Below are positions 1-64,000 of a stretch of 64,000 nucleotides of DNA, one piece after another. The position numbers were made by a program, and so were the translations under genes. Location: contig NZ_JAQNDL010000003.1 of assembly GCF_028368995.1 (NCBI RefSeq), forward strand, positions 1,600,001 through 1,664,000. The letters are read 5' to 3'. The first letter of the stretch is position 1. Every line of letters starts with the position of its first letter. Origin of the DNA: Nannocystis bainbridge (lineage in GTDB: Bacteria; Myxococcota_A; Polyangia; Nannocystales; Nannocystaceae). Below the pieces are notes generated by a model. The model was not told the DNA's origin, did not search any database, and saw only the letters and a program-made list of their open reading frames with translations.

Positions 1-696
1 GAGCTGGACGGCGCGGGGACTATCGGCGCCGACCTCGATCTCGAGCCGCTCCATGTCCGGCGGCACCTCGAGCATCACCGACAGATCCGCGCGCTCCAGC
101 GTGTGCAGGCCCGGCTGCGACGGCATCACCGGCGTCAGCCCGAGCCGCGCGCAGATCGCCGCGGCCGCGTCGATGCGCCGCGGGTCCACCGGGTCGAACA
201 CCTCCTCCCGCCGGAACGAGCGCCTGCCCGCCGCGGCGAACAGGAACGCGTGCCGCTGCAGCATGCCCGTCCACGAGCGCGCGACGACGTGGGCGCGGGC
301 TTCGCGGAAGGCGTCCGGATCACCTTCGTCCTCGAAGCTCACGACGGGCGGGTCGTCCGGATCGCCGCGCTGTAGATCGAGGAACCAGTCCTCGCGGATG
401 TCGCGGCCGATGCCGAGGTCGATGCCGACCTTGAGAAAGCGGTCTGTCGGGTACGACGGCGGCGTGGAAAGCAGGTGCGGCCACAGCTCGGCGGCGCGGC
501 AGTCGGCCACCGGCAGCGCCGAGAAGCTGCCGGTCGAGCCGCCCATCGCCCGCAGGAACTCGACGTACGCGCGCGGCAGCGGCCGCGGACTCAGCTCGGC
601 GAGCCTCTCGATGTCTCCGGACGTGGCGCCGCGGACCTGGGCGCGCAGGTCGGGCACGCGGGCGACGAGGAAGGCGAAGATCGCGGGAAACGACAT
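1..696 (-). CDS. SMI1/KNR4 (SUKH)-family immunity protein, 3' end runs off the window
   Basis: Not in the ORF track. Manual translation from ATG at 696 gives MSFPAIFAFLVARVPDLRAQVRGATSGDIERLAELSPRPLPRAYVEFLRAMGG..., the SMI1-type 'GAT..DI..L....LP..Y.EFL..MGG' pattern, later 'PPVVSF'. The frame is open to position 1 and lies directly downstream of the toxin gene. Confidence 0.75.
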   Translation of the reverse strand, partial: MSFPAIFAFLVARVPDLRAQVRGATSGDIERLAELSPRPLPRAYVEFLRAMGGSTGSFSALPVADCRAAELWPHLLSTPPSYPTDRFLKVGIDLGIGRDIREDWFLDLQRGDPDDPPVVSFEDEGDPDAFREARAHVVARSWTGMLQRHAFLFAAAGRRSFRREEVFDPVDPRRIDAAAAICARLGLTPVMPSQPGLHTLERADLSVMLEVPPDMERLEIEVGADSPRAVQL

Positions 697-743
697 GAGG
701 GCACCTGTTCAGGGGGCGGCGTCGATCGTGCTCGCCCTCCAGC

Positions 744-2357
744 TCATGGAGTCGAGGACGAACCCGCCGTGTTCGCTGCGGTCGCCGGGTCCGGTTGGCT
801 TTCGGCTTGCGTGTCGGACGTGCTCGCCGGCGGTTGTGTCTGCTTCCCTTTGGGGCACGTGCGCTTTTGATGGAGGCAGAGGGTCATCGGTACCATGGAC
901 TGGCACGAGAGGCAGGAGGGCACGGTCGTCGCGTCCGTGAAGGCCTGCTCGCGCCCGAGCGGGTCGCTCCGCCCGAACGACAGGTGGAGCTGCGCGACCC
1001 GCCACGGGTCCCAGGCGTCGTCGTTATAGTGACGGTAGCGGAGTCGAAGCTCATGCGGCGGGACCGGCGCGAAGAACATCTCGGTCATGGCCTTGGGGAT
1101 GTGCCCGTCTTTGTGCGTCACCAGCTTCGAGGCGGCGCACTTTCCCGGGGGGTTGTAAAAGGCCTGACGGCGGTCGTTCCGGCGTTGCGCATCGTTCCAG
1201 CGGCGCACGAAGGTCCATCGGTTCAGAGCGCCGATCCGCGGGTTCGCGTCGGCGTAAGTCTTGATTGTCGGTACTTCGACGCACGGCGTCCATCCCTGCT
1301 GCTCGACGACCGCCTTGAAGCCGGGCAGCGTCTCTCCCGACATCGCGGCGAAGATCTGGTTGCACTTGCAGATCATGACCCCGACCATGTACCCGCTGTT
1401 TTCGTTCTTGTGCACGGCCGCCTTGTTGTTCGCCACGCCGATGTTGCGGATCTTTTCGATGGCGGCCTTGTGCTTGGCGTCGAGCTTCTTTCGCTCTTCC
1501 TTCTGCTTCTTCTCCTCCGCCTTCCGCGCCTTCCTTTGCGCCTGTAGCTGCGCTTTCGTGGGCGCCGCCGAACCGTCCGACCGCCCCTCCTGGTTCGCTC
1601 CTGCCGCTGGTGGATCGGCGAACGGGTCGGCCTGCGACGAACTGCTCCCGCCCGGTGCTGCTCCCGGCGGATCGACGAACGGATCGGCCTGCGACGAACC
1701 ACTCGCGGCCTTCTGCCTGGCGTCGAACTCGTCCTTCTCTTTTTTGGCCTGCTCCTCCTCGGCCTTGGCTTGATCGAGCGCCGTCTTCACTCCCGGCTGT
1801 CTCTCCATGTATTCGTCGTAGGCCCGCCGAAGCGCGACGATGAGTTGCTGCACGTATTGCTGGCTGTCCGCGGTCTCGTGGATCCGGTGGCTGGCCGGGC
1901 CGCGGAAGCAGATCGGGCACGGCCAGAAAGAGTCGTCGCCGTAGGCCCAGCCGGTGCCGCCGGCCTGCACGAACGCGGTGTTGAAGGTGTTGCCGTTGTG
2001 GCCGACCGCGTCGCTGAAGCGCGCCACGCCCTTGCCCTCGACGCGCACGTCGAGGCTGGTCGACTGCCAGCGCAGCTTGCCGCGGATCCTGCTCGAGATG
2101 ACGCCACCACCGGCGATGCCGGGCTCGTCGCCAGTGCTGGTGACGATGAAGGACGCGGCGGTGGCGATCGCCCCGCCGCCGATGCGCGTGCGCCGGGCCC
2201 CCTGCGCGAGGTCGGCGGTGCGCGCCGCGTTGACGTAGGGCACCGGCGCCGGCCCGGCCGGCGTCGGCGTCTTGCAAACGTCGGGCGGACCGGCGACGTC
2301 GACGAGGCCGTCGCGCTGATGCACGATCGTGCGACCATTGGCGAAGGTGCGTGTCAT
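744..2357 (-). CDS. DUF4150 (PAAR-like) T6SS tip protein fused to a C-terminal putative toxin domain
   Basis: Start MTRTFANGRTIVH (ATG 2357) overlaps the upstream stop. N-terminus has DUF4150 motifs (PDVCKTP..P.PYVN, STGDEPG..GGVIS, DVRVEGKGVAR). A charged linker follows, then a C-terminal domain with PGKCAA...PSCLSC. Confidence 0.85.
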   Translation of the reverse strand: MTRTFANGRTIVHQRDGLVDVAGPPDVCKTPTPAGPAPVPYVNAARTADLAQGARRTRIGGGAIATAASFIVTSTGDEPGIAGGGVISSRIRGKLRWQSTSLDVRVEGKGVARFSDAVGHNGNTFNTAFVQAGGTGWAYGDDSFWPCPICFRGPASHRIHETADSQQYVQQLIVALRRAYDEYMERQPGVKTALDQAKAEEEQAKKEKDEFDARQKAASGSSQADPFVDPPGAAPGGSSSSQADPFADPPAAGANQEGRSDGSAAPTKAQLQAQRKARKAEEKKQKEERKKLDAKHKAAIEKIRNIGVANNKAAVHKNENSGYMVGVMICKCNQIFAAMSGETLPGFKAVVEQQGWTPCVEVPTIKTYADANPRIGALNRWTFVRRWNDAQRRNDRRQAFYNPPGKCAASKLVTHKDGHIPKAMTEMFFAPVPPHELRLRYRHYNDDAWDPWRVAQLHLSFGRSDPLGREQAFTDATTVPSCLSCQSMVPMTLCLHQKRTCPKGKQTQPPASTSDTQAESQPDPATAANTAGSSSTP

Positions 2358-3379
2358 CGGCTCGCGCCTCCTCGCGCGGGAGTGACTTCGAAGATGCAGG
2401 CGCCGAGCGCCCCGTCGTCGTCGCTGCCGTACAGCAGCGCGCGACCGCGGCCGCTTCGCAGGTGGTGCAGCGCCAGCGCGAGGGCCAGCGCCGGCGCGGC
2501 GGCCCCGGTGTCGCCGAAGCTCTCGCACGCCCGCAGGTGCACCAGCGGCTCGGGCATCAGCGGCGCCTGACGCAGCGCAGCGTAGCTGAAGGCCCGCGCC
2601 TCGGCGACCTCGCCGGTCTGACTGCTGGCGACGCAGCGCGGCCGCTCGTCGCCGACGCCGGGCGCGCGCGCGAGGCGAGTGAACACGTCGGCGAGCCCGT
2701 CGGCCAGCGCCCGCACGCGCCCGCCGTCATCGTTCATATGTCCCAAAGTACATGCGATGATTCGCCCCAGCGGCGCACCCTCGACCTTCGCGCCGCCGGG
2801 ACCCCGCGCGAGCAGCAGCGCCACCGCGGCCTCGCCGGGGACAATGCCGTCGCGATGCGAGGCCAGCACGCGGTCGCGCAGCCCGAGCTGCTCCAGCGTC
2901 GCAGCGTCACACAGGCTGTCGGCCGCGAGCACCAGCGCGAGCGGCTCGGCGTCGGCCGCAGTAAGTCGCTCGAGCAGCTGGAACAGCCCGGCGCGACCGC
3001 CCCGCATCACCTCGCGCAGCTCGAGCGGCGTGGGCACCTCGGCCTGCAGCGCCGCCACGATCTCCGCCTCGTCGACGGGCGCCCCGCTCCGCTGCGGCGC
3101 CGCCAAATACAGCGGCAGCGGCGTCACCGGCAACCCGGCCAGACAGTCGCGCACGGCCCAGCCGGCCAGGGCCGCGATCCGCCCGCTGCGCCCGCATGTT
3201 GCTTCGAGCCGCGACGACCGCGAGGCCCGGATCGGCTCACCGCTGCGATCCTCGAGCTCGGTCTCGGCGAAGCGCACCACGCCCGCGCGCACGGCCGCCA
3301 GGGTCGTCGGCGCCGACAGCCCGAGCGGCGTGCCCATGCCGACGCGCAGGACCGCCAGCCCGCCGTCGCCCGCGTTCAC
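2354..3379 (-). CDS. T6SS-associated beta-ketoacyl-synthase-like (thiolase-fold) protein
   Basis: GTG start overlaps the DUF2169 stop (GTGA). Motifs GM.TPLGLSA, GIVPGEAA, FGDTGAA. Typical neighbour of DUF2169/DUF4150 genes. Confidence 0.8.
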   Translation of the reverse strand: MNAGDGGLAVLRVGMGTPLGLSAPTTLAAVRAGVVRFAETELEDRSGEPIRASRSSRLEATCGRSGRIAALAGWAVRDCLAGLPVTPLPLYLAAPQRSGAPVDEAEIVAALQAEVPTPLELREVMRGGRAGLFQLLERLTAADAEPLALVLAADSLCDAATLEQLGLRDRVLASHRDGIVPGEAAVALLLARGPGGAKVEGAPLGRIIACTLGHMNDDGGRVRALADGLADVFTRLARAPGVGDERPRCVASSQTGEVAEARAFSYAALRQAPLMPEPLVHLRACESFGDTGAAAPALALALALHHLRSGRGRALLYGSDDDGALGACIFEVTPARGGASR

Positions 3380-4359
3380 GTCGCCTCCCACGGCTCGAGC
3401 GCGCGCACCGTCACGCCCTCGAGCTCGAGCCAGTCGTCCTCGACCGCGAACGCGGTCCGCCAGATCATCGTGAAGCGGCGATCCTCGGCTTGCAGCGCCA
3501 GCGCGTCGAGCACCATGGCTTGCCGCCGTCGACCGCGTCGCCGCTGCAGCGTCGCGCGCAGGTGCAGGCGCGGCAGGCGAAACGCCAGCGGTCCGTCCGG
3601 GCTCACGCCCTCGAGCTGCACCACCTCGTCGCCGACGAGCCCCTCGCTCGCCACCAGCGCAGGCGCCGCGGCGTTGAAGAAGCGCGGGTCGAGATCTCCC
3701 GGCCAAAGCGGCGCGCGCGACTCCACCCATTGCGAATCGTAGGTGCCGGCGAAGCCCAATCGGGGCTGCCACGGACGGGCGATCGGCCCGAACCCGACCG
3801 GCGGCGGGCGATCCTCCCAGCGCTCGCACGGCGAATCCACCGCCTCGATCGCCGGCAGCGGCTGGCCCTCGGCCGCCTGCGCCGAACCATAGCCGCGACC
3901 CACCGGGTTGCGCGGATCGTCGGGGCCGCCGGCGCTGAACTCGTAACGCAGCGGCAATTGCGTGAAGGGCCGCGGCGGCGACGGGCGCAGCCCGGCCAGT
4001 CCGCGCGTCCACGTGCGCTCGCCGGTGATCGTCGCGGTGACGCGGCACGGCCCGATCCGAACGTCGACCCGTGAACGCTCGGCAGGTCGCCCACCCGGGG
4101 TCCAGGCGAAACCCTCGAGATAAATATCCGTCCCCGGGCGGTAATACGTGGTCTGCCCGGCGATTCGCAGGCTCGAGGCTCCGGGCTCCCCCCAATAGAC
4201 GTCCTCGAGCGGCGGCGCGACCTGCTCGTGAGCGACACGCGGCGGCTCCTCCATGACGAAGGTCCCCGCGACGCACACGACCAGCACGTCGCGCCCCTCG
4301 CCATTCACCGACGGGCTGGCCTGGGCCGCGAAGGGCGTCCAGTTGTGGACGATCGTCAT
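3376..4359 (-). CDS. DUF2169 family T6SS adaptor protein
   Basis: HNWTPFAA start, D.YWGEPGASSL, LPLRYE.SAGG, NPVGRG, GFGPI...W.PR...AGTYD..W, D.RFFNAA, C-terminal M.WR. Confidence 0.92.
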   Translation of the reverse strand: MTIVHNWTPFAAQASPSVNGEGRDVLVVCVAGTFVMEEPPRVAHEQVAPPLEDVYWGEPGASSLRIAGQTTYYRPGTDIYLEGFAWTPGGRPAERSRVDVRIGPCRVTATITGERTWTRGLAGLRPSPPRPFTQLPLRYEFSAGGPDDPRNPVGRGYGSAQAAEGQPLPAIEAVDSPCERWEDRPPPVGFGPIARPWQPRLGFAGTYDSQWVESRAPLWPGDLDPRFFNAAAPALVASEGLVGDEVVQLEGVSPDGPLAFRLPRLHLRATLQRRRGRRRQAMVLDALALQAEDRRFTMIWRTAFAVEDDWLELEGVTVRALEPWEAT

Positions 4360-4667
4360 CGTCCTGCCCGTCGTCCCGTCCGCGCTCGAATGTGCACACG
4401 CATGCGGTCACTCGTGGTCTGCCGCGTGTTCCTGGCACATCGAGCGCCGCTCCGCACGGCCCGGCCGCGATGATGCATGCAATTCGCCCTGGAGCGACCG
4501 CGGCGGCTCGCGCTCGCGAGGAGAGCAACCCGCGCAGGCCGCCGTCGTCCGACCTCATTGTGCATTCGCCAGCCCCCACGCGCGACCCTGCCCGCGGGCC
4601 GGCGAACTCGAGCGAGGGTCCGCACGATCGGCTTGCCGCACCAGCGATCCATGTCACGTTGTCGGCC

Positions 4668-6842
4668 GTGTCCTCCGATGGCCTGCCGGCGATCCTCGGC
4701 AACCGTGCGCTCTTCACGTTCGCGGTCGAGGGTTGCGCGGAGGAGCTGCGCGTCGTCCGCTTCACCGGCCGCGAGGCGCTCTCGTCGCTGTTCGAGTTCC
4801 GCATCGAGCTCGCCGCGGCGACGATGCCGCTCGACGAGCTGGTCGGCAAGCCCGCAGTTTTGACGATCGAGGGCCTGCACGCCACGCGCCACGTCCACGG
4901 CCACGTGTGCGAGGCCGGCTACATCGGCGAGAGCTCGAGCTACACGCTCTACGAGCTGACGCTGGTGCCGGCGATCTGGCGCCTGCAGCAGCGCAGCGAC
5001 TGCCGGATCTTCCAGAAGCAGACCACCCCGCAGATCTTGACCCGCGTGCTCGAGGCCGCGGGCCTGCCCCGCTCCGAGTTTCGCCTCGACCTGCAGGCCG
5101 CCTACGCGCCGCACGACTACTGCGTGCAATACCGCGAGAGTGACCTCGAGTTCGTCAGCCGACTGATGGAGGACGCGGGCATCTTCTATTATTACGAGCA
5201 CGCCGAGGATCGCCACGTGCTGGTGATGACGGACCGCGCCGGCAGCTGCGACCCGATCGAGGGCGACCCGACGCTGCGCTTCAACTTCGAGCACGACCGC
5301 GAGCACATCGACACGTTCCGCCTGAGCGAGGGCCTGCGGCCGCAGCGGGTCTCGCTGCGCGACCGCAACCTCCACCAGCCCGATCGATCGATGGAGGCGA
5401 GCGAGGGCGACGGCCGCGAGCGCGAGGTCTTCGACTACCCCGGCGGCTTTCAAGAGCCGGGCGCCGGCGCGCCGCACCACGGTGGGCTCAAGGCGCGCGT
5501 GCGGCTCGAGGCGCTGCAGGCCGACCGCCGGCGCGGCCTCGGCACCAGCGACAGCCCGCGCCTCGTGCCCGGCTTCTCGTTCACCTTCTCGGCCCCGGCG
5601 CGCGGCCACCTCGAGGGCGACTATCGCCTCGTCCGCGTGCGCCACCGCGGCGAGCAGCCGCAGGCGCTCGACGAGGGCGCCGCGGGCGAGTTCAGCTACT
5701 CGAACGAGTTCGAGTGCACCGACAAGCGGCTGCCGTACCGCCCCCCGCGGCAGACCGCGCGCCCGCAGATCCGCGGGGCCCAGACGGCGACGGTGGTCGG
5801 ACCGCCCGGCGAAGAGGTGCACGTCGACGAGCACGGCCGCGTGAAGGTCCAGTTCCACTGGGACCGCAAGGGCCAGCGCGACGACGACAGCTCGTGCTGG
5901 GTCCGCGTCGGCCAGGCGTGGGCCGGCAACGGCTTCGGCGCGCTGTTCATCCCGCGGGTCGGCCACGAGGTGCTCGTCGAATTCCTCGAGGGCGACCCCG
6001 ACCGCCCGATCGTCACCGGCAGCGTGTACACCGGCCTCAACACCCCGCCGTACCCGCTGCCGGCCGACAAGACGCGCAGCACGCTCAAGTCCGAGTCGAC
6101 GCCAGGCGGCGGCGGTTACAACGAGCTGCGCTTCGAGGACGCGAAGGGCCGCGAGGAGATCTTCCTCCACGGGCAGCGCGACTGGAGCGTGATCATCGAG
6201 CACGACGCGTCGCACCAGATCGGCCACGACGAGGCGCGCACGATCGCCAACGATCGCAGCAAATCGGTGGGCCACGATCAGAGCGAGTCGATCGGCCACG
6301 ACAAGACGATCGCGGTCGGCAACGACCACGCCGAGACGATCGCCCGCGACATGACGCTCGCGGTCGGCAGCAACCTGACCGCGGCCGTCGGCGCCAACAA
6401 GGCCGAGTCGGTCGCCCTGGCCAGCGCGCTGACGATCGGCGCCGTGTATCAGGTCAGCGTCGGCGGGGCGATGAACGAGACCGTCGGCCTCGGCAAGGCG
6501 GAGCAGGTCGGCCTGGCCCGGAGCGTGACTGTCGGCGCCGACAGCTCGGAGACCATCGGCGGCGGCAAGTCGGTGACCGCGGCCGACAACATCACCGCGA
6601 CCGCCGGCAACAACCTCGTGTTCGCCGGCGGCCGGCACGTCAACGTCACCGCCGGGAACAACCTCAACGTCGCCGTCGGCAAGCAGGCCAGCGTGATCGT
6701 CGCCGACAAGCTGACGTTCCAGTGCGGCGGCGCGACGATCGTCGTCAAGAAGAACGGCGAGCTCTCGATCCAGGCCGACAACCTCGACGTTCAGGCGCGC
6801 GGGCGGATCACCGTGCGCGGCGCCATGATCAAGCTCAACTGA
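4668..6842 (+). CDS. vgrG: Type VI secretion spike protein VgrG with C-terminal beta-helix repeats
   Basis: F.GREALSSLFEF, YCVQYRESDLEFVSRLMEDAGIFYY, GAQTATVVGPPGEEVHVDEHGRVKVQFHWDR, SCWVRVGQAWAG, IPRVGHEVLVEFLEGDPDRP. Start is approximate (in-frame GTG 4668 or TTG 4659). Confidence 0.96.
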   Translation: MSSDGLPAILGNRALFTFAVEGCAEELRVVRFTGREALSSLFEFRIELAAATMPLDELVGKPAVLTIEGLHATRHVHGHVCEAGYIGESSSYTLYELTLVPAIWRLQQRSDCRIFQKQTTPQILTRVLEAAGLPRSEFRLDLQAAYAPHDYCVQYRESDLEFVSRLMEDAGIFYYYEHAEDRHVLVMTDRAGSCDPIEGDPTLRFNFEHDREHIDTFRLSEGLRPQRVSLRDRNLHQPDRSMEASEGDGREREVFDYPGGFQEPGAGAPHHGGLKARVRLEALQADRRRGLGTSDSPRLVPGFSFTFSAPARGHLEGDYRLVRVRHRGEQPQALDEGAAGEFSYSNEFECTDKRLPYRPPRQTARPQIRGAQTATVVGPPGEEVHVDEHGRVKVQFHWDRKGQRDDDSSCWVRVGQAWAGNGFGALFIPRVGHEVLVEFLEGDPDRPIVTGSVYTGLNTPPYPLPADKTRSTLKSESTPGGGGYNELRFEDAKGREEIFLHGQRDWSVIIEHDASHQIGHDEARTIANDRSKSVGHDQSESIGHDKTIAVGNDHAETIARDMTLAVGSNLTAAVGANKAESVALASALTIGAVYQVSVGGAMNETVGLGKAEQVGLARSVTVGADSSETIGGGKSVTAADNITATAGNNLVFAGGRHVNVTAGNNLNVAVGKQASVIVADKLTFQCGGATIVVKKNGELSIQADNLDVQARGRITVRGAMIKLN

Positions 6843-6859
6843 GCAGCGCAGGAGATTCG

Positions 6860-8101
6860 ATGGCCGCGCGCGAGGTCGATCCGCTGTGGGACATCGTCGA
6901 GGAGCACTTCGACGAGGGCGAATTCCTGTGGCACGTCTGGCAGCAGAGCCTGATCGCCCCCGACTACAATCTCGACGAGGTCGCCGAGGGCCCCGAGGAG
7001 CGGTTGCTCGCGCACGTCGAGGGCCTGATCGTCAACGGGCCCCTGGTCGCCAGCCGACTGCTGCTGCCTGCGCTCGTCAGCGCCGCTCCGGCCCGCGTCA
7101 GCGTCGCCGCGCTGGCGCTGCTGCACGGTCCGCGCGGCGAGGCGGCGCTCGCCAACATCGTCGACGTCGTGCGCCGAAGGCCGCAGCAGCGCGGGCCTCT
7201 GGTGCGCGCCATGGCCTGCGTCGATGCGCCGTGGCTGCGGGCGCGCCTCCGCGAATTGCTGGCCGACGACGACCTCGGCGTTGTCGCCACCGCGGCTGCG
7301 GTGTTGACATTGCATCACGAGCCGCTCGGCGACGCCCTGGGGCTGCTGCTCGCCGACGACCAGAGCGCGACGCGAGCGCTGGCGCTGCGGGCCCTCGCCG
7401 ACGAGCCCGATCCGGGGAGATACGCGCGCGCCGTGCAGGCTGGCTTGCAGGAGCTCGACCCGATCGTGCTCGACGCGGCGATCGACGCCGGCGTGCGCCT
7501 CGGCCTCGCCCCCGCGTGGGCCCGCGCGCGCGAGCGCATGGCCGAGCCCGACGGCGGCGCCTCGATGTTGCTGTTGGCCTTGCGCGGCGAAGCGAGCGAC
7601 CTCGACGCGCTCGTCGCAGCCCTGCGCGACCGCAAGCGACGGCTGCCCGCCTTGTGGGCGCTCGGTTTTCGCGGCACGCCCGAGGTCGTCGACGCCGCGC
7701 TCGCATGGCTCGACGATCTCTCCGCGGGTCCGCTGGCCGGCGAGGTCTTCACCGCCGCGACCGGCATCGACCTCGCCGCCGCCGGCATGTCGCTGCCGCG
7801 CGACGACGATCACGAATCCTTCGACCATCGCCCCGAGGACGACCTGCCGCGGCCGGACCCGATGCTCGTCCTGCAGTGGTGGGCCCGGCACCGCCCGCAA
7901 TTCATCGACGGCCAGCGCTACCTCGCCGGTGCCCCGCGCTCGCACGCATCGCTGCTCCGCGAGCTGCGGTTCGGCGCCATGCGCCGGCGCCCCGGGCACC
8001 TCCTCGACCTCGCGCTCGACCTGCCGCCGCAGCGCCGCCCGCGGCTACCGCTCGGCGCGCCCACGGCCCAGCAGCTGCGCGCGCTTGCCTCGCTGAAGTG
8101 A
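6860..8101 (+). CDS. TIGR02270-family HEAT/helical-repeat protein (T6SS-linked)
   Basis: GGAG RBS then MAAREVDPLWDIVEEHFDEGEFLW..., EERLLAHVEGL, AGEVFTAATG, DLP.PD....WW, GQRYLAG, MRRR. Confidence 0.85.
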   Translation: MAAREVDPLWDIVEEHFDEGEFLWHVWQQSLIAPDYNLDEVAEGPEERLLAHVEGLIVNGPLVASRLLLPALVSAAPARVSVAALALLHGPRGEAALANIVDVVRRRPQQRGPLVRAMACVDAPWLRARLRELLADDDLGVVATAAAVLTLHHEPLGDALGLLLADDQSATRALALRALADEPDPGRYARAVQAGLQELDPIVLDAAIDAGVRLGLAPAWARARERMAEPDGGASMLLLALRGEASDLDALVAALRDRKRRLPALWALGFRGTPEVVDAALAWLDDLSAGPLAGEVFTAATGIDLAAAGMSLPRDDDHESFDHRPEDDLPRPDPMLVLQWWARHRPQFIDGQRYLAGAPRSHASLLRELRFGAMRRRPGHLLDLALDLPPQRRPRLPLGAPTAQQLRALASLK

Positions 8102-8110
8102 CGCGCGGGG

Positions 8111-9229
8111 CTACGACCCCGGCGTCGCCTGCTTGCGCGCCGCGCCGCTGCGAATGCAGTGCTTGAGGGCGTCGCGCAGCCTGGCGTGCACCGAGACGTG
8201 CGAAAGATCGATCCCCAGCGCCACGATCGTCTGCGCGATCGTCGGGTGGATACCGGTGAGGATCCCTTCCGCGCCCAGCAGCCGGATCGCCTGGATCATC
8301 CGGATCAGGTGGCTCGCCGTCCCCGTGTCGACCACCTCGACCCCGGTCAGATCGAGGATGGCGAATCGGGCCCGCGTCTGCGTCACCGCCTGCAGCAGGC
8401 TGTCCATGATCTCGGCGGTGCGCGCGGTGTCGATGAGGCCGACGATCGGCATCGTCAGCACCCCGTCCCACACCTCGATGATCGGCGTCGCTAGCACGCG
8501 GATCACCTCCTGCTGGCGCTCGACCAGCTCGAGCTTGCTGCGCAGCTCGAGCTCGGCGCGCTTGGCCTCCGACACGTTGACCGTCACGCCCACCACGCGC
8601 ACTTCGCCCGGAGCGCCGTTCACCGGGATGTACCAGGTGTCGAAGAACTCGCCGTACAGCTCGACGCCGCCGGTGAACTCCGGCCGCCCACCGATCGCCG
8701 AGGCCACGACGTCGTTGTTGCCGGCCGAGCCGTACATCTCGAAGATATTCTTGCCGACGAACTGGTCCATCGACATCCCGAGCGCCCGCATCGACTTGCC
8801 GTCCATGTAGAGGAACGTGCCCCGCTCGTCGGTCGCCCACAGCGAAATCTCGAGGTTGTCCTTGATCGCCGTCAGCATCGTCGCCTCGAGCGCCGCCGCG
8901 GCCTCCGCCTCCACGCGGGCCGTGACGTCGTGGCCGTAAACGACCGTGCCGGACCTGTCCGCGAGGCTCTGCGTCCACACCTCGATCGAAAGCGTCGCCT
9001 CGCCCTGGCGGATCTGCATCACCCTCGACGCGGGCCCGGGCTCGTCGGCCAGCGCGCGCCACGAGCCGCCCACGAGCGGCAGTACCTCGGCGACGTCGCG
9101 GCCGATCGCCGCCGCAGCACCTGTCCCGAAGACCAGCTCTGCTCGCCGGTTCCAGCCGACCACCCCGAGCGCGGCGTCGACCTCGATCACGATCAACGGG
9201 GCGTCCTGCAAGATACTCGCGTCGCTCAC
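8111..9229 (-). CDS. PAS-PAS-STAS protein (RsbR-like)
   Basis: PAS segments (WNRRAE.VFG; G.F....GK...LG....VGKNI) and a C-terminal STAS domain (LATPIIEVWDGVL.MPIVG.IDT.R, ILDLTGV.VVD, LLGA..ILTGI.P.IAQT). GTG start inferred at 9229. Confidence 0.9.
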   Translation of the reverse strand: MSDASILQDAPLIVIEVDAALGVVGWNRRAELVFGTGAAAAIGRDVAEVLPLVGGSWRALADEPGPASRVMQIRQGEATLSIEVWTQSLADRSGTVVYGHDVTARVEAEAAAALEATMLTAIKDNLEISLWATDERGTFLYMDGKSMRALGMSMDQFVGKNIFEMYGSAGNNDVVASAIGGRPEFTGGVELYGEFFDTWYIPVNGAPGEVRVVGVTVNVSEAKRAELELRSKLELVERQQEVIRVLATPIIEVWDGVLTMPIVGLIDTARTAEIMDSLLQAVTQTRARFAILDLTGVEVVDTGTASHLIRMIQAIRLLGAEGILTGIHPTIAQTIVALGIDLSHVSVHARLRDALKHCIRSGAARKQATPGS

Positions 9230-9440
9230 GGAACCCTGTGTATCCGAGGTTCCGCCGCCTGTCCTGCCCCTCGTCCGCGCACTGCCGCGCGCCCTGTGCA
9301 TCGGTCTCGTCGCTCGCGCCGGGTGTCCGTGTGATGCATCCCTCGGCCACTCTCCCGCGGCGCGAAGTCGCGTCGGCGCTCCGCGCTTCGTGAGAGATCG
9401 GGCACACCGGCGGCCCCTGCGAACGAGCATGCCGTCCGCG

Positions 9441-10541
9441 TCAGCCCGATGCTTCCAGCAGCTGCCGACCGAGCGCCTCCGGACAGCGCCACAGATCGGC
9501 CACCGGCTCATACGGACACACCGTCGTGCGCGCGCCCGATCGCGGCGCGGCTGGCGGCGCATCGTCCGCCGCGATGTCCGTGAGCCTGGTGGTCTCGCGC
9601 AGCTGCAGGTCCGCGTGCCCGTCGCCGTCGACATCGCGGGCCAGCCACACCGTCTCCGCCGTCGACTCGCTGCCGCCGACATCCTCCGCGCGCATCGCAT
9701 ACCGACGCGTCGCCGAGAACTGCACGTGCATGTCGGCCACCTCGAGGATGAACCCGACCTCCCCGCTCTCGTGGTCCATCGCCTGATCGTGCTGCGGCCG
9801 CTCGACCGGCACGATCACCGTCAGCTCCGAGCGCCCGTCGCCGTCGATGTCGTACGCCTTGAACTTGTGCGGCACGTCGTCGACCCGCAGCGAAGTCTCG
9901 AACAGCCGCCTCCGCCCCAGCACCGCCCCGTCACGCACCCGCGCGACCTCCCACGCGAACACCTCGCGCCCGGCTGCCGACCACATCACGTGCCGATCGG
10001 CGATGACCCCTTCAAGGCACACGCTGAGCTCCCCCGGGGTCGCTTCACACGCGTCCACCTGCGCCTCCAACCCCGCCAGCGCGGCCTCGAGCCGGCCCGC
10101 TCGCCGCTCCTGCGCCCGCCAGGCCCGCGCGCCGTACCAGCGCAGCAGCACCAGCTCCTCGCGCCCGACGGCCCGCCGCTCGACGACCTCGACCACCTCC
10201 GCGTCCTCACCCGCGAGCACCCGCGCGAGCACCTCGAGCTCGGCCGTATTCGTCGTCGTCACCCCATGCTTCGCCGCTTCGACCTTCGTCGTCTCGGGTC
10301 CAACTACCTTCCCCGCTTCAACCTTCGTCCCCGGTCCAACATCCTTCGCGGCTTCAGCCTCCGCCTCCGCGACCTTCCCCATCACCTTGTCCGTCGCCAC
10401 CACCGCGACCTCCTTCGTCGGCGGAGCCACGACCTCGACCACAGGCCCGCCGGCCTCGGCATCACTCCCGCGACCGGTGCAGCCCATCGCACCGCCCAGC
10501 GCGACGATCGACAGGAGCGCGCGCAGCCTCGAGATCGACAT
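9441..10541 (-). CDS. Hypothetical lipoprotein with two DxDGDG motifs
   Basis: Lipobox-like ALGGAMGC; short EAAK/EAGK-VGP-TK repeats; DIDGDG and DVDGDG putative Ca-binding loops. Confidence 0.7.
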   Translation of the reverse strand: MSISRLRALLSIVALGGAMGCTGRGSDAEAGGPVVEVVAPPTKEVAVVATDKVMGKVAEAEAEAAKDVGPGTKVEAGKVVGPETTKVEAAKHGVTTTNTAELEVLARVLAGEDAEVVEVVERRAVGREELVLLRWYGARAWRAQERRAGRLEAALAGLEAQVDACEATPGELSVCLEGVIADRHVMWSAAGREVFAWEVARVRDGAVLGRRRLFETSLRVDDVPHKFKAYDIDGDGRSELTVIVPVERPQHDQAMDHESGEVGFILEVADMHVQFSATRRYAMRAEDVGGSESTAETVWLARDVDGDGHADLQLRETTRLTDIAADDAPPAAPRSGARTTVCPYEPVADLWRCPEALGRQLLEASG

Positions 10542-10589
10542 GCGGCCAGTCAGCCACGTTCGCCCCCGCCGCGTCAACCGTGCCTCGCC

Positions 10590-12791
10590 TCATGGACTCG
10601 CATCACCGATTCGCAACTCCATCAGATGTTCGTCCCGCCAGCGGGCGACCACTTTGACTCCCCCCTCCTTCCACGTCACCGACGAAGCTCCGGTCTTCTC
10701 CGGATGTTTCACGGTTGCGGGGTGCCCGACAGCCTGCGACAGAATCCTGTCCGCTGGCCACGACGGTGAGTGCAGCGCCCGCCGCCCGACCGGGCCGACG
10801 GCGTAGATTCCGTCACAGTTGCCCGCTGCATCGAAACTGAAGAAGACCTCGGATCCCTCGAGCAAGGCGACCGAGAGCTTCTTGCTTCGCGAATGCAGCG
10901 GGGGGAACAGCGCGCGCAAGGTCGCCTCGTCGGCACCGATCGCAGCAACCTTGGCGTGTTCGTCGTTCACCCAGGTCTTCGCTTCCTTCGCCAGCGCCTG
11001 CAGCTCCTCGTCGTCCTTCAAGACAGCAAGCGTCTGTTCGGCCAGGGTTCCGACCTGCCCGAGCGCTTGAAGTCGCTCACCGGAGGCTTCTGCACCCAGC
11101 TCGCGGCGCACGAGCACATCGACGATCTTCCCTTTTGCCCGCTCGACTGCGGCGGCCCTCGCGGTGCTCCCCTGCGCAGCGTTGGCAGCCCTGGCGATCG
11201 TCAAACGACAGGGCTCGTCGGTGCACTGGCTGCTCCGCGAATCAATCGCGCGTGCCCGCTCCTCCGCGAGCTCTGGATCGCCGCGCCAGCTCTCGGCAAA
11301 CCACCGATCGATCGCGCCTTCGGCGTCCGTCGCATGACCATCCGCCACGAGCCTGCGGATCTCCGTCAGGCGCTCGGCTCGCGCGATCGTGGCCGCCGTC
11401 GCGGAGCGTTCCCTCCCGTGAGCAGCGATCTGATCCAGTCGCTTGAGCCGCTCCTCCCCCGCGGCCTCGTTCGCCTCGGCCAAAAGGATGGTGTCCTCGG
11501 CCTCGACGAAGGTCTGGTCGCTCGTCTCGCGCAGCGCCGCCAGCACCACGCGGGCCCGTCGTGTATCGCCGACGGCGAGCGCCTGATCGATCTCTTCGGC
11601 GGAGGGGCGAGCCACCACCCCGACGATGGCCATTGCCAGCAACGCGGCCGCCCAGAGCCCGAGGCACACCTGCTCGACTCGCTTCAGCCCCTTGAATCCC
11701 TTGCCGGTGCCCCATATTCGGAGGACTCCGCCTATCCATAATACCGCCAGCACCGTCGCCCCGAGCCATAACAGGCTCGTCGCACCGGCGGCATCTTTGA
11801 AGTACTCCGAGCGCCCGGTCGTGGAGCTCGGCATTGCGCTGCATACACTGACGAAGAGGGCGAGGATCGGCCACACGAAGAGCCGGCGACGAATCGGTCG
11901 CTTGGCTTCGGGCGTGCTGGCACCGACGAGCTGGTGGCCGGAGAGTACGAGCACGCCCGAGGTGCCGCACATGGCGTAAGATACGTCTCGTCGCGGCACC
12001 CGCAGCTGGATATAGTGCTGCTGCGCGACCCGCTCGAGGCGCGGGTCGACCCCCGCCGTCGCCCCCTGGACCGCCGAACGGCCATCCAGCTCCAGATCCG
12101 CGAGCGGCAAGGGGCCGGGAGCTTTCCGGTCGACGGCCACCGTGAACGCGGCGACGTCGTTCTCCCTCAGCAATCGAGGTTCGGTGAGCTGGCGATGAGC
12201 CAACGCGACGGGGGACTGAGGCTGGACCACGACGCTCACGCGTCTGGTCTCCACGAACGTGAGCCACGCCCGCTGATGGCCCGAGCCGTTGCAAGTCGTG
12301 CACGGAACGTTGCCGCGTCCCGCACAATTTCCACAACTGGCCTGCCCCGTTCCCTTGCACTGCTTGCACTTGTTGAGGCGGTTCGTGCTCGGGTTGCGGA
12401 ACCGCCCGGCGCCGCCACAGTTCGAACAGGAGACGCTCGCGCGGCCGCTGCACACCGAACAAGAGGCGGTGCCGGAGGCTCGACAGATCATGCAGCGCAC
12501 CACATGGGTCGTGCGTGCCTTCAAATCCTGAGCCGGGTAGGCGAACGGATCGAGCCGGGCGGGATCGACGCTCGGCTGCGTCACACCACGTTCGCTCGTC
12601 GTCGTGCGCTCTTCCCGAAGATCTCGGCGAATGATCTCGGTCAGCACCCGGTGGAGCACCTCGTCTTTGTTCTCGACCCCCGAGATCAACGATGCGAGCG
12701 CTCGCGGAGCGCCGAACACACTCCGAGCCCAAAGGTTGGCCGCTTCTGCGACATCGGGAGTGACAGGGGGGCTCGCGGGTCGGTCTACCAT
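10590..12791 (-). CDS. Membrane protein with DnaJ-type Cys-rich Zn-finger repeats, last gene of the His-Xaa-Ser operon
   Basis: Six CxxC motifs, most followed by xGxG-like residues (CMIC, CSVC, CSNC, CKQC, CGNC, CTTC). About three hydrophobic helices follow, then a large helical C-terminal region. Start overlaps the hxsA stop. Confidence 0.8.
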   Translation of the reverse strand: MVDRPASPPVTPDVAEAANLWARSVFGAPRALASLISGVENKDEVLHRVLTEIIRRDLREERTTTSERGVTQPSVDPARLDPFAYPAQDLKARTTHVVRCMICRASGTASCSVCSGRASVSCSNCGGAGRFRNPSTNRLNKCKQCKGTGQASCGNCAGRGNVPCTTCNGSGHQRAWLTFVETRRVSVVVQPQSPVALAHRQLTEPRLLRENDVAAFTVAVDRKAPGPLPLADLELDGRSAVQGATAGVDPRLERVAQQHYIQLRVPRRDVSYAMCGTSGVLVLSGHQLVGASTPEAKRPIRRRLFVWPILALFVSVCSAMPSSTTGRSEYFKDAAGATSLLWLGATVLAVLWIGGVLRIWGTGKGFKGLKRVEQVCLGLWAAALLAMAIVGVVARPSAEEIDQALAVGDTRRARVVLAALRETSDQTFVEAEDTILLAEANEAAGEERLKRLDQIAAHGRERSATAATIARAERLTEIRRLVADGHATDAEGAIDRWFAESWRGDPELAEERARAIDSRSSQCTDEPCRLTIARAANAAQGSTARAAAVERAKGKIVDVLVRRELGAEASGERLQALGQVGTLAEQTLAVLKDDEELQALAKEAKTWVNDEHAKVAAIGADEATLRALFPPLHSRSKKLSVALLEGSEVFFSFDAAGNCDGIYAVGPVGRRALHSPSWPADRILSQAVGHPATVKHPEKTGASSVTWKEGGVKVVARWRDEHLMELRIGDASP

Positions 12792-13438
12792 TCGATCTTC
12801 ACCGTGCCGGTCTGGCCATCGAGGATCTCGATCGTGACCTCATGATCACCGAGAAACCGGTTCTGAACGCGTACCGTATGAGAGCCGGGTTTCAGCACGT
12901 GCTTGCCCGTCGCGTCAGTCCCCAGCTCCTTGCCATCAACGAAGATCTTTCCGCCCGGGAAGGCCTCGAACGACACGTTTGCCGGCTTGGGCGGCTTCGG
13001 CTTGACGGGCTTCGGCGCCGGCTCCGGCGGCGGATGGACGGCCTTGCTCCCTCCGTGGCCGCTGCTGCTGCTGCTGCTTCCGCTGCTGCTGCCGCCGCTG
13101 CTGCTGCTGCTGCTGCTGCCGCCGCCCCCACCACCGCCGTAGCCGGAGGAGGGAGGCATCGCCGACATGTGCGAGGCGTGCGATCGATGGTACGAGCCGG
13201 ACGAGTGGCTGCTGTGGGAACGATGCGACGAATGAGACCGATGCGATCGATGTGCCAGGAGCGGCAGCTCGACGTCGGAGGGCGCCAGGAGCAGCGCCGG
13301 CGCGAGCTCTTCCTCCGGATCTTCCGTCCGCTTGCCGATCCGCGCCGCAGCGTCGGGGACGAGCAGGCCAGTCCCGGCTGCAGCCCCGAGCACGGCGAGA
13401 AGCGCGGCACCCAACGTCTTCAGTTTCCCCGATGCCAT
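12785..13438 (-). CDS. hxsA: His-Xaa-Ser repeat precursor fused to a C-terminal PEGA-like domain
   Basis: HRS-HRS-HSS-HRS-HSS-HSS-GSY-HRS-HAS-HMS, Gly/Ser and Pro-rich linkers, then PGGKIFVDGKELG...LKPGSHTVRV (PEGA-like). Sits beside two radical SAM genes. Confidence 0.88.
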   Translation of the reverse strand: MASGKLKTLGAALLAVLGAAAGTGLLVPDAAARIGKRTEDPEEELAPALLLAPSDVELPLLAHRSHRSHSSHRSHSSHSSGSYHRSHASHMSAMPPSSGYGGGGGGGSSSSSSSGGSSSGSSSSSSGHGGSKAVHPPPEPAPKPVKPKPPKPANVSFEAFPGGKIFVDGKELGTDATGKHVLKPGSHTVRVQNRFLGDHEVTIEILDGQTGTVKIEW

Positions 13439-13441
13439 GCC

Positions 13442-14638
13442 TCAATCCTCCCTCTGTGCGACCATCGGTCCGCTCTGCTCCGCGATTGCGAACGGAGCGA
13501 TCCCGCGGCTCCGCCGCACCACCGATGAAGCGAAGAACCCTCCGCACCGGGCTCGCGCCTCACATCGGGCGCACTCTTCGAGATATAGGTTCTTCCAGTC
13601 CGAGATCGACGCTCGTGCGAATCGGTGCAAGACCGGGTCCAGGACGCAGAGCTGATGGTTGTAAATGGACACGTGCATCCGCGCCCTGTCGAGGATCTCT
13701 ACCGCCTCGGCCAGCTCGCGCTGGTAATCCAGCGGATCGATCCATATTGCGTCGAGGTTGGAGCGAGCAAACCCCATGAGCTCGAGGCCCATCAGCGCGA
13801 CGTGGTCGACGAACAGGAGGTTCCTCGCCACGAAACGGGCGAAGGCCGGGAGCCTCTCGACCGTGTCGCGCTGGACGACGAAGCGTAGCTCGACGCGCAC
13901 CCGGTGCCGCTTGAGGTTCAAGATCCCTCGGATCGTCTGATCGAACGCGCCTCGGGCCTGGACCACGAAGTCGTGGACCTCGGGTAGATCGCCGTACAGC
14001 GGGATCCCCAGCATCAGATCTGGATGGCCGACCTTCGCCAACGCGAGGGCGAACTTCTCGTCCGCGAAGGCACGTCCGTTCGAGAGGATGTGGAGCGCCG
14101 TTCGTGGCAAGAACCGACGAAATCGATCCACCAGGTCCACCAGACGACTCCCGAGGAGGCCAGGCTCACCGCCGGTGATCCCGATCTCGGGCGTCTCCGG
14201 CGACATCATCGGGATGATCTCGAACAGCTCGTCGACCAGCCAGCCGTCGTCGCGCTCCTTCGGCGGTTGCGAGCACATGACGCAGTAGTTGTCGCATCGC
14301 TCGGTGACGAGCATGGAGTTGAAGGCCGAAGAGCGCCGGTACAGCACCGTCAACCCACTACGCTCGGGATGAATCCGGATGATGTCGCCGTCACCGAGGA
14401 AAGGAAATTCGGCGCCGATGAAGAAGACATTCGGCTGCCGGGCAACGCCTGTCTCGCTCCGCGTCAAGTAGGCTCGAAAACCGCCGGGGAGCTCGCATGG
14501 ACCCTCGACGAGCAAGATTTCACGAGAACGTGCGGCTGCAGGGAGCGCCGGGTTGGTGCATACGCGCCCGAGGAACGGCTCGGGCGACCGCTCGGGCGAC
14601 AGAGCGCGAAGGCTTCGTCCGTGGAGCTTGATCAGCAT
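13442..14638 (-). CDS. hxsC: His-Xaa-Ser system radical SAM maturase HxsC
   Basis: LVTERCDNYCVMCSQPP (CxxxCxxC), GITGGEP, LSNGR, SISDWKN, C-terminal CxxC....CGGFF. Confidence 0.92.
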   Translation of the reverse strand: MLIKLHGRSLRALSPERSPEPFLGRVCTNPALPAAARSREILLVEGPCELPGGFRAYLTRSETGVARQPNVFFIGAEFPFLGDGDIIRIHPERSGLTVLYRRSSAFNSMLVTERCDNYCVMCSQPPKERDDGWLVDELFEIIPMMSPETPEIGITGGEPGLLGSRLVDLVDRFRRFLPRTALHILSNGRAFADEKFALALAKVGHPDLMLGIPLYGDLPEVHDFVVQARGAFDQTIRGILNLKRHRVRVELRFVVQRDTVERLPAFARFVARNLLFVDHVALMGLELMGFARSNLDAIWIDPLDYQRELAEAVEILDRARMHVSIYNHQLCVLDPVLHRFARASISDWKNLYLEECARCEARARCGGFFASSVVRRSRGIAPFAIAEQSGPMVAQRED

Positions 14639-14642
14639 GGGT

Positions 14643-16103
14643 TCAGATCCAGCTCTGCAGGACTCGGCGGGCGGACGCGTCGTCCTCCATGAGGGCGATC
14701 AGGTGGCGGAGCACGGCCATCTGCTTTTTACAGAAGGACGAGAACGCCTTGTGGCCGATCACGTCTCCCTGCGTCGCCTTGTGAAAGACGGGGTCAGACC
14801 CGCAGTAGGGCATGAAGGCACAGTCGCTGCACATCGGCAGGCCCTCGAGCATCGAATCCTTCAACAGGTCGACGAGGGTATCGCTCGTCATGACCTCCTC
14901 GAAGGAGTCCTCGTCGAGATGCCCGAGTCTGAAGGTGTGATCGCCCATCTCCGCGAGCATTCTCCCCTCGTCGGAGGCATAGATCGCCCCATCATAGTTG
15001 TAGATGATGCCCGCGATCCCGAGCCCCGCCGGCGATTGCAAGTCGACGTAGCCGTTGCCGACAGGCGCGAACATCTTCTGCAGCAGGATGGCCGCGAATT
15101 CCTCGCGCATGGGATAGCCGCTGAGGTTGAGGTCGATGATATGCCGGAGCCCTTCGACGTAGAACTTCACCCAGTCGTCCACGTCGTAGCGGCGGACCAG
15201 ACTCGTGCGCACCGCGAAACCGTAAGGGCTCAGGCTGCGCAGGAATATCGAGTGAAAGCCCTGCTTGACGTACTCGTCGACGATCTCCCGCACCCGCGGC
15301 AGGCTCCCGGGCGAGGTCGTCATCAGGGCTGCTACCGCGTCAGGCCCGAGCGCTTCTCGGATGCGCTGGATCCCGTCGACCGCGGCGCGGTAGCTGCTAC
15401 CTCGCGGCAAAGCCCGGCGCTCGTCGTGCAGATCCGCGGGACCGTCGAGGGACGTCGAGAAGTAGATCCGGTGCCCCTTGCAGAAATCCAGGATCTCGTC
15501 GTTCAAGCGGGTCAGGTTCGAGGCGATGACGAACACGAGGTCGCGTCCGTGCTCCCGATTGAGGGACTCGGCCCGAAGTACGACGTGGCGGATCAAGTCG
15601 AAGTTGAGCAGGGGCTCTCCGCCTTGAAACTCGATCTTGATCGCGGGCGAGGGGCTGCGGAACACGAACTCGACTGCCCGGTCGGCGTGAGCCTGGCTCA
15701 TGTCGAAGCGGCTCTTCTCCTCCATCTGGCGCGAGACCTGGCAGTAGCTGCAGGTGTGGTCGCAGCGCAGCGTGACCACGAACATGTGCAGCGCCGTGAA
15801 GTCGGCGATCCGATCCGCCCGGCTTCGGTACTTGAGCGCGAGCAGATCGAGCGCGACCCTGGATTCGCCGTCGAACAGGAAGTGTCGGCTCTTGAGGTCG
15901 GCGTACAGCGGTGTGCCCGGCTGCAGTTCGTGCCGGAGCAGCGCCTGCAGCGCGGGCCGCTCCAGGACGACGTACTCCCCCACGTCGTTGGTGATCACGT
16001 AACGCCTGTCGTCGAGCCGAGAAAATCTGGCCGGCAGCAGCCGATAGGGGCCGCTCGGCGCGAAGGCGGAACGATCGCGGAAAGTGTCGGCGAGCTGGTT
16101 CAT
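14643..16103 (-). CDS. hxsB: His-Xaa-Ser system radical SAM/SPASM maturase HxsB
   Basis: LHMFVVTLRCDHTCSYCQVSR, IEFQGGEPLLNF, YVDLQSPAG, SDEGRMLAE, CSDCAFMPYCGSDP. ATG at 16103 overlaps the hxsD stop. Confidence 0.93.
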   Translation of the reverse strand: MNQLADTFRDRSAFAPSGPYRLLPARFSRLDDRRYVITNDVGEYVVLERPALQALLRHELQPGTPLYADLKSRHFLFDGESRVALDLLALKYRSRADRIADFTALHMFVVTLRCDHTCSYCQVSRQMEEKSRFDMSQAHADRAVEFVFRSPSPAIKIEFQGGEPLLNFDLIRHVVLRAESLNREHGRDLVFVIASNLTRLNDEILDFCKGHRIYFSTSLDGPADLHDERRALPRGSSYRAAVDGIQRIREALGPDAVAALMTTSPGSLPRVREIVDEYVKQGFHSIFLRSLSPYGFAVRTSLVRRYDVDDWVKFYVEGLRHIIDLNLSGYPMREEFAAILLQKMFAPVGNGYVDLQSPAGLGIAGIIYNYDGAIYASDEGRMLAEMGDHTFRLGHLDEDSFEEVMTSDTLVDLLKDSMLEGLPMCSDCAFMPYCGSDPVFHKATQGDVIGHKAFSSFCKKQMAVLRHLIALMEDDASARRVLQSWI

Positions 16104-16414
16104 CAGCGCTGCAGCAGGTCGGTGCGCGAGAACGCGTGCGCCAGGATCAGGGACCGCAACGCGTCCGTCTCCTCGTGAAGCTGAGCGCGAAGCTCCTCGT
16201 CGAGCAACTCTTGGTAGAAGACTCGGACGGCCTCCGCAGCGGCGGTATCGCTCGTCCGCGGCGGAAACGTGAAGCGCAGGATCGGCTCGTCCGAGTCCGA
16301 TGGTTCGAGGCGGACCGTGCACCGCTCCGCTACCCGATAGGCGGCCTTCTTGATCGCCGCTGGCCTGTATGTCTGTACGTCGATCCTCGTGTCGAACCTG
16401 TCATCGGCCGTCAT
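16103..16414 (-). CDS. hxsD: His-Xaa-Ser system small protein HxsD
   Basis: About 103 aa: Y...AIKKAAY...F.QELLDEELR.QL.EET..LR.LILAHAFS. First gene of the operon. Confidence 0.88.
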   Translation of the reverse strand: MTADDRFDTRIDVQTYRPAAIKKAAYRVAERCTVRLEPSDSDEPILRFTFPPRTSDTAAAEAVRVFYQELLDEELRAQLHEETDALRSLILAHAFSRTDLLQR

Positions 16415-16651
16415 GCCCGCTCCCAATACATGCGTCCCGCGACGCACTGGCTATGGCCCGAGGATAGAGGTTTCTTCGCCGATCTTCCAGCGCGCGCCAG
16501 GCGAGCATAGGTGGCACACAAACGCTGTTATCGAAGACAGTGGAAGTACGCTTCTCGGGTCGGATGAGCGTCAGCCTCGCCGGCTGGGTCTTCATCTGCG
16601 GAGATGATGCGGGTGGACACGTATGACACTTCCACCCGCCGGCTCGCGCAT

Positions 16652-16679
16652 GGGCTCCCGCCTCGTGAGGCGCGAGCCC
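16652..16679. terminator. GC-rich stem-loop after the di-heme cytochrome gene
   Basis: GGGCTC-C-CGCCT-CGTG-AGGCG-C-GAGCCC inverted repeat, 15 bp past the stop at 16695 (minus strand). No U-tract. Confidence 0.4.
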
Positions 16680-16694
16680 GCCGCTGCTGCCGTC

Positions 16695-18290
16695 TCACAG
16701 CGTCTTCAGGTACTCGATCACCGCCCGTCGCTCCTGCGCATCGAGGTGGTCACCGAACGGGTGCCCCGTGTTCCAGTGGCCCGTGATGGTCGTATCGTAC
16801 ACGTGCTTGCGTTCGTCGGCCGGCGCCCCGTCCTGGCCGTACGGCAGCTCGACCCATGGCCAGCCGACCGCCTCGGGGTCGTAGTTCGTGCTGTCGTAGT
16901 CTTCGCGGCGCCACCATTTCGGCCGGGCCTTGCTGTTCAGCACCAGCTCGATCGTCGGCACCGACGCATTGTGAAGGTACGGCGCGCTCGCCCAGATGCC
17001 GTCGAGCGGCGGCGCCACGTAGCCGACGAACGGGTCGCCGGTGGTGAGCTGGCCGACGTCGCCGTACCACGATGAATTGAACCAATCGGCGAACGGGCGC
17101 GCGTCGGCCTCGAAGGCCAGCAGCGGGTCGGTGCCGATCGTCGCCAGCGGCAGCAACATGTTCGGGTACGTCTCGAGCGCTGGATCGTCCGAATACGTGC
17201 CGTGGCAGCACGAGCAGTCGCGCACGAAGATCTCCTGGCCCTGGGCGGCCAGCTCCGCGTCGATCGCAAACGGGTACTTCGGCGCCTCGACCGACTCGAT
17301 GAACGCGCGGATGTTGTTGAAGTAGGAGAAGATGCCCTCCGCCTCCTCGACCGAATCGGTGCACAGGGCGCTGGCGTAGATCATCGTCGCCCGGTGGTCG
17401 CCGCGCGACATCCCGTTCCAGAACAGCCCGTGCTTCTTCTTGGTGTGCCACCACGGCGGCGTGTCGACCGGCAAGATGACCTCGGGCACCACCGTGTTCG
17501 GCTCGTCGAGCCACTCGAGCGTGTTGGCGTCATGGCGCGTCGAGAGCACCGCCGCCAGCGAGTCCGCCGGGTTGGTGCCGACCACCAGCATGCGCGTGTA
17601 GTCGCCGACGGCCTGGTAGCGCTGGGCCATGCGCGTCAGCTCCTCGAGCCCCGGGATCGGGATGCCGGGGATCGGGATCTCGGCCAGAAATCCGCCGATC
17701 TGCTCGGTGTAATCGGCGTCGGCCTTGCCGAGGCCGATGACCAGCTCGCCGTTGAATTTGCCGGCGTGACACTCGAGGCAATTGAGCGAGACGATCTCGG
17801 CGCCGCTGCTCTTCGAGGTGTGCACGGTCCAGTTGTAGGGCACCTGGGCGTTCTTGCCGGTGCGGCCGGGGAGCGACTCGCCCTCGCCGAACGACCCGAG
17901 GAGCGGGGCGGCCAGCGGAAACAAAACGAAGGGGATCCCGCACGAGACGTAGCCCTCGTTGAGGAGGGCGTGATAGCCCGCGGCGGCGTCGCCCTGGACC
18001 TGCTCGCTGCCGGGGATCGGGTAGCCCATAGCGCAGGCGGCCGGCGGCGGGTCGTCGCCGTCGGTGGTCGCCTCGCCGTGCGACGAGCCGGTCGTCGGCG
18101 GGTCGACCCCCGAATCACTGGCCTCGGTCGGGCCCGGGCCGGCGGTGTCCGCCGTCGTGCTCGCGCTGCCACCATTCGTGCCGTCGCTGCCGTCGCCGTC
18201 GCTGCCCTGGGCCGGCGGGTCGCCGTCGCCGCAGGCGGCCAGGGCCAGACATGTCGCTGCAATCCACGTTCTCTGCGTCATCGATGCCAT
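16695..18290 (-). CDS. Di-heme c-type cytochrome lipoprotein, RoxA/MauG-like
   Basis: Strong RBS (AGGAGGAG), lipobox LALAAC, two heme motifs CLECH and CSCCH, PPWWH, YVAPPLDGIWASAPYLHNASVPT, terminal N.GH.F...L...ER.AVIEYLKTL. Confidence 0.85.
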   Translation of the reverse strand: MASMTQRTWIAATCLALAACGDGDPPAQGSDGDGSDGTNGGSASTTADTAGPGPTEASDSGVDPPTTGSSHGEATTDGDDPPPAACAMGYPIPGSEQVQGDAAAGYHALLNEGYVSCGIPFVLFPLAAPLLGSFGEGESLPGRTGKNAQVPYNWTVHTSKSSGAEIVSLNCLECHAGKFNGELVIGLGKADADYTEQIGGFLAEIPIPGIPIPGLEELTRMAQRYQAVGDYTRMLVVGTNPADSLAAVLSTRHDANTLEWLDEPNTVVPEVILPVDTPPWWHTKKKHGLFWNGMSRGDHRATMIYASALCTDSVEEAEGIFSYFNNIRAFIESVEAPKYPFAIDAELAAQGQEIFVRDCSCCHGTYSDDPALETYPNMLLPLATIGTDPLLAFEADARPFADWFNSSWYGDVGQLTTGDPFVGYVAPPLDGIWASAPYLHNASVPTIELVLNSKARPKWWRREDYDSTNYDPEAVGWPWVELPYGQDGAPADERKHVYDTTITGHWNTGHPFGDHLDAQERRAVIEYLKTL

Positions 18291-18570
18291 CGCGTACTCC
18301 TCCTCCTGGACCGTCGCGCCGCCGCTCGCAGCGACGGCGGGCCCACCCGCTCGCCGGCGCTCCGCTGCGTACCTCGGTCCGGACCTCTGCGCCCCCGCGC
18401 CACGTCGCGCTCCCACGCCGCCACGGCGGGCGCCGGGCGCACGGGCCCGATTGCATGGAGCTGACGAGAACACTGTACATGGGCGGACTATCGTCATTCC
18501 GGCGCGCCGGAATGGGCATTGGGGGGCTCATGCCCCGAGCGCGTCGCCCGGGCGGGCGACGCCGCGAATG

Positions 18571-19194
18571 TCAGGCCTGGGCGGCTCGCAGGGCGCGGGA
18601 GATGTGCGCCCGCATCAGCGCGTGCAGCTCCTTGACGGGGATGTCGGGGTTGACGAGCCAGCGGTAGAGGAGGCCGTCGACGACGCTGGCGAACAGCTCG
18701 GCAGCGAGCCCCGGCGCGACGCCGGCCGCGATCTCGCCGTGGGCCTGGCCCTCCTCGATCCACCGGGTGAGGGCGCGGACGTGGGCCTTGTTCAGCTTGG
18801 CGACGTTGGCCCGGTATTCGGCGCTCGGATCGATGCTGGCGTAGCGCAGCAGGTACATCGCCCGCAGCCCCTGCGGCTCGTCGACGATGAATTTGTAGAG
18901 CGCGTCGGTGACCCGCTGCAGCGCAGCGACGCCGGTGGCGCGACCGACCACCCCCTGCACCCGTCGCAGCCACTCGGCGGCGATGCTGTCGTGCACGTGG
19001 GCCAGGAGCCCCGCCTTCGAGCCGAAGCGATGCGTGACCAGCCCGCGCGAATAACCCGAGCGCTCGCCGATGCCGGCGAGCGTGGTGCCGGCGATGCCTC
19101 GCTCCACCAGCAGGCTCACGGCGGCCTCCGTCATCAATTGCTCGGACATCGCAGTGCGCTCCTCCTGGGTCCGCCGTCTTGCCTCGGAAATCAT
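18571..19194 (-). CDS. TetR/AcrR family transcriptional regulator
   Basis: RTQEERT...L.EAA..L..ERG...TT...I....GYSRGL..HRFGSK HTH. Confidence 0.92.
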   Translation of the reverse strand: MISEARRRTQEERTAMSEQLMTEAAVSLLVERGIAGTTLAGIGERSGYSRGLVTHRFGSKAGLLAHVHDSIAAEWLRRVQGVVGRATGVAALQRVTDALYKFIVDEPQGLRAMYLLRYASIDPSAEYRANVAKLNKAHVRALTRWIEEGQAHGEIAAGVAPGLAAELFASVVDGLLYRWLVNPDIPVKELHALMRAHISRALRAAQA

Positions 19195-19207
19195 CGAGCG
19201 TTTTTTC

Positions 19208-19280
19208 TCTTGTCAAAGGCGGGACTTGTCAAAGCCTTCGTCGCTCATCTCACCTTACTTGCTGGCGACTAGCAAGTTAT
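19208..19280. promoter_or_regulatory. Probable TetR promoter/operator
   Basis: AT-rich patch with inverted repeat ACTTGCTGG-CGA-CTAGCAAGT (19257-19277) and a direct repeat CTTGTCAAAG x2, just upstream of the tetR start. Confidence 0.5.
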
Positions 19281-19759
19281 AAAACAGCGCGCTCCGCGTC
19301 AAGTCCCCGGCGCCGGGCTCCTGCGGGGCTTTCGGGGTGCGACAGGGTGGGCCTGCCCATTCCCCTGGTGCCCGGCGCGGACAGGACGGCGAACGCAGGC
19401 GAGCGCGCGTCCGCGCGGGCGGCCCGGGGCGACGTTTGCGGCGAGTGATGCGATTTACGGCGCAAGTTCCACGGCTGAGTCCGTCGCCGAATCACCGGTC
19501 ATGGCGGCGGCGGGCCCGCCTCGACGCGAGTTGCGCAACGGCGGACCGTGGCGGCCGAATTGCGGCACTCCGGAGATCCGCGACTTCACCTCCGGCCCGC
19601 GCGATTCGCCCGCAAGCGCCGCCGCGGTGCTTCGGGTCGGTGGCGCGGGGCGAGCCGCGGGCGGGCGCGTGATCATAGTTGCCGGCGTCACCCGTCGCTG
19701 TCGCCCGTCCGGGCTCGACGGTGTTTCGATTCCCTCTTCGACCCGGCCTCAGGTGAATC

Positions 19760-20332
19760 ATGTCACGAGACTTCGCCACAGCCTCGCTCGTATCCCTCCT
19801 CTCGCTCGTCCTCGCCGGCCCGACCGGCTGCAACGCCTCGAAGTCCGACGAGGTCGTGGCCGTCGCCGAGCTCGCCCCGCTCGGCGCCAGCGCCGTCGGC
19901 GGGACCGTCACCTTCACCGCGAAGAACGGCAAGATCCACGTCGAGGCGCGCATCGACGGCCTCCAGACCGGCGACCACGGGTTTCATATCCACGAGTTCG
20001 GCGACTGCTCGGCGCCCGACGGCAAGTCGGCGGGCGAGCACTTCAACCCCGATAGCAGCGATCACGGCGCGCCCAAGGCCCCGAAGCACCACGCCGGCGA
20101 CCTCGGCAACCTGGCCGGCGCGGGCAGCGGCAAGCAGACCACGCTCGACATGAACCTCGAAGGCTTCACCCTCGACACCGGCGCGCGGGGCATCCTCGGC
20201 CGCTCGGTGGTGGTCCACGCGGCGCCCGACGATTACACCTCACAGCCGGCCGGCAACTCGGGGGCGCGCATCGCCTGTGGCGTCATTCGCCCGCGCGGCG
20301 GCGACACCCAGCCGGTCACCGCGGCCAAATAG
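19760..20332 (+). CDS. sodC: Cu/Zn superoxide dismutase (lipoprotein)
   Basis: HGFHIHE.GDC, AGEHFNP, H..HAGDLGNL, GRSVVVHA..DDY.SQPAGNSGARIACGVI. Confidence 0.96.
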   Translation: MSRDFATASLVSLLSLVLAGPTGCNASKSDEVVAVAELAPLGASAVGGTVTFTAKNGKIHVEARIDGLQTGDHGFHIHEFGDCSAPDGKSAGEHFNPDSSDHGAPKAPKHHAGDLGNLAGAGSGKQTTLDMNLEGFTLDTGARGILGRSVVVHAAPDDYTSQPAGNSGARIACGVIRPRGGDTQPVTAAK

Positions 20333-20350
20333 CGGCAGCAGGAGGGCCCC

Positions 20351-20821
20351 ATGCAAAGCCCCGAGATCTACGAGCTGCTCGCGCGCGAGCACGAGGAGAT
20401 CGTCGAATTGCTGCACCACCTCGCGCCGGCCCGCGGCCGCATCGCCGCTGACCTCTTGATGCGCATCCGCCTCAAGCTGGTGCCGCACGCCCGCGCCGAG
20501 GAGGCGGTGCTCTACCGGCGCCTGGCCGAGGACCCACGCACCGCCGCGCAGGCCCGAGACAGCGCCGGCGAGCACGGCCAGGTCGACGCGCTGCTCGACG
20601 AGATGGCCGCCATGGTCCCGCGCGGCGACGCCTGGGCCGCCCGCGCCCGCGTGCTCGCCGACCTGGTCGGCCGTCACGTCGAGGACGAGCAGCGCCAGCT
20701 GTTCCCGCTGGCGCGCCGCGTGCTCGACCCGCAGGAGGCTCAGCGGCTCGGCGCCGCCTTCGAGACCGAGCGCGACCGCGTATGGGCGTCCATCCTCGGC
20801 GAGCAGCGCGGCGCCGCGTGA
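20351..20821 (+). CDS. Hemerythrin (HHE cation-binding) domain protein
   Basis: EH..., H.RAEE.VLY, EH..V, HVEDEQ..LFP. Confidence 0.85.
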   Translation: MQSPEIYELLAREHEEIVELLHHLAPARGRIAADLLMRIRLKLVPHARAEEAVLYRRLAEDPRTAAQARDSAGEHGQVDALLDEMAAMVPRGDAWAARARVLADLVGRHVEDEQRQLFPLARRVLDPQEAQRLGAAFETERDRVWASILGEQRGAA

Positions 20822-20870
20822 CGCGACGAATGGCGCTTGACCATCGCGCGCATCCGGCAACATTCCGGGC

Positions 20871-22406
20871 ATGACGCGCGAACAATCCATGGAAGGTACG
20901 ATGTCTTCGTGGCAGGCCACCTGCGACCTGCCGAGCTTCGCCCCGCTCACGCAAGACATCGAGGCCGACGTGTGCATCGTCGGCGCCGGCATCGTCGGGC
21001 TGACGGCCGCGCTGCGGCTGGTCCGCGCCGGCCGTCGCGTCGTCGTCCTCGACAGCCAGCAGCCGGGCCGCGGCAACACCGGGCGGACCACGGCGCACCT
21101 GGCGAGCGCGCTCGACGACCGCTTCAGCGAGCTCGCCCGCGTGCACGGACTCGACGCCGCGCGCATGGCGTGGGAGAGCCACGCGACGGCCATCGATCTC
21201 ATCGCGGCGATCGCCAACGACGAGGCGATCGACTGCGAGTTCGCCCGCCGCGACGGCTACCTGTGGCTCGCGCCCGAGCACGACTCCGACATCCTCCGCC
21301 GCGAGCTCGAGACGGTCCACGCGTTCGGCTGGCGCGACGTGGAGGCGCTCGACGAGGCCCCGGTGTTCGGCGGCCCGTGCCTGCGCTTCCCCGGCCAGGC
21401 CCAGTTCCACCCGCTCAAGTACCTCGCCGGCCTGTGCGCCGCGCTGGTGCGCAGCGGCGTCGCTATCTTCGGCAACACCCGCGTCGAGGGCGTCGCCGGC
21501 GGCGAGGAGGTCGTCGTCACCACCGCGCAGGGCCACCGCGTGCGCAGCGGCGCCGCCATCGTCGCCACCTGCTCGCCGATCTGCGACCTGTTCGCGATCC
21601 ACAGCAAGCAGGCGTCCTACACCACCTATGCGATCGGCCTCGAGATCGCCGCCGGCATCGTCCCGCCCGGGCTCTACTGGGACACCGCGGACCCCTATCA
21701 TTACATCCGCCTCCAGCCCGGCGCGGACGGCCGCGACATCCTGATCGTCGGCGGCGAAGATCACAAGACCGGCCAGGCCGACGACGGCGAGCGCCGCTTC
21801 GACGCGCTCGAGGCGTGGACCCGCGCCCGCGTGCCGGCGGTGCAGCAGCGGCGGTACCAGTGGTCGGGCCAGGTGTTCGAGACGCTCGACGGCCTGGCCC
21901 ACATCGGCCCCGATCCGGGCGGCGCCGCCAACGTCTACATCGCCACCGGCGACTCCGGCATGGGCATGACGCACGGGACGATCGCCGCGATGATGCTGTC
22001 TGCCCGGATCTGCGGCGAGGCCAGCGAATGGCAGCAGCTCTACGCCCCCGGCCGGCACCCGCTGCGGGCCGCCGGCGAGTTCCTGCGCGAGAACGCCAAC
22101 GTCGCCGCGCAGTACGCCGATTGGCTGCGCCCCGGCGAGGTCTCGTCGGTCGCCGAGGTCGCCCCCGGCGCGGGCGCGATCCTCCGCTCGGGCCTGTCGC
22201 GCATCGCCGTGTACCGCGAGGACACCGGCGAGCTGCACGCCTGCAACGCCGCCTGCCCCCACCTGCTCGGCTCGGTGGCGTGGAATCACCTCGAGAAGAC
22301 CTGGGATTGCCCGTGTCACGGCTCACGCTTCGATCGCCGCGGAGAGGTGATCGCCGGCCCGGCCCACACCGGCCTGCGCGTGGTCGACCCGCGCACGCTG
22401 CGGTGA
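20871..22406 (+). CDS. FAD-dependent oxidoreductase with C-terminal Rieske 2Fe-2S domain (YhfW-like)
   Basis: IVGAGIVG, TGRTTAHL, QAQFHPLKY, GGEDHKTG, GMGMTHG, Rieske CPH...WDCPCHGSRF. Confidence 0.93.
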   Translation: MTREQSMEGTMSSWQATCDLPSFAPLTQDIEADVCIVGAGIVGLTAALRLVRAGRRVVVLDSQQPGRGNTGRTTAHLASALDDRFSELARVHGLDAARMAWESHATAIDLIAAIANDEAIDCEFARRDGYLWLAPEHDSDILRRELETVHAFGWRDVEALDEAPVFGGPCLRFPGQAQFHPLKYLAGLCAALVRSGVAIFGNTRVEGVAGGEEVVVTTAQGHRVRSGAAIVATCSPICDLFAIHSKQASYTTYAIGLEIAAGIVPPGLYWDTADPYHYIRLQPGADGRDILIVGGEDHKTGQADDGERRFDALEAWTRARVPAVQQRRYQWSGQVFETLDGLAHIGPDPGGAANVYIATGDSGMGMTHGTIAAMMLSARICGEASEWQQLYAPGRHPLRAAGEFLRENANVAAQYADWLRPGEVSSVAEVAPGAGAILRSGLSRIAVYREDTGELHACNAACPHLLGSVAWNHLEKTWDCPCHGSRFDRRGEVIAGPAHTGLRVVDPRTLR

Positions 22407-22461
22407 TTGAGAGCATTCGCGGCACCCGTCGCCGCGCCCCGCGATTCATGGCACCGCTCGT

Positions 22462-24519
22462 TCAGCGCGGCGGGGCCACGGCGGGGCGCGGCTCGTGGGC
22501 CTTCGTCCGCGGCGCTCGCGTCTCGCGGGCCACCCGGGCGAACTTCGACATCGCGTGGTCGAGGCGGGCCAGCCCGCGCAGGGCCGGGTCCGACGCATCG
22601 GCGGACCCCATGGCTCGCGGCGCGGCCGGGGGCCGACCGGCGGCCAGGTCGTCGGCGAGGCCGCGGGCGCGGTCCGCCAGGCGCAGCGCGACCGCGTGCG
22701 CGCGGGCGATCGCCACCTCGTCGAGCGCGCGTGGGTCGAACAGCAGCAGCGGCCGCGCGTGGAAGCACACCGTCGCGAACGCGAAGAACAGCCGGCTCGT
22801 CTCGCGGCCGGCCCGCAGCGACACCGCCCCGGCGGCGTTCTGCACCTCCGTCCGCACGTCTCGCAGCTTGCGGTCGAGCGCGCGGGCGGCCGCGCGCCGG
22901 CTCGCGCGCTCGGGCCCCGGCAATGTGTAGACCACCGCCAGGTCGTCGGCGAGCAGGCCCAGCGCTTCGACCATGAGGGCGCGGATCGTCGCGCGCGTCG
23001 ACACCGGGAACACCAGCATCGCCACCGCCGCGCCGACGCTGGCCCCGACCAGCGTCTCGATCACCCGCAGATACAGCAGCTCGTCGGAGAACAGCCCGAG
23101 CAGGCTGTAGAGCACCGCGATCAGCGTCGTCAGGGCCGCCACCATCCATGTGTAGGCGAACTGCAGCGTGTAATAGGCGACGAACATGCACACGAACAGG
23201 ACCCCCAGCTCGAGCCCGACCATGCCCTGGATCGCGTGCGCCACCAGCAGGCCGACGATCACCCCGACGATCGTGCCGATCGCCCGCTGCCACGCGCGCA
23301 CCAGCACCGCGCCGCGGGTGTTGGCGCGGCTGAACACCATGAACGCCGCCATCACCGCCCAGTAAGCCCGCTCGCTGGCGATCGCGTGCCCGGCCGCCAG
23401 CGCCAGCCCGGCCGCCAGAGTCGCCTGCGCCGCCTGTCTCAAAGACCAGGTCCACGTCGGCCTCGGCGTCGGCGCGGCCGGCCCGGGCTCGTCGCTCCCG
23501 CGCGGGCTCGGCACGCGCGCGTCGAGCTGCAGCGCCGCCAGCAGCGAGCGCAGCGCCTTCTCGAGCTCGCAGCTCGCGCGCGTCGCCCTCGTCAGCGCCG
23601 CGATCGCCTGGCCCGCCGCCGCCGGGTCGCCCGCGTGCACCGCCGCGCGCGCGGCCATCAACGCCGCCGCTGCGGCCTCGCGCGCCGGCGGTCCGAGCAC
23701 GGTCGCCGCCACCGCCGCCGCCGCGACCTCCTGCAGCCCGAGCTCGAGCGCGAACACCTGCTCGCGCAGCGCCGCCGACGTCGGGCTCGCCGGATCGACG
23801 CGATCGATCTGCTCGTCGATCGCCAGCGCCGACTCGTTGATCGCCCCCAGCGTGCGCCGCAGCGCCCGGATCGCCCGCGGCCCCTCGCGGCCCTCGGCGA
23901 CGATCGCCGCCAGCTGCCGCAGCGCCACCGCGATCGTGCGCCGCAGCGCCGCCAGGCGCAGCCGCAGCCGCGTCTCCGGCCGCTCGCGCACCACCCAGAA
24001 GCGCGCCGCGTAGCCCAGCGCCGCGGCGATGCCGACGCTCGTGAGCATCAGCGGCAGGCGGCTCGGCGCGGCGCGGAAGAACAGGGCGAAGAAGTAGGCG
24101 AGGAATGCGATCATCCCGAGCGCCAGCCCGCGCGGGCCGAACCGCCGCACCAGCACCGCGACGAACGCGATCGCCAGGAACAGCCCGTCGCGCAGCCACG
24201 CGTGGCCGTGGACCAGCGAGCCGAGCACCAGCGCCGCGCAGGCCACCGGCGCCACCAGGGCGGTCGTGATCCGCTGGGCCCGCGGGCTCGGATCGTTGAC
24301 CACCGCCAATCCCATCACCGCCACGTTGATGCCGACCAGGGCGACGCTGGTCGGCTGGCCGAGCGCGCTCGCCAGCCAGTGCAGCAGCGCCGCCGCGGCG
24401 ATCGCCGTCAAGGTCACGCGCGCGGCCTGCCGCAGGCGCACGAGCTCGGCGTCGGCGATGACCACGACGTCGGCGAGGTGGGCCGCATCGAACCCGCGCC
24501 CGGTGTCCGCCTGCGCCAT
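22462..24519 (-). CDS. FUSC-family membrane protein
   Basis: Two TM bundles; RQAAQ...YWAV...RA.QR.IGT.VG...R..ETLVG. Confidence 0.88.
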   Translation of the reverse strand: MAQADTGRGFDAAHLADVVVIADAELVRLRQAARVTLTAIAAAALLHWLASALGQPTSVALVGINVAVMGLAVVNDPSPRAQRITTALVAPVACAALVLGSLVHGHAWLRDGLFLAIAFVAVLVRRFGPRGLALGMIAFLAYFFALFFRAAPSRLPLMLTSVGIAAALGYAARFWVVRERPETRLRLRLAALRRTIAVALRQLAAIVAEGREGPRAIRALRRTLGAINESALAIDEQIDRVDPASPTSAALREQVFALELGLQEVAAAAVAATVLGPPAREAAAAALMAARAAVHAGDPAAAGQAIAALTRATRASCELEKALRSLLAALQLDARVPSPRGSDEPGPAAPTPRPTWTWSLRQAAQATLAAGLALAAGHAIASERAYWAVMAAFMVFSRANTRGAVLVRAWQRAIGTIVGVIVGLLVAHAIQGMVGLELGVLFVCMFVAYYTLQFAYTWMVAALTTLIAVLYSLLGLFSDELLYLRVIETLVGASVGAAVAMLVFPVSTRATIRALMVEALGLLADDLAVVYTLPGPERASRRAAARALDRKLRDVRTEVQNAAGAVSLRAGRETSRLFFAFATVCFHARPLLLFDPRALDEVAIARAHAVALRLADRARGLADDLAAGRPPAAPRAMGSADASDPALRGLARLDHAMSKFARVARETRAPRTKAHEPRPAVAPPR

Positions 24520-24645
24520 GGCCGGGTCGATCTAGGGCCCGAGGCGCCCGTGCGCAACCCGGACCCGCGCGCCGGCCGCGACGCCGGACGCGGCCCCGCT
24601 GCCCGGCCGTGCCCCGCTGCCCGGCGCAGGTCGCGGCCGTGACGC

Positions 24646-24745
24646 CCGCTTCAAGGACATGTTCTCACGAACATGCCTCATCGAGCATGACCCAATGCAC
24701 ATGCCCGTTACGACATGCCCCGTAGAACATGTTCATTCGAACATC
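24646..24745. repeat. Tandem array of a degenerate 14-bp palindrome (TG-N10-CA)
   Basis: Units from 24660: TGTTCTCACGAACA, TGCCTCATCGAGCA, TGACCCAATGCACA, TGCCCGTTACGACA, TGCCCCGTAGAACA, TGTTCATTCGAACA. CAT recurs at 24658, 24672, 24686, 24700, 24714, 24728 and 24742. Confidence 0.9.
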
Positions 24746-25312
24746 TCACTCGGCCGGTCGGTACAGCACGTCGGTGCGTAGCACGAACTTCTCGCCGCGC
24801 TTCACCTCGCAGGCGCGGTGCAGCACCCGGTGCTGGAACAGCAGCGCGCGGCCGGTCTGCGGCGTCACGACGGCGTCGAGCTCGACAAAATCGGTGGCCC
24901 CGCCCTCGAAGCCCTCGTTCAAATAAAACACCAGCGTCAGCAGGCTGCGCACCCCGTCGGCGAGCTCGACGATCGTGTCCCAGTGGGCCCCGTGGCGCTC
25001 GCCGGGCCCGTAGCGGTACAGCCGCAGCCGCGGGTTGGCGCCCGCCAGCACCTGCCCCGACAGCCGCGTCGGCACCTGCGCGCGCACCCGGTCGAGCAGC
25101 GCCTCCGCCTCGTCGGCGTCGTCCCACATCACCCGGGTGTTGTTGCGGGTCTCCGGCTCGACCACCGGCCCGCCGCCGGCCCCGACGATCGGCGCCACCT
25201 CGGCCTGGCCCGCGCGCATCCTCGCCACGTACCCCGCGCAATCGTCCGCCGAGAGCGCCCCGTCGACGGTCCAGTGCAGCGGGCAGGTGAGGTCGAGGAA
25301 GCCGGCGTACAT
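24746..25312 (-). CDS. 2OG-Fe(II) oxygenase (prolyl-hydroxylase-like)
   Basis: R.YRY.PG....HWD, TLVFYLNEGFEGGAT.F, LH....V.RGEK.VLRTD. Alternative start at 25330. Confidence 0.9.
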   Translation of the reverse strand: MYAGFLDLTCPLHWTVDGALSADDCAGYVARMRAGQAEVAPIVGAGGGPVVEPETRNNTRVMWDDADEAEALLDRVRAQVPTRLSGQVLAGANPRLRLYRYGPGERHGAHWDTIVELADGVRSLLTLVFYLNEGFEGGATDFVELDAVVTPQTGRALLFQHRVLHRACEVKRGEKFVLRTDVLYRPAE

Positions 25313-25531
25313 CGCCGGGGATCGTAGCATCCTGGCCGCCCGCGCTACCGGCTCGATCGCGCTCCTCCGTGGCGACCGTGCCCGCGACGTCCGGCGCTTC
25401 TCCAGTGCCGCTTTGGCACCGCCAGGACGGCGCCCGCGTCACGATGGCCTGCCACCCGGTCGCGCCAACATGCGATCTCTTGCGGCTGGCCCCGGCCGTG
25501 CGCTGGCACGCCCTGTGCTCGGTCTTTCCGC

Positions 25532-27364
25532 ATGGCCGGATCCATGAGTCTCGCATTCGCCACCAGTTGGGCCCGAGCCGGCATCGCTGCATGGGGGCTG
25601 GTGCTCGGAGGGTGCGGCGCGGCGGCCGACTTGTCGGTCGGCCCGACGCCGTCGACCGTCGCTGCACCGGTCAAGGAAGTCGGCGAGGCGCGGGCCGCTG
25701 TCACGGTCGGCGGACGCCTGCGCGCTCACGACGGCCGGCCGTTGCGGGCGGCCGAGTTCACGATTCAGCGCATGGGTTTCATCGAGCCGACCGCGAAGGG
25801 GACGCTGGCGGAGGACGGCAGCTTCCGCGTCGAGGTCGAGCCCGGCATCTACATGTTCAGCATCGCCGCGATCGATCACGCAGGATTCGCGCAGACGATC
25901 CTGGTCGAACGTGCTGTCGAGGTCCGCGGCAACCTCGGCACCTACAAGCGCGCCGACCCCGGCGACGCGCTGCTGCTGAGGACCGAGCTGCTCGCGGCCG
26001 ACGGCAAACCGATCGCCACGGGCAACAAGACCGCCGTACGCGAGGCCGACGGCACCTACCGGCTCGATCTGTCGGACAAGCCGAAGCACGCCGTGAAGCT
26101 CCGCTATCAGCTCCGAGGCGGCAACGGGCGGACCTACAACGGCCCGCTCGCCGACACCTACGAGAGCGACGGCGGCGGCGACTACTGGTCGGTGGTCGCC
26201 CTCGCGGGTCGTGACGCGCTCGCGCTCGATCTCACCGCGCTGCCGCCCGCCGGAGAGGCAGCAGCGCTGACGTGGAGCGGTGAGCCGCCCGAGCTCCTCG
26301 CGCTGCGGGCGTACCGGGACCGCTGGCGTGTCCGTGAGGCACGGCTGCGCGACACCATGCTGCAAGAGGACGGCAAGATCCTCGCCCCGACCGAGAATGA
26401 GAAGGCGGCGATGGCCGCGCTCGCGGCCGAGGCCGACGCCGACGCCGACGCCGCCGAGTCCGCCGACGCACAGATGCTGCTGCGCCTCGCGCACCTCGAG
26501 CTGTTCACGGCGTACGACGACGACGCGGCCGCACGGACGCGCGCCGAGTGGCTCCTGGAGCGCGTCGTCCCGGATGATCCGCGCCTCGGACTGTTCAGGA
26601 ACGTGAACTCCCTGCTCGGTCGCGTGCTCCAGTCCGCCGACGCGGCATTCTCGGCGCGCGTCGAGGCGTGGTTCGGCCGCATGCAGGCCAACCCGGACCC
26701 GAACACGGCGCTTCGTGCGATCTCCTTCCTCATCCACCGCGCCGACCAGCGGAATGACGACGCGCGGATCGCCGAGCTGTACGCCCTCGCTCGCGGCCCC
26801 CGCTTCTCCGGCATGCACGAGCCGAAGTCCCTCGCGCAGCGCTTCGACCCCGACCGCATCCTTCAGCGGGGCAAACCATTCCCCGAATTCGAGTTCCCGG
26901 CGCTCGCCGCAGACGGCCGTCCGGTCACGCGAGCCGGGCGCGAGGGTCGGCTCTACCTCGTCGAATTCTGGGCGACCTGGTGCGCCCCTTGCGTGAGCGA
27001 GATACCGGGCCTGCACGCCGCATACGCGCACGTGAACGGCGCCAGGCCTGGAAAGGGCAAGGATGGCATGCGCCGGCTCGGGCCGGTCGAGCGGCCGAAG
27101 ATCGAGTTCGTGTTCGTCTCGCTCGACGAGAGCCCCGGCGATGTCGAAGCCTTCCGCGAGAAGCACTGGTCGATGCCGTGGACGCACGCATTCGTCGGAC
27201 GCGGGCGCGAGAAGGAGGTCATGGAGCGCTTCGGATTCTCCGGCGTCCCCACCGCGGTCCTCGTCGACGGCAACGGCACGATCGTCGAGGTCGGCGGTGC
27301 GCTCCGGCGCGAGCGCCTGCTGCCCACCCTCGAGCGGGCGCTGGAGCGATCGTCGGCCCGCTGA
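25532..27364 (+). CDS. Large lipoprotein with C-terminal TlpA/ResA thioredoxin domain
   Basis: Lipobox-like VLGGC; C-terminal LVEFWATWCAPC..EIP, VSLD, GVPT.VLVD..G.I. Confidence 0.85.
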   Translation: MAGSMSLAFATSWARAGIAAWGLVLGGCGAAADLSVGPTPSTVAAPVKEVGEARAAVTVGGRLRAHDGRPLRAAEFTIQRMGFIEPTAKGTLAEDGSFRVEVEPGIYMFSIAAIDHAGFAQTILVERAVEVRGNLGTYKRADPGDALLLRTELLAADGKPIATGNKTAVREADGTYRLDLSDKPKHAVKLRYQLRGGNGRTYNGPLADTYESDGGGDYWSVVALAGRDALALDLTALPPAGEAAALTWSGEPPELLALRAYRDRWRVREARLRDTMLQEDGKILAPTENEKAAMAALAAEADADADAAESADAQMLLRLAHLELFTAYDDDAAARTRAEWLLERVVPDDPRLGLFRNVNSLLGRVLQSADAAFSARVEAWFGRMQANPDPNTALRAISFLIHRADQRNDDARIAELYALARGPRFSGMHEPKSLAQRFDPDRILQRGKPFPEFEFPALAADGRPVTRAGREGRLYLVEFWATWCAPCVSEIPGLHAAYAHVNGARPGKGKDGMRRLGPVERPKIEFVFVSLDESPGDVEAFREKHWSMPWTHAFVGRGREKEVMERFGFSGVPTAVLVDGNGTIVEVGGALRRERLLPTLERALERSSAR

Positions 27365-27564
27365 CGATCGTGTGCCCCTCACGGCCGAGCTCGACGCATG
27401 GCGAGCCCGACCGTGAATGCGAGCAGCGCGAACCGCGAGGTCGCCCCTGCCGAGCCCGCCGGGACCGCCCGCGCCGGCGCCCTGCGGACCCTCCGCGGGC
27501 ACGACCTTCGCCTGCCCCGCCGATCGACTCCATACATTGTTGCACTCCCACGAAAGGCCGGCGC

Positions 27565-28068
27565 ATGACCATGGGCATGAAGACGGTGATCGCGCTGTTC
27601 GACACGGCAGCCGACGCCAAGTACGCGGTCGACGCTCTGCTCCTCCGCAAGTACGACCACAGCGACATCAGCGTGGTCGCCAACGACCTCGCCACCCTTC
27701 ACGAGGCCCCGCCGCACGCCGGGCAGATCGCCGCGGGCGCCCTCAGCACCGTCCTCGGTCTGGCCGCGTTCGGCGTCCCCTACGCCGGCCCCGTGCTGGC
27801 CGCCGGCCCGATCCTCGGCGCGCTCGGCAGCGTCGGCGCCGAGGACGTCGACAAGAGCGACTGGCTGGCCCCCGCGCTCGTCAAGATGGGCATCCCCCAG
27901 GGCGAGGCCAGCAAGTTCTCCGAGGCCTTCAACCGCGGCGGTGCGGTCGTCACCGTGCGCACGCGGGAGATCGACGCTCCCAACATCGCCAGCTTGCTGG
28001 CCGCCTGCGGCGCCGTCGACGTCGACGAGCGCGTGCGCCCCGAGACCCGCCGGCGCTCGACCGGCTGA
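27565..28068 (+). CDS. General stress protein (YflT/17M-like)
   Basis: VIALFD....A..AV..L......DISVV, GPVLAAGP, L..MGIP..EA, GG.VV.V. Confidence 0.75.
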   Translation: MTMGMKTVIALFDTAADAKYAVDALLLRKYDHSDISVVANDLATLHEAPPHAGQIAAGALSTVLGLAAFGVPYAGPVLAAGPILGALGSVGAEDVDKSDWLAPALVKMGIPQGEASKFSEAFNRGGAVVTVRTREIDAPNIASLLAACGAVDVDERVRPETRRRSTG

Positions 28069-28092
28069 GCCACTCCCGCGCGTCTGCGCGAC

Positions 28093-28893
28093 TCAGGGCT
28101 GCGGCTCGCGGTGCGAGCGGTCGTACGGGAAGCGCTCGTCGTGCCGCTCGGCGCAGCGGACGAAGCAGCGGTGCCGCACCAGCTCGCGCCAGTCCGCGGG
28201 CGCCAGCCCGTCCTCGTCCGGCGGCCGCGAGGGGTCGGCGTCGACGTTGTAATGGAGCTCGCCGGCGATCGCATAATCGCGGCGGAGCGCCGTGCGCCAC
28301 TGTGAATTGCTGCCCCAGCCTTGCGACAGATCGTGCACCGGGCGATTGTTGCGAGCATACGCCCAATACAGCGTCGACCCCTCCGCGATGTCTTTGACGA
28401 GATGCCGCCGCCCGGCCGCCACATGACAGCCGGCGCGGGCGAACAGCAGCGGCCCCAGCATGTGCCCCGGCCACGCCTCGGCCAGCACCCCCGGCGGCGC
28501 GTCCTCGTCGGCGGCCTGCGCGACCGTCACGACCTCGTGGAAGAACGGGTGAAACTCGGCCTGCGTCACCCGCTCGAACCCGAACGCCGCCATGAACTCG
28601 GCGTAGGCCGCCGCGGGCACCGAGAGCTGCCAGCCGGCGTCGTGGCCCGCCCGGCGGGTGAAGCCGAGGCGCAGCAGCTCGCAGATCCGCCCCATCGCAT
28701 AGAGGCGCCAGCGGTCCTCGATCGCCATCGCCGGCACCGTCGTCGCCCGCACCGCCGCCAGCGCCGCGAACCACCGCCGCTCCTCCGCGTGCGCGCGGGC
28801 CCACGGCAGCACCACGTCCTCGGCCAGGCCCGATCCCTCGTAATCGAACATCGCCTGGTGAAGCTCGCGGTACGGCTCCTGATCGCGGTGCAT
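28093..28893 (-). CDS. Hypothetical protein
   Basis: Typical codon bias and a globular-looking sequence (FHPFFHEVV, WPG.MLG.L.F.RAG, DLS.GWGSNSQWRT..RRDY). Confidence 0.75.
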   Translation of the reverse strand: MHRDQEPYRELHQAMFDYEGSGLAEDVVLPWARAHAEERRWFAALAAVRATTVPAMAIEDRWRLYAMGRICELLRLGFTRRAGHDAGWQLSVPAAAYAEFMAAFGFERVTQAEFHPFFHEVVTVAQAADEDAPPGVLAEAWPGHMLGPLLFARAGCHVAAGRRHLVKDIAEGSTLYWAYARNNRPVHDLSQGWGSNSQWRTALRRDYAIAGELHYNVDADPSRPPDEDGLAPADWRELVRHRCFVRCAERHDERFPYDRSHREPQP

Positions 28894-29136
28894 CGCCGGC
28901 GAGCATACGCCCTCCGCCGCTCGCTCGCGCGGATCCTCGGCGCCGCGGCGGTTGCCCCGCGCCGATCTTCGCCGCGGTGACGTGGGTCATGCCATTCGCG
29001 GCCCGCGGTCCGCCGAACGCGGCGTCCCGGCCAGCCGCGTCCGCCGGGCCCGGGCGAACGCTTGCGGCGCCCGAATCCGCCGACATAGCCAGGGCTGCTC
29101 GCAATCGAGCGGGGCCGCCGCAGCGCCGGGACCATC

Positions 29137-29769
29137 GTGGCACAGCTCTTTCGTCCATCCGCGGACCGCCGCATCCGCCTGGTCCTGTGGGGCCTCCCGC
29201 TGGGCCTCGGCCTCGCGGGCGGCCTCGGCTACGCCCTCTCGCGCGCCGGCTGGACCACCGGCGTCGGCCGCTCGCCCGCCCAGCCGGTCCCGTTCAGCCA
29301 TGACCACCACGTCGGCGGCCTCGGCCTCGACTGCCGCTATTGCCACGAGTCCGTCGAGATCGCCGCGTTCGCCGGCCTGCCCGCGACCGAGACCTGCATG
29401 CATTGCCACGCCCACCTGTTCGCCGACGCCCCCCTGCTCGCCGCCGTGCGTGACAGTTGGTCCGGCGAGCGACCGATCCGCTGGCGCCGCGTCCACGACC
29501 TGCCCGACTTCGTCTTCTTCGATCACAGCATTCACCTGCACGCCGGCGTCGGCTGCGAGACCTGCCACGGCCGCGTCGACCGCATGCCGCGGATCCACCC
29601 GGTCGCCGACCTCTCGATGCTGTGGTGCATCGATTGCCACCGAGATCCGGCCCCGCACCTGCGCCCGCCCGCCGACGTGTTCGTCATGGGCTGGCGGCCC
29701 GACCCCGCCGACCCGCCCGCCCCGGGCCACGTCGAGGCCCACGTCAGCTGCTCGGAGTGCCATCGATGA
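29137..29769 (+). CDS. actA: Alternative complex III pentaheme cytochrome c subunit
   Basis: MAQLF start, QPVPFSH.HH, five CxxCH motifs (CRYCH, CMHCH, CETCH, CIDCH, CSECH), LPDFVFFDHS.H. Confidence 0.92.
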   Translation: MAQLFRPSADRRIRLVLWGLPLGLGLAGGLGYALSRAGWTTGVGRSPAQPVPFSHDHHVGGLGLDCRYCHESVEIAAFAGLPATETCMHCHAHLFADAPLLAAVRDSWSGERPIRWRRVHDLPDFVFFDHSIHLHAGVGCETCHGRVDRMPRIHPVADLSMLWCIDCHRDPAPHLRPPADVFVMGWRPDPADPPAPGHVEAHVSCSECHR

Positions 29770-32558
29770 GCGACGAACTCGGCCGCCGCGCCTTCCTCGA
29801 GCGCATGGCCGCCGGCCTCGCCGCCGCCGGCCTCGGCGGTTGCCTGGGCCGCGATCCGCCCGAGCGCATCGTCCCCTACGCGCGCCAGCCCGAGTACGTC
29901 GTGCCCGGCGTCCCGCTGTTCTTCGCCTCGGCCTTCGTGCGCGACGCCTACGCCCACGGCGTGCTCGTCGAGACCCATGAAGGTCGCCCGACCAAGATCG
30001 AGGGCCACCCCGAGCACCGCGCCAGCCTCGGCGCGACCTGTCCTTTCGGCCAGGCCATGGTCCGCGAGCTGTACGACCCGCGGCGCTCGACCGGCGTGCG
30101 CCGCGGGCCCGAGCCGAGCAGCTGGCCCGCGTTCCTGCGCGCCGCCCGACCGCAGCTCGGCCCCGGCCGGCGCCTCGGCGTGCTCACCGGCCCCACCACC
30201 TCGCGCATGCTCGCGGACGGCCTCGCCCGGCTCGCCGCGCGCAGCCCCGGCCTCCGGTGGTTCGCATGGAGCCCGGTCGGCCGCGACAACCTCCACGCCG
30301 GCCTGCAGCGGCTGCTCGGCGCCCCGCTCGCCTGTCACGCCCGCCTCGATCGCGCCCGCGTGGTCCTCAGCCTCGACGACGACTTCCTGTTCCTCGACCC
30401 CGGCCGCCTGCGCCACGCTCGCGCGCTCGCGCAGCGGCGCCGGGCCGAGCTCGCCTCCGCCGAGGCCCTGCGGCTGTACGCGCTCGAGAGCTTCCCCGGC
30501 CTCACCGGCGCCGCCGCCGATCACCGCCGCGCCGCCCGCGTCCACGACGTGCCCGGCCTCGCCCGCGACGTCCTGCGCGGCGTGCTCGGCGATCCCGTCG
30601 ACGACCCGTGGCTCGCCGCTGCGCTCGCCGACCTCAAGATCGCCGGCGAGACCGGCCTCGTGCTCGCCGGCCCGCACCAGCCGCCGCAGGTCCACGCCAT
30701 GGTCCACGCCACCAACCATGTGCTCGGCGCCGCCGGTCGCACGGTCGTCTACGGCCAGCGGCTCGAGCGGCAGCCCTTCGGCCCCGCGCACTCGCTCGCC
30801 GCGCTCGTCACCGCCATCGCCCGGCGCGAGCTCGACGCCCTGCTCATCCTCGACGAAAACCCCGTGTACACCGCCCCGGCCGCGCTCGGGTTCGCCGACG
30901 CTCTCGCCGAGGTCCCCTTCACCGCCCACCTCGGCCTCTACTGCGACGAGACCGGCGAGCGCTGTCACTGGCACCTCCCGCTCGCCCACCCGCTCGAGGC
31001 CTGGGGCGACGCCGCCAGCGACGAGGGCGAGGTCACCCTGTCGCAGCCGACCATCCGCCCGCTCTACGACGGCCTCACCGCGCCCGAGCTGCTGGCCGCG
31101 CTCGCCGACGACCCCGCGCGCGGGCGCGACCTGCTCGAAAGGACCTATCAAGACACCGTCCCGGCCGCCGCCGACCGCGAATCGTGGTGGCGCGCCGCCA
31201 TCCACGACGGCCGCCTGCCCGCGCCCGCAACCCCCGTCACCACCGCGGTCGCAAGCGACGTCCTCACCACATTTCTCTCGGAACATGTCCCATCGGACAT
31301 ATCTTCCCCCGACCTCGTGCTCGCCTTCCGCCCCGACCCTGCCGCCTGGGACGGCCGGTTCTCGCTCGACCCGTGGCTGCAGGAGCTGCCGCGGCCGATC
31401 ACCCGGCTCATGTGGGGCAACGCCGCCTTCGTCGCCCCCGACACCGCCCGCGCCCTCGGACTCGTGCACGACGCCTGCGTGCGCCTGCGCGTCGGCGACC
31501 GCAGCGTCGACGCCCCCGTCCACGTGCTCGCTGGCCACCCGCCCGACCAGCTCACCGTCCACCTCGGCTACGGTCGTCGCGCCCCCGTCGCCGGCGTCGG
31601 CTTCGACGCCCAGCAGCTGCGCGGCAGCGACGACGCCTGGTCCGTCGCCGTGATCGCCGAGCCGCTCGCGCGCCCCGGCGGCCTCGTCGTCGACCGTCAC
31701 CGCGGCGGCGAAGATCAGCCCGGCGACGCTCACGCCCGCTGGCTGCTGCGCGGCGAGCCCCACCCGCGCCTGCCCTCGCCCGCGCTGCGGCCCGAATCGT
31801 TGCACCCGACCCGGCCGTTCGCCGAGCACGCCTGGGCCATGACCATCGACCTCAACGCCTGCATCGGCTGCAACGCCTGCGTCATCGCCTGTCAGGCCGA
31901 GAACAACATCCCCAGCGTCGGCCCCGTCGAGTCCGCGCGCGACCGGGCCCTGCACTGGATCCGCATCGACACCTACGCCGACGACCGCGGCGACGGCCCG
32001 CGCTGGCGGTTCCAGCCGGTGCCCTGCATGCAATGCGAGCACGCCCCGTGCGAGGTCGTGTGCCCCACCGGCGCCACCCAGCACAGCCACGACGGGCTCA
32101 ACGACATGACCTACAACCGCTGCTTCGGCACCCGCTATTGCGCCAACAACTGCCCGTACAAGGTCCGGCGCTTCAATTTCTTCGACTACCCCAAGCGCGA
32201 CGAGGCCACCCTCCCGCTCCAGCGCAACCCCGACGTCACCGTGCGCACCCGCGGGGTCATGGAGAAGTGCACCTATTGCGTGCAGCGGATCCGCGGGGCC
32301 GAGATCGCCGCCCACCGCGAGGGCCGCAGCATGGCCGCCGGCGCCGTCGTCACCGCCTGTCAGGGCGCGTGCCCGGCCCGCGCCATCGAGTTCGGCGACC
32401 TCGCGCGGCCCGACGATCCGGTGCTCGCCCTGCGCCGGGACCCTCGCGCCTACGCCCTCCTGGCCGAGTTCGGCACCCGCCCGCGCACCACGTACCTCGC
32501 GCGCCTGATCGACCCCAACCCGGCCCTGCGCCCCGCGGCGCCGCCCGAGGAGGACTGA
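29766..32558 (+). CDS. actB: Alternative complex III molybdopterin-like/Fe-S subunit
   Basis: Tat motif GRRAFL, EGRPTKIEG.P.H, WLQELP.PITRL.W.N, C-terminal ferredoxin motifs CIGCNAC.IACQAENN, CMQCE.APC..VCP, RC.GTRYC.NNCPY, EKCTYC. Confidence 0.95.
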   Translation: MSDELGRRAFLERMAAGLAAAGLGGCLGRDPPERIVPYARQPEYVVPGVPLFFASAFVRDAYAHGVLVETHEGRPTKIEGHPEHRASLGATCPFGQAMVRELYDPRRSTGVRRGPEPSSWPAFLRAARPQLGPGRRLGVLTGPTTSRMLADGLARLAARSPGLRWFAWSPVGRDNLHAGLQRLLGAPLACHARLDRARVVLSLDDDFLFLDPGRLRHARALAQRRRAELASAEALRLYALESFPGLTGAAADHRRAARVHDVPGLARDVLRGVLGDPVDDPWLAAALADLKIAGETGLVLAGPHQPPQVHAMVHATNHVLGAAGRTVVYGQRLERQPFGPAHSLAALVTAIARRELDALLILDENPVYTAPAALGFADALAEVPFTAHLGLYCDETGERCHWHLPLAHPLEAWGDAASDEGEVTLSQPTIRPLYDGLTAPELLAALADDPARGRDLLERTYQDTVPAAADRESWWRAAIHDGRLPAPATPVTTAVASDVLTTFLSEHVPSDISSPDLVLAFRPDPAAWDGRFSLDPWLQELPRPITRLMWGNAAFVAPDTARALGLVHDACVRLRVGDRSVDAPVHVLAGHPPDQLTVHLGYGRRAPVAGVGFDAQQLRGSDDAWSVAVIAEPLARPGGLVVDRHRGGEDQPGDAHARWLLRGEPHPRLPSPALRPESLHPTRPFAEHAWAMTIDLNACIGCNACVIACQAENNIPSVGPVESARDRALHWIRIDTYADDRGDGPRWRFQPVPCMQCEHAPCEVVCPTGATQHSHDGLNDMTYNRCFGTRYCANNCPYKVRRFNFFDYPKRDEATLPLQRNPDVTVRTRGVMEKCTYCVQRIRGAEIAAHREGRSMAAGAVVTACQGACPARAIEFGDLARPDDPVLALRRDPRAYALLAEFGTRPRTTYLARLIDPNPALRPAAPPEED
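31258..31304. repeat. 14-bp-period palindrome units inside actB
   Basis: TTTCTCTCGGAACA followed by TGTCCCATCGGACA. CAT at 31270, 31284 and 31298. AT-rich patch in an otherwise very GC-rich CDS. Confidence 0.7.
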
Positions 32559-32559
32559 C

Positions 32560-33912
32560 GTGGCGAGCGAGCGCGACGCATCGTGGATCGACGGCGACGC
32601 CGACCTCGCCGCGATCAACGACCTCGTGGTCGCCACCGTGCAGTCGCCGCGGACCCGGCGCAGCTGGCTCCGCGCCCTCGCGCTCACCGGCGGAGGCGTG
32701 CTCGCCTTGCTCGTCGCCGTGTTCGCCGTGTTCTGGTGGTACGTCGGCATCTGGGGCGTCGACACGCCCGTCTACTGGGGCATCGCCATCACCAACTTCG
32801 TCTGGTGGGTCGGCATCGCCCACGCCGGCACCCTCATCAGCGCCATCCTCCTGCTCGCCGGTCAGCCGTGGCGGCGCGCGATCAACCGCTTCGCCGAGGC
32901 GATGACCCTGATCGCCATCGCCTGCGCCGGCATGTACCCGCTGCTGCACCTCGGCCGGCCCGAGTTCTTCTACTGGCTGTTGCCGTACCCCAACACCTAC
33001 GGCTACTGGCCGCAATTCCTCAGCCCGCTGGTGTGGGACTTCTTCGCCGTCGCCACCTACGGCGTCACCTCGCTGATGTTCTGGTACATCGGCCTCGTCC
33101 CCGATCTGGCGACCATGCGCGACCGCTCGACCGGCATGCGCGCCCGGATCTACGGCGTCTTCGCGCTCGGCTGGCGCGGCTCGGCGCGCCACTGGGAGCG
33201 CCACCAGACCGCCTATCTGCTGCTCGCCGGCCTCGCCACCGCCCTGGTCGTCTCGGTCCACACGGTCGTCAGCTTCGACTTTGCGATCGCGCAATTGCCC
33301 GGCTGGCACACCACCGTGTTCCCGCCCTACTTCGTCGCCGGCGCGATCTTCAGCGGCTTCGCCATGGTGCTCACCTTGCTGATCCCCGTGCGCGCCTGGC
33401 TCGGCCTGCGCGCCCTCGTCACCGACCGCCACTTCGACCTGTGCGCCCGGCTCATGCTCACCGCCGGCCTCGTCGTCGCCTACGGCTACGCCGCCGAGCT
33501 GTTCTTCGCCTGGTACAGCGGCGACCCGCACGAGCGCGAGCTGCTCGCCAGCCACCTCCACGGCCGCTCCGCCCCGCTGTTCTGGACCCTCATCAGCCTC
33601 AACGTCGTCCTCCCGCAATCGCTGTGGTGGCCGGCCGCCCGGCGCAGCGTCGGCTGGTTGTTCGTGCTGTCGATCCTCATCAACGTCGGCATGTGGCTCG
33701 AGCGCTACTTCATCGTCATCGGCGCGCTCGAGCACGGCCTGTTGCCGACCACGGGCGGCGCTTACTGGCCGACCTTCTGGGACTGGCTCACGTTCGTCGG
33801 CACGCTCGGCTTCTTCGCCTTCTTCATGCTGCTGTTCCTCCGCTTCGTGCCCGCGCTCGCCATGTCCGAGCTGCGCGAGCTCGTCCCCGATCGCCCGCGG
33901 GGGGCCACGTGA
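32560..33912 (+). CDS. actC: Alternative complex III NrfD-family membrane subunit
   Basis: WG..ITNFVWWVGIAHAGTLISAIL, INRFAEAMT, HLGRP, SPLVWDFFAV.TY, SVHTVVSFDFA, GMWLERY. Confidence 0.96.
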   Translation: MASERDASWIDGDADLAAINDLVVATVQSPRTRRSWLRALALTGGGVLALLVAVFAVFWWYVGIWGVDTPVYWGIAITNFVWWVGIAHAGTLISAILLLAGQPWRRAINRFAEAMTLIAIACAGMYPLLHLGRPEFFYWLLPYPNTYGYWPQFLSPLVWDFFAVATYGVTSLMFWYIGLVPDLATMRDRSTGMRARIYGVFALGWRGSARHWERHQTAYLLLAGLATALVVSVHTVVSFDFAIAQLPGWHTTVFPPYFVAGAIFSGFAMVLTLLIPVRAWLGLRALVTDRHFDLCARLMLTAGLVVAYGYAAELFFAWYSGDPHERELLASHLHGRSAPLFWTLISLNVVLPQSLWWPAARRSVGWLFVLSILINVGMWLERYFIVIGALEHGLLPTTGGAYWPTFWDWLTFVGTLGFFAFFMLLFLRFVPALAMSELRELVPDRPRGAT

Positions 33913-34436
33913 GCCCGCTGCGCGGCCTCCTGGCCGAGTTCTCGTCCGCCGGCGAAGTCCTCGCCGCCGTGCGCGCGGCCCGGCGCGCCGGCTACGTCGC
34001 GCTCGAGGTCTTCAGCCCGTTTCCGATCGAAGGCGTCGCCGCGGCGCTGATGTTTCGCACCCGGCTGTCGCGCCTCACCTTCATCGCCGGCCTGCTCGGC
34101 GGCGCGGCGATCTTCCTGTTCCAGGCGTGGGTGCACGCGATCGACTGGCACCTCGACATCGGCGGTCGGCGGGCCCTCGCCGCCCCTGCCTTCATCGTCC
34201 CGACCTTCGAGGTCACCATCCTCGCCGCCGCGCTCGTCACAGTGTTCGCCATGTTCGTGCGCAACGGCCTGCCGCGCCTGCATCACCCGCTGTTCGCCGT
34301 GCCCGCGTTCGCCCGCGCCAGCCAGGATCGCTTCTTCCTGCTCGTCGGCGCCGAGGACCCACGATTCGACGCCGCCGTGGTGCGCACATTCCTCGCCGGC
34401 CTCGCCCCGCTGGAGGTCCACGATGTCCCGCGCTAG
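33909..34436 (+). CDS. actD: Alternative complex III DUF3341 subunit
   Basis: GTG start overlapping the actC stop; FSPFPIEG, IGGR, PAFIVPTFE.TIL, GLPRLHHP.F, DRFFL. Confidence 0.9.
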   Translation: MSPLRGLLAEFSSAGEVLAAVRAARRAGYVALEVFSPFPIEGVAAALMFRTRLSRLTFIAGLLGGAAIFLFQAWVHAIDWHLDIGGRRALAAPAFIVPTFEVTILAAALVTVFAMFVRNGLPRLHHPLFAVPAFARASQDRFFLLVGAEDPRFDAAVVRTFLAGLAPLEVHDVPR

Positions 34437-34989
34437 CGCTGCCCTCCTGCTGCTCGCCGCGCTCGGCTGCCGCCAGCAGATGCGCGAGCAGGCGCGGCTC
34501 GATCCATACGAAGAGGCCCCGTTCTTCGCCGACGACATGGAGGCCCGCCGCCTGCCCGACGGCGTCGTGCCGCGCGGCCAGGCCCGCCTCGATCGCCACC
34601 TGTGGCAGGGCCGCGCCGCTGACGGTTCGCTCGTCACCGTCTATCCGTTCGCCATCACCCGCGCCGACCTCGTGCGCGGCGAGCAGCGCTACGCCATTCA
34701 TTGCACCCCCTGTCACGGTCGGCTCGGCGAGGGCGACGGCCTCGCCGTCCGGCGCGGCTACCCTGCCCCCATCGCGTTCACCGCCGCCCGCCTGCGCGAC
34801 GCCCCCGTCGGTCACATCTTCGAAGTCATCAGCCAGGGCCGCGCCACCATGCCCGACTACGATCACCTCGAGATCCACGACCGCTGGCGCATCGTCGCCT
34901 GGGTGCAGGTGCTGCAATTGAGCCAGCACGCCCCCGCCGCCGTGCTGGGCGCCGACGACCGCACCCACCTCGTGGAGGCCCTGCCATGA
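34423..34989 (+). CDS. actE: Alternative complex III monoheme cytochrome c lipoprotein
   Basis: Lipobox ALGC, M..Q.R..PY, G.VPRG, CTPCHG..G.GDG, DRW.IV. Confidence 0.9.
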   Translation: MSRASAALLLLAALGCRQQMREQARLDPYEEAPFFADDMEARRLPDGVVPRGQARLDRHLWQGRAADGSLVTVYPFAITRADLVRGEQRYAIHCTPCHGRLGEGDGLAVRRGYPAPIAFTAARLRDAPVGHIFEVISQGRATMPDYDHLEIHDRWRIVAWVQVLQLSQHAPAAVLGADDRTHLVEALP

Positions 34990-36056
34990 CCCTGCTGCTC
35001 GGCGCCACCCTCGTGCTCGCCGCCCTCGCCGCCTTCCTCGGTCGCGCCGCGCCGGTCTTCCTCCACGCCTACCTGCTCGCCTGGCTGCTGTGGCTCGGCG
35101 TCGCGCTCGGCGGCTTCGTCTTCCTCTGCGTGCACCACCTCGTGCGCGGTCGCTGGGGCGACATCGTGCGCCCGCTGCTGTCGGCGATGACGCGCACGAT
35201 CCCGCTGCTGGCGCTCCTCTTCCTCCCGATCGTCCTCGACCTCGCGGTCCTCTATCCGTGGACCGACCTCGCGTGGTTGCACGCCGCCCCGCTGCGCGCC
35301 GCCAAGGCCGCCTACTTCGACGCTGCCTTCTTCCTCGCCCGCGCCGTCGTCATCCTCGTCGCCTGGAGCGCCCTCGCCCTGCGCCTCGCCAGGCCGGGAC
35401 GGCGGCCCGGGCTCGCCGCGTTCGCCCTGGTCGTCTTCTTCGTCACCGTCACCTTCGCCGCCGTCGACTGGGTGCTCTCCCTCGACCCCGACACCAGCAC
35501 CAGCGCCTTCGGCCTCGCCCTCGCCACCGGCCACGCCGTCGCCGGCTGGAGCGTCGTCCTCATCGCCGCCGCCTGCCTCCAAGGCCGCAGCGCCCGAGCC
35601 GCCCACATCGCCCCCGAGCGCGCGCAGGAGCTCGGGACCCTGTTGTTCGCCGCCCTGATGCTGTGGGGCTACATCGCCTTCAGCCAGTACCTGCTGGTGT
35701 GGGGCGCCGACCTCCCGCGCGAGGTCGGGTGGTTCTTGCCGCGGCTGCGCGGCACCTGGGGCCTCGTCGCCTGGTCGCTCGTCGGCCTGCACTTCGCGGT
35801 CCCGTTCGTGCTCCTCTTGCAGCGGCCGATCAAGCGCGCCCCCGGCCGCCTCGCCGCCGTCGCGGCCCTGCTGCTGGCCATGCATTACGTCGAGCTGCTG
35901 TGGCTCGTCGTGCCCTCGCGCGCGCTCGCGTTCGGCTGGCTCGACCTCGCCGTGCCGCTCGGCCTCGGCGCGCTGTGGGCCCTCGCCTGTGTGCGGCTGC
36001 TCGGGCGCAGCGGACCGATCGTGGCGGCGCCCGAGGAGGACACCCTGCATGTCTGA
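34986..36056 (+). CDS. actF: Alternative complex III membrane subunit
   Basis: About 10 TMs; LYPW, DW.LSLDP, LWGYIAFSQYLLVW..DLP.E..W. Confidence 0.9.
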   Translation: MTLLLGATLVLAALAAFLGRAAPVFLHAYLLAWLLWLGVALGGFVFLCVHHLVRGRWGDIVRPLLSAMTRTIPLLALLFLPIVLDLAVLYPWTDLAWLHAAPLRAAKAAYFDAAFFLARAVVILVAWSALALRLARPGRRPGLAAFALVVFFVTVTFAAVDWVLSLDPDTSTSAFGLALATGHAVAGWSVVLIAAACLQGRSARAAHIAPERAQELGTLLFAALMLWGYIAFSQYLLVWGADLPREVGWFLPRLRGTWGLVAWSLVGLHFAVPFVLLLQRPIKRAPGRLAAVAALLLAMHYVELLWLVVPSRALAFGWLDLAVPLGLGALWALACVRLLGRSGPIVAAPEEDTLHV

Positions 36057-36411
36057 AGCTCGCCGCGAATGTGAGGACCTCACCGATCACCGCCGCGGCT
36101 TGCGGAGCGCCGGCGGCATCGTCCTATTGTTGCTCATCGCCGCGTTCATCGTCGCCGGCGCCGCCGCGCGGGTGTTCGGCCCCGCCCCGAGCGAGGGCCG
36201 CGAGGGCGCCCTGCCCATCGACCCGCTGCGTCGACTGCGAGCCGGCGCCGAGGCCGAATGGTCGGCCCGCGCCCATGCCTGGCAATGGCTCGACCCGGGT
36301 CACAAGGTCGCGCAGATCCCCGTCGAGCGGGCCGCCGACCTCATGCTCGAGCGCGGCTTCCCCATCCGGCGCCGACCCGCCGGGCCCGTGACTGCGAGGA
36401 CCTGGCCATGA
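36049..36411 (+). CDS. ActG-like small single-TM subunit
   Basis: One TM, W.WLD....A.IPVERA..L motif, positioned between actF and coxB. Confidence 0.65.
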
Positions 36412-37373
36412 GCCTCCCGTTCGAACTGATGCCCGCGGCCGCCAGCACCACCAGCGACGCCGTCGACCTCGTCGCCCTCCTGGTCTTCGCGATCATCGGC
36501 CTCGTCAGCCTCGGCGTCATCGTGGCGATGGTGTGGATCGTCGTGCGCGACCGTCGCAGGCCTGGCAACCTCACCGGCCGCGGTCACCACACTGCCACCA
36601 TTTGGCGGACCGAGTTCCTCTTTTGTGGCCTCACCGGCGCCGTGTTCCTCGGCCTCTTCACCCTCGGCGCCGTCGTCTTCGACGGCCTCGCCCGCGTCCC
36701 CGCCGACGCCGACGCGCTCGACGTCAGCGTCACCGCCAAGCGGTGGATGTGGTCCTTTCAGCACCCTGGCGGCCGCCGCGAGCTCTCGCAATTGCACGTC
36801 CCCGCCGGTCGCGCCGTCCGCCTCCACCTCGCCAGCGAGGACGTGATCCACAGCTTCTACGTCCCGGCCTTCCGGCTCAAGCAGGACGTCGTGCCCGGCT
36901 GGCAGCGCACCGCCTGGTTCCGCGCCACCGCCCCCGGCACCTACGCCCTCGCGTGCGCCGAGTACTGCGGCACCGAGCACGCCCTCATGCGCGCCGAGGT
37001 CGTGGTGATGCCGCCGCACGTCTACGATCATTGGCTCGCCCAGGGCGACGACGAGCGCCCGCCGCTGGTCGCCGCCGGTCGGGCGCTGTTCGAGCGCCTC
37101 GACTGCGGCGCCTGTCACGAATCACACCAGCGCCGCCGCGCCCCGCCGCTCGAGGGCCTCTACGGCCGCACCGTGGCCCTGCGCGACGGCGGCAGCGTGC
37201 TCGCCGACGACGATTATATCCGCCGCAGCATCCTCCGCCCCGACGCCGACATCGTCGCCGACTACCAGAGCGGCGTCATGCCGACCTACGCCGGCCTCGT
37301 CGACGACGACGAGCTGTTGCTGCTCGTCGCCTACGTCCGCTCGCTCGCCGCGGCCGAAGGAGTGAGCCCATGA
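36408..37373 (+). CDS. coxB: Cytochrome c oxidase subunit II with fused cytochrome c (caa3 type)
   Basis: [34 protein letters not shown] (CuA), C-terminal CGACH. Confidence 0.95.
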
Positions 37374-38953
37374 AGTCGTGGCTGACCACCACCGATCACA
37401 AGCGCATCGCCCTGCTCTACCTCGGCACGATGACGCTCTTCTTCACCCTCGGCGGCCTGCTCGCCACCGTCCTGCGCGTCGAGCTCGCCACCCCCGCCTC
37501 CGACCTCGTCGCCGCCGACACCTACAACCGCCTATTCACGCTGCACGGCGTGATCATGGTGTTCTTCTTCCTGATCCCCTCGATCCCGACCTTCCTCGGC
37601 AACTACCTCCTGCCGCTGATGCTCGGCGCGCCCGACCTCGCCTTCCCGCGGCTCAACCTCGCCAGCTGGTACGTGTTCGTCGCCGGCGGCTTGCTCACCT
37701 TGACCGCCATGATCGCCGGCGGCCTCGACACCGGCTGGACCTTCTACACCCCCTATTCGACCGTCTTCAGCGACTCGCACGTCGTGCTCGCCGTGCTCGG
37801 GGTGTTCCTCGCCGGCCTCTCGTCGGTGTTCACCGGCATCAACTTCATCGTCACGATCCACCGCCTGCGCGCCCCCGGCCTGACCTGGCTGCGCCTGCCG
37901 CTGTTCGTCTGGTCGCTCTACGCCACCTCGCTGATCCTCGTGCTGGCGACCCCGGTGCTGGCGATGACCCTGCTGCTGGTGGCGATCGAGCGCGGCCTGC
38001 AGATCGGCATCTTCGACCCCGCGACCGGCGGCAGCCCGCTGCTGTTCCAGCATTTCTTCTGGTTCTACTCGCACCCCGCCGTCTACATCATGATCTTGCC
38101 GGGCATGGGCGTGATCAGCGAGGTCATCCCCTGCTTCTCGCGCAACCGCCCGTTCGGCTACGCCTTCGTGGCCGCCTCGAGCCTGGCGATCGCCGTGTTC
38201 GGCTTCCTCGTGTGGGGCCACCACATGTTCGTCGCCGGCCAGTCGTACTTCGCCAGCGTGGTGTTCTCGTTCCTGTCGTTCGCCGTCGCCGTCCCGAGCG
38301 GCGTCAAGGTGTTCAGCTGGCTCGGCACCATGCACCGCGGCGCGATCTGGCTGACCACGCCGATGATCTACGCGCTCGGCTTCATCGCCCTGTTCACCGT
38401 CGGCGGCGGCACCGGCCTCGCGCTCGCCACCCTCGCTCTCGACGTCCACCTCCACGACACTTACTTCGTCGTCGCTCACTTTCACACGATCATGGTCGGC
38501 GGCATGCTCATGGCTTACCTCGGCGGCCTGCATTTCTGGTGGCCGAAGATCAGCGGCCGCCTCTACTCCGAGCGCTGGGGCCGGATCGCCGCCTACATCC
38601 TGCTCGTCGGCTTCCTGCTGACCTTCTTGCCGCAATTCATCCTCGGCACCCAGGGCCTGCCGCGGCGCACCGCCTCGTATCCGCCCGAGTATCAATTTTT
38701 ACAGGGCCTGTCGTCCGCCGGCGCGACCATCCTCGCCGTCGGCTACGTGCTGCCCGCGATCTACCTGCTCGCGTCCCTGGTCCGCGGAAGGCCCGCCGGC
38801 GACAACCCGTGGGGGGCGACCGGCCTCGAATGGCAGACCACCTCCCCGCCGCCTCCGCACAATTTCCTCGATCAGGGCACCCTCGTCGTCGGCGACCCCT
38901 ACGATTATCCCAACGCCCCGCAACCGACGATCGCCGGAGCCGGCGATGTCTAA
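37370..38953 (+). CDS. coxA: Cytochrome c oxidase subunit I (A2-type YSHP motif)
   Basis: [37 protein letters not shown]. Confidence 0.97.
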
Positions 38954-39053
38954 CTCGCGCGCCCCCTCGGCCCCCGCGAGCGGAGCCGGCGATGTCGAGA
39001 GCTCCCGCGATACCTCGCGGTTGCCCACCGCGAGCGGAGCCGGCCATGCCTGA
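38936..39053 (+). repeat. Triplicated coxA/coxC junction (GGAGCCGGCSATG x3)
   Basis: Copies start at 38936, 38982 and 39036, each a GGAG followed by ATG. Copies 2 and 3 also share the upstream CCGCGAGC. Confidence 0.75.
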
Positions 39054-39684
39054 GGCCGTGCGCGAGCCCTTCACCGACCTCGCCCACCAGCGCGACGCCG
39101 TCGCGCTCGGCATGTGGGCCTTCCTCGGCCAGGAGGTGCTGTTCTTCGGCGTTTTATTCGTGCTCTACACCAGCCTGCGCGTGCGCCACCCCGAGCTGTT
39201 CGCCGCCTTCGGCCCGCTCCTCGACTGGCGCCTGGCCACGGTCATGACCGTCGCGCTGTTGCTCAGCAGCTTCACCATGGCGCTCGCGGTCCGCTTCGCC
39301 TTCACCCGCGTGCGCGGCCGGCTGGTCTTCACATTGCTCGCGACGATGATCCTCGGCGCCGCCTTCCTGACCATGAAGGGCTGGGAATACGCGCACCACC
39401 TCGCCCGCGGCGAGACGCCGATCGTCGACCTCGCTGACACCCTCGCCGCCGGCCCCGGCATGGCGACCTTCTTCGGCCTCTACTTCGTGCTGACCGGCTT
39501 CCACGCCCTGCACGTGCTCGGCGGCCTGGTCGCGCTCGCCTGGCTGACCCTCGCCGCCTGGCGCACGCCCGCGAGCGACCTGCGCGGCTCCCCCGTCATG
39601 GCAGTCGGCCTCTACTGGCACTTCGTCGACATCGTGTGGCTGTTCCTGTTCCCGGCCCTGTACCTGGCGGCGAGGCCGACATGA
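39046..39684 (+). CDS. coxC: Cytochrome c oxidase subunit III
   Basis: GMW.FL..EVLFFG, LL.SSFTMA, YF.LTGFHALHV, GLYWHFVDIVW. Alternative in-frame start at 38992. Confidence 0.93.
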   Translation: MPEAVREPFTDLAHQRDAVALGMWAFLGQEVLFFGVLFVLYTSLRVRHPELFAAFGPLLDWRLATVMTVALLLSSFTMALAVRFAFTRVRGRLVFTLLATMILGAAFLTMKGWEYAHHLARGETPIVDLADTLAAGPGMATFFGLYFVLTGFHALHVLGGLVALAWLTLAAWRTPASDLRGSPVMAVGLYWHFVDIVWLFLFPALYLAARPT

Positions 39685-39983
39685 ACCACCACCACCAAGA
39701 CATCCCCGCCCCGACCCTCGGCGCCGCGTCGCTCGTCCTGCTCGCCCTGCTGGCCCTGACCGCCGCCACCGTCGGCCTCGCGCTGCTCGAGCTCTCGCCG
39801 GCCGTGCACGTCGCCACCGCGATGACGATCGCCGCCCTCAAGGCGGCCCTCGTCGCCGCCGTGTTCATGCACCTGCCGCGCGAGGCCGCCGCGACCCGCC
39901 TGCTGGCGCTGGTCGCCGCGGCCCTGCTGGCGATCCTGCTGATGATGGTGACCGTCGACATCCGCCACCTGGGCGGCGGGTGA
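39681..39983 (+). CDS. coxD: Cytochrome c oxidase subunit IV
   Basis: Three TMs, IA..KA.LV..VFMHL; ATGA overlap with coxC. Confidence 0.88.
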   Translation: MNHHHQDIPAPTLGAASLVLLALLALTAATVGLALLELSPAVHVATAMTIAALKAALVAAVFMHLPREAAATRLLALVAAALLAILLMMVTVDIRHLGGG

Positions 39984-40044
39984 ACACCTGCACGATGTCG
40001 AACACGTCGATGAACGATTCGCCGTCTCGAGCTCGCGGTCGTCC

Positions 40045-40761
40045 TCAGCGCCCCGACTCCGCGAGCGTGAGCGCGAGCGCGTACAGGTCGTTATCCGACA
40101 GGGTTACGAACGACAACAGCTGCTGCAGCGCCTCCCCGCGGGTGAACCCGAGGACAGCCAGCGAACCCAGCACCGCGACCTCTGGACTCACCGTGAACAC
40201 CGAGAACGCGATGTAGATCCCCTCGATCGGCCCCTGCAGCTCGCGCAGGGTCAGCTCGTGGCGGTGTGCGTCGATCCACGCGACCACGCGACCCGGCACC
40301 TCGCGCAGCTGCGCCTCGTCCTGGCGCACCGCCTGGCCGATGAGGCGCGCCAGGTGCAGCTCGCCGTGGGTCAGCTCGCGGACCAGCTGGCGCTGGCGGC
40401 GGAGGCTCTCGTAGCTGTCGCGGACCACGTAGTCCGGGCTTCGCACCACCCGCTGCGGCAGCGCGTCCGTGCCGTCCACTGCCAGCGCCGGGACCCCGAA
40501 TTCCGCCGCCAGATCGACGATGTGCGGGCGCATCCGCGGCCGCTCGCCGATGAGCTCGACGAAAAATTCGCGGTCGATGAGGCCGTTCCGGCTCAGCACC
40601 GTGACGACCCCGTGCGACAGCAATTCGTGCGTGATGCCCTCGCCCGGCAATTGCGAAGTGACCCGCTTGCCGTACAAATTGGTGACGAAGCGGCGCAGCT
40701 CGGCGGAGTCCATCACCTCCTGGAACAGTCCTTCGAGGCGCTTCAACAGACTGGGTTGCAT
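40045..40761 (-). CDS. Hypothetical protein with a possible effector-associated-domain-like helical N-terminus
   Basis: N-terminal L..LF....ELRRFV.......QLPG.......V.VL.RNGLID.EFF..L..ERP pattern; coding-like codon usage. Confidence 0.55.
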   Translation of the reverse strand: MQPSLLKRLEGLFQEVMDSAELRRFVTNLYGKRVTSQLPGEGITHELLSHGVVTVLSRNGLIDREFFVELIGERPRMRPHIVDLAAEFGVPALAVDGTDALPQRVVRSPDYVVRDSYESLRRQRQLVRELTHGELHLARLIGQAVRQDEAQLREVPGRVVAWIDAHRHELTLRELQGPIEGIYIAFSVFTVSPEVAVLGSLAVLGFTRGEALQQLLSFVTLSDNDLYALALTLAESGR

Positions 40762-40838
40762 GAGTTCCTCCGCACCAAGGTGCGGACCGCCACCCGCGAC
40801 GATCACCTCGACCAATATCTTGGAGACGGCAGCCCCAG

Positions 40839-41957
40839 ATGACTCCCGCGGTGCGCCGCGCTATTCTGCGCCTCGTGCCGCGCCTCGCCAGCCTCGCCGC
40901 CCTCCTCGCCCTCGCCGCGTGCAACGGCGGCGGCGGCCAGGAGATGGTCTTCGGCACGAGCATCACCGCGACCCCGATGGGGACCACCTCGAGCGGCTCG
41001 AGCACCTCGACCTCGACCACCTCGGCCGAGTCCTCGACTTCGACGAGCGCCGACATCTCGAGCAGCTCCGCCAGCTCGACCGGCACCAGCGGCGCCATCC
41101 CCGACCTCGGCCTGATCCCCGACGGCGGCGACGGCCCGCCGCCCGGCTGCAAGGGCAAGGTCGACTTCCTGTTCACCATCAGCAGCCATCCGACGATGGA
41201 GATCAAGCAAGCGCGGCTGAAGGCCAGCTTCCCGGGCTTCATGGCCACCCTCGAGAGCGAGTTCGCGGACTTCGACTATCACATCCTCTCTTCCAACACG
41301 TCGGGCCTCTGGGGTTATCCGAGCTGTGTAGGCTGCCAGGACGTCTGCGCCGAACTGCCCGAGTACCCGTGCGGGACTTCGCCGGAGCCCTGCGACTCCA
41401 TCCGCGGCGCGGGCGTCACCTACCCGATCGGCAAGCACGCCAGCAACCAGCGCTGCGAGCTCGCCAGCGGCCTCCGCTACATCACCGCCGGTCAGCCGAT
41501 GATCGAGGATGCCTTCACCTGCATCGCGTCGATGGGCACCAACGGCGCCGACGGCGTCGCCGAGACCACCGTCCTCGCGCTCGCGGACGACCTCGACGCG
41601 CCCGGCGCCTGCAATGAAGGCTTCCTCCGCGAGGATGCGCTGCTCGTCGTCGTCGCCATCCAGGACACCTATGACCAGGGCAGCCAGGGCACCGCGGAGG
41701 ACTGGCGCGACGCGCTTGTCGAGGCGAAGGGCGGTGACGCCGACGCGGTGGTCCTGCTCGTGATCTCGACCGACAAGGACGAGCCTCAGGGACTGTGCGG
41801 ATACCATCCAGGCACTGAACACGAGCTCCGCACGTGGACCGAACTCATGCAGCCGAATGCCCTGTTCGGCTCGATCTGTGCCGAAGGTTACGACGACTAC
41901 TTCGCCACCGTGGCTAAGATGATCAAGTCGCAGTGTGACGTGTTCGTGCCCCAGTGA
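40839..41957 (+). CDS. Lipoprotein with Ser/Thr stalk and vWA-like Cys-rich domain (paralog 1)
   Basis: Lipobox LAAC, S/T stalk, GC.GKVDFLF.IS...TM...Q..L..SFPGF, CN.GFLR.DALLVVV.I.D. Confidence 0.8.
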   Translation: MTPAVRRAILRLVPRLASLAALLALAACNGGGGQEMVFGTSITATPMGTTSSGSSTSTSTTSAESSTSTSADISSSSASSTGTSGAIPDLGLIPDGGDGPPPGCKGKVDFLFTISSHPTMEIKQARLKASFPGFMATLESEFADFDYHILSSNTSGLWGYPSCVGCQDVCAELPEYPCGTSPEPCDSIRGAGVTYPIGKHASNQRCELASGLRYITAGQPMIEDAFTCIASMGTNGADGVAETTVLALADDLDAPGACNEGFLREDALLVVVAIQDTYDQGSQGTAEDWRDALVEAKGGDADAVVLLVISTDKDEPQGLCGYHPGTEHELRTWTELMQPNALFGSICAEGYDDYFATVAKMIKSQCDVFVPQ

Positions 41958-42033
41958 CAGCCAAGGGGCTGCTCGTCCTCCGGCCCACCAGTGGACGTGG
42001 GCTCACCAACACAATGGTATCGTGGCGTGGAGC

Positions 42034-43158
42034 ATGACACGTTCGGCGGGCTACGCTATCTTTCGCTTCATGCCGCGCCTCACCAGCCTCGCCGCCGTCC
42101 TGCTCGCTGCCGCGTGCAACGGGGGCGACGGCCAGGAGACGGTCTTCAGCACGAGCATCACCACGGCCCCGATGGGGAGCAGCTCGAGCACCTCGAGCAC
42201 CTCGACGTCGACAACCTCAAGCGAGGCTTCGACGTCAGCTAGCTCCGAGAACTCGACCAGTTCGACCAGCTCCACCTCGGGCTCGACCGGCGCCATCCCC
42301 GACCTCGGCCTGATCCCCGACGGCGGCGACGGCCCGCCTCCCGGCTGCAAGGGCAAGGTCGACCTCCTGTTCACCATCAGCAGCCATCCGACGATGGAGA
42401 TCAAGCAAGCGCGGCTCAAGGCCAGCTTCCCGGGCTTCATGGCCACCCTGGAGAGCGAGTTCGCGGACTTCGACTATCACATCCTCTCCTCGAACACGTC
42501 CGGCTTCTGGGGTTATCCGAGCTGCGTCGGCTGCCAGGACATCTGCGCCGACCTGCCCGAGTACCCGTGCGGGACCTCGCCGGAGCCCTGCGACTCCATC
42601 CGCGGCGCGGGCGTCACCTACCCGATCGGCAAGCACGCCAGCAACCAGCGCTGCGAGCTCGCCAGCGGCCTCCGCTACATCACCGCCGGCCAGCCCATGA
42701 CCGAGGACGCCTTCACCTGCATCGCCTCGATGGGCACCAACGGCGCTGACGGCGTCGCCGAGACCACCGTCCTCGCGCTCGCCGACGACCTCGACGCGCC
42801 CGGCGCCTGCAATGAAGGCTTCCTCCGCGACGACGCGCTGCTCGTCGTCGTCGCCATCCAGGACACCTACGATCCGTTCAGTGAGGGCACCGCGAAGGAC
42901 TGGCGCGACGCGCTCGTGGAAGCAAAGGGAGGTGACGCAGACGCGGTGGTCCTGCTCGTGATCTCGACCGACGTCGACGAGCCCGTGGGACTGTGCGGCT
43001 ACAAACCCAACAACTCCGAGCACAAACTCCGCACATGGACCGAACTCATGCAACCGAACGCCCTGTTCGGCTCGATCTGTGCCGAAGGTTACGACGACTA
43101 CTTCGCCACCGTGGCGAAGATGATCAAGTCGCAGTGTGACGTGTTCGTGCCTCAGTGA
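42034..43158 (+). CDS. Lipoprotein with Ser/Thr stalk and vWA-like Cys-rich domain (paralog 2)
   Basis: Near-identical tandem duplicate of 40839-41957; both end IKSQCDVFVPQ. Confidence 0.8.
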   Translation: MTRSAGYAIFRFMPRLTSLAAVLLAAACNGGDGQETVFSTSITTAPMGSSSSTSSTSTSTTSSEASTSASSENSTSSTSSTSGSTGAIPDLGLIPDGGDGPPPGCKGKVDLLFTISSHPTMEIKQARLKASFPGFMATLESEFADFDYHILSSNTSGFWGYPSCVGCQDICADLPEYPCGTSPEPCDSIRGAGVTYPIGKHASNQRCELASGLRYITAGQPMTEDAFTCIASMGTNGADGVAETTVLALADDLDAPGACNEGFLRDDALLVVVAIQDTYDPFSEGTAKDWRDALVEAKGGDADAVVLLVISTDVDEPVGLCGYKPNNSEHKLRTWTELMQPNALFGSICAEGYDDYFATVAKMIKSQCDVFVPQ

Positions 43159-43161
43159 CGG

Positions 43162-44829
43162 CTAAGGGTAGAGACGTAGAGCGAACGCCCGTGGCTGCAA
43201 GGCGTCGAACTCGCTGCCCGTGATGTACGCGTACCCCCACGCGTCGAGCGCCAGACCCGCGGCCTCGTCGGGCCCCTGGCCGGGACCATTACGGACGACC
43301 TCCCATGCCCTCGCGCCGAACGGTCCGGGCACTGCGAAGATCCAGGCGTTCGCGTCGGTCTTGGGCTGTTGCCGGGTCCCGGCGATGATGATCTTGCCCT
43401 CGCGGTCCTCGCCGAGCGCCAAGCCGACCGCCTCACTCGAGGGCGTCGGTTCGATGCGCATGGCGCCGGCTTCTCCTTGTGCCGAGAACCAGCGCGTCAC
43501 GACCTGACGGATCGATTCTTTGTTGCGACCCCATCCGGTCATCACGAAGCCGCCCGCACGCAGAGGGGCGATCGCCATCCCCGCGTCCTCGTCCAACAAT
43601 TCGCCCGTCGAAGTCCACTCTGCAACGGGAACGCCGTCGAGCGTGTAGTGCAGAACGGTCGCCCGTCGAACGGGGTCGTTTTCTGCGTTCGTGGTATCGC
43701 GCTCACCAACCACCACGACCTCGTCACCCACCACCGCGACTCCGCGCGCAACTTCATCCCGCTCGTTGAACTTGTCTTCTCCCGGCGGCGCCGCGAACGA
43801 ACTCGCGGAGATCACCTCGCCCGTCTCCGCCGACACCCACCACACCCAAAGGTCATGCGTGTTTGGCCCTTGCGCGACCGCCCCGCCCAGCACCAGTACA
43901 TCGCCCACCACCGCGATCGCGTTCACCGACGAATCGAGCGGCCCTGTCCACGTCTGCCCCTTCGCCTCCCCGAATTTCACCCACGACACTGCCCACCGCG
44001 TCGTCGCCTCTGCCGGCTCCGTCCACGCCACGAACACCTTCTCATCGCTCGCCGCCGCGATCGCCGGCCCGCGCCCCGCGCCCGTCACTGCCACCGCTCC
44101 GAGCAGCACCGGCGCGCCCTCCGGTTGGCCCGTCGTACCGTCGATCCGCACTGCCACCGCCTCGAGCCCGTCCTTCGTCTCGAAGAAGCCTGCTGCCCCG
44201 ATCCCGTTGCCCAGCAGGGCCGCCCCGCAGAACCCGTTGATCGGCCCCGCCTTCACGTACGGCGGCCACACGTCCGTGCCTCCGGGCTGCACATCGATCA
44301 GCAGCTCCTTCTCCGCCTCGCCGCTCCCCCCGTCGGCCGCGTGCACCACCGCCCGGATCGTGTGCGAGCCGTCGCCCGGCACCGCCTCCGAAGTCACCTC
44401 GAACACGTGCACCGGGCTCGCCGGCACCGCGGCGAGCACCAGCGCCACGTCATCATCGAACAGATCGATCGACGTCACCGGCCGCGACGTCCACACCGAC
44501 ACCTGCACCTCGCCGGCCGCGATCGTCGGCGACGGATCGAGGAACAGCTCGACCTCGACCGGCAGCGGCGCCTCACCGCTCGTCCCCGAACCGGTGCTCG
44601 AGCCCGGCTCCTCGACCGCCGTGGTGCCGGGGTTCTCGTCGGGTCCGGTCACTGTCTGGATCTCCCCGCCGCTGCTCGCCTCCTCACCGCCCGAAGATCC
44701 GGTCGTGCACGCATCGACCTCGGCGCAGCCCACAAGCGCCGGCCACGGCGCCGTGCAGGCGAGGTTCGACGCGAACGCGAGGGAGAGCGAAACGCGGAGA
44801 GCGGTGGACATCTGGGGCCTCGCGGGCAT
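43162..44829 (-). CDS. Hypothetical exported protein (Ig-like plus beta-propeller-like repeats)
   Basis: Lipobox-like SNLAC, low-complexity stalk, DG.HTIRAV Ig-like strand, repeated D.A.GVA/GLALD..G..YITG blades. Start uncertain (44811-44859). Confidence 0.7.
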   Translation of the reverse strand: MPARPQMSTALRVSLSLAFASNLACTAPWPALVGCAEVDACTTGSSGGEEASSGGEIQTVTGPDENPGTTAVEEPGSSTGSGTSGEAPLPVEVELFLDPSPTIAAGEVQVSVWTSRPVTSIDLFDDDVALVLAAVPASPVHVFEVTSEAVPGDGSHTIRAVVHAADGGSGEAEKELLIDVQPGGTDVWPPYVKAGPINGFCGAALLGNGIGAAGFFETKDGLEAVAVRIDGTTGQPEGAPVLLGAVAVTGAGRGPAIAAASDEKVFVAWTEPAEATTRWAVSWVKFGEAKGQTWTGPLDSSVNAIAVVGDVLVLGGAVAQGPNTHDLWVWWVSAETGEVISASSFAAPPGEDKFNERDEVARGVAVVGDEVVVVGERDTTNAENDPVRRATVLHYTLDGVPVAEWTSTGELLDEDAGMAIAPLRAGGFVMTGWGRNKESIRQVVTRWFSAQGEAGAMRIEPTPSSEAVGLALGEDREGKIIIAGTRQQPKTDANAWIFAVPGPFGARAWEVVRNGPGQGPDEAAGLALDAWGYAYITGSEFDALQPRAFALRLYP

Positions 44830-44833
44830 TGGC

Positions 44834-45829
44834 TCAAAATCGAGCACGGAAAGCAACACCGCCAGGAACGGGAATTACGGCCGTCTGCGACGCCCTCCGC
44901 GCCATGCGACGGCCGCCCACGGCCAGCAGCACCGCCCCCACCACCGTCGCCGCCCCGCCCGCCAGCGCGAGCACCAGCGTTGGCGTCCCCAGGCGCTCGT
45001 AGTCCCGCCGCAGCGCGGCGTCCTGCGCGAGTTGAGCGTCCGTTGCATGGCCATCGACCCGCTCGTGGAGCTCGCGCGCCTGTCGTCGAACCCCCAGCAT
45101 GCTCGCGCCGGTGTACGTCGCCACGCCCGCGAGCACGAGACCCAGCCCCAGAGTCACGCCACCGCCGACGATCAGCTCGCGATCATGATCGCGGCGCGAC
45201 GAAGCATCGGTCTCACGCGCAGGCTCGGCCCGCCGCGACTCCGCAGCGCGAGCCGTCCCGGCCCGCCGCGACACCGGGAGCAGCTCACCCACCGCTCGGC
45301 CCTCCGGCATCGGCTGCCTCCGCGCGACATTGTCCGCAGCCGCAGGCGAGCTCGCAGGGCTCGGAGGCGCATCCACGGCCCCCGTCACGGCCTCGGACGG
45401 CCCCTCTCCTCGCTGCACCTCGCCCCTGGCCACCAGCAGCGGCGGATCGGCCCGCGACGGCTTCACCGGCCGCTCGCAGCGCACCCCCGCCTTCTGCTCG
45501 CGCGCTCTCAGATCGCCCAGCGACCGCTCGATGCTCGCGCGCTGCTCCGGCGGCTGATCCTTGATCGCCACGCTCCGATCGTAGAGGCGACGCGCCGCGC
45601 ACAGGTGCTGCGGATCACCTGACCGATCGAACAGGGCCAGCCACGAGCGGTGCGCCACGCTCAGGTAGAGCGCCCGCTGGCCGTCGTTCTTCGCCTCCCT
45701 GGCGCGGCGCGTGAACAGCTCCGCCTTGCAGCGGTTGTCGGTGAGCTCGCACGCCTTCGCAGCGCCCGCGGGCGCCGACGCGGCTTCGAACGCGAGCAAG
45801 CCCGCGAGTGACCAGGACATCAGGTTCAT
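44834..45829 (-). CDS. Hypothetical exported/membrane protein (helical N-domain, C-terminal TM hairpin, terminal Phe)
   Basis: Signal peptide, HLC.AR..Y motif, Pro-rich linker, two hydrophobic helices, ends GVAFRARF. Overlaps the kinase stop. Confidence 0.7.
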   Translation of the reverse strand: MNLMSWSLAGLLAFEAASAPAGAAKACELTDNRCKAELFTRRAREAKNDGQRALYLSVAHRSWLALFDRSGDPQHLCAARRLYDRSVAIKDQPPEQRASIERSLGDLRAREQKAGVRCERPVKPSRADPPLLVARGEVQRGEGPSEAVTGAVDAPPSPASSPAAADNVARRQPMPEGRAVGELLPVSRRAGTARAAESRRAEPARETDASSRRDHDRELIVGGGVTLGLGLVLAGVATYTGASMLGVRRQARELHERVDGHATDAQLAQDAALRRDYERLGTPTLVLALAGGAATVVGAVLLAVGGRRMARRASQTAVIPVPGGVAFRARF

Positions 45830-48138
45830 GGCGTGTACTCCTCGGTGAACGTCTGCGCCTCCGTCGGCGCGAAGCGGATCGTCCGGACTGCCTCACGCAC
45901 GCAGCGCTCGCTCGCATCGTCGCTGCCGTGCGCCTGCACCCGCACGAACTCGCTGCGACCGGCCGCCGCCTCGAACTCGACCAGCAACAGCCCGCCCGCC
46001 AGCGCCGAGCAGCGCCGCAGCTCGGCCGTCGCCCGCGAGACCGCGTCACGCATCGTCGGCAGCGGCGGCGGCGGCGACGAGGCGGGCTCCACGACCTGCT
46101 CCGGCTCCTGGGCCTTGATCGGCTGCGGCGCCTCTACCGGCTGCGCGGCGGGCAGCGAGACAGGCAATGCAATCACCGGCGGCTCGCGCGTCGCCTGCCA
46201 CACCACCATTCCACCGAGCACCGCCCCGATCGCCGCGGCCACCGCCACTCGCCCCAACGCCCCGCCGAAGCCCCCACGCTCGGCCACCGGCGCGGCCACG
46301 GCGACCCGGTCATCGTGCGCGTCGGCCCTCTCGCTCTCCCCCACCGCCTCGTCACATGTCTCTTCGGCCATCTCGTCGGCGGCCGCCTCCAGCTTGGCCA
46401 GCAACCCGCGCATGTCGACTCGCGCGCCCGGCTCGTCCGCGAGCGTGTTCAGTAGCGCGTTCGCCAGCGCGGGCGGGCACGCCGGCACGTGCGAGCGCGG
46501 CGACACCAGCTCCCCGCGCTCGTCTCGGATCGGCCGCCGCCCCGTGAGCAGCTGGTACAGCAGCAGCCCGAGCGAGTACACGTCGCTCTTCGCGGTCCAG
46601 CCCTTGCCCGCGCGGGCCTCGGGCGCCGTCCAGTCGAGCCGCTCGAGCCCGCCGGTCCCCAGCTTCACCCGCGCCTCCGGCGGCGTCGGGTAGCGCTGCT
46701 CGAACGCCGCGTAGAACTTCGCCTCGAGCTCGACCATCCCGCAGTCGATCAGCGCCGCCTTCGGCTCACCCGACAGATCGATCAGCACGTTGTGCCCGTG
46801 CACGTCGCGGTGCACGACGCCGTGCGCGTGCAGGGCCGCCAGCGCGCCCGCCAGTTGCTGGCCGACCGTGAGCACCTGCCCGGGCTCCAGCTTGCCGCCG
46901 AGGTAGATGCTGCGCGCCGAGACGCCGCGCATCAGCGACATGGCGATGTAAGGCCGCCTGCGCGTCATCGCCGTGCGACAGTCGTGCAGCTCCGGCAGCG
47001 CGGGATGACGGACCGCTCGCAGCGCCCGCGCCTCCCGGGCGAAGCGCACCCGCTCCTCGGGCTCCTGGCTCGCTCGCTCGCGCAAGATCTTGAGCGCCAC
47101 GTAGCGCATCGCGTCGCGGTGATACGCCCGATGCACCTCCGCCTTCGCGCCGGCCCCCAGCAGCTCGATCAGCTCGTAGCAGCCCTCGAACAGGAACGGC
47201 GAATCATCCTCGACATGCTCGACCCGCACCCGCTCCAAGCGACGCTGAAACTCCGCGACCGTGGCGAGCCGATCCTCCGGCGCTGGCGCGAGCGCGTCGG
47301 CGACCAGCCTCTCGAGCTCGGGCGGGACGCCGCTGCCGGGCCGGGCCTCGCCCATCGGCCGATAATCCCCTGGATCCGGCAGACGGCCGGTGCAGAGCAG
47401 ATAGATCGTCGCGCCGAGCCCGAACACGTCGAACCTCGGGTTCGGACGCTCGAGCGGCGCCTCGGGCGGATAGAAGCCGTCGGTCCCGAGCACCTTGCCG
47501 ACGTCCGTCTGGTGCCGCGGCGGCACCCCGGCCGAGCTCTGCACGCGCTGCCACGCGTCGACCTTGGCGATCCCCAGATCGATCAACTTCACGAAGGGCC
47601 GGCTGGTCGCGCTGCCGACCACGACGATGTTGCTCGGCTTCACGTCACGATGGACCACACCGACGTGATGCAGCGCCTCGAGCGCGGCCGCGACCTGGGC
47701 GACCATCTCCACCACCTCGAGCCACGGCAACGGCCCCTCTCGCACCAGCCGCTCGTCGAGGTTCTGCCCCGGCAACCGCTCGAGCACCATGAACGGCGCG
47801 CCGCTGTCGGTCTCGCCGACCGCGAGGACCTGCACGAGGTGTGGGTGCCGTAGGTGCGTGAGGATCCGTCCCTCGTCGACGAAGCGACGCCGAGCGTCCT
47901 CGTCCGCGACCATGAGGATCTTGACCGCGGCGTTGAGGTTCTTGCACGCCCACACGCACGACATGCCGCCGGAGCCGAGCAGCTCGCCCAGCTCGAAGTA
48001 CCCGCCGACAACTCGCGCGCCAGCGGCTGCGCGGAGGCCGGCGGGGCCATCCCCCGTGGGCGTGACATCGTCCTCGCCAGCGACGGCGAACAGAGTCCAG
48101 CCTCGGACATTGGGACGCGGCGGTGCAGGACCCTTCAT
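45826..48138 (-). CDS. Membrane Ser/Thr protein kinase with two tandem kinase domains
   Basis: Domain 1: LGSGGM, AVKIL, HRDVKPSN, DLGIA, PPE. Domain 2: LGAGAK, VALKIL, HRDVHGHN, DCG, APE, SDVYSLG. A TM and a small C-terminal domain follow. Confidence 0.92.
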   Translation of the reverse strand: MKGPAPPRPNVRGWTLFAVAGEDDVTPTGDGPAGLRAAAGARVVGGYFELGELLGSGGMSCVWACKNLNAAVKILMVADEDARRRFVDEGRILTHLRHPHLVQVLAVGETDSGAPFMVLERLPGQNLDERLVREGPLPWLEVVEMVAQVAAALEALHHVGVVHRDVKPSNIVVVGSATSRPFVKLIDLGIAKVDAWQRVQSSAGVPPRHQTDVGKVLGTDGFYPPEAPLERPNPRFDVFGLGATIYLLCTGRLPDPGDYRPMGEARPGSGVPPELERLVADALAPAPEDRLATVAEFQRRLERVRVEHVEDDSPFLFEGCYELIELLGAGAKAEVHRAYHRDAMRYVALKILRERASQEPEERVRFAREARALRAVRHPALPELHDCRTAMTRRRPYIAMSLMRGVSARSIYLGGKLEPGQVLTVGQQLAGALAALHAHGVVHRDVHGHNVLIDLSGEPKAALIDCGMVELEAKFYAAFEQRYPTPPEARVKLGTGGLERLDWTAPEARAGKGWTAKSDVYSLGLLLYQLLTGRRPIRDERGELVSPRSHVPACPPALANALLNTLADEPGARVDMRGLLAKLEAAADEMAEETCDEAVGESERADAHDDRVAVAAPVAERGGFGGALGRVAVAAAIGAVLGGMVVWQATREPPVIALPVSLPAAQPVEAPQPIKAQEPEQVVEPASSPPPPLPTMRDAVSRATAELRRCSALAGGLLLVEFEAAAGRSEFVRVQAHGSDDASERCVREAVRTIRFAPTEAQTFTEEYTP

Positions 48139-48292
48139 TCCGGGTCAGGGTGCCACACGCGCCTCATCGCCAGTCAGGCCCTCACGTTCCGGCGTGTCGA
48201 CAGATGCGCCGCGACGCAATCACGTAGCGCACCACCAACAATATAGCGAGTCCGTGCCGCGTCGCCGCCACCGCGACGCAGCACTCGCGCGC

Positions 48293-48865
48293 TCACTCGG
48301 CGACGGTCACCTCGTAGCTCGTGAACGACGGCACCGTCCCGCAGTCGGGGTTGTCCAGCATCGGCCCTGCCTCGAGGTCGAACTGGAAGCTCCCCGCCTC
48401 CGTCGGCGTCCCGGCGAGGATGCCCGACTCCACCGTGAACTCGAGCCCTGGCGGCAGCGTGCCCGTCAGCGTCCAGGCCGTGTTGTCCTCGAGCCCCGGC
48501 ACCACGAACGCGATCTCGACCGCCGTCCCGACCGTCAGCGGCTCGATCTCACCCGGCTCGATCGGCGGCAGGAAGTTCTCGCAGTCCACCCCCGTCGTCG
48601 TCGTCAGCGGCGGATCCTCGGTCGTGCTGGCATCCTCCGTCGTCGCGCTCTCGGTCGTGCTCTCGGTCGTCTCGCCGGTGCTCGTGGGCTCGCCGGTGCT
48701 CGTGGGCCCGCTCGTGCCGGTCGGTTCGTCCGTCGTCCCGGTGCTCGTGCCGGTGGTCGAGTCGGAGTCCGTCTCGCCGCTTTCGGGCTTGCAGGCGACC
48801 AGCGCCAGACCCAGCAGCCATGCGCTCGCCCGCGGGTTTGCGAAGTTCAAGGAAATTCGAAGCAT
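48293..48865 (-). CDS. Lipoprotein with Thr-rich stalk and putative Ig (He_PIG-like) domain
   Basis: Lipobox LVAC; W.L.GTLPPGL......G.L.GTPT.AGSF.F motif. Confidence 0.8.
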   Translation of the reverse strand: MLRISLNFANPRASAWLLGLALVACKPESGETDSDSTTGTSTGTTDEPTGTSGPTSTGEPTSTGETTESTTESATTEDASTTEDPPLTTTTGVDCENFLPPIEPGEIEPLTVGTAVEIAFVVPGLEDNTAWTLTGTLPPGLEFTVESGILAGTPTEAGSFQFDLEAGPMLDNPDCGTVPSFTSYEVTVAE

Positions 48866-48996
48866 GCGGAGCGTCTAGCACGTGCGCACCGGAGCGTCGA
48901 GCCGCACCCGTTCCCGGGCGCGCCGTCCTCGGTGAACGCCCCCCATGTTCACCGCGACCGCGCAAACGCGGCGCGAGCGAGCGCTGTGGTCACGCG

Positions 48997-49680
48997 CTAT
49001 CGCTGCTGCTTCTTCGTCGAATTGCGCACGACCTCGCCGTCATGCACGACACCGCTGTCACGCAGCAGCGCCGACTTCAGCATCCCTGCCAACCATTGCT
49101 CGTAGCGCTCCCCCGGCCAGCCGCGCCCCGATACCAGCAGGCGGAACAGCTCCCGATTGGTCATCGCCCACAGCACGTCGCGCGCCGCTTCGACGTCGAG
49201 GTCCTCGCGCAGCTGCCCCGCGCTCGCCATCGCCTCGACCAGCCCGCGTTGTGCCTCGCGGCGACCGAGCTCGCCCTCGCGCTCGAGCGCCGCCAGCTCG
49301 GGCGCCACCACACCGACCCCGCGCAACAGCTCGAGCTCGACGCGCTCGCCCTCGTAGACCGTCCTCGCGACCTTCGCCGCCAGCGCCAATCGCTGCACCG
49401 GATCGTCGGTCGCCAGGGCGGCCGTCACCGCCGTCTCGTACGCCTCTCCGAACCGCGCCTGGTGGATCAGCTCCGCCACGATCCCGCGCTTCGATCCGTA
49501 CGCCGCGTACACCGTCGGCGCCGCCACCCCCGCCGCGCGGGCGATCGCGTCGATCGTCGTGTCTTCATAACCGTGCGTCCCCAGCAGCGTGCGCGCCGCG
49601 GCCAGGATCTGCTGCCGCGTCGCGTCGGCCTGGCGACGGCGCGCGGGCGAGTGATACGGGCGGGCTTCGGGCTTGGCCAT
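48997..49680 (-). CDS. TetR/AcrR family transcriptional regulator
   Basis: Y.SPARRRQA.ATR..IL.AAR.L....GY..TTI..IA..AGVA.PTVY..YGSK. Confidence 0.92.
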   Translation of the reverse strand: MAKPEARPYHSPARRRQADATRQQILAAARTLLGTHGYEDTTIDAIARAAGVAAPTVYAAYGSKRGIVAELIHQARFGEAYETAVTAALATDDPVQRLALAAKVARTVYEGERVELELLRGVGVVAPELAALEREGELGRREAQRGLVEAMASAGQLREDLDVEAARDVLWAMTNRELFRLLVSGRGWPGERYEQWLAGMLKSALLRDSGVVHDGEVVRNSTKKQQR

Positions 49681-49711
49681 CGCGGGCGCGCACCATACCG
49701 CAGCCGCGGCG

Positions 49712-50347
49712 TCAGTACGCGATCTCGACCAACGCGCGCACGGTCGCCGGGTCGTCGAGGTGCGCGAGCACGTAGTCCGCCACATCCGCGCGGGAGATCG
49801 TCGCGGCCCGCGCCAGCGGCGTATCGATCGCCACCCGGTAGCGACCCCGGCGGCGCCCGTTCGTCAGCCGCGGCGGCCGCACGATCGTCCACTCGCGCGA
49901 GCTCTCGCGCAGCCGCACCTCCATCGCCCGCAAGTCGTCGAACGGGTGGCGCAGCAGCGGCTGCAGCACGTGCCGCATGAACATGCGCAGCGGCCACGGC
50001 TGCAACTCTCCATCCCCGAGCCCTGCCGCCGACACGCAGACGATCCGCCGCACCTCGCAGCGCTCCATCGCGGTCAGCATGTGGCCCACCCCGTCGCGGC
50101 AGATCGTCGTCGGCGCGCGCGACGTCCCGGACCCGAGCGCCGACAGCACCGCGTCGTGCCCGGCGATCGCCGCCTCGACGCTGCTCGCGTCGAACACATC
50201 ACCGCGCCGCACCGTGAGCCGCGCGTGCTTCGCCGTCACCGCCTCCGGCCGGCGCGCCACCGCCGTCACCGTGTGCCCGGCCGCCAGCGCCTGCGCCACC
50301 AATTGCTCGCCGGTCCCACCCGTCGCGCCGAAGACGACGAGCCGCAT
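49712..50347 (-). CDS. NAD(P)H-binding oxidoreductase (flavin reductase/BVR-B-like SDR)
   Basis: MRLVVFGATGGTG, GH.VTA.ARRP, WTIVRPP.L, ISRADVA. Confidence 0.92.
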   Translation of the reverse strand: MRLVVFGATGGTGEQLVAQALAAGHTVTAVARRPEAVTAKHARLTVRRGDVFDASSVEAAIAGHDAVLSALGSGTSRAPTTICRDGVGHMLTAMERCEVRRIVCVSAAGLGDGELQPWPLRMFMRHVLQPLLRHPFDDLRAMEVRLRESSREWTIVRPPRLTNGRRRGRYRVAIDTPLARAATISRADVADYVLAHLDDPATVRALVEIAY

Positions 50348-50835
50348 CACGACCCCCTCGCCTGCGGCGGCCCGCTCTGCACCCACGATTCGGCGATCTT
50401 GCCGTCGACCATGCGAAACATCGACATCGCCGGCATCACCACCGCGTCGCCGCTCGGCGGCGTCCCGCGGAACGCCCCCACGTGGCGCCCGAACAGCTTC
50501 CACCGCACCGCCACGCGGTCGCCCTCGGCCATCGCGTCTTCGACGACGAACCGCGGCGCCTCGAACGTCTTGCGCAGGAACGCCGCCCCCGACGCCATCC
50601 CTTCCGGCCCGGCGATCCCGGTATTGATATTGACGAACTCGTCCGCGACGAGCTCGCGCAGCACATGGTCCCGCCCGCCGTTGAACACCTCGTCGAACAA
50701 ACGAAGCACCGCCGCCTTGTTGGCAGCCGCCACTCGAGCCTCGGACATCACACCCCCCTCGCCGCAGGCCGACAGACACAGCACGACCGCGAGGGCCTGC
50801 AGCCGGGCGGTCTTGATGGAGCTGAGCATGCGCAA
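50347..50835 (-). CDS. SnoaL-like ester cyclase (NTF2 fold), possibly a lipoprotein
   Basis: NKA.V.R.F.EVFN, AEGDRVA.RW...G.H.G.F.G.PPSG, DGKIAE.W. Optional N-terminal LAVVLCLSAC; alternative start at 50748. Confidence 0.85.
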   Translation of the reverse strand: MRMLSSIKTARLQALAVVLCLSACGEGGVMSEARVAAANKAAVLRLFDEVFNGGRDHVLRELVADEFVNINTGIAGPEGMASGAAFLRKTFEAPRFVVEDAMAEGDRVAVRWKLFGRHVGAFRGTPPSGDAVVMPAMSMFRMVDGKIAESWVQSGPPQARGS

Positions 50836-50837
50836 CG

Positions 50838-50902
50838 ATATTCAATATTGTTTCATTAAGTCAAATACAAAATCATATTGATAAATCAATAACTTGAGAT
50901 TC
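50838..50902. promoter_or_regulatory. AT-rich promoter/operator of the SnoaL-SDR-TetR operon
   Basis: Strongly AT-rich patch with palindrome CAATATTG and inverted pair TCAATAT...ATATTGA, immediately upstream of the operon. Confidence 0.55.
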
Positions 50903-51109
50903 ACACCCGGGCTCCAGTCCAAAACCTGACCGCGCGACCAACTCTGACCTCCAAGCGTATCTTTGGACATGTCCCAGGGGACAGAAATACTCATCTCGCC
51001 CCTCGCTCGTTTCCGCCCTTTAATCGCCCTGGACGCTCTGAGACCCACTCTGCGCCCTCTATACTTTCGCCCTTCCAAAACTCACCCATCCGGGTGAACA
51101 TCATCGCGC

Positions 51110-51442
51110 ATGAGCCTCGACCACACCTTGTCGGCCCTCGCCGACCCGACGCGCCGGGCCATCTTTCAGCGCCTGAGCGGCGGCGAGGCGCGCGTCACCG
51201 ACATCGCCGGGCGGTTCCCGATCTCGCTGAACTCGGTCTCGAAGCACATCCGCGTGCTCGAGCGCGCCGGCCTCGTGCGTCGGCGCGTCGCCGGGCGCGA
51301 GCACCTCCTCACCGCCGACCGGCGGCCGCTCGACGAGCTGGCGGTGTGGGTCGAGCAGACGCGCGCCTTCTGGTCCGATCGACTCGACGCGCTCGCCGCC
51401 CTGCTCGCGCAAGAAGACCACGATTGCAAGGAGCAACCATGA
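51110..51442 (+). CDS. ArsR/SmtB family transcriptional regulator
   Basis: ALADPTRR.I..RL, VSKH..VLE.AGLV.R...GR, FW..RLD.L. Confidence 0.93.
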   Translation: MSLDHTLSALADPTRRAIFQRLSGGEARVTDIAGRFPISLNSVSKHIRVLERAGLVRRRVAGREHLLTADRRPLDELAVWVEQTRAFWSDRLDALAALLAQEDHDCKEQP

Positions 51443-52470
51443 ACGACCACGGACAGATCCTCGACCCTGGCACCGTACGCCTCGAGCGGGTGCTCCCCGG
51501 ACCGATCGAGCGGGTCTGGCGATACCTCACCGACTCCGACAAGCGCGCCCGCTGGCTCGCCGCTGGCCAGTTCGAGCTGCGCCCTGGCGGCCGCGCCGAG
51601 TTCCGCTTCGACCACGCCTCGCTCTCGTCCGAAAAGACCTACCCCGAGCGTCACAAGGGCGCCGAGGGTGCGCAGGGCTTCGAGAAAGTGCTCGAGTGCG
51701 ACCCGCCGCGACTGCTGCGAATGACCTGGGGCGGCCCTGACGAGCCCGCCGAGGTCTGCTTCGAGCTCACCCCCGAGGGCGATCGGGTCCGCCTCGTCTT
51801 GACCACCCGCCGCCTGCCCACGCGCGACGAAGTGGTCGGCACCGCCTCCGGCTGGCACGCCCACCTCGCGATCCTCGCCGACACCCTCGCCGAGCGGCCT
51901 CCGCGCGGCTTCTGGTCGACCCTCGCCGACGCCGAGCGCGACTACCAGCAGCGCATGCAGGTCATGGACGACCATTTCCGGTGGGCCGCGGGCAACGAGC
52001 GCGAGATCCACGATCACGGCGGCACCTGGTCCTCGCTGCTGCGCCGCCGCCTCGACGCGCCGATCGATCGCGTGTGGGCCGCGTGGACCGACCCCGACGC
52101 GCTCCGCAATTGGTTCGGCCGGCCCTCGGGCAGCTTCGAGGTCGGCGGCACCGTCGTGCTCGAGCTCTCGCAGCCGCACCCGACCACGGTGAAGATCCTC
52201 GCTTGCGAGCCGCCGACCCGCCTGCGCACCACCTGGCGCTACGGTGATTTCGCCGACAGCGAGGTCGAGCTCCGCCTCACTCGCGACGGCGCCGGCACCT
52301 CGCTCGAGCTCCAGCACTTCGCCTGCCCCGACGCCGACGACGCTCGCGGCGGCGGCGGCGGCTGGGAGGCCGCGCTGCTCCAGCTCGAGAGTTTCCTCGG
52401 CGGACTGCCGCCACCCGCCGAATTCGTGTTCCCGGCGATGGACCACGCGTGGTCGCGCGTGACCGCGTAA
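51439..52470 (+). CDS. Tandem SRPBCC (Aha1/AHSA1-like) domain protein
   Basis: Two repeats of R....PI.RVW...TD.....W and GW..L; ATGA overlap with arsR. Confidence 0.9.
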   Translation: MNDHGQILDPGTVRLERVLPGPIERVWRYLTDSDKRARWLAAGQFELRPGGRAEFRFDHASLSSEKTYPERHKGAEGAQGFEKVLECDPPRLLRMTWGGPDEPAEVCFELTPEGDRVRLVLTTRRLPTRDEVVGTASGWHAHLAILADTLAERPPRGFWSTLADAERDYQQRMQVMDDHFRWAAGNEREIHDHGGTWSSLLRRRLDAPIDRVWAAWTDPDALRNWFGRPSGSFEVGGTVVLELSQPHPTTVKILACEPPTRLRTTWRYGDFADSEVELRLTRDGAGTSLELQHFACPDADDARGGGGGWEAALLQLESFLGGLPPPAEFVFPAMDHAWSRVTA

Positions 52471-52765
52471 CCTGTCTCTTCGACCATCCTGCTCGCGCCC
52501 CGCGGCGTCGCCTCGCGCGAGCCCGCGGCGCGCGACTCGGGTGAGCGCCGACGCCTCGCCCATGTTTCCACGCCGCCGCCGTTCGCGGCCGCCGCCGGCC
52601 CGTCCCGCGCCCGCAGCGACCGGGCCGCGTCCGCCCTCGTGGCATCGGCCACGCATGCCCGCCACGCCGGCCCGCCGCGCTCGTCCGCGCACACGAACCT
52701 CGCTTCGGATGGACCCATGCGCGCGGGCGATCGCCTCGCGGCGGCGTTCGGCCTACCATCTTCAC

Positions 52766-54451
52766 ATGCGCCGCAGCTTACCTCCTGGCCTATGCCTCCT
52801 CGTCTACGCCTGCGCCGGCCCGCCCGCCGTCACCACCGACAGCGCCACGTCCACCGGCACCTCCGCGCTGCCGGTCACCACCGACACCGCCGCGGGCCCC
52901 GGCACCACCGACACCGCCACCACCACCGCCGCCAGCGCGCCCACGACCTCGACCACGCTCGCCCCGACCGGCGCCGACACCACCAGCAGCAGCGCCAAGT
53001 TCGACCTCGGGGCCATGCCCGACCTCGGTGACACCGGGCCCCTCGACGAGAGCACCTGTGAGCTCGCGGCGATGAACCTCACCAGCGCCGGCTGCCTGTT
53101 CGCCCCGACTGTCGGCGACAGCGGCATCGACCTGCCGTGGGCCGTCGTCGCCGCCAACACCAGCGGCAACGTCGACGCCAACGTCACCCTGTTCGGCGCC
53201 ACCGGCGAGGTCCTCGAGGCCGCCGTCGTCGCGCCCAAACAATTGCACACCTTCATCCTCGCGCCCCTCTCGGACGCGCTGTCGCAGCACGCCATGCCGG
53301 TGCAGACCGGCGTGCTCGAGCAGGTCCTGCGGCTCGAGAGCGACGTCCCGGTGGTGGCCTATCAGTTCAGCCCCTATTCGTCGTCCCAGGTCGCCACCGC
53401 CGACGCCTCGCTGCTGCTGCCGGCGCACGCGTGGGGCCAGGACTACCTGGTCCCGAGCTATCACAACACCGACTTCTCCGCGAGCTGGGTCAGCATCCTC
53501 AGCATGGTCGACGGCAACCAGGTGACCGTGGAGATGCCGGCCGCGATGCAGGGTGGTACGGACGCCGGCGGCGGCGTCCCGGCGCTGGTCGCCGGCGGCA
53601 GCTCCACGCACACCGTCGACGCCCAGCAGGCGCTGCGCATCGTCTCGCCGAGCGGCAGCGTCGCCGACTTCACCGGCATGCGCGTCAGCAGCACCGCCCC
53701 CGTCGCCGTCATGACCGGCTCGCCGGCGATGAGCCTGCCCGGCCCCGGCATGAACTATTACAAGGACTACCTCGAGGAGCAGGTCCCGCCGCGCACCGCG
53801 TGGGGCAAGGACTACGCGGTCGTCAAGTTCCGCCCGCGCAGCGACGAGCCCGACCTCTACCGCTTCATCGCCGACAAGGACGGCACCGTCCTCACCTTCA
53901 CCGGCGATCATCAAGGCCAGGCCATGCTCGACGAGGGCCAGTTCCACGAGCTGCTCACCGCCGCCTCGTTCCGCGTCGAGGGCACCGAGGCGTTCATGGT
54001 CGCCCATTACATGCTGAGTCAGGACCAATCGCACGGGCCCAAGGACGACGTCGCGTACCCCGGCGCTTTCATCTCGAAGAATTGCGACATCCCCTCGCTA
54101 GACACAACCGAGCTCGGCGACCCCGCGATCACCTTCATCCCGCCGACCGCCCAGCACCGCAGCAGCTACACCTTCCTGACCCCCGAGACCTACGGCTGGG
54201 ACATGCTCACGGTGGTCGGCCCCGAGGCCGGCTGGGACACGATCGAGCTCGACGGCGCTGCCCTGCCGGCACCGACCCCGCTCGGCGTCGGCGGTCTGGC
54301 CTACGCCCGCTTCCTGATCCCCGACGGCCCGCACGACATCCGCAGCCAGGCGGTCAAGTTCGGCATCGAGGTCTACGGCTACGATTGCCGGATCAGCTAC
54401 GCCTACCCCGGCGGCCTCAGCCTCGGCGAGATCAACCAACCGCCGGGCTGA
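52766..54451 (+). CDS. IgGFc-binding-domain lipoprotein
   Basis: Lipobox VYAC, Thr stalk, KFDLG, SDVPVVAYQFSP, DASLLLP...WG..Y, LEEQ.PP...WGK.Y, GDPA, SYAYPGG. Confidence 0.85.
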   Translation: MRRSLPPGLCLLVYACAGPPAVTTDSATSTGTSALPVTTDTAAGPGTTDTATTTAASAPTTSTTLAPTGADTTSSSAKFDLGAMPDLGDTGPLDESTCELAAMNLTSAGCLFAPTVGDSGIDLPWAVVAANTSGNVDANVTLFGATGEVLEAAVVAPKQLHTFILAPLSDALSQHAMPVQTGVLEQVLRLESDVPVVAYQFSPYSSSQVATADASLLLPAHAWGQDYLVPSYHNTDFSASWVSILSMVDGNQVTVEMPAAMQGGTDAGGGVPALVAGGSSTHTVDAQQALRIVSPSGSVADFTGMRVSSTAPVAVMTGSPAMSLPGPGMNYYKDYLEEQVPPRTAWGKDYAVVKFRPRSDEPDLYRFIADKDGTVLTFTGDHQGQAMLDEGQFHELLTAASFRVEGTEAFMVAHYMLSQDQSHGPKDDVAYPGAFISKNCDIPSLDTTELGDPAITFIPPTAQHRSSYTFLTPETYGWDMLTVVGPEAGWDTIELDGAALPAPTPLGVGGLAYARFLIPDGPHDIRSQAVKFGIEVYGYDCRISYAYPGGLSLGEINQPPG

Positions 54452-54606
54452 GCGATCGCTCGCGGGCTCGCTCGCGCGATCGAGACGCACGCCCGCTCGC
54501 GTCCTGCAGCAGTGACGGCGCGGTCGCGCGGTCGCTCGCTGCGACGCCATCGCCAGCCAGCAGCGCCTCCGCCCCGCGACGCCGGACCGGCGCTACACTG
54601 CGCTGC

Positions 54607-54996
54607 ATGGTCCCGACCGCCCTCAGCCCGCGCTGGCTCGTCGTCCTCGTCGTCACCGCCGCGCTGTGGACCGGCCTGGCGATGCTCGCCGCCAATTTCA
54701 ACACCGGCCAGGGCCCGACCCTCGAGACCCTGCGCGGCGCGGCGCTGTCCCTGTCGCTGATCGCCGCGGTGCCGGTGGTGTTCGGTTTTTTCGGCGCCCG
54801 CCTCGGCTTCATCCTGGCCCAGGTCGGCCTGCTGATCGGCTACCTGCTGCTGCTGAGCGCCTTCGCCGGGCCCCGCACCGGCGGCTTCGAGGACCTGGCG
54901 GCCGTCGCCACCTTCCTGCTGCTCGGCGCGATCGGCCTCGGCGTCGGCACGGTGATCGACATCGTCCGCTGGTTCCTCGCCAGGCGCCGCCGGTGA
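54607..54996 (+). CDS. Small 4-TM membrane protein
   Basis: Four hydrophobic helices, GFEDLAA motif, basic C-terminus. Confidence 0.7.
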   Translation: MVPTALSPRWLVVLVVTAALWTGLAMLAANFNTGQGPTLETLRGAALSLSLIAAVPVVFGFFGARLGFILAQVGLLIGYLLLLSAFAGPRTGGFEDLAAVATFLLLGAIGLGVGTVIDIVRWFLARRRR

Positions 54997-55061
54997 GCCC
55001 GCGGCCCGGCGACGCCGACGCTGCGTGCAATCGCCCGCGCGACCGCGATACATTCGCTCGC

Positions 55062-56327
55062 ATGATCCGCGATGTCCTCGCGCTCCGCTCGCGCCTGCAG
55101 GTCGCCTCGCTCTCGCTCCTCACCGCGGCCGGCTGCGCGCCTCCCAGCGCCCCGCAAGTCGCCCCCGTCGCGGTCACCAAGCAGGTCGCGCCCGTCGCCG
55201 ACACGAAGCAGGTCGCGCCCGTCGCCGCCGACCCACCGAAGCCCGAGCAACCGCCGACGACCCCGGAAACGGCTCCGCCGACCCCGCCCGAGGCCGAGCC
55301 GCGCATCGCTCAGTATCCGCGCGCCACCTGTCCGACGCACACCTGGTCGAACACCGTGGACGAGGCCAACAAGCGCGCCAGCGACGGCGAGCGCCGGCTC
55401 GACTGCCCGATCCAGATCCACGCCCTCCCGCGCGCCCCGGGCCAGACCGGCCCCACCGACGGGTTCCCCGGCAGCGCCTACCTCGACGACGACGCCACGC
55501 GGGCGCTCGGCGCCGGTCACTGCAGCTACACCTGGACGACGCCGTGCCCCGGCGGTCGCCCGCTGTTGACCGACGACGGCCCGCGCGTCGCCGACATCGT
55601 CCCGGATGCTGCCTGGCTCGCCGAGCTCGCGCCGGCCGATCCGCTGCCCGCGCCCCTGCGCGCCGCGATCGCCGACGCATGGCTGCAGGACGCCCGCAGC
55701 GAGCACGCGTCGATCGCCTCGTTCGCGCGCGCGACCCTCGAGCTGCTGGCGCTCGCGGCCCCGCCGGCGCTGGTCGCCGCGAGTCAAAAGGCGAGCCTCG
55801 AGGAGATCGATCACGCGCAACGATGCTTCGCGCTGGCGTCCCATTACGCCGGCGCGCCGCTCGGCCCGGGCCCGCTGCATGCTGTCCCGATCCGCGACGC
55901 CGACCTCGTGCGCCTCGCCTGCGACACTTTTGTGGAGGGCTGCGTCGGCGAGACGATCGCCGCGCTGATCGCCACCCGCGCGGCCCGTCGCTGCGCCGAC
56001 ACCACCGTCGCCGCCACGCTGACGAAGATCGCCGACGACGAGGCCGAGCACGCCGCCCTCGCCTGGGCCACCGTCGCCTGGGCCATCACCCGCGGCGGCG
56101 AGGACGTGCGCGCAGCCGTGCGCGCGCTCGCCGGCCGCCTGCACGCCGAGGTCGTCGCGGCCGCCGCTCCGCCGGCCCATCCGTCGGCAGCCGTGCTCGC
56201 CCACCACGGCCGCCTCGACGCCGCGGCCGAGCACGCCTGTCGCGTCGAAGCCTGGCAGCACCTGATCGGCGGCGCCCTCGAAGAACTCTGCGCCTGCCCG
56301 ACCCCCGACGCGCACGCGCCCGCGTGA
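55062..56327 (+). CDS. Lipoprotein with C-terminal ferritin-like diiron domain
   Basis: Lipobox AAGC; 9-aa QVAPVA repeat x3; GRP, EHASIASF, EE.DH, EGCVGET, DEAEH ligands. Confidence 0.85.
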   Translation: MIRDVLALRSRLQVASLSLLTAAGCAPPSAPQVAPVAVTKQVAPVADTKQVAPVAADPPKPEQPPTTPETAPPTPPEAEPRIAQYPRATCPTHTWSNTVDEANKRASDGERRLDCPIQIHALPRAPGQTGPTDGFPGSAYLDDDATRALGAGHCSYTWTTPCPGGRPLLTDDGPRVADIVPDAAWLAELAPADPLPAPLRAAIADAWLQDARSEHASIASFARATLELLALAAPPALVAASQKASLEEIDHAQRCFALASHYAGAPLGPGPLHAVPIRDADLVRLACDTFVEGCVGETIAALIATRAARRCADTTVAATLTKIADDEAEHAALAWATVAWAITRGGEDVRAAVRALAGRLHAEVVAAAAPPAHPSAAVLAHHGRLDAAAEHACRVEAWQHLIGGALEELCACPTPDAHAPA

Positions 56328-56345
56328 TCACTTGACACCAGGAAT

Positions 56346-56500
56346 CGCCGACGCCCTCCACGCTCTCTGCGCTCACGCGCAAGCGTGAGCGCGCCGCAGC
56401 GACTCACAGCATCGAGGCCAGAGAGCGCCGACTCCCTTCACGCTCTCTGCGCCCGCCCGCGCACCGACGCGCAAGCGTGAGCGCGCAGCATCGACTCGCT
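56346..56500. repeat. Duplicated intergenic hairpin element (REP-like/terminator)
   Basis: Two direct copies of CGCCGAC.CCCT.CACGCTCTCTGCGC...ACGCGCAAGCGTGAGCGCGC. The first contains a perfect 10-bp stem GCGCTCACGC-GCAA-GCGTGAGCGC (56369-56392). Lies between convergent genes. Confidence 0.7.
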
Positions 56501-56512
56501 AATTCGTCGGCA

Positions 56513-57034
56513 TCACGCCGCACGAGCCTGCCGCTCGCGCCGAATCACCGCACGTCGCCGTCGCACCAGTTCCAGCCCCAGCAGCGCCACCGCCAGCAGG
56601 CCCGTGCCGTCCCCCGTCCCCGCGAACGCACAGCCGCTGCTCTTCGCCTCGGTCTGTGGCGTCGTCGCCGGCGTCGCCTTCGCCTCGACCGCCGGCGTCG
56701 TCTTCGTCTCGACCGGCGCCGTCTTCGCCTCGACCACCGGCGTCGAACTCGCAACCTCGCAGCGCAGACAGGGACTGCACACCTCGCGCGGATTCACGAT
56801 GTCCATGTCTTGCTGGTCGAGCGGCTTCATCGACTCGTAGTGCTGCAGCGTCGCCGACACGTGGGCCCGCTTGCAGCACTCGCCCTCCTTGCACACTCCC
56901 GACGGGCTGCAGCTGTCGCCCGCCTGCTTGTCCGCGCACGGGTTCGGCGGCTCTGGCGGCGGCGGCACGTCCGCGCGGGCCACCGCGGGCAGCAGGAGTT
57001 CGAGCAGCACAGTCATCGTGAGCGCGCGACGCAT
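56513..57034 (-). CDS. Small Cys-rich exported protein with MYXO-CTERM-like sorting tail
   Basis: Signal peptide ending ARAD, C..K.AGD.C...G.C motif, VEAKT repeats, SSGC then a hydrophobic helix then RRRR. Confidence 0.75.
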   Translation of the reverse strand: MRRALTMTVLLELLLPAVARADVPPPPEPPNPCADKQAGDSCSPSGVCKEGECCKRAHVSATLQHYESMKPLDQQDMDIVNPREVCSPCLRCEVASSTPVVEAKTAPVETKTTPAVEAKATPATTPQTEAKSSGCAFAGTGDGTGLLAVALLGLELVRRRRAVIRRERQARAA

Positions 57035-57201
57035 CCCCCCGATGCAAGCCGTCGAGCGCGGGCCTGTCAATGGCCACAGGATTCCGGCGAGGGCGCCACC
57101 CGATGCGCTGTTGTGGGCAAGCAGAGGCCACGTCGACCTCGCGCGCAGCGCTCGTGTGTGGACGTCGACGCCGCTCGTGCCGGCGCCCTACCCTCGCGGC
57201 G

Positions 57202-58935
57202 ATGACACCTCGCTTGCGCACGATCACGCTCTCTCTGATTTGCGGGACCCCATGGCTCTCCGCGTGCGGCGACGACGGCACCGCCACCACCGAGAGCACG
57301 GCCTCCGGAGCCACCACCGACACCACCACCGGCGACGGCACGACGAGCCCCTCGACCACCACGGGCACGACCGAGCCGCAGCCGACCACCACCACGCCGA
57401 CCACCACCGACGCGACCCCCGACCCCACCGGGGTCACCACCTCGACCTCGAGCGACACCACCACCTCCTCGACCACCGACCCGGTCGACACCGAGTCGAC
57501 CACCGCCGCCGGCTGCGAGCCGCTGGTCGACTGCGGCGGCGCGTGTGTCGACATTCAGACCGACGCCGACCACTGCGGCGGCTGTGATGCCCCGTGTGGC
57601 GCCATGGAGGCCTGCGTCGACGCGGCCTGCGTCATCACATGTCCCCCGGGACAGGAGCTCTGCGACGGCGTCTGCGTCGACACCGGCGCCGATCCCGAGC
57701 ACTGCGGCGGCTGCGGTCAGCCGTGCCTCGACAGCGAGGTGTGCGGCGACGGGGTCTGCGCGCTTGAATGTCCCATGGGACAGGCGGACTGCGACGGCGC
57801 CTGCGTCGACACCGACACCGATCCCTCGCACTGCGGAGGTTGCGGCCAGGCCTGCGACGCCTGCCAGATCTGCAGCGACGCCCAGTGCGAGGCCCCGCCC
57901 GACCTGCCCCCGGCCGGGGCCATCGAGGGCCCGACCGACCTGTGCGCCGGCGCCGAGGCCATGTTCACCGTGCCCGAGGTGCCCGGCGCCGTCAGCTACA
58001 CGTGGAGCGGGCCCGTCGGTGCGACCGTCATCGCTGGCCAGGACACCGCCGCGGCGACCGTGAAGTTCGGCGCGACCGCCGGCCAGGTCTGCGTCAGCTA
58101 CAGCGACGGCTGCGCGACCTCGACGCCGAGCTGCATCGCCATCGCGCTGACCGGTGGCACGCCCGGGCAGCAGGTGTTCGCGGCGACCGGCGCGATCCAG
58201 CCGTTCGTCGTGCCCCAGTGCATCAAGACCCTCAAGATCACCGCCTTCGGCGCCCAGGGTGGCTCGGACGCCGGCGGGCTCGGGGCCAAGATGAGCGGCA
58301 CCTTCAACGTCACGCCCGGCGACCAGCTCGGCGTGGTCGTCGGCGAGCGCGGGGTCGCCAACAACTGCGGCAGCGCGCCGGCGACCGGCGGCGGCGGCGG
58401 CGGCTCGTTCGTGTGGCGGATCGCCGACGCCACCGAGCCATTGCTCGCAGCCGGCGGCGGCGGCGGCGGCAACACCAATTGGGATGACCTCAATTGCCGC
58501 AAGGGCCTCGACGGCGTGGTCGGCACGGCCGGCACCAGCGGCAACGGAGCCCCGAGCGCCGCGGGAGGCACCAACGGCAACGGCGGCGCCGGCAATGCCC
58601 CCTCGGGCACCGGCTCCGGCGGCGCCGGCTGGAAGAGCGCCGGCCAGGACTCGACCTATGGCACCGGCTGCACCGGCGGCAAACCGCCGCTCTTGTTCAC
58701 CGGCGGCGCCGGCAGCAACACCTTCGGCCCCGGCGGCCAGGGCGGCTTCGGCGGCGGCGGCGGGGCCGTGTGCGGCGCAGGCGGCGGCGGCGGCTACTCG
58801 GGCGGCGGCGCCGGCGAGGGCTCGACGTGCCGCGCCGGCGGCGGCGGCGGCGGCTCGTTCAACGCCGGCACCGCTCAGGACAATCAACCCGGCGCCCGCG
58901 CTGGCGCCGGCGAGGTGACGATCTCCTGGCCCTGA
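57202..58935 (+). CDS. Lipoprotein with Cys-rich CVD..TD..HCGGC repeats, Ig/PKD-like domain and glycine-rich C-terminal domain
   Basis: Lipobox LSAC, Thr stalk, three C.G.CVD..(T/A)D..HCGGC...C repeats, V.GA.SYTW, GAQGG, GGGGGGSF, AAGGGGG, GGGGYSGG. Confidence 0.85.
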   Translation: MTPRLRTITLSLICGTPWLSACGDDGTATTESTASGATTDTTTGDGTTSPSTTTGTTEPQPTTTTPTTTDATPDPTGVTTSTSSDTTTSSTTDPVDTESTTAAGCEPLVDCGGACVDIQTDADHCGGCDAPCGAMEACVDAACVITCPPGQELCDGVCVDTGADPEHCGGCGQPCLDSEVCGDGVCALECPMGQADCDGACVDTDTDPSHCGGCGQACDACQICSDAQCEAPPDLPPAGAIEGPTDLCAGAEAMFTVPEVPGAVSYTWSGPVGATVIAGQDTAAATVKFGATAGQVCVSYSDGCATSTPSCIAIALTGGTPGQQVFAATGAIQPFVVPQCIKTLKITAFGAQGGSDAGGLGAKMSGTFNVTPGDQLGVVVGERGVANNCGSAPATGGGGGGSFVWRIADATEPLLAAGGGGGGNTNWDDLNCRKGLDGVVGTAGTSGNGAPSAAGGTNGNGGAGNAPSGTGSGGAGWKSAGQDSTYGTGCTGGKPPLLFTGGAGSNTFGPGGQGGFGGGGGAVCGAGGGGGYSGGGAGEGSTCRAGGGGGGSFNAGTAQDNQPGARAGAGEVTISWP

Positions 58936-58952
58936 CCGCGCCCGCGTGACGC

Positions 58953-58983
58953 GTGTTCGGCGATCCCCGGGGTCGCCGAACAC
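58953..58983. terminator. Stem-loop between convergent genes
   Basis: GTGTTCGGCGA-N9-TCGCCGAACAC, a perfect 11-bp inverted repeat. Confidence 0.6.
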
Positions 58984-58985
58984 AC

Positions 58986-59046
58986 GGATATGTCCCGAAG
59001 GACATCTCGCCGGATCGCCCCCGCCCGACCTGCCCCGAAGGACAGA
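58986..59046. repeat. Two 14-bp palindrome units
   Basis: TGTCCCGAAGGACA (58991) and TGCCCCGAAGGACA (59031). Confidence 0.75.
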
Positions 59047-59055
59047 TCCAGCCTG

Positions 59056-60078
59056 CTACCGCCCCGGCAGCAGCGGCGCCAGCCAGGCCGCGTAGTATGC
59101 CAGCACCTCGCGGCCGATGAACCACGGCTCCTTCAGCAGACGCCGGCTCATCCTCGCCGGCACCGTGTATGCCAGCATGCCCGCCCGCTGGAACAGCAGC
59201 TTCACCCGCGGCTCATGATAATAGTGGCTCACCGCCAGCACCCGTCGCGCCCCGCGCTGCTGCAGCCATTCGCTCGTCACCGCCACCGTCGCGGCCGTAT
59301 CGACCCCCAGCTCGTCGAGCACGATCGCCTCCGCCGGCACCCCTGCTGCGATCGCCCGCGCCTGCATCGCCACCGGCTCCGACACCCCGTGGTCCTCGTC
59401 GATCGCCCCGCTCATGATCACCGTCGGAGCCAGCCCCGCGTGGTAGAGGCGGATCCCCTCGTCGACCCGATCGGCCAGCGCCAGCGACGGCCTCCCGTCC
59501 GAGTACACCCGCGCCCCGAACACCACGATCGCGTCCGCCTCGCGGGCGTAGCGGGTCGGTCCGAACGTCAGCATCAGCACCAGCGGCAGCGCCAGCGCCA
59601 CCCCCGCCGCCGTCGCCAGGCTGCGCACGACCTGTCCCCAAGACCATGTCCTCGCCGGCCCCGGCCGCCCCGCCGAACTCGCCAGCGCCAGCGACAGCGG
59701 CAGCACCAGCGCCGACCCTGGCAGCGGCAGCGGCGTGGCGATGCGGCCCTCGATCAGCAGCGCGAAGTACACCAGCGTGTCCCAGGCTGCCGCCGCCGCC
59801 ACTGCCAGCAGGCAGACCACCCCCGCCGCTCTCACCCAGCCGCGGCGCAGCGGCCCGAGCCCGCGGGCGATCAGCGTCGCCGCCAACATGGCCTTGAAGA
59901 CAGCCGCACCTGTCCCTCCGGGCAGGCTGATCCACGCCCCCGTCGCGTCGAAGCGCGGCCCTGCGATCAGCCGCCCGACCACGTTGAGGGCCACGAACAC
60001 CCCCAGCGCCAGCCCCACGTCCGGCAGCAGCGCGCGGACGCGAGCCCCGGACCCCGCTGCGTGCTCGTCTGCGATCAT
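59056..60078 (-). CDS. YdcF/SanA (DUF218) family membrane protein
   Basis: N-terminal TMs; ADAIVVFGA, S..LADR, IMSG, SE..AM, GVDT, VSH.YH.PR, REV.A. Confidence 0.9.
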   Translation of the reverse strand: MIADEHAAGSGARVRALLPDVGLALGVFVALNVVGRLIAGPRFDATGAWISLPGGTGAAVFKAMLAATLIARGLGPLRRGWVRAAGVVCLLAVAAAAAWDTLVYFALLIEGRIATPLPLPGSALVLPLSLALASSAGRPGPARTWSWGQVVRSLATAAGVALALPLVLMLTFGPTRYAREADAIVVFGARVYSDGRPSLALADRVDEGIRLYHAGLAPTVIMSGAIDEDHGVSEPVAMQARAIAAGVPAEAIVLDELGVDTAATVAVTSEWLQQRGARRVLAVSHYYHEPRVKLLFQRAGMLAYTVPARMSRRLLKEPWFIGREVLAYYAAWLAPLLPGR

Positions 60079-60196
60079 CCTCGGCGGAGGCACGCGCCAG
60101 CGCGCCCCGGTATTCCCGGCCCTGCCCGATCGGGTGGAACCCCTCGTCTGCGCCCGCCGGCCTCGATCTTCGCGCTCCCCGCGAGACCCGGCAAAC

Positions 60197-60244
60197 CTGC
60201 TGGATCTGCATGGTCTTTGTCACATGTCCTCATGGACATGTGAC
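60197..60244. repeat. Short tandem array of the 14-bp palindrome
   Basis: TGGTCTTTGTCACA followed by TGTCCTCATGGACA. CATG at 60209, 60223 and 60237. Contains the perfect inverted repeat GTCACATGTCC-TCAT-GGACATGTGAC. Confidence 0.8.
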
Positions 60245-60343
60245 CACAATCGCCCGCCGCCCGCGCTCGAACGCCCTCAGGTCCCCCGCGCGCGCGGCGA
60301 AAACTGCTTTACGGGCGCGCGCGGGAGCTTCTACGCTGCCGTC

Positions 60344-62152
60344 ATGAATCCTCGCCTGTGTATGAACTTGTGCACCTCGGCTGCCCTCGCGGCCGCGCTC
60401 TTCACCGCCTGCGGCGACAACGGCCAGGTAACTGCCTCCGAGGTCGCCACGATGTCGGGCGGGCCGACCGTCGTGACGACTGACCCGGGGACGACAGCCG
60501 GCAGCACCGACGCCCCGACCACGACCCCCACGTCGACCGACGGCACCGGCACCCAGGGCATGACCGACACCGGCACCACCCAGGGGCCGACCTCGACTGG
60601 ACCGGGCACCACCGACACCCCCGTGACCAGCACCACCGGTCCGGACACCACCGGCACGCCTGGCACCACCACTGTCGACACCACCGGCCTCCCGGGCACC
60701 ACCACCGTCGACACCGACACCACCACCGACTCCACCACCGGCGAGGACCCCTTCTTCGGCGAGATCCCCGAGACCTGTGATCAGGCCGAGCTGTCGAAGA
60801 GCACCGTCGGCTGTGCCTTCTACGCCCTCGACATGGACTCGCACGACTTCTCCGAGACCAGCCAGTTCGCGGTCGCCGTCGCCAACGTGCAGAAGGACCA
60901 GCAGGCCACCGTCACCGTCGAGCGCAAGCAGGGCGGCGTGTGGAACATGATCGCCGGCCCGGTCCAGATCAACGCGCTCGGGCTGCAGACCTTCAACCTG
61001 CCTGACCAGCACACCGACGACAGCCAGCTCGCGGCCGGCTTCGCCTACCGCGTCAAGTCGTCGGTGCCCGTCATCGCCTACCAGTTCAATCCGGTCGACG
61101 GCTCGTCCTCGTTCCTCTCGGACGCCTCGATGCTCTACCCCGTCACCGGCCTCGACTCGATCAACCACGTGATCGCGTGGACGTCGATGATGGACAACAC
61201 CAACACCTTCCAGCACAGCTACGCCAGCGCGGTCGCGGTGATGGACAACACCAAGATCAAGGTCACGCCGAGCACCGTCACCGCCGCCGGCGCCGGCGTC
61301 CCGGCCGGCCAGCCTGGCGTCCCGTTCGAGATCACCCTCAACGAGGGCGACGTGCTCAGCGTCGCCGTGCAGGGCCTCGGCACCTCGATGACCGGCACGA
61401 TCTTCGAGAGCGCCAAGGAGACCCCGTTCATGCTGTTCGCCGGCCAGGAGTGCGCCCTCATCCCGGCGGGCACCTGCTGCTGCGACCACATGGAGGAGCA
61501 GATCAGCGGCGTGCGCCTGTGGGGCAAGCACTTCATCGGCGCGCGCACGGCCGTGCGCAGCGCCAACGCCCCCGAGCCCTCGCTGTGGCAGATCTACGGC
61601 GCCGAGGACGGTACCACCGTCACCCTCAACGCCGACGCTCAGGTCACCGGCTTGCCGGCCAACCCGATCATCCTCGACAAGGGTCAGGTGGTCGAGTTCT
61701 ACGCCGGCGGTCCCACCGGCGAGCCGGGCGACTTCGAGATCACCGCCGACAAGCCGATCGGCGTGATGAACTACATGACCGGCGCCGAGAACCTGCCGCC
61801 CCAGTTCTTCAGCGTCGGCGACCCCGCCGCCGTGCAGATCCCCTCGGTCGAGCAGTTCCTGCCGCGCTACGTCGTCCTCGTGCCCGGGACGTGGGTCAAC
61901 GACGTCGGCGTGTTCACCCGCCAGGCCGGCGCGGTCGTCACCATCGACGGCGTGGCGATCGCCGACTCCGCCTGGAACCCGGTCGCCGACAGCGACTACG
62001 AGGTCGCCCGCGTCCCGCTCGGCGACGGCGTCCACGTGCTCGAGGGCGGCGACGTCCCGTTCAGCGTCATCATCGTCGGCTGGGACCAGCACGACAGCTA
62101 CTCGTACCTCGGCGGCACCGGCACCAAGATCGTCAACCCGACGCCGATGTGA
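60344..62152 (+). CDS. IgGFc-binding-domain lipoprotein
   Basis: Lipobox FTAC, Thr stalk, STVGC.FY, SSVPVIAYQFNP, SDAS.L.P, CDHMEEQ, GDPA, SYSY.GG. Confidence 0.87.
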   Translation: MNPRLCMNLCTSAALAAALFTACGDNGQVTASEVATMSGGPTVVTTDPGTTAGSTDAPTTTPTSTDGTGTQGMTDTGTTQGPTSTGPGTTDTPVTSTTGPDTTGTPGTTTVDTTGLPGTTTVDTDTTTDSTTGEDPFFGEIPETCDQAELSKSTVGCAFYALDMDSHDFSETSQFAVAVANVQKDQQATVTVERKQGGVWNMIAGPVQINALGLQTFNLPDQHTDDSQLAAGFAYRVKSSVPVIAYQFNPVDGSSSFLSDASMLYPVTGLDSINHVIAWTSMMDNTNTFQHSYASAVAVMDNTKIKVTPSTVTAAGAGVPAGQPGVPFEITLNEGDVLSVAVQGLGTSMTGTIFESAKETPFMLFAGQECALIPAGTCCCDHMEEQISGVRLWGKHFIGARTAVRSANAPEPSLWQIYGAEDGTTVTLNADAQVTGLPANPIILDKGQVVEFYAGGPTGEPGDFEITADKPIGVMNYMTGAENLPPQFFSVGDPAAVQIPSVEQFLPRYVVLVPGTWVNDVGVFTRQAGAVVTIDGVAIADSAWNPVADSDYEVARVPLGDGVHVLEGGDVPFSVIIVGWDQHDSYSYLGGTGTKIVNPTPM

Positions 62153-62236
62153 TCGCATCGGACATGTCCTGAACGACATGTCCATTTGAAAATGACCCAT
62201 CGGACATGCTCTTCAGGGCATGTCCGATGGGCCATC
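62151..62236. repeat. Tandem array of the 14-bp palindrome
   Basis: Units from 62165: TGTCCTGAACGACA, TGTCCATTTGAAAA, TGACCCATCGGACA, TGCTCTTCAGGGCA, TGTCCGATGGGCCA. Fills the gap between convergent genes. Confidence 0.9.
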
Positions 62237-62246
62237 CTTCATCCGC

Positions 62247-63605
62247 TCAGCCGCCGCACAGGCGGCCCAGCCACGGCTGCTGCGTCCCGCCGTCCTCGCC
62301 GAGGAACGCCCCGCTGACGATCACCGCCCCGTCCGACGTGAACGCCGCGGTGTTGGCGTCGCCCCAGCTGTACGGCAGCCCGAACTCGTGCTCGAAGCTC
62401 CACAGCAGCGCCCCGTCGGCCGCCATCAGCCCCACCCACAGGTCCTTGCGCTGGCCCCACTCGTTGCCCGGCTGCGGCGGCTTCTCGACCCCGCCGACCA
62501 GCAGCAGCGCCCCGTCCTGGCGGAGCCCGTCGCCGAAGCGCAGGCTCTCGGCGCTCGCGTCCGGCAGCGGCATCGTCCACGCCACCGCCCCGTCGCTGGC
62601 GAACTTGCGCAGCGACAGCGGGCTCGGCTTCGCGTCGGGCGTCTCGAGCAGGTAGGCCGCGCCCGCCTCGCCGACCAGCACCGCGCGCGGCTCCGTGGGA
62701 TCTCCCTCGAGCGCGTGCTCCCAGCTCGGCGCCCCATGGTCGTCGAAGCGGGCGATCCACAGCCCCTCGGGGCTCTCGGTGCGGGCGGCCAGCACCACCG
62801 ACCCGTCGGCCCCGAGGTCGTGGCGGACCTTGTAATCGGCGTTGTCCGGCGGCGCCAGGATCGCCTCGCCCAGCACGTTGCCGGCCGTATCGAGGCGCAC
62901 GTGCTTGAACGGCTCCTCGTACGATCCCGCCAGCACGAAGATCGTCGCGCCGTCGGTCGCCAGCTGACCCAGCGGTGAGTACGAGGTCCACGGCTGGGCC
63001 GGCGGCCGCGCGAGCTCCCAGCGCCACACGTGGGCGCCATCGGGCGCGAAGCGGAGCACCACCAGGCGCGCGTCGTAGGTCCCCATCATCTCGCCCTCGA
63101 CCGCGAGGATCGTCTCTTCCACCAGCACGTGGACGAACCCCGACGCATCGATCGCCACGTCGACCGCCCCGTCCTGGAGGCCGTTGGCGCCGGCGTAGGA
63201 GTCGCTCCAGACCGCCGCGCCCTCGGCGTCGCGCAGCTCGACGAACGCGTCGCCGTCGTCGCCGACCGCCGTCCGGCCGGCGACCACCGCCGCGCCGTCG
63301 CGCGCGCCCGCGAGCCCGGGCATGAATCCCGGCAGCTCCGCCGCGCTGCGCGCCCACTGCAGCGCGCCGCCGACCTCCCCCGGCCGGCACACCGGCGCCG
63401 GCGGGTCGCCCGTGCTCGGGTCGCCTGACGGATCGCCCGTGGTCGTGGTCTCGAGCTCGCCGCTGGTGCCCGTCGGCGGCGGACCGCCGGTCGGCGCCTC
63501 GGTCCCGCTGCTGCTGCTCGTGCTGCCGTCGGTCCCGGCGCTCGAATCATTGCACGCGAGCAGCAGCGACCACGAAGTCAGCGCCGCGATCGTCGCCCGC
63601 GTCAC
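62247..63605 (-). CDS. Lipoprotein with stalk and beta-propeller-like repeats
   Basis: Lipobox LLAC; repeated (R/K)F..DG...W blades; GTG start overlaps the upstream stop. Confidence 0.78.
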   Translation of the reverse strand: MTRATIAALTSWSLLLACNDSSAGTDGSTSSSSGTEAPTGGPPPTGTSGELETTTTGDPSGDPSTGDPPAPVCRPGEVGGALQWARSAAELPGFMPGLAGARDGAAVVAGRTAVGDDGDAFVELRDAEGAAVWSDSYAGANGLQDGAVDVAIDASGFVHVLVEETILAVEGEMMGTYDARLVVLRFAPDGAHVWRWELARPPAQPWTSYSPLGQLATDGATIFVLAGSYEEPFKHVRLDTAGNVLGEAILAPPDNADYKVRHDLGADGSVVLAARTESPEGLWIARFDDHGAPSWEHALEGDPTEPRAVLVGEAGAAYLLETPDAKPSPLSLRKFASDGAVAWTMPLPDASAESLRFGDGLRQDGALLLVGGVEKPPQPGNEWGQRKDLWVGLMAADGALLWSFEHEFGLPYSWGDANTAAFTSDGAVIVSGAFLGEDGGTQQPWLGRLCGG

Positions 63606-64000
63606 GACCGGGCCCTCCGCCGCCGCGCCCCCAGCAGCAGCAGCAGCGCCAGCGCCGGGGCGCCCGCGCGCTCCTGTCCCAAAGAGCAGCCGCCCTTGCG
63701 CTCGCCCGCGGGCGGCTCGCCCTCGCTGCCCGACCCGCTCGAGCCGGACTCCTCGCTCGCCGTGTCACTGCCGGTCGTGTCACTGCCGGTCGTCTCGCTG
63801 CCGGTCGTCTCACTCGAAGTAGTGCCACCCGTCGTCTCACTGCCCGTCGTCTCGCTCGCGGTCGTGCCGCCCGTCGTCTCGCCCGCGCTGCTGGTGCCCG
63901 GCTCTGGCCAGTCGCTGGTGCTCTCCTCGCCCTTGCACACGCCCTCGTGGGCGATCTTCACGCCCGCGCAGGTCTCCGCGTAGCAGGCGTTGGCGTAGGA
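63602..64000 (-). CDS. Kazal-like domain protein with MYXO-CTERM tail (5' end outside window)
   Basis: Frame open from the window end: SYANACYAETCAGVKIAHEGVC (Kazal Y.N.C...G.C), SETTG repeat stalk, KGGC then a hydrophobic helix then RRRR. Confidence 0.8.
   Translation of the reverse strand, partial: SYANACYAETCAGVKIAHEGVCKGEESTSDWPEPGTSSAGETTGGTTASETTGSETTGGTTSSETTGSETTGSDTTGSDTASEESGSSGSGSEGEPPAGERKGGCSLGQERAGAPALALLLLLGARRRRARS

Follow-up and report, generated by a model that had tools for sequence, protein, structure and literature searches.

A phased 14-bp palindromic repeat between and within genes of Nannocystis bainbridge

Palindromic sites in the 64-kb window

The window analysed here, a stretch of 64,000 nucleotides of the Nannocystis bainbridge genome, carries copies of the palindrome TGTCC-N4-GGACA both inside and between genes. 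Sites were scored by their matches to the 10 defined core positions (TGTCC/GGACA), with the 4-bp spacer left unscored. The original prediction listed 12 sites, and all 12 of the quoted 14-mers are present as written: four score 10/10 (31286, 50970, 57640, and 57769), three 9/10 (2739, 30039, and 59911), four 8/10 (9122, 46357, 59633, and 63675), and the intergenic site 52473 scores 7/10.

Three exact units are intragenic. The unit at 31286..31299 (+) lies inside an ActB-like Fe-S/molybdopterin oxidoreductase gene (29757-32558), where it is read as CAT GTC CCA TCG GAC ATA (H V P S D I). Its core is kept in all five same-genus orthologues, with varying spacer and flanks, and the segment is unalignable in the single usable out-of-genus homologue (G026). 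The same gene contains a 9/10 unit at 30039..30052 (+; TGT CCT TTC GGC CAG, C P F G Q), whose TGT codon is kept in 5/5 relatives and which reaches 10/10 in two of them. The other two exact units, at 57640..57653 (+; TGT CCC CCG GGA CAG, C P P G Q) and 57769..57782 (+; TGT CCC ATG GGA CAG, C P M G Q), occupy paralogous cysteine-rich repeats of gene 57202-58935; G001 keeps both cores, with one spacer change in the first. Two further 9/10 units lie on the minus strand. That at 2739..2752, in ORF 2354-3391 (-), uses the codons TGT, ACT, TTG, GGA, and CAT and has no aligned relative, and that at 59911..59924, in gene 59056-60078 (-), still scores 9/10 in G007 and G010.

Within the window, copies are densest between genes, in arrays or sites that the first reading missed. 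An array of six 14-bp units (five 8/10, one weaker; 24660..24743) directly adjoins the stop of the minus-strand gene 24746-25312. CATG recurs there every 14 bp in all four aligned relatives (G007, G003, G010, and G001; G005 lies outside the aligned blocks), with differing spacers. Another array, of about five units (62160..62234), fills the convergent region bounded by the stops of genes 60362-62152 (+) and 62247-63605 (-); G007 and G010 have arrays at the same place, again with different spacers. The convergent region between genes 57202-58935 (+) and 59056-60078 (-) holds a 10/10 unit at 58991 and a 9/10 unit at 59031 (58991..59044). In a divergent region, an exact unit with extended arms forms the 26-bp palindrome GTCACATGTCC-TCAT-GGACATGTGAC (60219..60244), a related copy of which was found in G007. 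At the originally listed intergenic site 50970, the exact unit TGTCCCAGGGGACA is preceded by GGACATGTCC in a divergent intergenic region (50965..50983) that falls outside the aligned blocks in every relative. A scan of the whole window against Rfam at the gathering score gave no matches.

Shuffling synonymous codons in the 51 crude gene calls of the window (1000 shuffles) yielded 0.07 exact intragenic sites on average, and none of the 1000 shuffles reached the three observed, which places these sites far beyond chance. The three 9/10 intragenic sites are indistinguishable from chance within the window (1.9 expected; 283/1000 shuffles reach three), and 8/10 sites number 12 against 24 expected. 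Of the ten intragenic hits originally proposed, the three exact sites therefore stand; the four at 8/10 are at chance level, as is the intergenic site 52473.

Abundance, phasing, and placement of the repeat

Across the 11.05-Mb genome, the exact palindrome occurs 1987 times, compared with 3-16 times for three palindromic controls of the same composition. Matches of the 9/10 class number 4258, compared with 161-236 for the same controls, and units at 9/10 or better amount to about 6000 in this genome. The 14-base palindrome is real and hugely over-represented, and it is mainly the unit of a repeat array, with a minority of copies within proteins. Position profiles (1987 and 1715 sites) show the symmetric consensus RCA-TGTCC...GGACA-TGY and nothing else. 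All five contigs carry sites, at 56 ± 21 per 100 kb, and density falls in atypical low-GC bins (r = 0.58), a point in favour of the original interpretation. The sites show neither the confinement to one chromosome domain nor the avoidance of one that would mark a Noc/SlmA/MatP-type site: every 100-kb bin contains sites (range 10 to 108), and dips track low GC, in an assembly of five contigs on which the replication origin and terminus are unplaced.

Successive units are joined head to tail and repeat strictly every 14 bp, such that neighbours have the 10-bp palindrome GGACATGTCC in common and the 4-bp spacer is unconstrained. The only peaks in half-site spacing are TGTCC-4/18/32/46-GGACA and GGACA-0/14/28/42-TGTCC, and distances between CATG motifs peak at 14, 28, 42, 56, and 70 bp (3736, 2073, 1586, 751, and 383 counts). 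The spacers of adjacent units are essentially uncorrelated, indicating that the arrays are not copies of one master element. Identical spacers three units apart are in excess (10% vs 2% background), which, together with an exact 42-bp duplication in an array within CarA, points to duplication of units.

Gene coordinates come from a crude GC3-based caller whose calls span 84% of the genome and whose start positions may be wrong. By these calls, 58% of the exact copies fall in the roughly 16% of the genome left non-coding, making copies 7-fold denser per kb outside genes than inside. Contrary to the original proposal, the motif is thus not chiefly written into coding sequence, and these non-coding copies stand in 14-bp-phased arrays after stop codons. 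Most units lie 0-100 bp past stops, with a density peak at 20-40 bp. Convergent intergenic regions carry 4.93 units per kb, co-directional ones 1.72, and divergent ones 0.62, an 8-fold difference between the first and the last. At least one unit is present in 74-77% of convergent regions of 80-300 bp, and roughly one base in three of short convergent intergenic regions belongs to a unit. Of the 102 tRNA genes, only 18 are followed by a unit within 150 bp (9 are preceded by one), which argues against the arrays being general terminators; no T-run after the units was seen in the position profiles.

Copies inside genes and conservation between species

In the interiors of 5568 confident genes, 643 exact sites are observed where synonymous shuffling yields 18.6 ± 4.0, and the excess is present in each reading frame (52 vs 1.3, 215 vs 1.6, and 376 vs 16.5). 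Sites of the 9/10 class are about 4-fold enriched (1385 vs 333), and those at 8/10 occur at chance level. Intragenic hits thus lie far above the codon-shuffled expectation, bearing out the original prediction of a genome-wide DNA-level signal that overrides codon preference. Its observation that rare synonymous codons are used was also correct: TGT provides 8.8% of Cys codons, GGA 2.2% of Gly, CAT 8.8% of His, and ACA and ACT 1.9% and 1.7% of Thr. The exact intragenic sites are evenly spread along genes whose flanking GC3 is 0.93. These enriched, conserved intragenic copies fit poorly with a role purely at transcription ends.

Cross-species tests used one species pair and small samples, with 12 exact intragenic and 19 exact intergenic sites. 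Inside genes, core third-codon positions are conserved in 186/202 cases, compared with 403/497 in flanks (Fisher p = 2e-4), which supports the original interpretation. For the 19 intergenic sites (300 kb aligned between this genome, G000, and G007), identity is 0.905 in the core, 0.487 in the spacer, and 0.723 in far flanks. Presence or absence of units is concordant in 70/76 orthologous intergenic regions of species that are about 15% diverged, and unit number differs in 8/10 orthologous convergent regions. The pattern occurs in 11/11 genomes of the genus (1 to 311 hits each). In other genera, a first sample gave a single hit in 1/20 genomes and a phylum sample gave single hits in 6/300; a 400-kb sample of a sister genus showed no 14-bp period. 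Among the genomes sampled, the arrays were found only in one genus.

These properties could reflect a genome-wide mark on double-stranded DNA, such as the target of a nucleoid-associated protein or of a segregation protein, or a signal used in self-recognition or uptake, which would be selected everywhere, including within genes. Intragenic copies would then be overlaid through codon choice, and the post-gene arrays would provide room to pack sites. The 35-fold excess in all three frames and the conserved third-codon positions are consistent with this, as are a strand-symmetric motif conserved in sequence rather than in pairing, its spread over all five contigs with depletion in low-GC bins, and a genus specificity like that of uptake sequences. 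A precedent exists in Myxococcus xanthus CdbA, a ribbon-helix-helix nucleoid protein described as having thousands of predicted GC-rich repeat sites, but the CdbA motif is given as a direct repeat, with no palindrome (PMC7156744). Furthermore, a general nucleoid mark does not predict the 7-fold extragenic or the 8-fold convergent-versus-divergent difference in density, and the intragenic sites occupy the least conserved protein segments. Amino-acid identity to a sister genus is 0.31 at these sites and 0.62 in control windows, and 3/13 sites, compared with 33/840 controls, lie opposite an alignment gap, indicating that they were not written onto pre-existing conserved peptides. Some are insertions. 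In-frame arrays were found within real genes, including CarA, whose linker holds an 84-bp in-frame array insert containing the 42-bp duplication. This array is present in six large genomes of the genus and was not seen in G009, of the same genus, or in the nine other-genus genomes of the alignment. Within coding regions, it is apparently the DNA that shapes the protein and not vice versa, contrary to the original picture of a motif overlaid on existing protein coding. We therefore consider a general DNA mark unlikely. Taken as a whole, the original observation is partly confirmed and its reading partly supported.

The in-frame insertions and the signs of unit duplication would also suit selfish or mutation-driven DNA of no cellular function, minisatellite-like or REP/MITE-like, spreading or expanding by slippage, hairpin template switching, or a putative transposase, and persisting at the least harmful locations, namely downstream of genes, in convergent spacers, and within the linkers of proteins. 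Repetitive extragenic palindromes (REPs) are described as lying between convergent and unidirectional ORFs and sometimes inside genes (PMC3733652), a pattern of tolerance that the placement here fits. The variable unit number and the lower density in atypical low-GC regions are further points in its favour. However, the conserved core beside a drifting spacer requires selection or a continuing sequence-specific drive, the core third-codon positions inside genes are conserved as well, and the 70/76 agreement in presence and absence indicates stable positions. Uncorrelated spacers speak against copies of a master element. A search for the Y1/RAYT transposase family PF01797, positive in 6/14 control genomes, gave no match in G000 (assembly 90.49% complete). 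Functionless DNA is accordingly an improbable explanation.

Recognition, likely identity, and related systems

Base pairing between adjacent junction palindromes can produce 8-10-bp stems closed by a 4-nt loop, GGACATGTCC-N4-GGACATGTCC forming a 24-nt hairpin. Arrays fold more stably than dinucleotide shuffles (mean z -4.2 for 120 of 359 intergenic arrays with at least three units). Nevertheless, G2 and C13 are nearly invariant, without compensatory pairs, and the symmetric C-G excess is no weaker across the junction, where no hairpin pair is possible, than within the unit (2.36 vs 1.69), favouring sequence-specific recognition over pairing alone. Spacers are symmetric when oriented by transcription (CGAA 87 vs TTCG 86). 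In REPs, tolerance of G.T pairs in stems read in the transcribed sense would be the mark of action at the RNA level. Among sense-strand mismatches here, G.U-compatible changes outnumber A.C changes at sites of at least 8/10 (673 vs 544, p = 2e-4), without significance at those of at least 9/10 (222 vs 198), and arbitrarily oriented convergent regions show an opposite bias of similar size (583 vs 673).

Among the closest known systems are the REP/BIME elements of Proteobacteria, which are described as lineage-specific, short palindromic units present in hundreds to thousands of copies, clustered mostly downstream of genes between convergent or co-directional ORFs and occasionally intragenic (PMC3733652). 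The repeat here shares these features, being a short, stem-loop-forming palindrome at high copy number. In contrast, the GTAG or CGTC tag at the stem end described for REPs (PMC3733652) is absent from our position profiles. REPs are given as 20-40-bp imperfect palindromes in alternating orientation, whereas units here measure 14 bp, follow one another head to tail in strict phase, and have unconstrained 4-bp spacers. REPs also have an associated RAYT gene, for which the PF01797 search of G000 gave no match at its 90.49% completeness; the G.U bias in stems appears weak or absent here, and array positions are stable between species. The best reading is that the architecture of the element is new for REP-like repeats.

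On balance, and with modest confidence, we take the 14-mer as the repeating unit of a REP-like palindromic family that is specific to the genus, has an unusual architecture, and is kept by selection. Selection would maintain arrays at the ends of transcription units, where a putative sequence-specific factor may recognize the core in the form of either a symmetric duplex or a hairpin. Their function, which we infer from placement and conservation, could be akin to proposals made for REP/BIME, namely to set or protect transcript 3' ends or, alternatively, to insulate convergent transcription or handle supercoils there. Duplication of units would make arrays grow. Intragenic copies would be further instances of this element that variable protein segments and linkers can accommodate, and at such places it may dictate rare codons and even amino acids.

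The strongest conservation lies around CA-TG, and CATG is a known methyltransferase target. It is conceivable, though very improbable, that the hyperabundance is linked to a DNA methyltransferase or a repair system targeting the invariant core CATG (RCATGY), as has been proposed for HIP1 (GCGATCGC) in cyanobacteria. HIP1 is described as a palindrome over-represented 15- to 300-fold, far above codon-aware expectation, within and between ORFs, with sites conserved between genomes in a manner that argues for selection (PMC5861425). The codon-aware excess (643 vs 18.6) and the conservation of sites inside and outside ORFs were likewise found here, and carry the same argument. However, HIP1 is an 8-mer that has not been reported to form phased tandem arrays or to cluster past stop codons, whereas the motif here has 10 defined bases in a 14-bp frame, is restricted to one genus, and is mostly extragenic. 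Methylation leaves the 14-bp phasing and post-stop placement unexplained. D12-class (PF02086) and N6/N4 (PF01555) methyltransferases occur in 25/31 and 30/31 genomes, respectively, including array-less genomes of other genera, so they provide no genus-specific correlate.

The DNA uptake sequences (DUS/USS) of Neisseria and Pasteurellaceae are also lineage-specific short motifs in thousands of copies, located within genes and, as inverted pairs, downstream of them. The repeat here resembles them in number, lineage specificity, and intragenic and post-gene location, but DUS/USS are non-palindromic 9-12-mers without fixed tandem phasing, whereas this motif is palindromic and phased at 14 bp. Rickettsia palindromic elements (RPEs) occur in frame within conserved protein-coding genes, to whose products they contribute an extra stretch of peptide, as the in-frame CarA linker array does. 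RPEs are single elements of about 100-150 bp, whereas the inserts here are arrays of 14-bp units whose main habitat is extragenic.

Anatomy and copy number of the repeat

The Nannocystis bainbridge assembly (11.05 Mb in 5 contigs, 71.5% G+C) contains 1987 exact copies of TGTCC-N4-GGACA, 4258 copies matching nine of the ten core positions (9/10) and 7530 matching eight (8/10), compared with 3–16, 161–236 and 3152–4366 copies, respectively, for three palindromic controls of the same composition. These control counts indicate that exact and 9/10 matches are nearly all real and that about half of the 8/10 matches are due to chance. A chance origin of the motif was ruled out by the three controls, by dinucleotide shuffles and by synonymous-codon shuffling. 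The twelve 14-mers listed in the original prediction, which took them for a genome-wide DNA mark, are all found where it placed them. The copies at 31286, 50970, 57640 and 57769 are exact and those at 2739, 30039 and 59911 score 9/10, whereas those at 9122, 46357, 59633 and 63675 (8/10) and at 52473 (7/10) are weak matches indistinguishable from chance.

In addition to the 1987 TGTCC-N4-GGACA pairs, TGTCC directly follows GGACA 956 times. TGTCC-N18/32/46-GGACA occurs 379, 243 and 152 times, and GGACA-N14/28/42-TGTCC 638, 275 and 238 times, with peaks only at 14-bp steps and all other spacings at background (roughly 0–50 each). Distances from CATG to CATG peak at 14, 28, 42, 56 and 70 bp, with counts of 3736, 2073, 1586, 751 and 383. 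Together, the half-site and CATG spacings show that the element is a head-to-tail array of 14-bp palindromic units sharing a 10-bp palindrome, GGACATGTCC, with the extended consensus RCA/TGTCC-NNNN-GGACA/TGY. The longest chains found comprise up to 8 units, each scoring at least 8/10. Constraint is tightest at T1, G2, C4 and their mirror images, i.e., the bases around CA/TG, and loosest at position 3/12. The 4-bp spacers are 48% A+T, compared with 29% in surrounding DNA, and those of adjacent units are essentially uncorrelated, except that identical spacers recur at a distance of three units somewhat more often than in the background (10% vs. 2%). Since adjacent spacers are uncorrelated in direct as well as reverse-complement orientation, copying of one master element and higher-order palindromes were both ruled out.

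Placement at gene 3′ ends and the form that may be recognized

Genes were called with our own crude GC3-based script (7921 calls covering 84% of bases), and all statements about genes depend on these calls. The 16% of the genome left non-coding holds 58% of the exact copies. Units of at least 9/10 occur at 4.93 per kb in convergent, 1.72 in co-directional and 0.62 in divergent intergenic regions. Their distance from the preceding stop codon peaks at 20–40 bp, and the distance to the next start codon is flat. At least one unit (≥8/10) is present in 74–77% of convergent regions of 80–300 bp, with 2.3–2.8 units each, and units make up about a third of the bases in convergent regions of 40–120 bp. 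The motif is genome-wide, as originally proposed, and far stronger as a DNA signal than a single window could reveal, but its interpretation needs to be re-centred on gene 3′ ends.

The window (C2:1600001–1664000) encodes, among others, a VgrG-like type VI secretion spike, Ser/Thr kinases, an alternative-complex-III ActB-like Fe-S protein, cytochrome oxidase subunit I and proteins with IgGFc-binding domains. The protein clusters nearest to the ActB-like protein belong most often to Myxococcota, which is a lead and no identification, and a search for loci related to the COX1 protein yielded distant relatives only, from many phyla. An array at 24660–24743 lies directly 3′ of the stop of a minus-strand gene, an array at 62160–62234 fills a convergent spacer, and further units occupy the convergent spacer at 58991–59044. 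Single sites are found in the divergent spacers at 50965–50983 and 60219–60244. Only one of these five intergenic arrays or sites had been included in the original prediction. A strikingly A+T-rich stretch of about 70 bp (50830–50900, in a genome of 71% G+C) lies in the divergent spacer between 50347–50835 (−) and 51110–51442 (+) and adjoins the exact unit at 50970, which a sigma-70-like match overlaps.

No 100-kb bin of any contig is free of sites (≥9/10); their density is 56 ± 21 per 100 kb and is lower in low-GC bins (r = 0.58). Two neighbouring 100-kb bins at 1100000–1300000 of contig C1 contain only 10 sites each and form a large atypical region of 69% G+C with a GC skew near zero. In the window, positions 1–16700 show no synteny with the five relatives examined, except at 8140–9290. 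This segment, which carries the VgrG-like spike gene at 4560–6842, few units and a dip to 65% G+C at 12–16 kb, is possibly an acquired island.

Because GGACATGTCC is self-complementary, adjacent junctions can pair to form stems of 8–10 bp, closed by the spacer in a loop of 4 nt. Of the 359 intergenic arrays with at least three units, 120 were folded and had a mean z of −4.2. G2/C13 hardly ever change and show no covariation, and the sole symmetric excess (C–G) is as strong at the junction, which allows no hairpin pairing, as inside a unit (2.36 vs. 1.69). What is conserved is the sequence, and not merely its pairing. In co-directional spacers oriented by transcription, motif and loops are symmetric (CGAA 87 vs. 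TTCG 86). On the sense strand, G·U-compatible mismatches are in weak excess over A·C mismatches in sites of at least 8/10 (673 vs. 544, p = 2e-4; outer stem, 1119 vs. 972), and this excess is absent in sites of at least 9/10 (222 vs. 198). The background composition has no keto excess (0.97–0.99), and arbitrarily oriented convergent regions show the opposite mismatch bias at similar size (583 vs. 673). The motif may be recognized either in duplex DNA or as a hairpin, formed by RNA or by single-stranded DNA. A classical intrinsic terminator was rejected, as no T-run follows the units, units lie downstream of only 18 of 102 tRNA genes, and terminator-like matches from a consensus scan of 48000–64000 do not coincide with arrays. 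A search of the window against Rfam gave no family match.

Copies within coding sequences and conservation between species

Intragenic copies were compared with within-gene synonymous-codon shuffling across 5568 confidently called gene interiors (6.98 Mb after trimming of the ends). Exact sites numbered 643, vs. 18.6 ± 4.0 after shuffling, with 1385 vs. 333 at 9/10 and 3106 vs. 3614 at 8/10. For the window alone, the counts were 3 vs. 0.07 for exact sites (0/1000 shuffles), 3 vs. 1.9 at 9/10 (283/1000) and 12 vs. 24 at 8/10, so the excess over codon-shuffled counts that the original prediction implied holds for strong matches. Intragenic sites are evenly distributed along genes, with a flanking GC3 of 0.93 and a GC3 dip over about 20 codons at the site, and 23% of them have a recognizable neighbour 14 bp away, vs. 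0.5% at other offsets. All three reading frames are enriched (52 vs. 1.3, 215 vs. 1.6 and 376 vs. 16.5). A protein-level cause was ruled out by this enrichment in three frames, which encode different peptides (HVPxD, MSxGT and CPxGQ), and by the near absence of recurring peptides. The frames correspond to three successive units of an in-frame array, reading H-V, M-S and C/A-P; we infer from this a possible reason for the Cys-encoding frame being the least common of the three.

Long, high-scoring genes contain in-frame arrays of 5–6 units encoding linker-like peptides, e.g., EGHVREGMS every 14 residues. One such array, of 84 bp, lies in the interdomain linker of CarA (carbamoyl-phosphate synthase small subunit) in six large genomes of the genus; the linker is shorter and unrelated in a seventh member (G009) and in all 9 aligned genomes from other genera. 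When species are compared, the cores of the units in this array persist and the spacer-encoded residues change. In N. bainbridge (C4:601063–602289, L177), the CarA linker array has two identical EGHVREGMS-encoding stretches 42 bp apart that differ in the other five species, which suggests a recent three-unit duplication or gene conversion. Rickettsia palindromic elements are likewise carried in-frame in conserved genes, a likeness to the in-frame arrays described here.

In a tblastn comparison of N. bainbridge genes with one 400-kb sample of a sister genus, 3 of 13 exact sites lay opposite an alignment gap, compared with 33 of 840 control windows (p = 0.015), and amino-acid identity was 0.31 over exact sites vs. 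0.62 over controls. The 39 sites at 9/10 were intermediate (2/39 opposite a gap, identity 0.47). On the evidence gathered, most intragenic copies are probably not overlays on pre-existing proteins. At site 31286 in the ActB-like gene (29757–32558, +), which reads CAT GTC CCA TCG GAC ATA, the segment is unalignable in the one correctly oriented homologue from outside the genus. In five same-genus orthologues the core is kept, and a spacer change alters the amino acid (HVPSD vs. HVPED). The exact sites at 57640 and 57769, which lie in paralogous cysteine-rich repeats (CPxGQ) and are both kept in the one aligned relative, may be true overlays on coding sequence. The gene at 57202–58935 has STIG1-like cysteine repeats, a PKD-like domain and a glycine-rich C-terminal half, and lies near two paralogues with the IgGFc-binding-protein domain (PF17517; 52766–54451 and 60362–62152).

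Alignment of 470 kb of one same-genus relative (G007) to N. bainbridge gave 99 blocks totalling 300 kb for this single species pair. Background identity was 0.83 for the third positions of codons and 0.78 for non-coding DNA that could be aligned. At intergenic exact sites (n = 19), identity was 0.905 in the core, 0.487 in the spacer and 0.723 in the far flanks. Third-position identity at intragenic sites was 44/46 in the core vs. 85/109 in the far flanks for exact sites (n = 12) and 142/156 vs. 318/388 for 9/10 sites (n = 43; Fisher p = 2e-4 for both classes pooled), and core and flank third positions did not differ at 8/10 sites (n = 94). Presence or absence of units was concordant in 70 of 76 orthologous intergenic regions, and unit number was equal in only 2 of 10 orthologous convergent regions. 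This concordance, together with core conservation, indicates that the arrays are old and fixed in place, with constrained cores and drifting spacers and unit numbers. Fixed positions with constrained cores speak for selection, or for an ongoing sequence-specific drive, and against an element that is mobile at present.

Taxonomic range, known systems and possible role

Every one of the 11 genomes in the genus has the pattern GGACATGTCC-N4-GGACA, with 1 to 311 matches scaling with assembly size and completeness; the member with a single match is represented by a 4.5-Mb assembly of 64% completeness. Outside the genus, 1 of 20 relatives has one match (reversed-pattern control, 0), as do 6 of 300 further genomes sampled from the phylum. 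An unbiased 4-mer spacing scan recovered the 14-bp period in 400 kb of N. bainbridge and 400 kb of G007, and found nothing comparable in a single 400-kb sample of one sister-genus genome (G013), where analogous arrays with another core were likewise not seen. Of 2.9 million viral contigs in IMG/VR, exactly one (L210, 8231–8943) has the two-junction pattern, with two tandem units and, within 9 kb, one more unit at 9/10 (3 matches vs. 0.34 expected). This contig may be a provirus or phage of this genus. A search of sequencing runs listed DNA from soil and other metagenomes, and none with RNA.

The arrays resemble REP/BIME elements (PMC3733652) in where they lie, how many copies there are, their restriction to one lineage and their capacity to form hairpins. 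They differ in lacking the GTAG/CGTC tag and in their strict 14-bp phasing and free spacers, which are not a REP feature. A REP system driven by a RAYT, the REP-associated transposase, was rejected, as a PF01797 search found no such gene in the genome (90.49% complete). Like HIP1 of cyanobacteria (PMC5861425), the motif is more frequent than codon-aware models predict and is conserved within ORFs as well as between them; it is also phased and concentrated after genes, neither of which is reported for HIP1. Methyltransferase domains PF02086 and PF01555 were uninformative as correlates, being found inside and outside the genus. CdbA of Myxococcus xanthus (PMC7156744) shows that a nucleoid protein can have a GC-rich repeat motif with thousands of predicted sites, but that motif is a direct repeat, whereas the units described here are palindromic. 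The searched literature, which leaves out most subscription journals, held no bacterial description of the repeat, and the papers listed for GGACATGTCC dealt with p53, clock genes and further eukaryotic or viral topics.

The element is best described as a family of phased palindromic repeats that is restricted to the genus, apparently maintained by selection and situated at transcription-unit 3′ ends, from where it spills into tolerant parts of coding sequence. We group it with elements of the REP/HIP kind; its architecture is different and highly regular. A tentative and rather doubtful reading is that the arrays serve to load a symmetric DNA-binding protein, dedicated to them and specific to the genus, that polymerises in 14-bp register at most transcription-unit ends and would insulate or terminate convergent transcription or manage trapped supercoils. 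On GGACATGTCC-N4 arrays, such a protein would place three dimers per four helical turns, and the constraint would be strong enough to preserve the motif in protein linkers too, where it determines the amino acids.

If selected, the arrays would mark transcription-unit ends by sequence in a large genome of high G+C content, and would form a REP-like system with no known mobilising enzyme. With 10 defined bases, thousands of occurrences and positions conserved across at least six large few-contig genomes, the system is tractable, and sister genera without arrays can serve as controls, so that the role of REP-like and HIP-like repeats, a long-standing question, becomes directly testable. CarA and the ActB-like protein cleanly exemplify protein linkers shaped by a non-coding constraint on the DNA. 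For annotation, arrays mark gene 3′ ends and account for local runs of rare codons.

A separate spacing signal was observed for TGCA, with TGCA-to-TGCA distances peaking at 12 bp in contig C2 of N. bainbridge (1600001–2000000), the G007 segment and the G013 segment (21, 34 and 26 pairs, 2.6–5.2 times same-phase distances). This peak, present also in the sister genus that lacks 14-bp arrays, possibly reflects a separate conserved site or coding motif.

Follow-up and report, generated by a model that had tools for sequence, protein, structure and literature searches.

The HXS systems are the closest described relatives of the locus studied here. The HXS operon of E. coli is an anti-phage system that blocks the entry of phage DNA (Li et al. 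2026, Nat Commun; PMC13128918), and, according to its discoverers, it is the first defence shown to do so. As described in the main text of that paper, E. coli HxsA carries a +8 Da modification at SHRSS and undergoes processing that depends on the radical SAM (rSAM) enzymes, its peptidoglycan-binding anchor domain is essential for defence, and its export is judged non-canonical, such that dedicated chaperones or host factors may be needed. HxsD is presented there as a small accessory protein that binds HxsC, with an HxsC-HxsD pull-down, and its motif is named LLNDYxLRE. The authors' discussion leaves open the export, placement and mode of action of the effector, and retains infection-triggered signalling among its models. 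In the published survey, more than 99.8% of the systems have four genes and 99.7% occur in Pseudomonadota, and defence activity is demonstrated for one E. coli operon only. The terms PEGA, Myxococcota, zinc and transmembrane are absent from the main text of PMC13128918.

The window, i.e., the whole stretch of 64,000 nucleotides of Nannocystis bainbridge DNA that was analysed, carries on its minus strand a head-to-tail run of hxsD, hxsB, hxsC, an HxsA-like gene and a further gene, orf733, at 10590-16414 (Table 1). What is new here is this fifth gene, in a five-gene version of an already described HXS system. The initial annotation had described a tightly packed, co-oriented five-gene unit, and this unit is present. 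At its junctions, hxsD and hxsB overlap by 1 nt (TGATG), gaps of 4 nt and 3 nt separate hxsB from hxsC and hxsC from hxsA, and hxsA and orf733 overlap by 7 nt (ATGGTAG). The start chosen for hxsB (MNQLAD) lies inside a longer ORF, 14643-16322. A scan of positions 9300-16900 for the sigma-70 consensus returned no sites. The same annotation had regarded the role of Hxs proteins as unresolved, a statement made outdated by the 2026 work on the block of DNA entry (PMC13128918), and its sensing and metal-binding readings are not supported, as this analysis yielded no evidence for them.

Table 1. Coordinates of the features of the five-gene cassette and its surroundings in the window.
Feature	Position	Strand	Description
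hxsD	16103..16414	-	103 aa; TIGR03976 56.3 bits, cut-off 50
hxsB	14643..16103	-	486 aa; TIGR03978 607.8 bits, cut-off 370; PF04055 match
hxsC	13442..14638	-	398 aa; TIGR03977 390.2 bits, cut-off 267.9
hxsA variant	12785..13438	-	217 aa, from translation; under every curated HxsA cut-off
HxS repeat array of HxsA	13163..13252	-	nine H-x-S units, residues 63-92; regular expression on the translation
PEGA-like C-terminal domain of HxsA	12788..12988	-	residues 151-217; PF08308, near cut-off
orf733	10590..12791	-	733 aa; fifth cassette component, membrane protein, no described family
DnaJ/BSD2-type cysteine-rich zinc-finger region of orf733	12276..12497	-	residues 99-172; predicted cytoplasmic
Three transmembrane helices of orf733	11613..11882	-	residues 304-322, 339-357, 375-393; from hydropathy
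Predicted periplasmic domain of orf733	10593..11606	-	residues 396-733 (338 residues); from model secondary structure
C-terminal periplasmic module of orf733	10593..11237	-	about residues 519-733, from C523-x4-C528
Intergenic region 5' of hxsD	16415..16694	-	280 nt; presumed promoter region
Segment missing from same-genus syntenic site	9294..16693	.	FG-GAP lipoprotein gene and five-gene cassette

The gene order D-B-C-A is shared with the E. coli system, as are the signal peptide and the tandem HxS array of HxsA. HMM searches, which had been proposed as a check, place HxsD, HxsB and HxsC each above its own curated equivalog cut-off, and the HxsA-like product below. Both radical SAM motifs are kept: CxxxCxxC is found at residues 114-121 of HxsB, a radical SAM/SPASM maturase with C-terminal cysteines 425, 428, 434 and 458, and at residues 115-122 of HxsC, a radical SAM maturase with C-terminal cysteines 356, 359 and 365. 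The HxsD motif is only partly kept, reading LLDEELRAQ at residues 70-78. The differences lie in HxsA, which has nine HxS units whereas the E. coli protein has five and which ends in a PEGA-like rather than a peptidoglycan-binding domain (E. coli features as given in PMC13128918), and in the obligately adjoining membrane protein gene that follows D-B-C-A.

The window's HxsB nests within the canonical HXS clade of the HxsB tree. Identity is 60-71% inside the myxobacterial clade; for the 68 loci that belong to other phyla among the 80 top-ranking of 565, it is 49-59%. Apart from Pseudomonadota, at least eight phyla have canonical-clade HxsB loci. Within the same 80 loci, the closest non-myxobacterial relatives are short-HxsA cassettes (HxsB 49-59%, HxsC 40-57% identity), whose small HxsA is provisionally described as HxsA2/HxsA3-like (NF038296 / NF038309). 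These cassettes also have hxsD and an HxsA with a signal peptide and HxS array, but the majority of the 68 loci encode a short HxsA of about 90-100 aa that ends with the repeats, lacks a C-terminal domain and lies upstream of hxsD. Anti-phage activity, HxsA modification and export would be attributed to the myxobacterial cassette by extrapolation from E. coli proteins that are about 50% identical or less.

The HxsA variant

From N- to C-terminus, the HxsA variant presents a signal peptide, an acidic stretch, the HxS array, a Gly/Ser/Pro linker and the PEGA-like domain, and closes with Trp-stop, an architecture repeated in 9/9 aligned orthologs. The signal peptide was judged by eye from a hydrophobic, signal-like segment at the N-terminus. 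The units of the array are ordered HRS HRS HSS HRS HSS HSS, then HRS HAS HMS, with H69-H78 invariant in the alignment of HxsA orthologs. By analogy with the E. coli modification at SHRSS, this array is the presumed substrate of HxsB and HxsC. Against the curated models, the protein scores 28 bits with TIGR03979 (cut-off 121.65) and 21.7 and 25.4 bits with HxsA2 and HxsA3 (cut-offs 48 and 65), and these weak matches span the repeat region only. None of the curated HxsA models recovers the window's HxsA, and a survey that starts from HxsA overlooks entire clades of the system.

The C-terminal 65 residues align to positions 11-65 of the 71 in the PEGA profile PF08308, with 19.6 bits for the isolated domain and 15.6 bits for the whole protein, just under the gathering score of 20.8; among the nine orthologs, four reach E <= 0.01 (best 3.2e-5). 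Unlike other PF08308 proteins, every member of this sub-type closes with Trp-stop and is associated with the orf733 family, either encoded alongside it or fused to it. No Pfam match to a peptidoglycan-binding domain was found in the window's HxsA, even at E <= 10. An orf733 homolog, P0025, has a C-terminal extension that shares 43% identity with the PEGA-like domain (E 9e-16). The initial annotation had proposed an exported, envelope-located HxsA as the partner of the membrane protein, which fits better than a released RiPP: HxsA begins with a signal peptide, and fusions of its PEGA-like domain to orf733 homologs occur.

Linkage of orf733 with hxs genes

The proposed linkage between orf733 and hxs genes is borne out, as homologs of the two do co-occur. 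When a class sample of 401 genomes was searched for full-length orf733 orthologs, nine genomes contained one, with hxsD-B-C-A adjoining in 9/9, and nine further genomes have an orf733-family gene beside hxs genes. In a survey of species-representative genomes, 12 of the best 80 of 565 HxsB loci encode an enzyme with 59.8% or higher identity to the HxsB of the window. At 11 of these 12, an orf733-family ORF and a PEGA-type HxsA are present, and the twelfth is broken by a contig end within hxsC. The remaining 68 loci among the best 80, which are canonical HXS from other phyla, have neither an orf733-family nor a PEGA-like ORF (0/68). Both genes are found together in 18/18 assessable genomes of this HxsB clade, and these 18 loci plus the contig-cut locus form a single clade in the HxsB tree (SH-like support 100), which appears, from the sequences compared, to be specific to Myxococcota.

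The adjacency of hxsA and orf733 is kept across four gene orders, namely D-B-C-A-733, 733-A-D-B-C, A-733-D-B-C and divergent. In one order the junctions are 7-nt overlaps or gaps of 0 to 31 nt, and in the other an ATGA overlap occurs at 4/4 loci. Translational coupling of the two genes is usual. The C-terminal periplasmic module of orf733 accompanies PEGA-type HxsA at every locus. Given this distribution, it is extremely improbable that orf733 is an unrelated neighbour that chances to follow hxsA. Such a reading could appeal to the lack of any known family or function tying orf733 directly to hxs, but it conflicts with the presence of the gene at all assessable loci, with adjacency through four gene orders and overlapping junctions, and with a PEGA-like domain common to both proteins, while the genes flanking the cassettes are otherwise unconserved between loci. 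A sixth ORF in the window (9441-10577), FG-GAP lipoprotein-like, lies 12 nt downstream of the cassette; such an ORF adjoins the cassette in 0/8 other loci and is not conserved with it.

The orf733 family also occurs in other forms. At least 6 of 171 family members, from at least six protein clusters, have a PEGA-like domain joined to the C-terminus via a Pro-rich linker; an AlphaFold2 model of the fused form (pLDDT 90.1) shows residues 758-819 as a beta domain and says nothing on docking. A distant paralog in genome G129 is followed by an overlapping gene for a small secreted PEGA-like protein (hhalign probability 88%, E 3.3e-6), with no hxs genes near this pair. One fused gene lies on a 9.1-kb contig that lacks hxs genes, and the MAG it comes from (6 Mb) yields no HxsB above the cut-off. 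The pair is found without hxs in this MAG and in G129, and therefore has a function of its own; orf733 may exceed the role of a passive anchor. Conversely, in Corallococcus sp. CA053C and C. exercitus, the ORF preceding hxsA corresponds to profile positions 524-738 only, behind a signal anchor; both loci lack the cytoplasmic part of orf733, yet hxsA and hxsDBC are retained.

Architecture and possible roles of orf733

No family in Pfam, NCBIfam or PADLOC matches orf733. A word-index search found 25 homologs, and the family counts 267 representatives at E <= 1e-30; the cassette offers the first functional context for this family, which has no Pfam domain. Orthologs share 32-68% protein identity, which argues against the loci being copies of one recent mobile element. 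The AlphaFold2 model of orf733 has a mean pLDDT of 87.4.

The zinc-finger region contains six CxxC motifs, enough for three putative Zn sites, and all 12 cysteines are invariant in the ortholog alignment. It is the best-conserved segment of the family (majority fraction 0.61). A PDB profile search matches it to BSD2 (6ekb, E 7e-4) and DnaJ (1exk, E 0.003), and structural comparison agrees (Foldseek on the model: 6ekb, prob 1.00, TMt 0.75 over 61 columns; VIA: Z 7.8, rmsd 3.1, 58 aligned); the thresholds of the Pfam models of the DnaJ/BSD2-type cysteine-rich domain are not reached by orf733. The repeated CxxC pairs are shared with DnaJ and BSD2, but these have four such motifs rather than six, and in orf733, a membrane protein, the region forms part of a beta-rich cytoplasmic domain of 300 residues and is not accompanied by a J domain. 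Cysteine-rich domains of the DnaJ/BSD2 type have unfolded proteins as clients.

The membrane-region helices of the model span residues 294-318, 329-359 and 371-393. The predicted topology is N-in, C-out, with five K/R before TM1 and five in the TM2-TM3 loop. The periplasmic part is modelled as TPR-like helical repeats (about residues 399-628) with an alpha/beta domain (about 632-729) at the C-terminus, and its only fold leads, all weak, are BamD (3qky, prob 0.95), 4ifa (Z 7.7) and 4ygt (prob 0.99 / Z 6.8). C523 and C528 are invariant.

We consider it moderately probable that the cassette is a Myxococcota-specific HXS anti-phage system with five components, and that its orf733 is an inner-membrane dock for matured HxsA. 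By extension from E. coli, HxsB and HxsC with HxsD would modify the His-x-Ser array in the cytoplasm, and modified HxsA would be exported via its N-terminal signal peptide. Its PEGA-like domain would dock onto the C-terminal periplasmic module of orf733, and the docked, modified, basic array would be kept against the outer surface of the inner membrane, at the place where incoming phage DNA passes through. In this scheme, orf733 would take over from the cell-wall anchor that four-gene systems use.

Several observations favour this reading. The predicted topology places exported HxsA and the C-terminal module of orf733 in the same compartment, the periplasm. The adjacency in four gene orders, the PEGA-like fusions, the G129 pair and the C-terminal-only forms of Corallococcus also count in its favour, and orf733 is probably the docking site of PEGA-type HxsA. 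In addition, the anchor of E. coli HxsA is essential (PMC13128918), and PADLOC matches flank 5/8 other loci. On the other hand, the anchor model leaves the strong conservation of the zinc-finger region unexplained, orf733/PEGA pairs exist without hxs, and the window's flanks contain no defence genes. Most of the 68 nearest outgroup loci also lack an HxsA anchor domain, and anchoring is therefore no general need of HXS systems.

The conserved cysteines suggest instead a transmembrane relay, in which the periplasmic domain of orf733 and PEGA-HxsA would sense an envelope event (phage DNA entry, or DNA-loaded HxsA) and the zinc-finger domain would pass the signal to a cytoplasmic response. This accords with an architecture in which three TM helices connect two large domains, one cytoplasmic and the other periplasmic and TPR-like, with the occurrence of the pair as a seemingly autonomous module, and with the signalling model kept open in PMC13128918. 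We nevertheless find it somewhat unlikely: orf733 has no recognisable output domain (kinase, DNA-binding, nuclease), the two Corallococcus loci dispense with the whole cytoplasmic part, and the sole structural hint is the anti-sigma factor DdvA (8rw5), at a Foldseek probability of 0.15.

The DnaJ-type fold, whose known members act on unfolded clients, raises a further possibility: orf733 would be a maturation or export scaffold that holds unfolded pre-HxsA, or recruits HxsB, HxsC and HxsD at the membrane, coupling modification to export. The translational coupling of hxsA with orf733 and the chaperones or host factors that E. coli HxsA export may need (PMC13128918) are consistent with it. Yet what evolution repeatedly links to the PEGA-like domain is the periplasmic C-terminus, and not the rSAM genes (fusions, the G129 pair, the MAG without HxsB above cut-off); the Corallococcus mini forms lack the cytoplasmic domain, and four-gene systems at the 68 outgroup loci (best 80 of 565) work without an orf733-like protein. 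We therefore rate this role as quite unlikely.

The module is seen fused, split, and with or without hxs. A broader proposal, which we put forward only tentatively and at low probability, is that orf733 and its PEGA-like partner are an undescribed autonomous two-part envelope module captured by the myxobacterial HXS, whose periplasmic part would bind modified HxsA and whose three-site zinc finger would couple events at the site of DNA entry to the cytoplasm. If so, the module would be more than an anchor, and HXS would defend in two compartments, with a component that spans the membrane for signalling or gating.

Under the docking reading, the cassette is a natural experiment in which the effector's cell-wall anchor was swapped for a PEGA-like domain and a dedicated inner-membrane protein. 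The three natural forms (fused, split, and C-terminal module only) point to the piece that contacts the effector, and both the location of HxsA and its need for a membrane partner become directly testable.

Acquisition and genomic context

The suggestion that the cassette was acquired horizontally gains support from its composition and from synteny. The GC3 profile called for at the outset gives 0.785-0.871 across the five cassette genes versus 0.876-0.913 across four flanking genes, and the cassette, with a GC content of 65.5%, ranks at percentile 1.0 when compared with 11,021 windows of equal length taken across the 11.05-Mb genome (mean 71.5%, sd 2.0). In three genomes of the same genus (G680, G606 and G641), where the cassette is missing, the counterparts of positions 8140-9293 of the window and of the part that starts at 16694 are separated by 206, 279 and 1193 nt, respectively. 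A full-length orf733 ortholog was found in 0/10 other searched genomes of the genus, and where HxsB loci were typed, in seven genomes, all seven have the other HxsB type.

Such a patchy, accessory distribution and atypical composition bear on whether the cassette is a phage defence at all. The His-rich, modified HxsA held on orf733 could serve another envelope role, such as metal binding by the array or cell-surface chemistry; the window's own flanks contain no defence system, and defence was demonstrated for the single E. coli operon (PMC13128918). We judge this very unlikely, as the pattern just described is joined by the nesting of HxsB inside the canonical HXS clade and by defence-family neighbours elsewhere. 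PADLOC found no defence genes flanking the cassette in the window, L058, L062 or L063, and it returned matches in the flanks of 5/8 other loci examined. Several of these flank matches are to generic ATPase or helicase domains. At L060, IetA immediately follows orf733.

The cassette and the known HXS system

Five consecutive genes make up the cassette, arranged as hxsD-hxsB-hxsC-hxsA-orf733, the last encoding a 733-residue predicted membrane protein. The initial annotation had described them as a tightly packed operon, and this was confirmed by NCBIfam scores, coordinates and junctions: HxsD, HxsB and HxsC reached 56.3, 607.8 and 390.2 bits against cut-offs of 50, 370 and 267.9, respectively, and hxsD/hxsB and hxsA/orf733 overlap by 1 nt and 7 nt (ATGGTAG), hxsB/hxsC and hxsC/hxsA being separated by 4 and 3 nt. 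The radical SAM CxxxCxxC motif and the C-terminal cysteines are kept in both HxsB and HxsC. HxsA has 217 residues and comprises an N-terminal hydrophobic signal-like segment, an HxS array, a linker rich in Gly, Ser and Pro, and a C-terminal domain of 65 residues. Its matches to the HxsA, HxsA2 and HxsA3 models are restricted to the repeats and lie far under the cut-offs, and the five-gene variant escapes the curated HxsA models. In isolation, the C-terminal domain scores 19.6 bits with PEGA, just under the Pfam threshold of 20.8, and 4 of 9 HxsA orthologs present a PEGA match at E ≤ 0.01. Neither orf733 nor its relatives matched any Pfam, NCBIfam or PADLOC family; the fifth component is a member of an unannotated protein family. 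A sigma-70-like promoter scan of the cassette region returned 0 sites, and terminator-like sites numbered 3 against 2.3 expected. No RNA run is listed among the public sequencing runs with the cassette, the six DNA runs being soil metagenomes with shares of at most 0.26.

The initial annotation's premise that Hxs proteins lacked an established role is outdated, because an anti-phage function has been shown for the Escherichia coli operon. As presented in the main text of Li et al. (Nat Commun 2026, PMC13128918), hxsD-hxsB-hxsC-hxsA restricts 110 of 113 coliphages through a block of DNA entry, HxsA acts in the periplasm, and its signal peptide and peptidoglycan-binding domain are each essential. 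The same text reports a survey based on HxsA homology in which 99.7% of systems were in Pseudomonadota and more than 99.8% had four proteins. This paper and its preprint were the sole functional study retrieved by a full-text literature search on Hxs function. Whereas the E. coli system described there has four genes and a peptidoglycan anchor on HxsA, the cassette has five genes and a PEGA-like HxsA C-terminus; the words PEGA, Myxococc-, zinc and transmembrane are absent from the main text of PMC13128918, and the fifth gene is absent from the HXS description published there. As a five-gene variant of an already known defence system, the cassette is genuine, conserved and specific to one clade.

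Location of the cassette, of protein features and of related loci
Feature	Location	Strand	Description
FG-GAP lipoprotein-like gene	window 9441-10577		inside the segment missing from the congeners' syntenic site
hxsD-hxsB-hxsC-hxsA-orf733	window 10590-16414	minus	cassette
Gene upstream of cassette	window 16695-18497		RoxA-like di-haem cytochrome c peroxidase family protein (PF21419)
HxS array	HxsA 63-92		nine H-x-S units
CxxC motifs	orf733 100-167		six, invariant
Membrane segments	orf733 304-322, 339-357, 375-393		three, from hydropathy
Further cysteines	orf733 C523, C528		two, invariant
Helical-repeat region	orf733 399-628		AlphaFold2 model
Alpha/beta domain	orf733 632-729		AlphaFold2 model
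Second Hxs-like locus, same genome	contig C3 ~1603575-1605820 (L009:9575-11819)		different from the cassette
Kofleriaceae MAG locus	L118:5153-10524		hxsD-B-C-A-733, then a second tandem pair
PEGA-like ORF of second pair	L118:7995-8366		
Second full-length orf733 homolog	L118:8260-10524		
Short orf733-like ORFs	L121:9684-10457		after hxsC; profile positions 550-738
Mini forms, Corallococcus	L120:5156-6034; L122:5158-6054		~260 aa, without zinc-finger and membrane parts

Association of orf733 with hxs genes

A word-index search with orf733 retrieved 25 homologs, each 700-840 residues long; those with names belong to Labilithrix and Polyangiaceae MAGs, and a related-loci search with the orf733 sequence alone returned 0 loci. 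A profile of 24 homologs, applied to 401 genomes from the class of the window, detected full-length orthologs in nine, the window's own included. In all eight others, hxsD, hxsB, hxsC and a PEGA-type hxsA (i.e., one with a PEGA-like C-terminus) directly adjoin the orf733 ortholog, and no flanking gene besides the cassette is common to these loci. Among species-representative genomes, an HxsB alignment search gave 565 relatives, and the comparison was continued with the best 80 loci. Twelve of these 80 carry an HxsB with 59.8% or more identity to that of the window, and all twelve are labelled as Myxococcota or "Deltaproteobacteria" MAGs; an orf733-family ORF and a PEGA-type HxsA stand beside hxsDBC in 11 of the 12, and the twelfth ends at a contig end inside hxsC. 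The remaining 68 of the best 80 (HxsB 49-59% identical; Pseudomonadota, Planctomycetota, Acidobacteriota, Verrucomicrobiota, Nitrospirota, Actinomycetota and others) present neither an orf733-family ORF nor a PEGA-type HxsA. With both samples merged and contigs seen twice removed, the association holds in 18/18 genomes, contrary to the outcome named as a refutation in the initial annotation, that orf733 homologs never co-occur with hxs genes. In a FastTree phylogeny of 93 HxsB sequences, the 18 loci and the cut locus form one clade with an SH-like support of 100, which nests among canonical HXS loci (midpoint root, no bootstrap).

Gene order varies within this group: loci of Nannocystaceae and Kofleriaceae type have D-B-C-A-733, Archangium and Corallococcus have 733-A-D-B-C, one MAG has A-733-D-B-C, and three loci have a divergent arrangement. 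In every order hxsA and orf733 are neighbours; in the first they overlap by 7 nt or are separated by 0 to 31 nt, and in the second an ATGA overlap joins them at 4/4 loci. Adjacency kept through rearrangement is a stronger sign of a functional tie than inherited synteny, and we give practically no credence to the reading that orf733 lies beside hxsA by chance. At locus L121, where a full-length copy precedes hxsD, the short orf733-like ORFs look like remnants of a second copy.

Other Hxs loci were also observed. The second Hxs-like locus of the same genome scores 55.3 bits for HxsD, 73.7 bits for the HxsD-like protein (NF038315) and 573.8 bits for HxsB, with no HxsC or HxS-repeat ORF within ~8 kb, and its HxsB shares 38% identity with that of the window. 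Of the class genomes, 118/401 contain HxsB above E 1e-60, as do 9/10 same-genus genomes; the typed class loci split into two groups, with 33-39% or 60-71% identity to the HxsB of the window, the low-identity type forming a separate clade in the FastTree phylogeny. Among the best 80 of 565 loci, canonical-clade hxsD-B-C is also found in Planctomycetota, Acidobacteriota, Verrucomicrobiota, Nitrospirota, Actinomycetota, Cyanobacteriota, Bacteroidota and others, a wider spread among phyla than the 99.7% Pseudomonadota of the HxsA-based survey in the main text of PMC13128918. In most of the 68 outgroup loci, hxsA lies upstream of hxsD.

The orf733 protein and its proposed PEGA-like partner

The orf733 AlphaFold2 model (mean pLDDT 87.4, pTM 0.50) presents a beta-rich N-terminal domain with a cysteine-rich insert and three long helices at the predicted membrane positions, followed by the helical-repeat and alpha/beta regions. 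K/R-rich stretches lie before the first membrane segment and between the second and third; this placement and the hydropathy predict a cytoplasmic location for the first 300 residues and a periplasmic one for the last 338. With parts predicted on both sides of the membrane, orf733 might act as a transmembrane relay, which we consider unlikely.

The cysteine-rich insert matches BSD2/DnaJ zinc-finger domains, both by PDB profiles (6ekb, E 7e-4; 1exk, E 0.003) and by structure (Foldseek: 6ekb, prob 1.00, TMt 0.75, 61 columns; VIA-align: Z 7.8, rmsd 3.1, 58 aligned), and this region is the best-conserved segment of the family. A role as a maturation and export scaffold is less probable still than a relay. 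The middle region gave a weak TPR-like lead (BamD, prob 0.95), and the last domain weak leads to CAP-associated N-terminal or DUF4309 domains (4ifa, Z 7.7; 4ygt, prob 0.99, Z 6.8); no fold is named for either, because these values are in a range that the tool calls common. Foldseek against the PDB returned no match at E ≤ 0.001 for the orf733 model or a fused-form model, VIA-wide outside the zinc finger gave Z of at most 8.4 on helical segments, in the tool's stated noise range, and the ESM Atlas scores were 0.77 or less, with SSUH2-like and DUF2844-like domains as weak structural leads. The anti-sigma factor DdvA (8rw5) was dropped as a lead, its Foldseek probability being just 0.15.

An exhaustive representative search with the orf733 family yielded 267 proteins at E ≤ 1e-30. 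At least six of a set of 171 family members (P0025, P0049, P0055, P0062, P0082 and P0086; P0091 is similar by eye) carry a C-terminal PEGA-like fusion via a Pro-rich linker, and these extensions terminate in Val/Gly-Trp, as HxsA does. The HxsA C-terminal domain and the P0025 extension share 43% identity (E 9e-16), and in the P0049 model the extension is a separate beta domain (pLDDT 90.1). In a genome of another class (G129), a distant orf733 paralog overlaps the gene that follows it; this second gene encodes a small secreted protein whose C-terminus and the HxsA domain align over their full length (hhalign probability 88%, E 3.3e-6). Corallococcus sp. CA053C and C. exercitus have, ahead of hxsA, an ORF made up of a signal anchor and profile positions 524-738 alone, which cover everything from the CxxxxC motif onward. 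Taken together, fusions, split pair and mini forms point to the predicted periplasmic C-terminal module as the constant partner of the PEGA-like domain. A word-index search for longer proteins with the HxsA C-domain gave no match, though the known fusion P0025 was also missed, and among ~20 distant N-terminal-only paralogs, with mostly 1.5 kb per side covered, G129 alone had a PEGA-like partner.

We lean towards a model in which orf733 would be a membrane dock for HxsA. By homology with E. coli, HxsB and HxsC, with HxsD, would modify the HxS array before or during export; the PEGA-like domain would then dock on the periplasmic module of orf733, replacing the essential peptidoglycan anchor, and the basic array would be held at the outer face of the inner membrane. 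The docking step is suggested by gene fusion, gene neighbourhood and topology. Four results cut against a purely passive anchor: the fused gene P0025 lies on a 9.1-kb contig without hxs genes, in a 6-Mb MAG (completeness not given) with no HxsB above the cut-off; no hxs genes lie near the G129 pair; the zinc finger is conserved; and HxsA in most of the 68 outgroup loci (best 80 of 565) has ~90-100 residues and lacks an anchor domain. Given these, the orf733/PEGA pair looks like a pre-existing module recruited by this HXS clade, and orf733 may additionally signal or act as a chaperone.

Genomic setting and probable acquisition

Flanking genes were scanned with PADLOC at E ≤ 1e-5 (76 genes in total, the window contributing 15 and the other eight loci 61). 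Matches were found near the cassette in five of the eight, namely MkoA-like (2e-33), TIR (9e-13), PDC-M37B/DolB (4e-33), mad3 (4e-27) and, directly after orf733, IetA (3e-28), and none in the flanks of L058, L062 and L063; the window flanks gave just two generic enzyme-domain matches. These neighbours lend modest support to a defence context, because several matched models cover common ATPase domains. A non-defence role in the envelope is, in our estimate, improbable.

Cassette GC is 65.5%, the 1.0 percentile of same-sized genome windows, in a window of ~72% G+C, and its genes have a GC3 of 0.785-0.871, lower than the 0.876-0.913 of four flanking genes. In three same-genus genomes, 206-1193 nt separate the homologs of window 8140-9293 from those of 16694 onward, and 7.4 kb with the FG-GAP gene and the cassette are missing at that site. 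None of 10 other genus genomes searched holds a full-length orf733 ortholog, and the seven with HxsB loci typed by identity have only the other HxsB type. The window contains no tRNA, and neither an integrase-like signal nor direct or inverted repeats bracketing the insert were seen. The nearest relatives of the window's HxsB (71% identity) are in same-family genomes, which makes another myxobacterium the likely source, judging from sequence similarity; the cassette may instead have been lost from the congeners rather than gained.

The FG-GAP gene was rejected as a sixth cassette member, being absent from 8/8 other loci. In two of the same-genus genomes (G606 and G680), its orthologs (82% nt identity) are found at a distance of hundreds of kb, pointing to a rearrangement joint beside the cassette. 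On the other side, the RoxA-like gene product scores 133.5 bits with NF040606, under the cut-off of 150.

What the first reader, a model, noticed from the sequence alone, without database searches (positions are those of the whole stretch)
12785..13438. HxsA precursor is a modular protein: signal-like leader, 9 HxS triplets in two blocks, linkers, PEGA-like domain
Seen: K-rich then hydrophobic N-terminus ending AAA; an acidic leader with LLLAP; six HxS triplets, GSY, three more HxS (13163-13252); a poly-Gly/Ser linker; a Pro/Lys stalk; and a roughly 65-aa PEGA-like beta domain. His every third residue suits repeated three-residue crosslinks or a metal-binding face. Cytoplasmic radical SAM modification followed by export would be unusual (inference).
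Basis: partly seen in the sequence, partly recalled or inferred. Interest (0 to 1): 0.7.

Follow-up and report, generated by a model that had tools for sequence, protein, structure and literature searches.

The report
HxS-repeat effector with a swapped anchor
This gene encodes the exported His-x-Ser repeat protein of a radical-SAM system recently shown to block phage DNA entry in E. coli; here its cell-wall anchor is replaced by a small beta domain that probably docks onto a previously unnoticed membrane protein encoded next door.

Summary
Window 12785-13438 (-) encodes a 217-aa protein with these parts: signal-like N-terminus, acidic leader, 6+3 in-register HxS triplets, a Gly/Ser linker, a Pro/Lys stalk and a 65-aa beta domain.

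HxsC, HxsB and HxsD lie directly upstream and all pass their NCBIfam cut-offs. This is the HXS system, published in 2026 as an antiphage system with a periplasmic, rSAM-matured effector (PMC13128918).

The protein is not a canonical HxsA: TIGR03979 scores 28 bits against a cut-off of 121.65, and there is no peptidoglycan-binding domain. It belongs to an uncurated myxobacterial family whose C-terminus is PEGA-like.

New here: in 13 of 13 related loci this HxsA type sits beside a 733-aa membrane protein ("X"). X has a cytoplasmic DnaJ-like zinc-finger array, three TM helices and a periplasmic domain.
- X and PEGA-type HxsA occur in the same 3 of 401 sampled genomes.
- At least six X clusters carry the same PEGA-like domain fused to their C-terminus.
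- A complex prediction supports docking (ipSAE 0.69 against 0.00 for the controls).
- The cassette is a 7.4-kb insertion that three same-genus genomes lack.

Verdict: a new variant of a known system.

The parts
12785..13438 (-). hxsA-like gene, PEGA type: 217 aa plus stop
   Evidence: ORF. Weak partial hits only to HxsA, HxsA2 and HxsA3. 86 close full-length relatives.
13343..13438 (-). Residues 1-32: signal-peptide-like segment (K5, K7; core LGAALLAVLGAAAGTGLLV; P-D-A-A-A; predicted cut after A32)
   Evidence: AxA conserved (A30 in 77 of 87, A32 in 81 of 87). Cys near this segment, as a lipobox would need, in 2 of 87 members; none in the window protein. No SignalP was available.
13253..13342 (-). 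Residues 33-62: acidic leader with conserved P-L-L-L-x-P and L-L-A just before the first His
   Evidence: L49 in 84 of 87, P53 in 72 of 87, A62 in 78 of 87. The same motif occurs in 15 of 19 HxS proteins that carry other C-terminal modules. TIGR03979 profile positions 34-76 align to residues 36-82.
13163..13252 (-). Residues 63-92: HxS array, 6 triplets, GSY, 3 triplets (9 His, 4 Arg)
   Evidence: H63, S65, H66 and S74 are invariant in 87 sequences. The family has 4-11 HxS, median 7.
13046..13162 (-). Residues 93-131: Gly/Ser low-complexity linker
   Evidence: 33 of 39 residues are G or S. Length and sequence vary freely among relatives.
12983..13045 (-). Residues 132-152: Pro/Lys stalk ending in the conserved PKPA
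   Evidence: 10 Pro and 5 Lys. P152 is nearly invariant.
12788..12982 (-). Residues 153-217: PEGA-like beta-sandwich domain with family hallmarks PGG, D175, NRF and a terminal Trp
   Evidence: Pfam PEGA 15.6 bits, E 0.015; 66 of 87 relatives hit PEGA. AF2 pLDDT 95.2 with 7 strands. VIA best match 6hif_Y, Z 8.2, followed by transthyretin-like domains. The predicted interface with X uses the invariant residues.
13442..14638 (-). hxsC, radical SAM maturase
   Evidence: TIGR03977: 390.2 bits against a cut-off of 267.9. It is the only copy over the cut-off in the 11.05-Mb genome.
14643..16322 (-). hxsB, radical SAM/SPASM maturase. The listed ORF is probably too long; an in-frame ATG at 16103 would overlap the hxsD stop by 1 nt.
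   Evidence: TIGR03978: 607.8 bits against a cut-off of 370; the match starts at residue 95. Start position read.
16103..16447 (-). hxsD
   Evidence: TIGR03976: 56.3 bits against a cut-off of 50.
10590..12791 (-). Gene 'X', candidate fifth component. Six invariant CxxC pairs (DnaJ/BSD2-like zinc-finger array), three TM helices, a helical repeat region and a C-terminal beta domain.
   Evidence: No Pfam or NCBIfam family. Alignment A4. PDB profile hits to BSD2 (E 7e-4) and the DnaJ CR domain (E 0.003). AF2 pLDDT 87.4. Adjacent to PEGA-type HxsA in 13 of 13 related loci. The collection's own gene call starts 24 codons later, giving 709 aa.
9266..16693 (.). 7.4-kb accessory insertion carrying an FG-GAP ORF, X, hxsA, hxsC, hxsB and hxsD
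   Evidence: Same-genus genomes match the flanks at 81-86% identity up to 9265/9293 and from 16694. Between the flanks they hold only 279, 206 or 1193 nt. GC is 0.63-0.69 inside against 0.69-0.77 outside.

Best explanation
The ORF is the substrate and effector protein of a myxobacterial variant of the HXS radical-SAM system.

Proposed course of events:
1. The precursor is made with an N-terminal signal peptide and an acidic leader. The leader motif (PLLLxP ... LLA-H) is shared by HxS proteins of every architecture, so it is most likely the handle recognised by HxsB/HxsC/HxsD.
2. HxsB/HxsC/HxsD modify one or more HxS triplets in the cytoplasm.
3. The protein is exported and cut after A32. By analogy with E. 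coli it may be trimmed further.
4. In the periplasm, the C-terminal PEGA-like beta-sandwich takes the place of the peptidoglycan-binding domain of E. coli HxsA. It docks onto the periplasmic C-terminal beta domain of the neighbouring inner-membrane protein X.
5. The roughly 60-residue Gly/Ser plus Pro/Lys spacer then lets the cationic His/Arg array reach out from the inner-membrane surface. By analogy with E. coli HXS, the array interferes there with phage DNA entry.

Shown here: the gene content, the architecture, the fold of the domain, the co-occurrence with X, the fusions, and the island.

Inferred: export, the chemistry of the modification, docking in vivo, and the antiphage role.

My odds for the separate steps:
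- HxsBCD substrate: 0.95.
- Exported: 0.8.
- PEGA-like domain docks on X: 0.6.
- Antiphage function: 0.5.
For: System identity:
- HxsB, HxsC and HxsD all pass their curated cut-offs. The genes sit 3-4 nt apart or overlap, in the order D-B-C-A. That is the order in 99.6% of HXS systems in PMC13128918.
- In the E. coli system, HxsA has a signal peptide, five HxS repeats and a peptidoglycan-binding domain. It is periplasmic, needs HxsB/C/D for N-terminal processing and carries a +8 Da change. It restricts 110 of 113 phages.

Architecture of this protein:
- Signal-peptide features hold across the family.
- The leader motif occurs in 15 of 19 HxS proteins with other C-terminal modules.
- Those other modules are envelope-targeting: PG_binding_1 in 4, MYXO-CTERM in 1, PEGA in 1.
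- PEGA homology is supported.

Link to X:
- X is adjacent in 13 of 13 distinct related loci, in three different gene orders. One locus has two tandem A-X pairs.
- Full-length X and PEGA-type HxsA are found in the same 3 of 401 phylum genomes.
- Of the 150 best X representatives, 6 carry a 77-84 aa C-terminal extension; so does P0131. All seven extensions match HxsA 145-217 by BLASTP (E 5e-19 to 3e-9), and an unfused control does not.
- Complex prediction: ipSAE 0.69/0.69/0.71 against a best control of 0.00. The tool's mark was reached by 116 of 157 solved complexes and 2 of 215 mismatched pairs. The runs agree in at least 91% of contacts, and the partner's pLDDT is at least 88.
- The predicted interface uses invariant residues on both sides: P161, G162, G163, D175, N193, F195 and W217 in HxsA; Y663, R717, E725 and A731 in X.
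- X's topology puts its C-terminal domain outside the cytoplasm. K/R-rich segments precede TM1 and lie between TM2 and TM3.

Accessory nature:
- The cassette is an insertion, and it was not found in 10 of 10 same-genus genomes.
Against: - No experiment exists on any PEGA-type system. The antiphage role is carried over from E. coli, whose effector shares only the leader and the repeats. TIGR03979 scores 28 bits against a cut-off of 121.65.
- This protein's own PEGA score is below Pfam's threshold.
- Foldseek gave no PDB match at E <= 1e-3. VIA Z-scores of 5-8 are in the range the tool calls common.
- The complex score is a model's own confidence, it was computed with my alignments, and conserved surfaces attract such models.
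- The fusions show a functional link and a shared compartment. They do not show that the free domain docks.
- No signal-peptide predictor was available.
- 12 of 73 N-complete relatives have a twin-arginine-like n-region and this protein does not, so the export route is open.
- PADLOC (2023) has no HXS model.
Confidence: 0.6

Rival explanations
1. The PEGA-like domain binds the cell wall or another envelope polymer directly, as a plain functional substitute for PG_binding_1. X then does something else, for example holding the unfolded precursor with its DnaJ-like zinc fingers for the rSAM enzymes and handing it to the export machinery.
For: - The domain occupies the position of the peptidoglycan-binding domain, which is required in E. 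coli.
- Structural neighbours include carbohydrate-binding modules and transthyretin-like domains.
- X's zinc-finger region resembles the DnaJ and BSD2 chaperone domains.
- The E. coli authors suspect that additional host factors are needed for maturation and export.
Against: - Recurrent fusion of the same domain subtype to X's periplasmic end.
- A complex score well above its controls, centred on family-invariant residues.
- The family-specific hallmarks (NRF, terminal Trp) are kept in the fusions although generic PEGA scores are poor: 1 of 7 hits PEGA at E <= 0.1.
- The two roles are not mutually exclusive.
Confidence: 0.2
2. The system is not a phage defence. The exported His-rich array is a periplasmic metal-binding or redox module (Ni/Zn/Cu buffering or delivery) whose His side chains are tuned by rSAM chemistry.
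For: - Nine His at a three-residue spacing, with further His in the linker.
- A di-haem cytochrome c peroxidase-like gene flanks the locus.
Against: - That flanking gene lies outside the insertion and is conserved in same-genus genomes that lack the cassette.
- The distribution is patchy and island-like.
- The only experimental data on HxsBCD systems show antiphage activity and DNA binding.
- No metal transporter or regulator lies in the cassette.
Confidence: 0.1
3. It is a classical RiPP precursor. The HxS core is crosslinked triplet by triplet, like a three-residue cyclophane, then cut out and released as a small peptide. The rest of the protein is only a carrier.
For: - HxsB shows distant similarity to cyclophane-forming and other peptide-modifying rSAM/SPASM maturases such as YhhB, GrrM/OscB, FxsB and XyeB.
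- The leader-then-core layout.
- PMC9062424 treats HxsB as a RiPP-type enzyme (passages read).
Against: - The cassette holds no protease and no peptide exporter.
- A folded, strongly conserved C-terminal domain and a dedicated partner protein are hard to explain for a discarded carrier.
- In E. coli, the mature product retains residues 48-214.
Confidence: 0.05

Closest known systems
E. coli HXS antiphage system and its effector HxsA (TIGR03979; Li et al., Nat Commun 2026, PMC13128918)
   Same: - HxsD-HxsB-HxsC-HxsA operon order.
- HxsB, HxsC and HxsD are members at equivalog level.
- The effector has about the same length (217 against about 214 aa).
- The effector starts with a signal peptide, then a short required leader, then tandem HxS repeats, then a spacer and a C-terminal targeting domain.
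   Different: - 9 HxS triplets instead of 5.
- A PEGA-like beta-sandwich instead of the peptidoglycan-binding domain.
- It fails the TIGR03979 cut-off.
- An extra co-conserved membrane protein X.
- Host is in Myxococcota, whereas 99.7% of the systems surveyed in the paper are in Pseudomonadota.
- The paper's main text does not contain the words PEGA, Myxococc or zinc. Its supplements were not read.
NCBIfam HxsA2 (NF038296), HxsA3 (NF038309) and HxsA4 (NF038313)
   Same: They are alternative HxS-repeat partner proteins of Hxs-type rSAM pairs. The repeat region aligns weakly.
   Different: All scores are far below the cut-offs: 21.7 against 48 for HxsA2 and 25.4 against 65 for HxsA3; HxsA4 was not reported at E <= 0.01 for this protein. 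These models are 81-96 positions long and have no PEGA-like end.
PEGA domain (Pfam PF08308), defined on cell-surface proteins (PMC2447325, search listing only)
   Same: An all-beta domain of about 65-70 aa with the pattern P-x-G-x, V/I-x-V/I-D-G, G-x-H-x-V, found in envelope proteins. The family profile and PEGA find each other.
   Different: - The motif reads PGG instead of PEGA.
- It has its own invariant N-R-F and a terminal Trp.
- This sequence is below the gathering score.
- No ligand is established for PEGA domains in general (recalled).
DnaJ / BSD2 cysteine-rich zinc-finger domain (for protein X)
   Same: Repeated CxxCxGxG-type pairs. Profile hits to 6ekb and 1exk and a Foldseek local match to 6ekb.
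   Different: - Six CxxC pairs instead of four.
- Embedded in a membrane protein with a large periplasmic part.
- No J domain.
Other rSAM-modified proteins that are exported after modification: the quinohaemoprotein amine dehydrogenase small subunit (QhpD) and anaerobic sulfatase maturation (recalled from general knowledge, not checked here)
   Same: Cytoplasmic rSAM/SPASM modification of a protein that ends up in the periplasm. HxsB hits these families distantly: TIGR03906 at E 1e-22 and TIGR03942 at E 5e-19.
   Different: Different substrates, different chemistry and different accessory genes.

Membership tests
HXS system (hxsA-D) | HxsB radical SAM/SPASM protein over the TIGR03978 cut-off | tested here: met
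   607.8 bits against 370.
HXS system (hxsA-D) | HxsC radical SAM protein over the TIGR03977 cut-off | tested here: met
   390.2 bits against 267.9. Sole copy over the cut-off in the genome.
HXS system (hxsA-D) | HxsD (TIGR03976) present | tested here: met
   56.3 bits against 50.
HXS system (hxsA-D) | Gene order D-B-C-A on one strand | tested here: met
   Coordinates. The paper reports this order in 99.6% of systems.
HXS system (hxsA-D) | Protection against phages by blocking DNA entry | not testable with these tools
   Shown experimentally only for the E. coli system.
Canonical HxsA (TIGR03979) | Whole-protein score over the curated cut-off | tested here: not met
   28 bits against 121.65. 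Only profile positions 34-76 of 190 align.
Canonical HxsA (TIGR03979) | Tandem HxS repeats after a signal peptide and leader | tested here: met
   Nine in-register triplets. Leader motif shared.
Canonical HxsA (TIGR03979) | C-terminal peptidoglycan-binding domain, required in E. coli | tested here: not met
   No PF01471 hit at E <= 1. By contrast, P0094, P0099, P0103 and P0105 have it.
PEGA domain (PF08308) | Score over the gathering threshold of 20.8 bits | tested here: not met
   15.6 bits, E 0.015, covering residues 161-215 and profile positions 11-65 of 71.
PEGA domain (PF08308) | Homology at family level | tested here: met
   66 of 87 family members hit PEGA at E <= 0.1, best 1.4e-5. Outside-family matches of the family profile are PEGA in 7 of 7, and 4 of the 7 are above the threshold.
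PEGA domain (PF08308) | Small all-beta sandwich fold | tested here: met
   AF2 pLDDT 95.2 with 7 strands. Nearest solved folds are 6hif_Y (Z 8.2, rmsd 2.6 A, 69 aligned) and the transthyretin-like domains of carboxypeptidase D (Z 5.6-5.7). This fold class is generic.
Cleavable N-terminal signal peptide | Positive n-region, hydrophobic h-region and small residues at -3 and -1 | tested here: met
   K5 and K7; KD15 maximum 2.18; A30-A31-A32. Family-wide conservation.
Cleavable N-terminal signal peptide | Positive call by a trained predictor, and actual cleavage and export | not testable with these tools
   No SignalP or similar tool was available. An uncleaved signal anchor is not excluded.
Three-residue cyclophane RiPPs (triceptides) | A -2 Da crosslink per aromatic-x-x motif, made by one rSAM/SPASM enzyme | not testable with these tools
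   HxsB gives only distant hits to cyclophane maturases, E 4.6e-17 to 4.3e-10, far below their cut-offs. E. coli HxsA shows +8 Da on one motif.
DnaJ-type cysteine-rich domain (protein X) | Repeated CxxC pairs that coordinate zinc | tested here: inconclusive
   Twelve invariant Cys in six CxxC pairs. PDB profile hits at E 7e-4 and 0.003. Metal binding was not tested.

The most novel reading that the evidence does not exclude
X is a dedicated transmembrane partner that the four-gene E. coli system lacks.

Its cytoplasmic DnaJ-like zinc-finger domain would capture the unfolded HxsA precursor for HxsB/C/D and for export. Its periplasmic beta domain would then receive the PEGA-like end of the matured effector. 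The result is a two-protein, inner-membrane-anchored gate that places the modified HxS array exactly where phage DNA crosses the membrane.

The anchoring module of HxS effectors (peptidoglycan binding, MYXO-CTERM, PEGA plus X, and at least one further unknown domain) would then be an exchangeable address label. That label would decide at which envelope layer DNA entry is intercepted.
Probability: 0.3. Interest if true: 0.8.

Novelty: new variant of a known kind. Interest (0 to 1): 0.6.

Why it matters
The HXS system was reported in 2026 as the first defence that stops phage DNA during entry. Where and how its effector acts in the periplasm is still open.

A natural variant that exchanges the peptidoglycan anchor for a docking domain plus a dedicated inner-membrane partner gives a direct handle on that question:
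- It predicts that position in the envelope is a designed property of the effector, not an accident.
- It names specific residues to mutate on both partners.
- It offers a candidate for the 'additional host factors' that the E. coli authors could not identify.
- It shows that surveys keyed on canonical HxsA miss whole branches of the system outside Pseudomonadota.

Tried and rejected
- The search for related loci with the 87-sequence alignment failed because no stretch was conserved enough. A 12-sequence alignment worked.
- Foldseek against the PDB gave no match at E <= 1e-3 for either the PEGA-like domain or X. The VIA wide search gave only generic beta-sandwich neighbours with Z of 8.2 or less.
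- The PDB sequence profile of the domain gave only 6hif_Y at E 0.037.
- PADLOC 2023 has no HXS model. It returned only weak viperin-type rSAM hits.
- The promoter and terminator scan of 9000-17000 found nothing beyond chance: 0 promoters and 3 terminator-like sites, against 2.8 expected.
- The search of earlier findings returned nothing for this genome.
- tblastn missed the HxsA of locus L066. Reading the ORF showed that it is present.
- Four weaker X-like paralogues match only the N-terminal and TM parts of X. They have no Hxs genes within the 13-18 kb fetched, so they were not counted as the same system.
- Lipoprotein reading rejected: the window protein has no Cys near the signal peptide, and only 2 of 87 relatives do.
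- Tat export for this protein is not supported by its own n-region, although 12 of 73 relatives have RR-x-hydrophobic-hydrophobic.
- The FG-GAP ORF inside the island has no counterpart in any related locus, so it was not counted as part of the system.
Full report
**What is there.** Window 12785-13438 on the minus strand is an ORF of 217 codons. A GGAGG lies 8 nt before the ATG, inside the end of the upstream gene (read). One search gives the segments:
- Residues 1-32: Lys5 and Lys7, then a hydrophobic core, ending P-D-A-A-A.
- Residues 33-62: acidic, with LLLAP.
- Residues 63-92 (13163-13252): six HxS triplets, GSY, then three more HxS triplets, all in one register.
- Residues 93-131: 33 of 39 residues are Gly or Ser.
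- Residues 132-152: 10 Pro and 5 Lys.
- Residues 153-217: the C-terminal domain.

In 100,000 shuffles of the protein, 9 or more HxS occurred 6 times. An in-register run of 6 or more never occurred.

**The system.** The three genes directly upstream on the same strand pass their curated NCBIfam cut-offs:
- HxsC: 390.2 bits against 267.9.
- HxsB: 607.8 bits against 370.
- HxsD: 56.3 bits against 50.

The gaps between genes are 3-4 nt. The likely hxsB start at 16103 overlaps the hxsD stop by one base (read). This is the only HxsC over the cut-off in the 11.05-Mb genome.

A full-text search for HxsA, HxsB or His-Xaa-Ser found 37 papers. One is decisive: Li et al., Nat Commun 2026, PMC13128918. I read its abstract and sections 6, 8, 9, 10, 11 and 33. 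I did not read its supplements. Its bioRxiv version appeared in the search listing only. The paper reports the following for E. coli HXS:
- It restricts 110 of 113 coliphages by blocking DNA entry.
- HxsA has a signal peptide (residues 1-22), five HxS repeats and a peptidoglycan-binding domain, and it is periplasmic.
- HxsB, HxsC and HxsD are all needed for N-terminal processing.
- One SHRSS motif carries a +8 Da change.
- The signal peptide, residues 23-47, each repeat and the peptidoglycan-binding domain are all required.

**Why this protein is still not a canonical HxsA.** It scores 28 bits against TIGR03979, whose cut-off is 121.65, and only profile positions 34-76 align. It is also far below HxsA2 and HxsA3. 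It has no PG_binding_1 domain.

A search of 5.8 billion clustered proteins gave 106 hits. Eighty-seven of them have E <= 1.8e-18, and 86 of these were used with the query in alignment A1. Sources label these proteins 'hypothetical' or 'PEGA domain-containing protein' (Sorangium, Polyangium, Myxococcus stipitatus, Kofleriaceae). One JGI record calls its member HxsA.

All share the same plan:
- A hydrophobic N-terminal core in 79 of 87; the rest are N-terminally short.
- A at -3 in 77 of 87 and A at -1 in 81 of 87.
- P-L-L-L-x-P, and L-L-A before the first His.
- 4-11 HxS triplets (median 7).
- A free-running low-complexity spacer.
- P-K-P-A, then a conserved domain ending in Trp in 85 of 87.

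**The C-terminal domain.** This sequence alone is below Pfam's PEGA threshold: 15.6 against 20.8 bits, E 0.015. At family level the homology holds:
- 66 of 87 members hit PEGA at E <= 0.1, best 1.4e-5.
- When the family profile was run over 401 genomes of the phylum, its C-terminal part matched long unrelated ORFs in 85 further genomes.
- Seven such matches were scanned and all seven are PEGA, four of them above the threshold.
- AlphaFold2 with the family alignment gives a 7-strand all-beta domain with pLDDT 95.2 and pTM 0.79.

Foldseek found nothing at E <= 1e-3. The wide VIA search gave 6hif_Y (Z 8.2, rmsd 2.6 A, 69 residues) and then transthyretin-like and carbohydrate-binding sandwiches at Z 5-6. 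That fits the fold class but does not discriminate within it.

**Modularity across HxS proteins.** The 19 weaker hits (P0088-P0106) keep the leader motif in 15 of 19 but end differently:
- PG_binding_1 in four.
- PEGA above the threshold in one.
- MYXO-CTERM above its cut-off in one; several others have similar Cys-hydrophobic-Arg tails.
- HxsA3 in one.
- An unassigned beta-rich end in seven.

The constant part is the signal peptide, the leader and the HxS array. The variable part is an envelope address.

**A fifth gene.** The ORF just downstream, 10590-12791 (-), encodes a 733-aa protein I call X. Its ORF overlaps the hxsA stop by 7 nt, although the collection's own gene call starts 24 codons later. 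It has no Pfam or NCBIfam family and its 25 relatives are all 'hypothetical'.

Its alignment shows twelve invariant Cys in six CxxC pairs. A PDB profile search links these to the BSD2 and DnaJ cysteine-rich domains (E 7e-4 and 0.003). AlphaFold2 (pLDDT 87.4) gives:
- an N-terminal beta/zinc-finger part;
- TM helices at 294-318, 329-359 and 371-393;
- a helical repeat region;
- a C-terminal beta domain at 632-729.

K/R-rich segments before TM1 and between TM2 and TM3 place the N-terminus in the cytoplasm and the last roughly 340 residues in the periplasm. This is inference from the positive-inside rule.

**Evidence that X belongs with this HxsA type.**
1. Adjacency. I examined 8 loci from two searches and 6 more from a class-wide search. 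One locus (L061) duplicates L041, judged by identical alignment figures. That leaves 13 distinct loci, and PEGA-type HxsA lies next to X in 13 of 13. The order is C-A-X in ten, X-A-D-B-C in one, and X divergent from A-D-B-C in two. One locus has two tandem A-X pairs.
2. Co-occurrence. Full-length matches to both families occur in the same 3 of 401 phylum genomes.
3. Fusions. A profile search of 1.84 billion representatives found 267 X relatives at E <= 1e-30. Among the 150 listed, six have a 77-84 aa C-terminal extension. These six and P0131 all match HxsA 145-217 (37.5-46% identity, E 5e-19 to 3e-9). An unfused control does not. The fusions keep the PGG, D, NRF-like and terminal-Trp hallmarks (read). 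The extensions hold only a Pro-rich linker and the domain, with no signal peptide and no HxS, so they are not read-through of a neighbouring hxsA.
4. Complex prediction. X 396-733 with HxsA 145-217 gave ipSAE 0.69/0.69/0.71 against a best control of 0.00. The tool's mark was reached by 116 of 157 solved complexes and 2 of 215 mismatched pairs. The runs agree in at least 91% of contacts and the partner's pLDDT is at least 88. The contacts involve HxsA 158, 160-164, 174-176, 192-196 and 216-217, and X 639-733. They include the invariant P161, G162, G163, D175, N193, F195 and W217, and Y663, R717, E725 and A731.

The score is a model's confidence, obtained with my own alignments. It supports binding and does not show it. 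No similar solved complex turned up in the fold searches, so a pass from memory is unlikely.

**Accessory nature.** Three same-genus genomes match the window's flanks at 81-86% identity, up to 9265/9293 and from 16694. Between the flanks they hold only 279, 206 and 1193 nt, where the window has 7.4 kb. GC is 0.63-0.69 inside and 0.69-0.77 outside. X was not found in 10 of 10 same-genus genomes, nor in 392 of 401 genomes of the class; that search used a stricter first look, so these counts are a floor. Such patchiness fits a mobile defence cassette, but it is not proof of one.

**Most likely mechanism.** See Best explanation. The shown parts are the architecture, the homology, the linkage, the fusions and the island. 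The inferred parts are export, the chemistry, docking in the cell and antiphage function.

One arithmetic remark, mine and not the paper's: +C -4H (+8 Da) equals one added CH2 plus three losses of 2 H. The published mass therefore does not exclude a crosslink-type chemistry within one motif.

**What stays open.**
- The export route: 12 of 73 N-complete relatives have a twin-arginine-like n-region and this protein does not.
- Whether the N-terminal segment is cleaved or acts as an anchor.
- What the zinc-finger domain of X does.
- Whether the PEGA-like domain also binds wall material.

Neither the paper's main text (0 occurrences of PEGA, Myxococc or zinc) nor the 21 papers that mention 'PEGA domain' (listing only) describe this variant. 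Within those two searches it is not in print.

Noticed in passing
window 10590-12791 (-): A 733-aa uncharacterised membrane protein X. It has six invariant CxxC pairs (DnaJ/BSD2-like), three TM helices, a periplasmic helical-repeat region with an invariant CxDDPC pair, and a C-terminal beta domain. It is co-conserved with PEGA-type HxsA.
   Followed up: yes
window 9266-16693: The cassette is a 7.4-kb insertion relative to three same-genus genomes and has lower GC than its flanks. No integrase, tRNA gene or terminal repeat was looked for at the borders.
   Followed up: partly
window 9441-10577 (-): An FG-GAP repeat ORF (378 aa) lies inside the insertion but has no counterpart in any related Hxs locus, so it is cargo of unknown relation.
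   Followed up: partly
L042, about 5471-10521: A Kofleriaceae MAG contig carries two tandem HxsA-X pairs after a single hxsD-B-C set. This suggests the effector-plus-anchor pair duplicates as a unit.
   Followed up: no
P0168, P0188, P0192, P0197 (X-PEGA fusion proteins): Several fused forms have lost most or all of the zinc-finger array: two CxxC pairs remain, or none. The cytoplasmic module seems dispensable when the PEGA-like domain is attached in cis.
   Followed up: no
P0088, P0096, P0098, P0100, P0101, P0102, P0106: This is a further class of HxS-repeat proteins. They share an unassigned C-terminal domain of about 70 aa (motif G-[DE]-x-I-G-D-C-x-L-x-E-I ... L-K-P) with no Pfam hit.
   Followed up: no
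G201:C119, G129:C28, G115:C58, G120:C9 (L057-L060): These are distant paralogues of X's N-terminal zinc-finger and TM part with other C-terminal ends. No Hxs genes lie within the 13-18 kb fetched, so this may be a wider family of membrane proteins with exchangeable periplasmic domains.
   Followed up: partly
window 14643-16322 (-): The listed hxsB ORF overlaps hxsD by 220 nt. The family match starts at residue 95, and an in-frame ATG at 16103 would give a 1-nt overlap with the hxsD stop, which is the more likely start.
   Followed up: partly
family alignment A1: 12 of 73 N-complete PEGA-type HxsA proteins have an RR-x-hydrophobic-hydrophobic n-region resembling a Tat signal. The window protein has K-L-K instead.
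   Followed up: partly
window 16695-18497 (-): A RoxA-like di-haem cytochrome c peroxidase-family gene flanks the insertion. It is conserved in same-genus genomes that lack the cassette, so it is not part of the system.
   Followed up: partly
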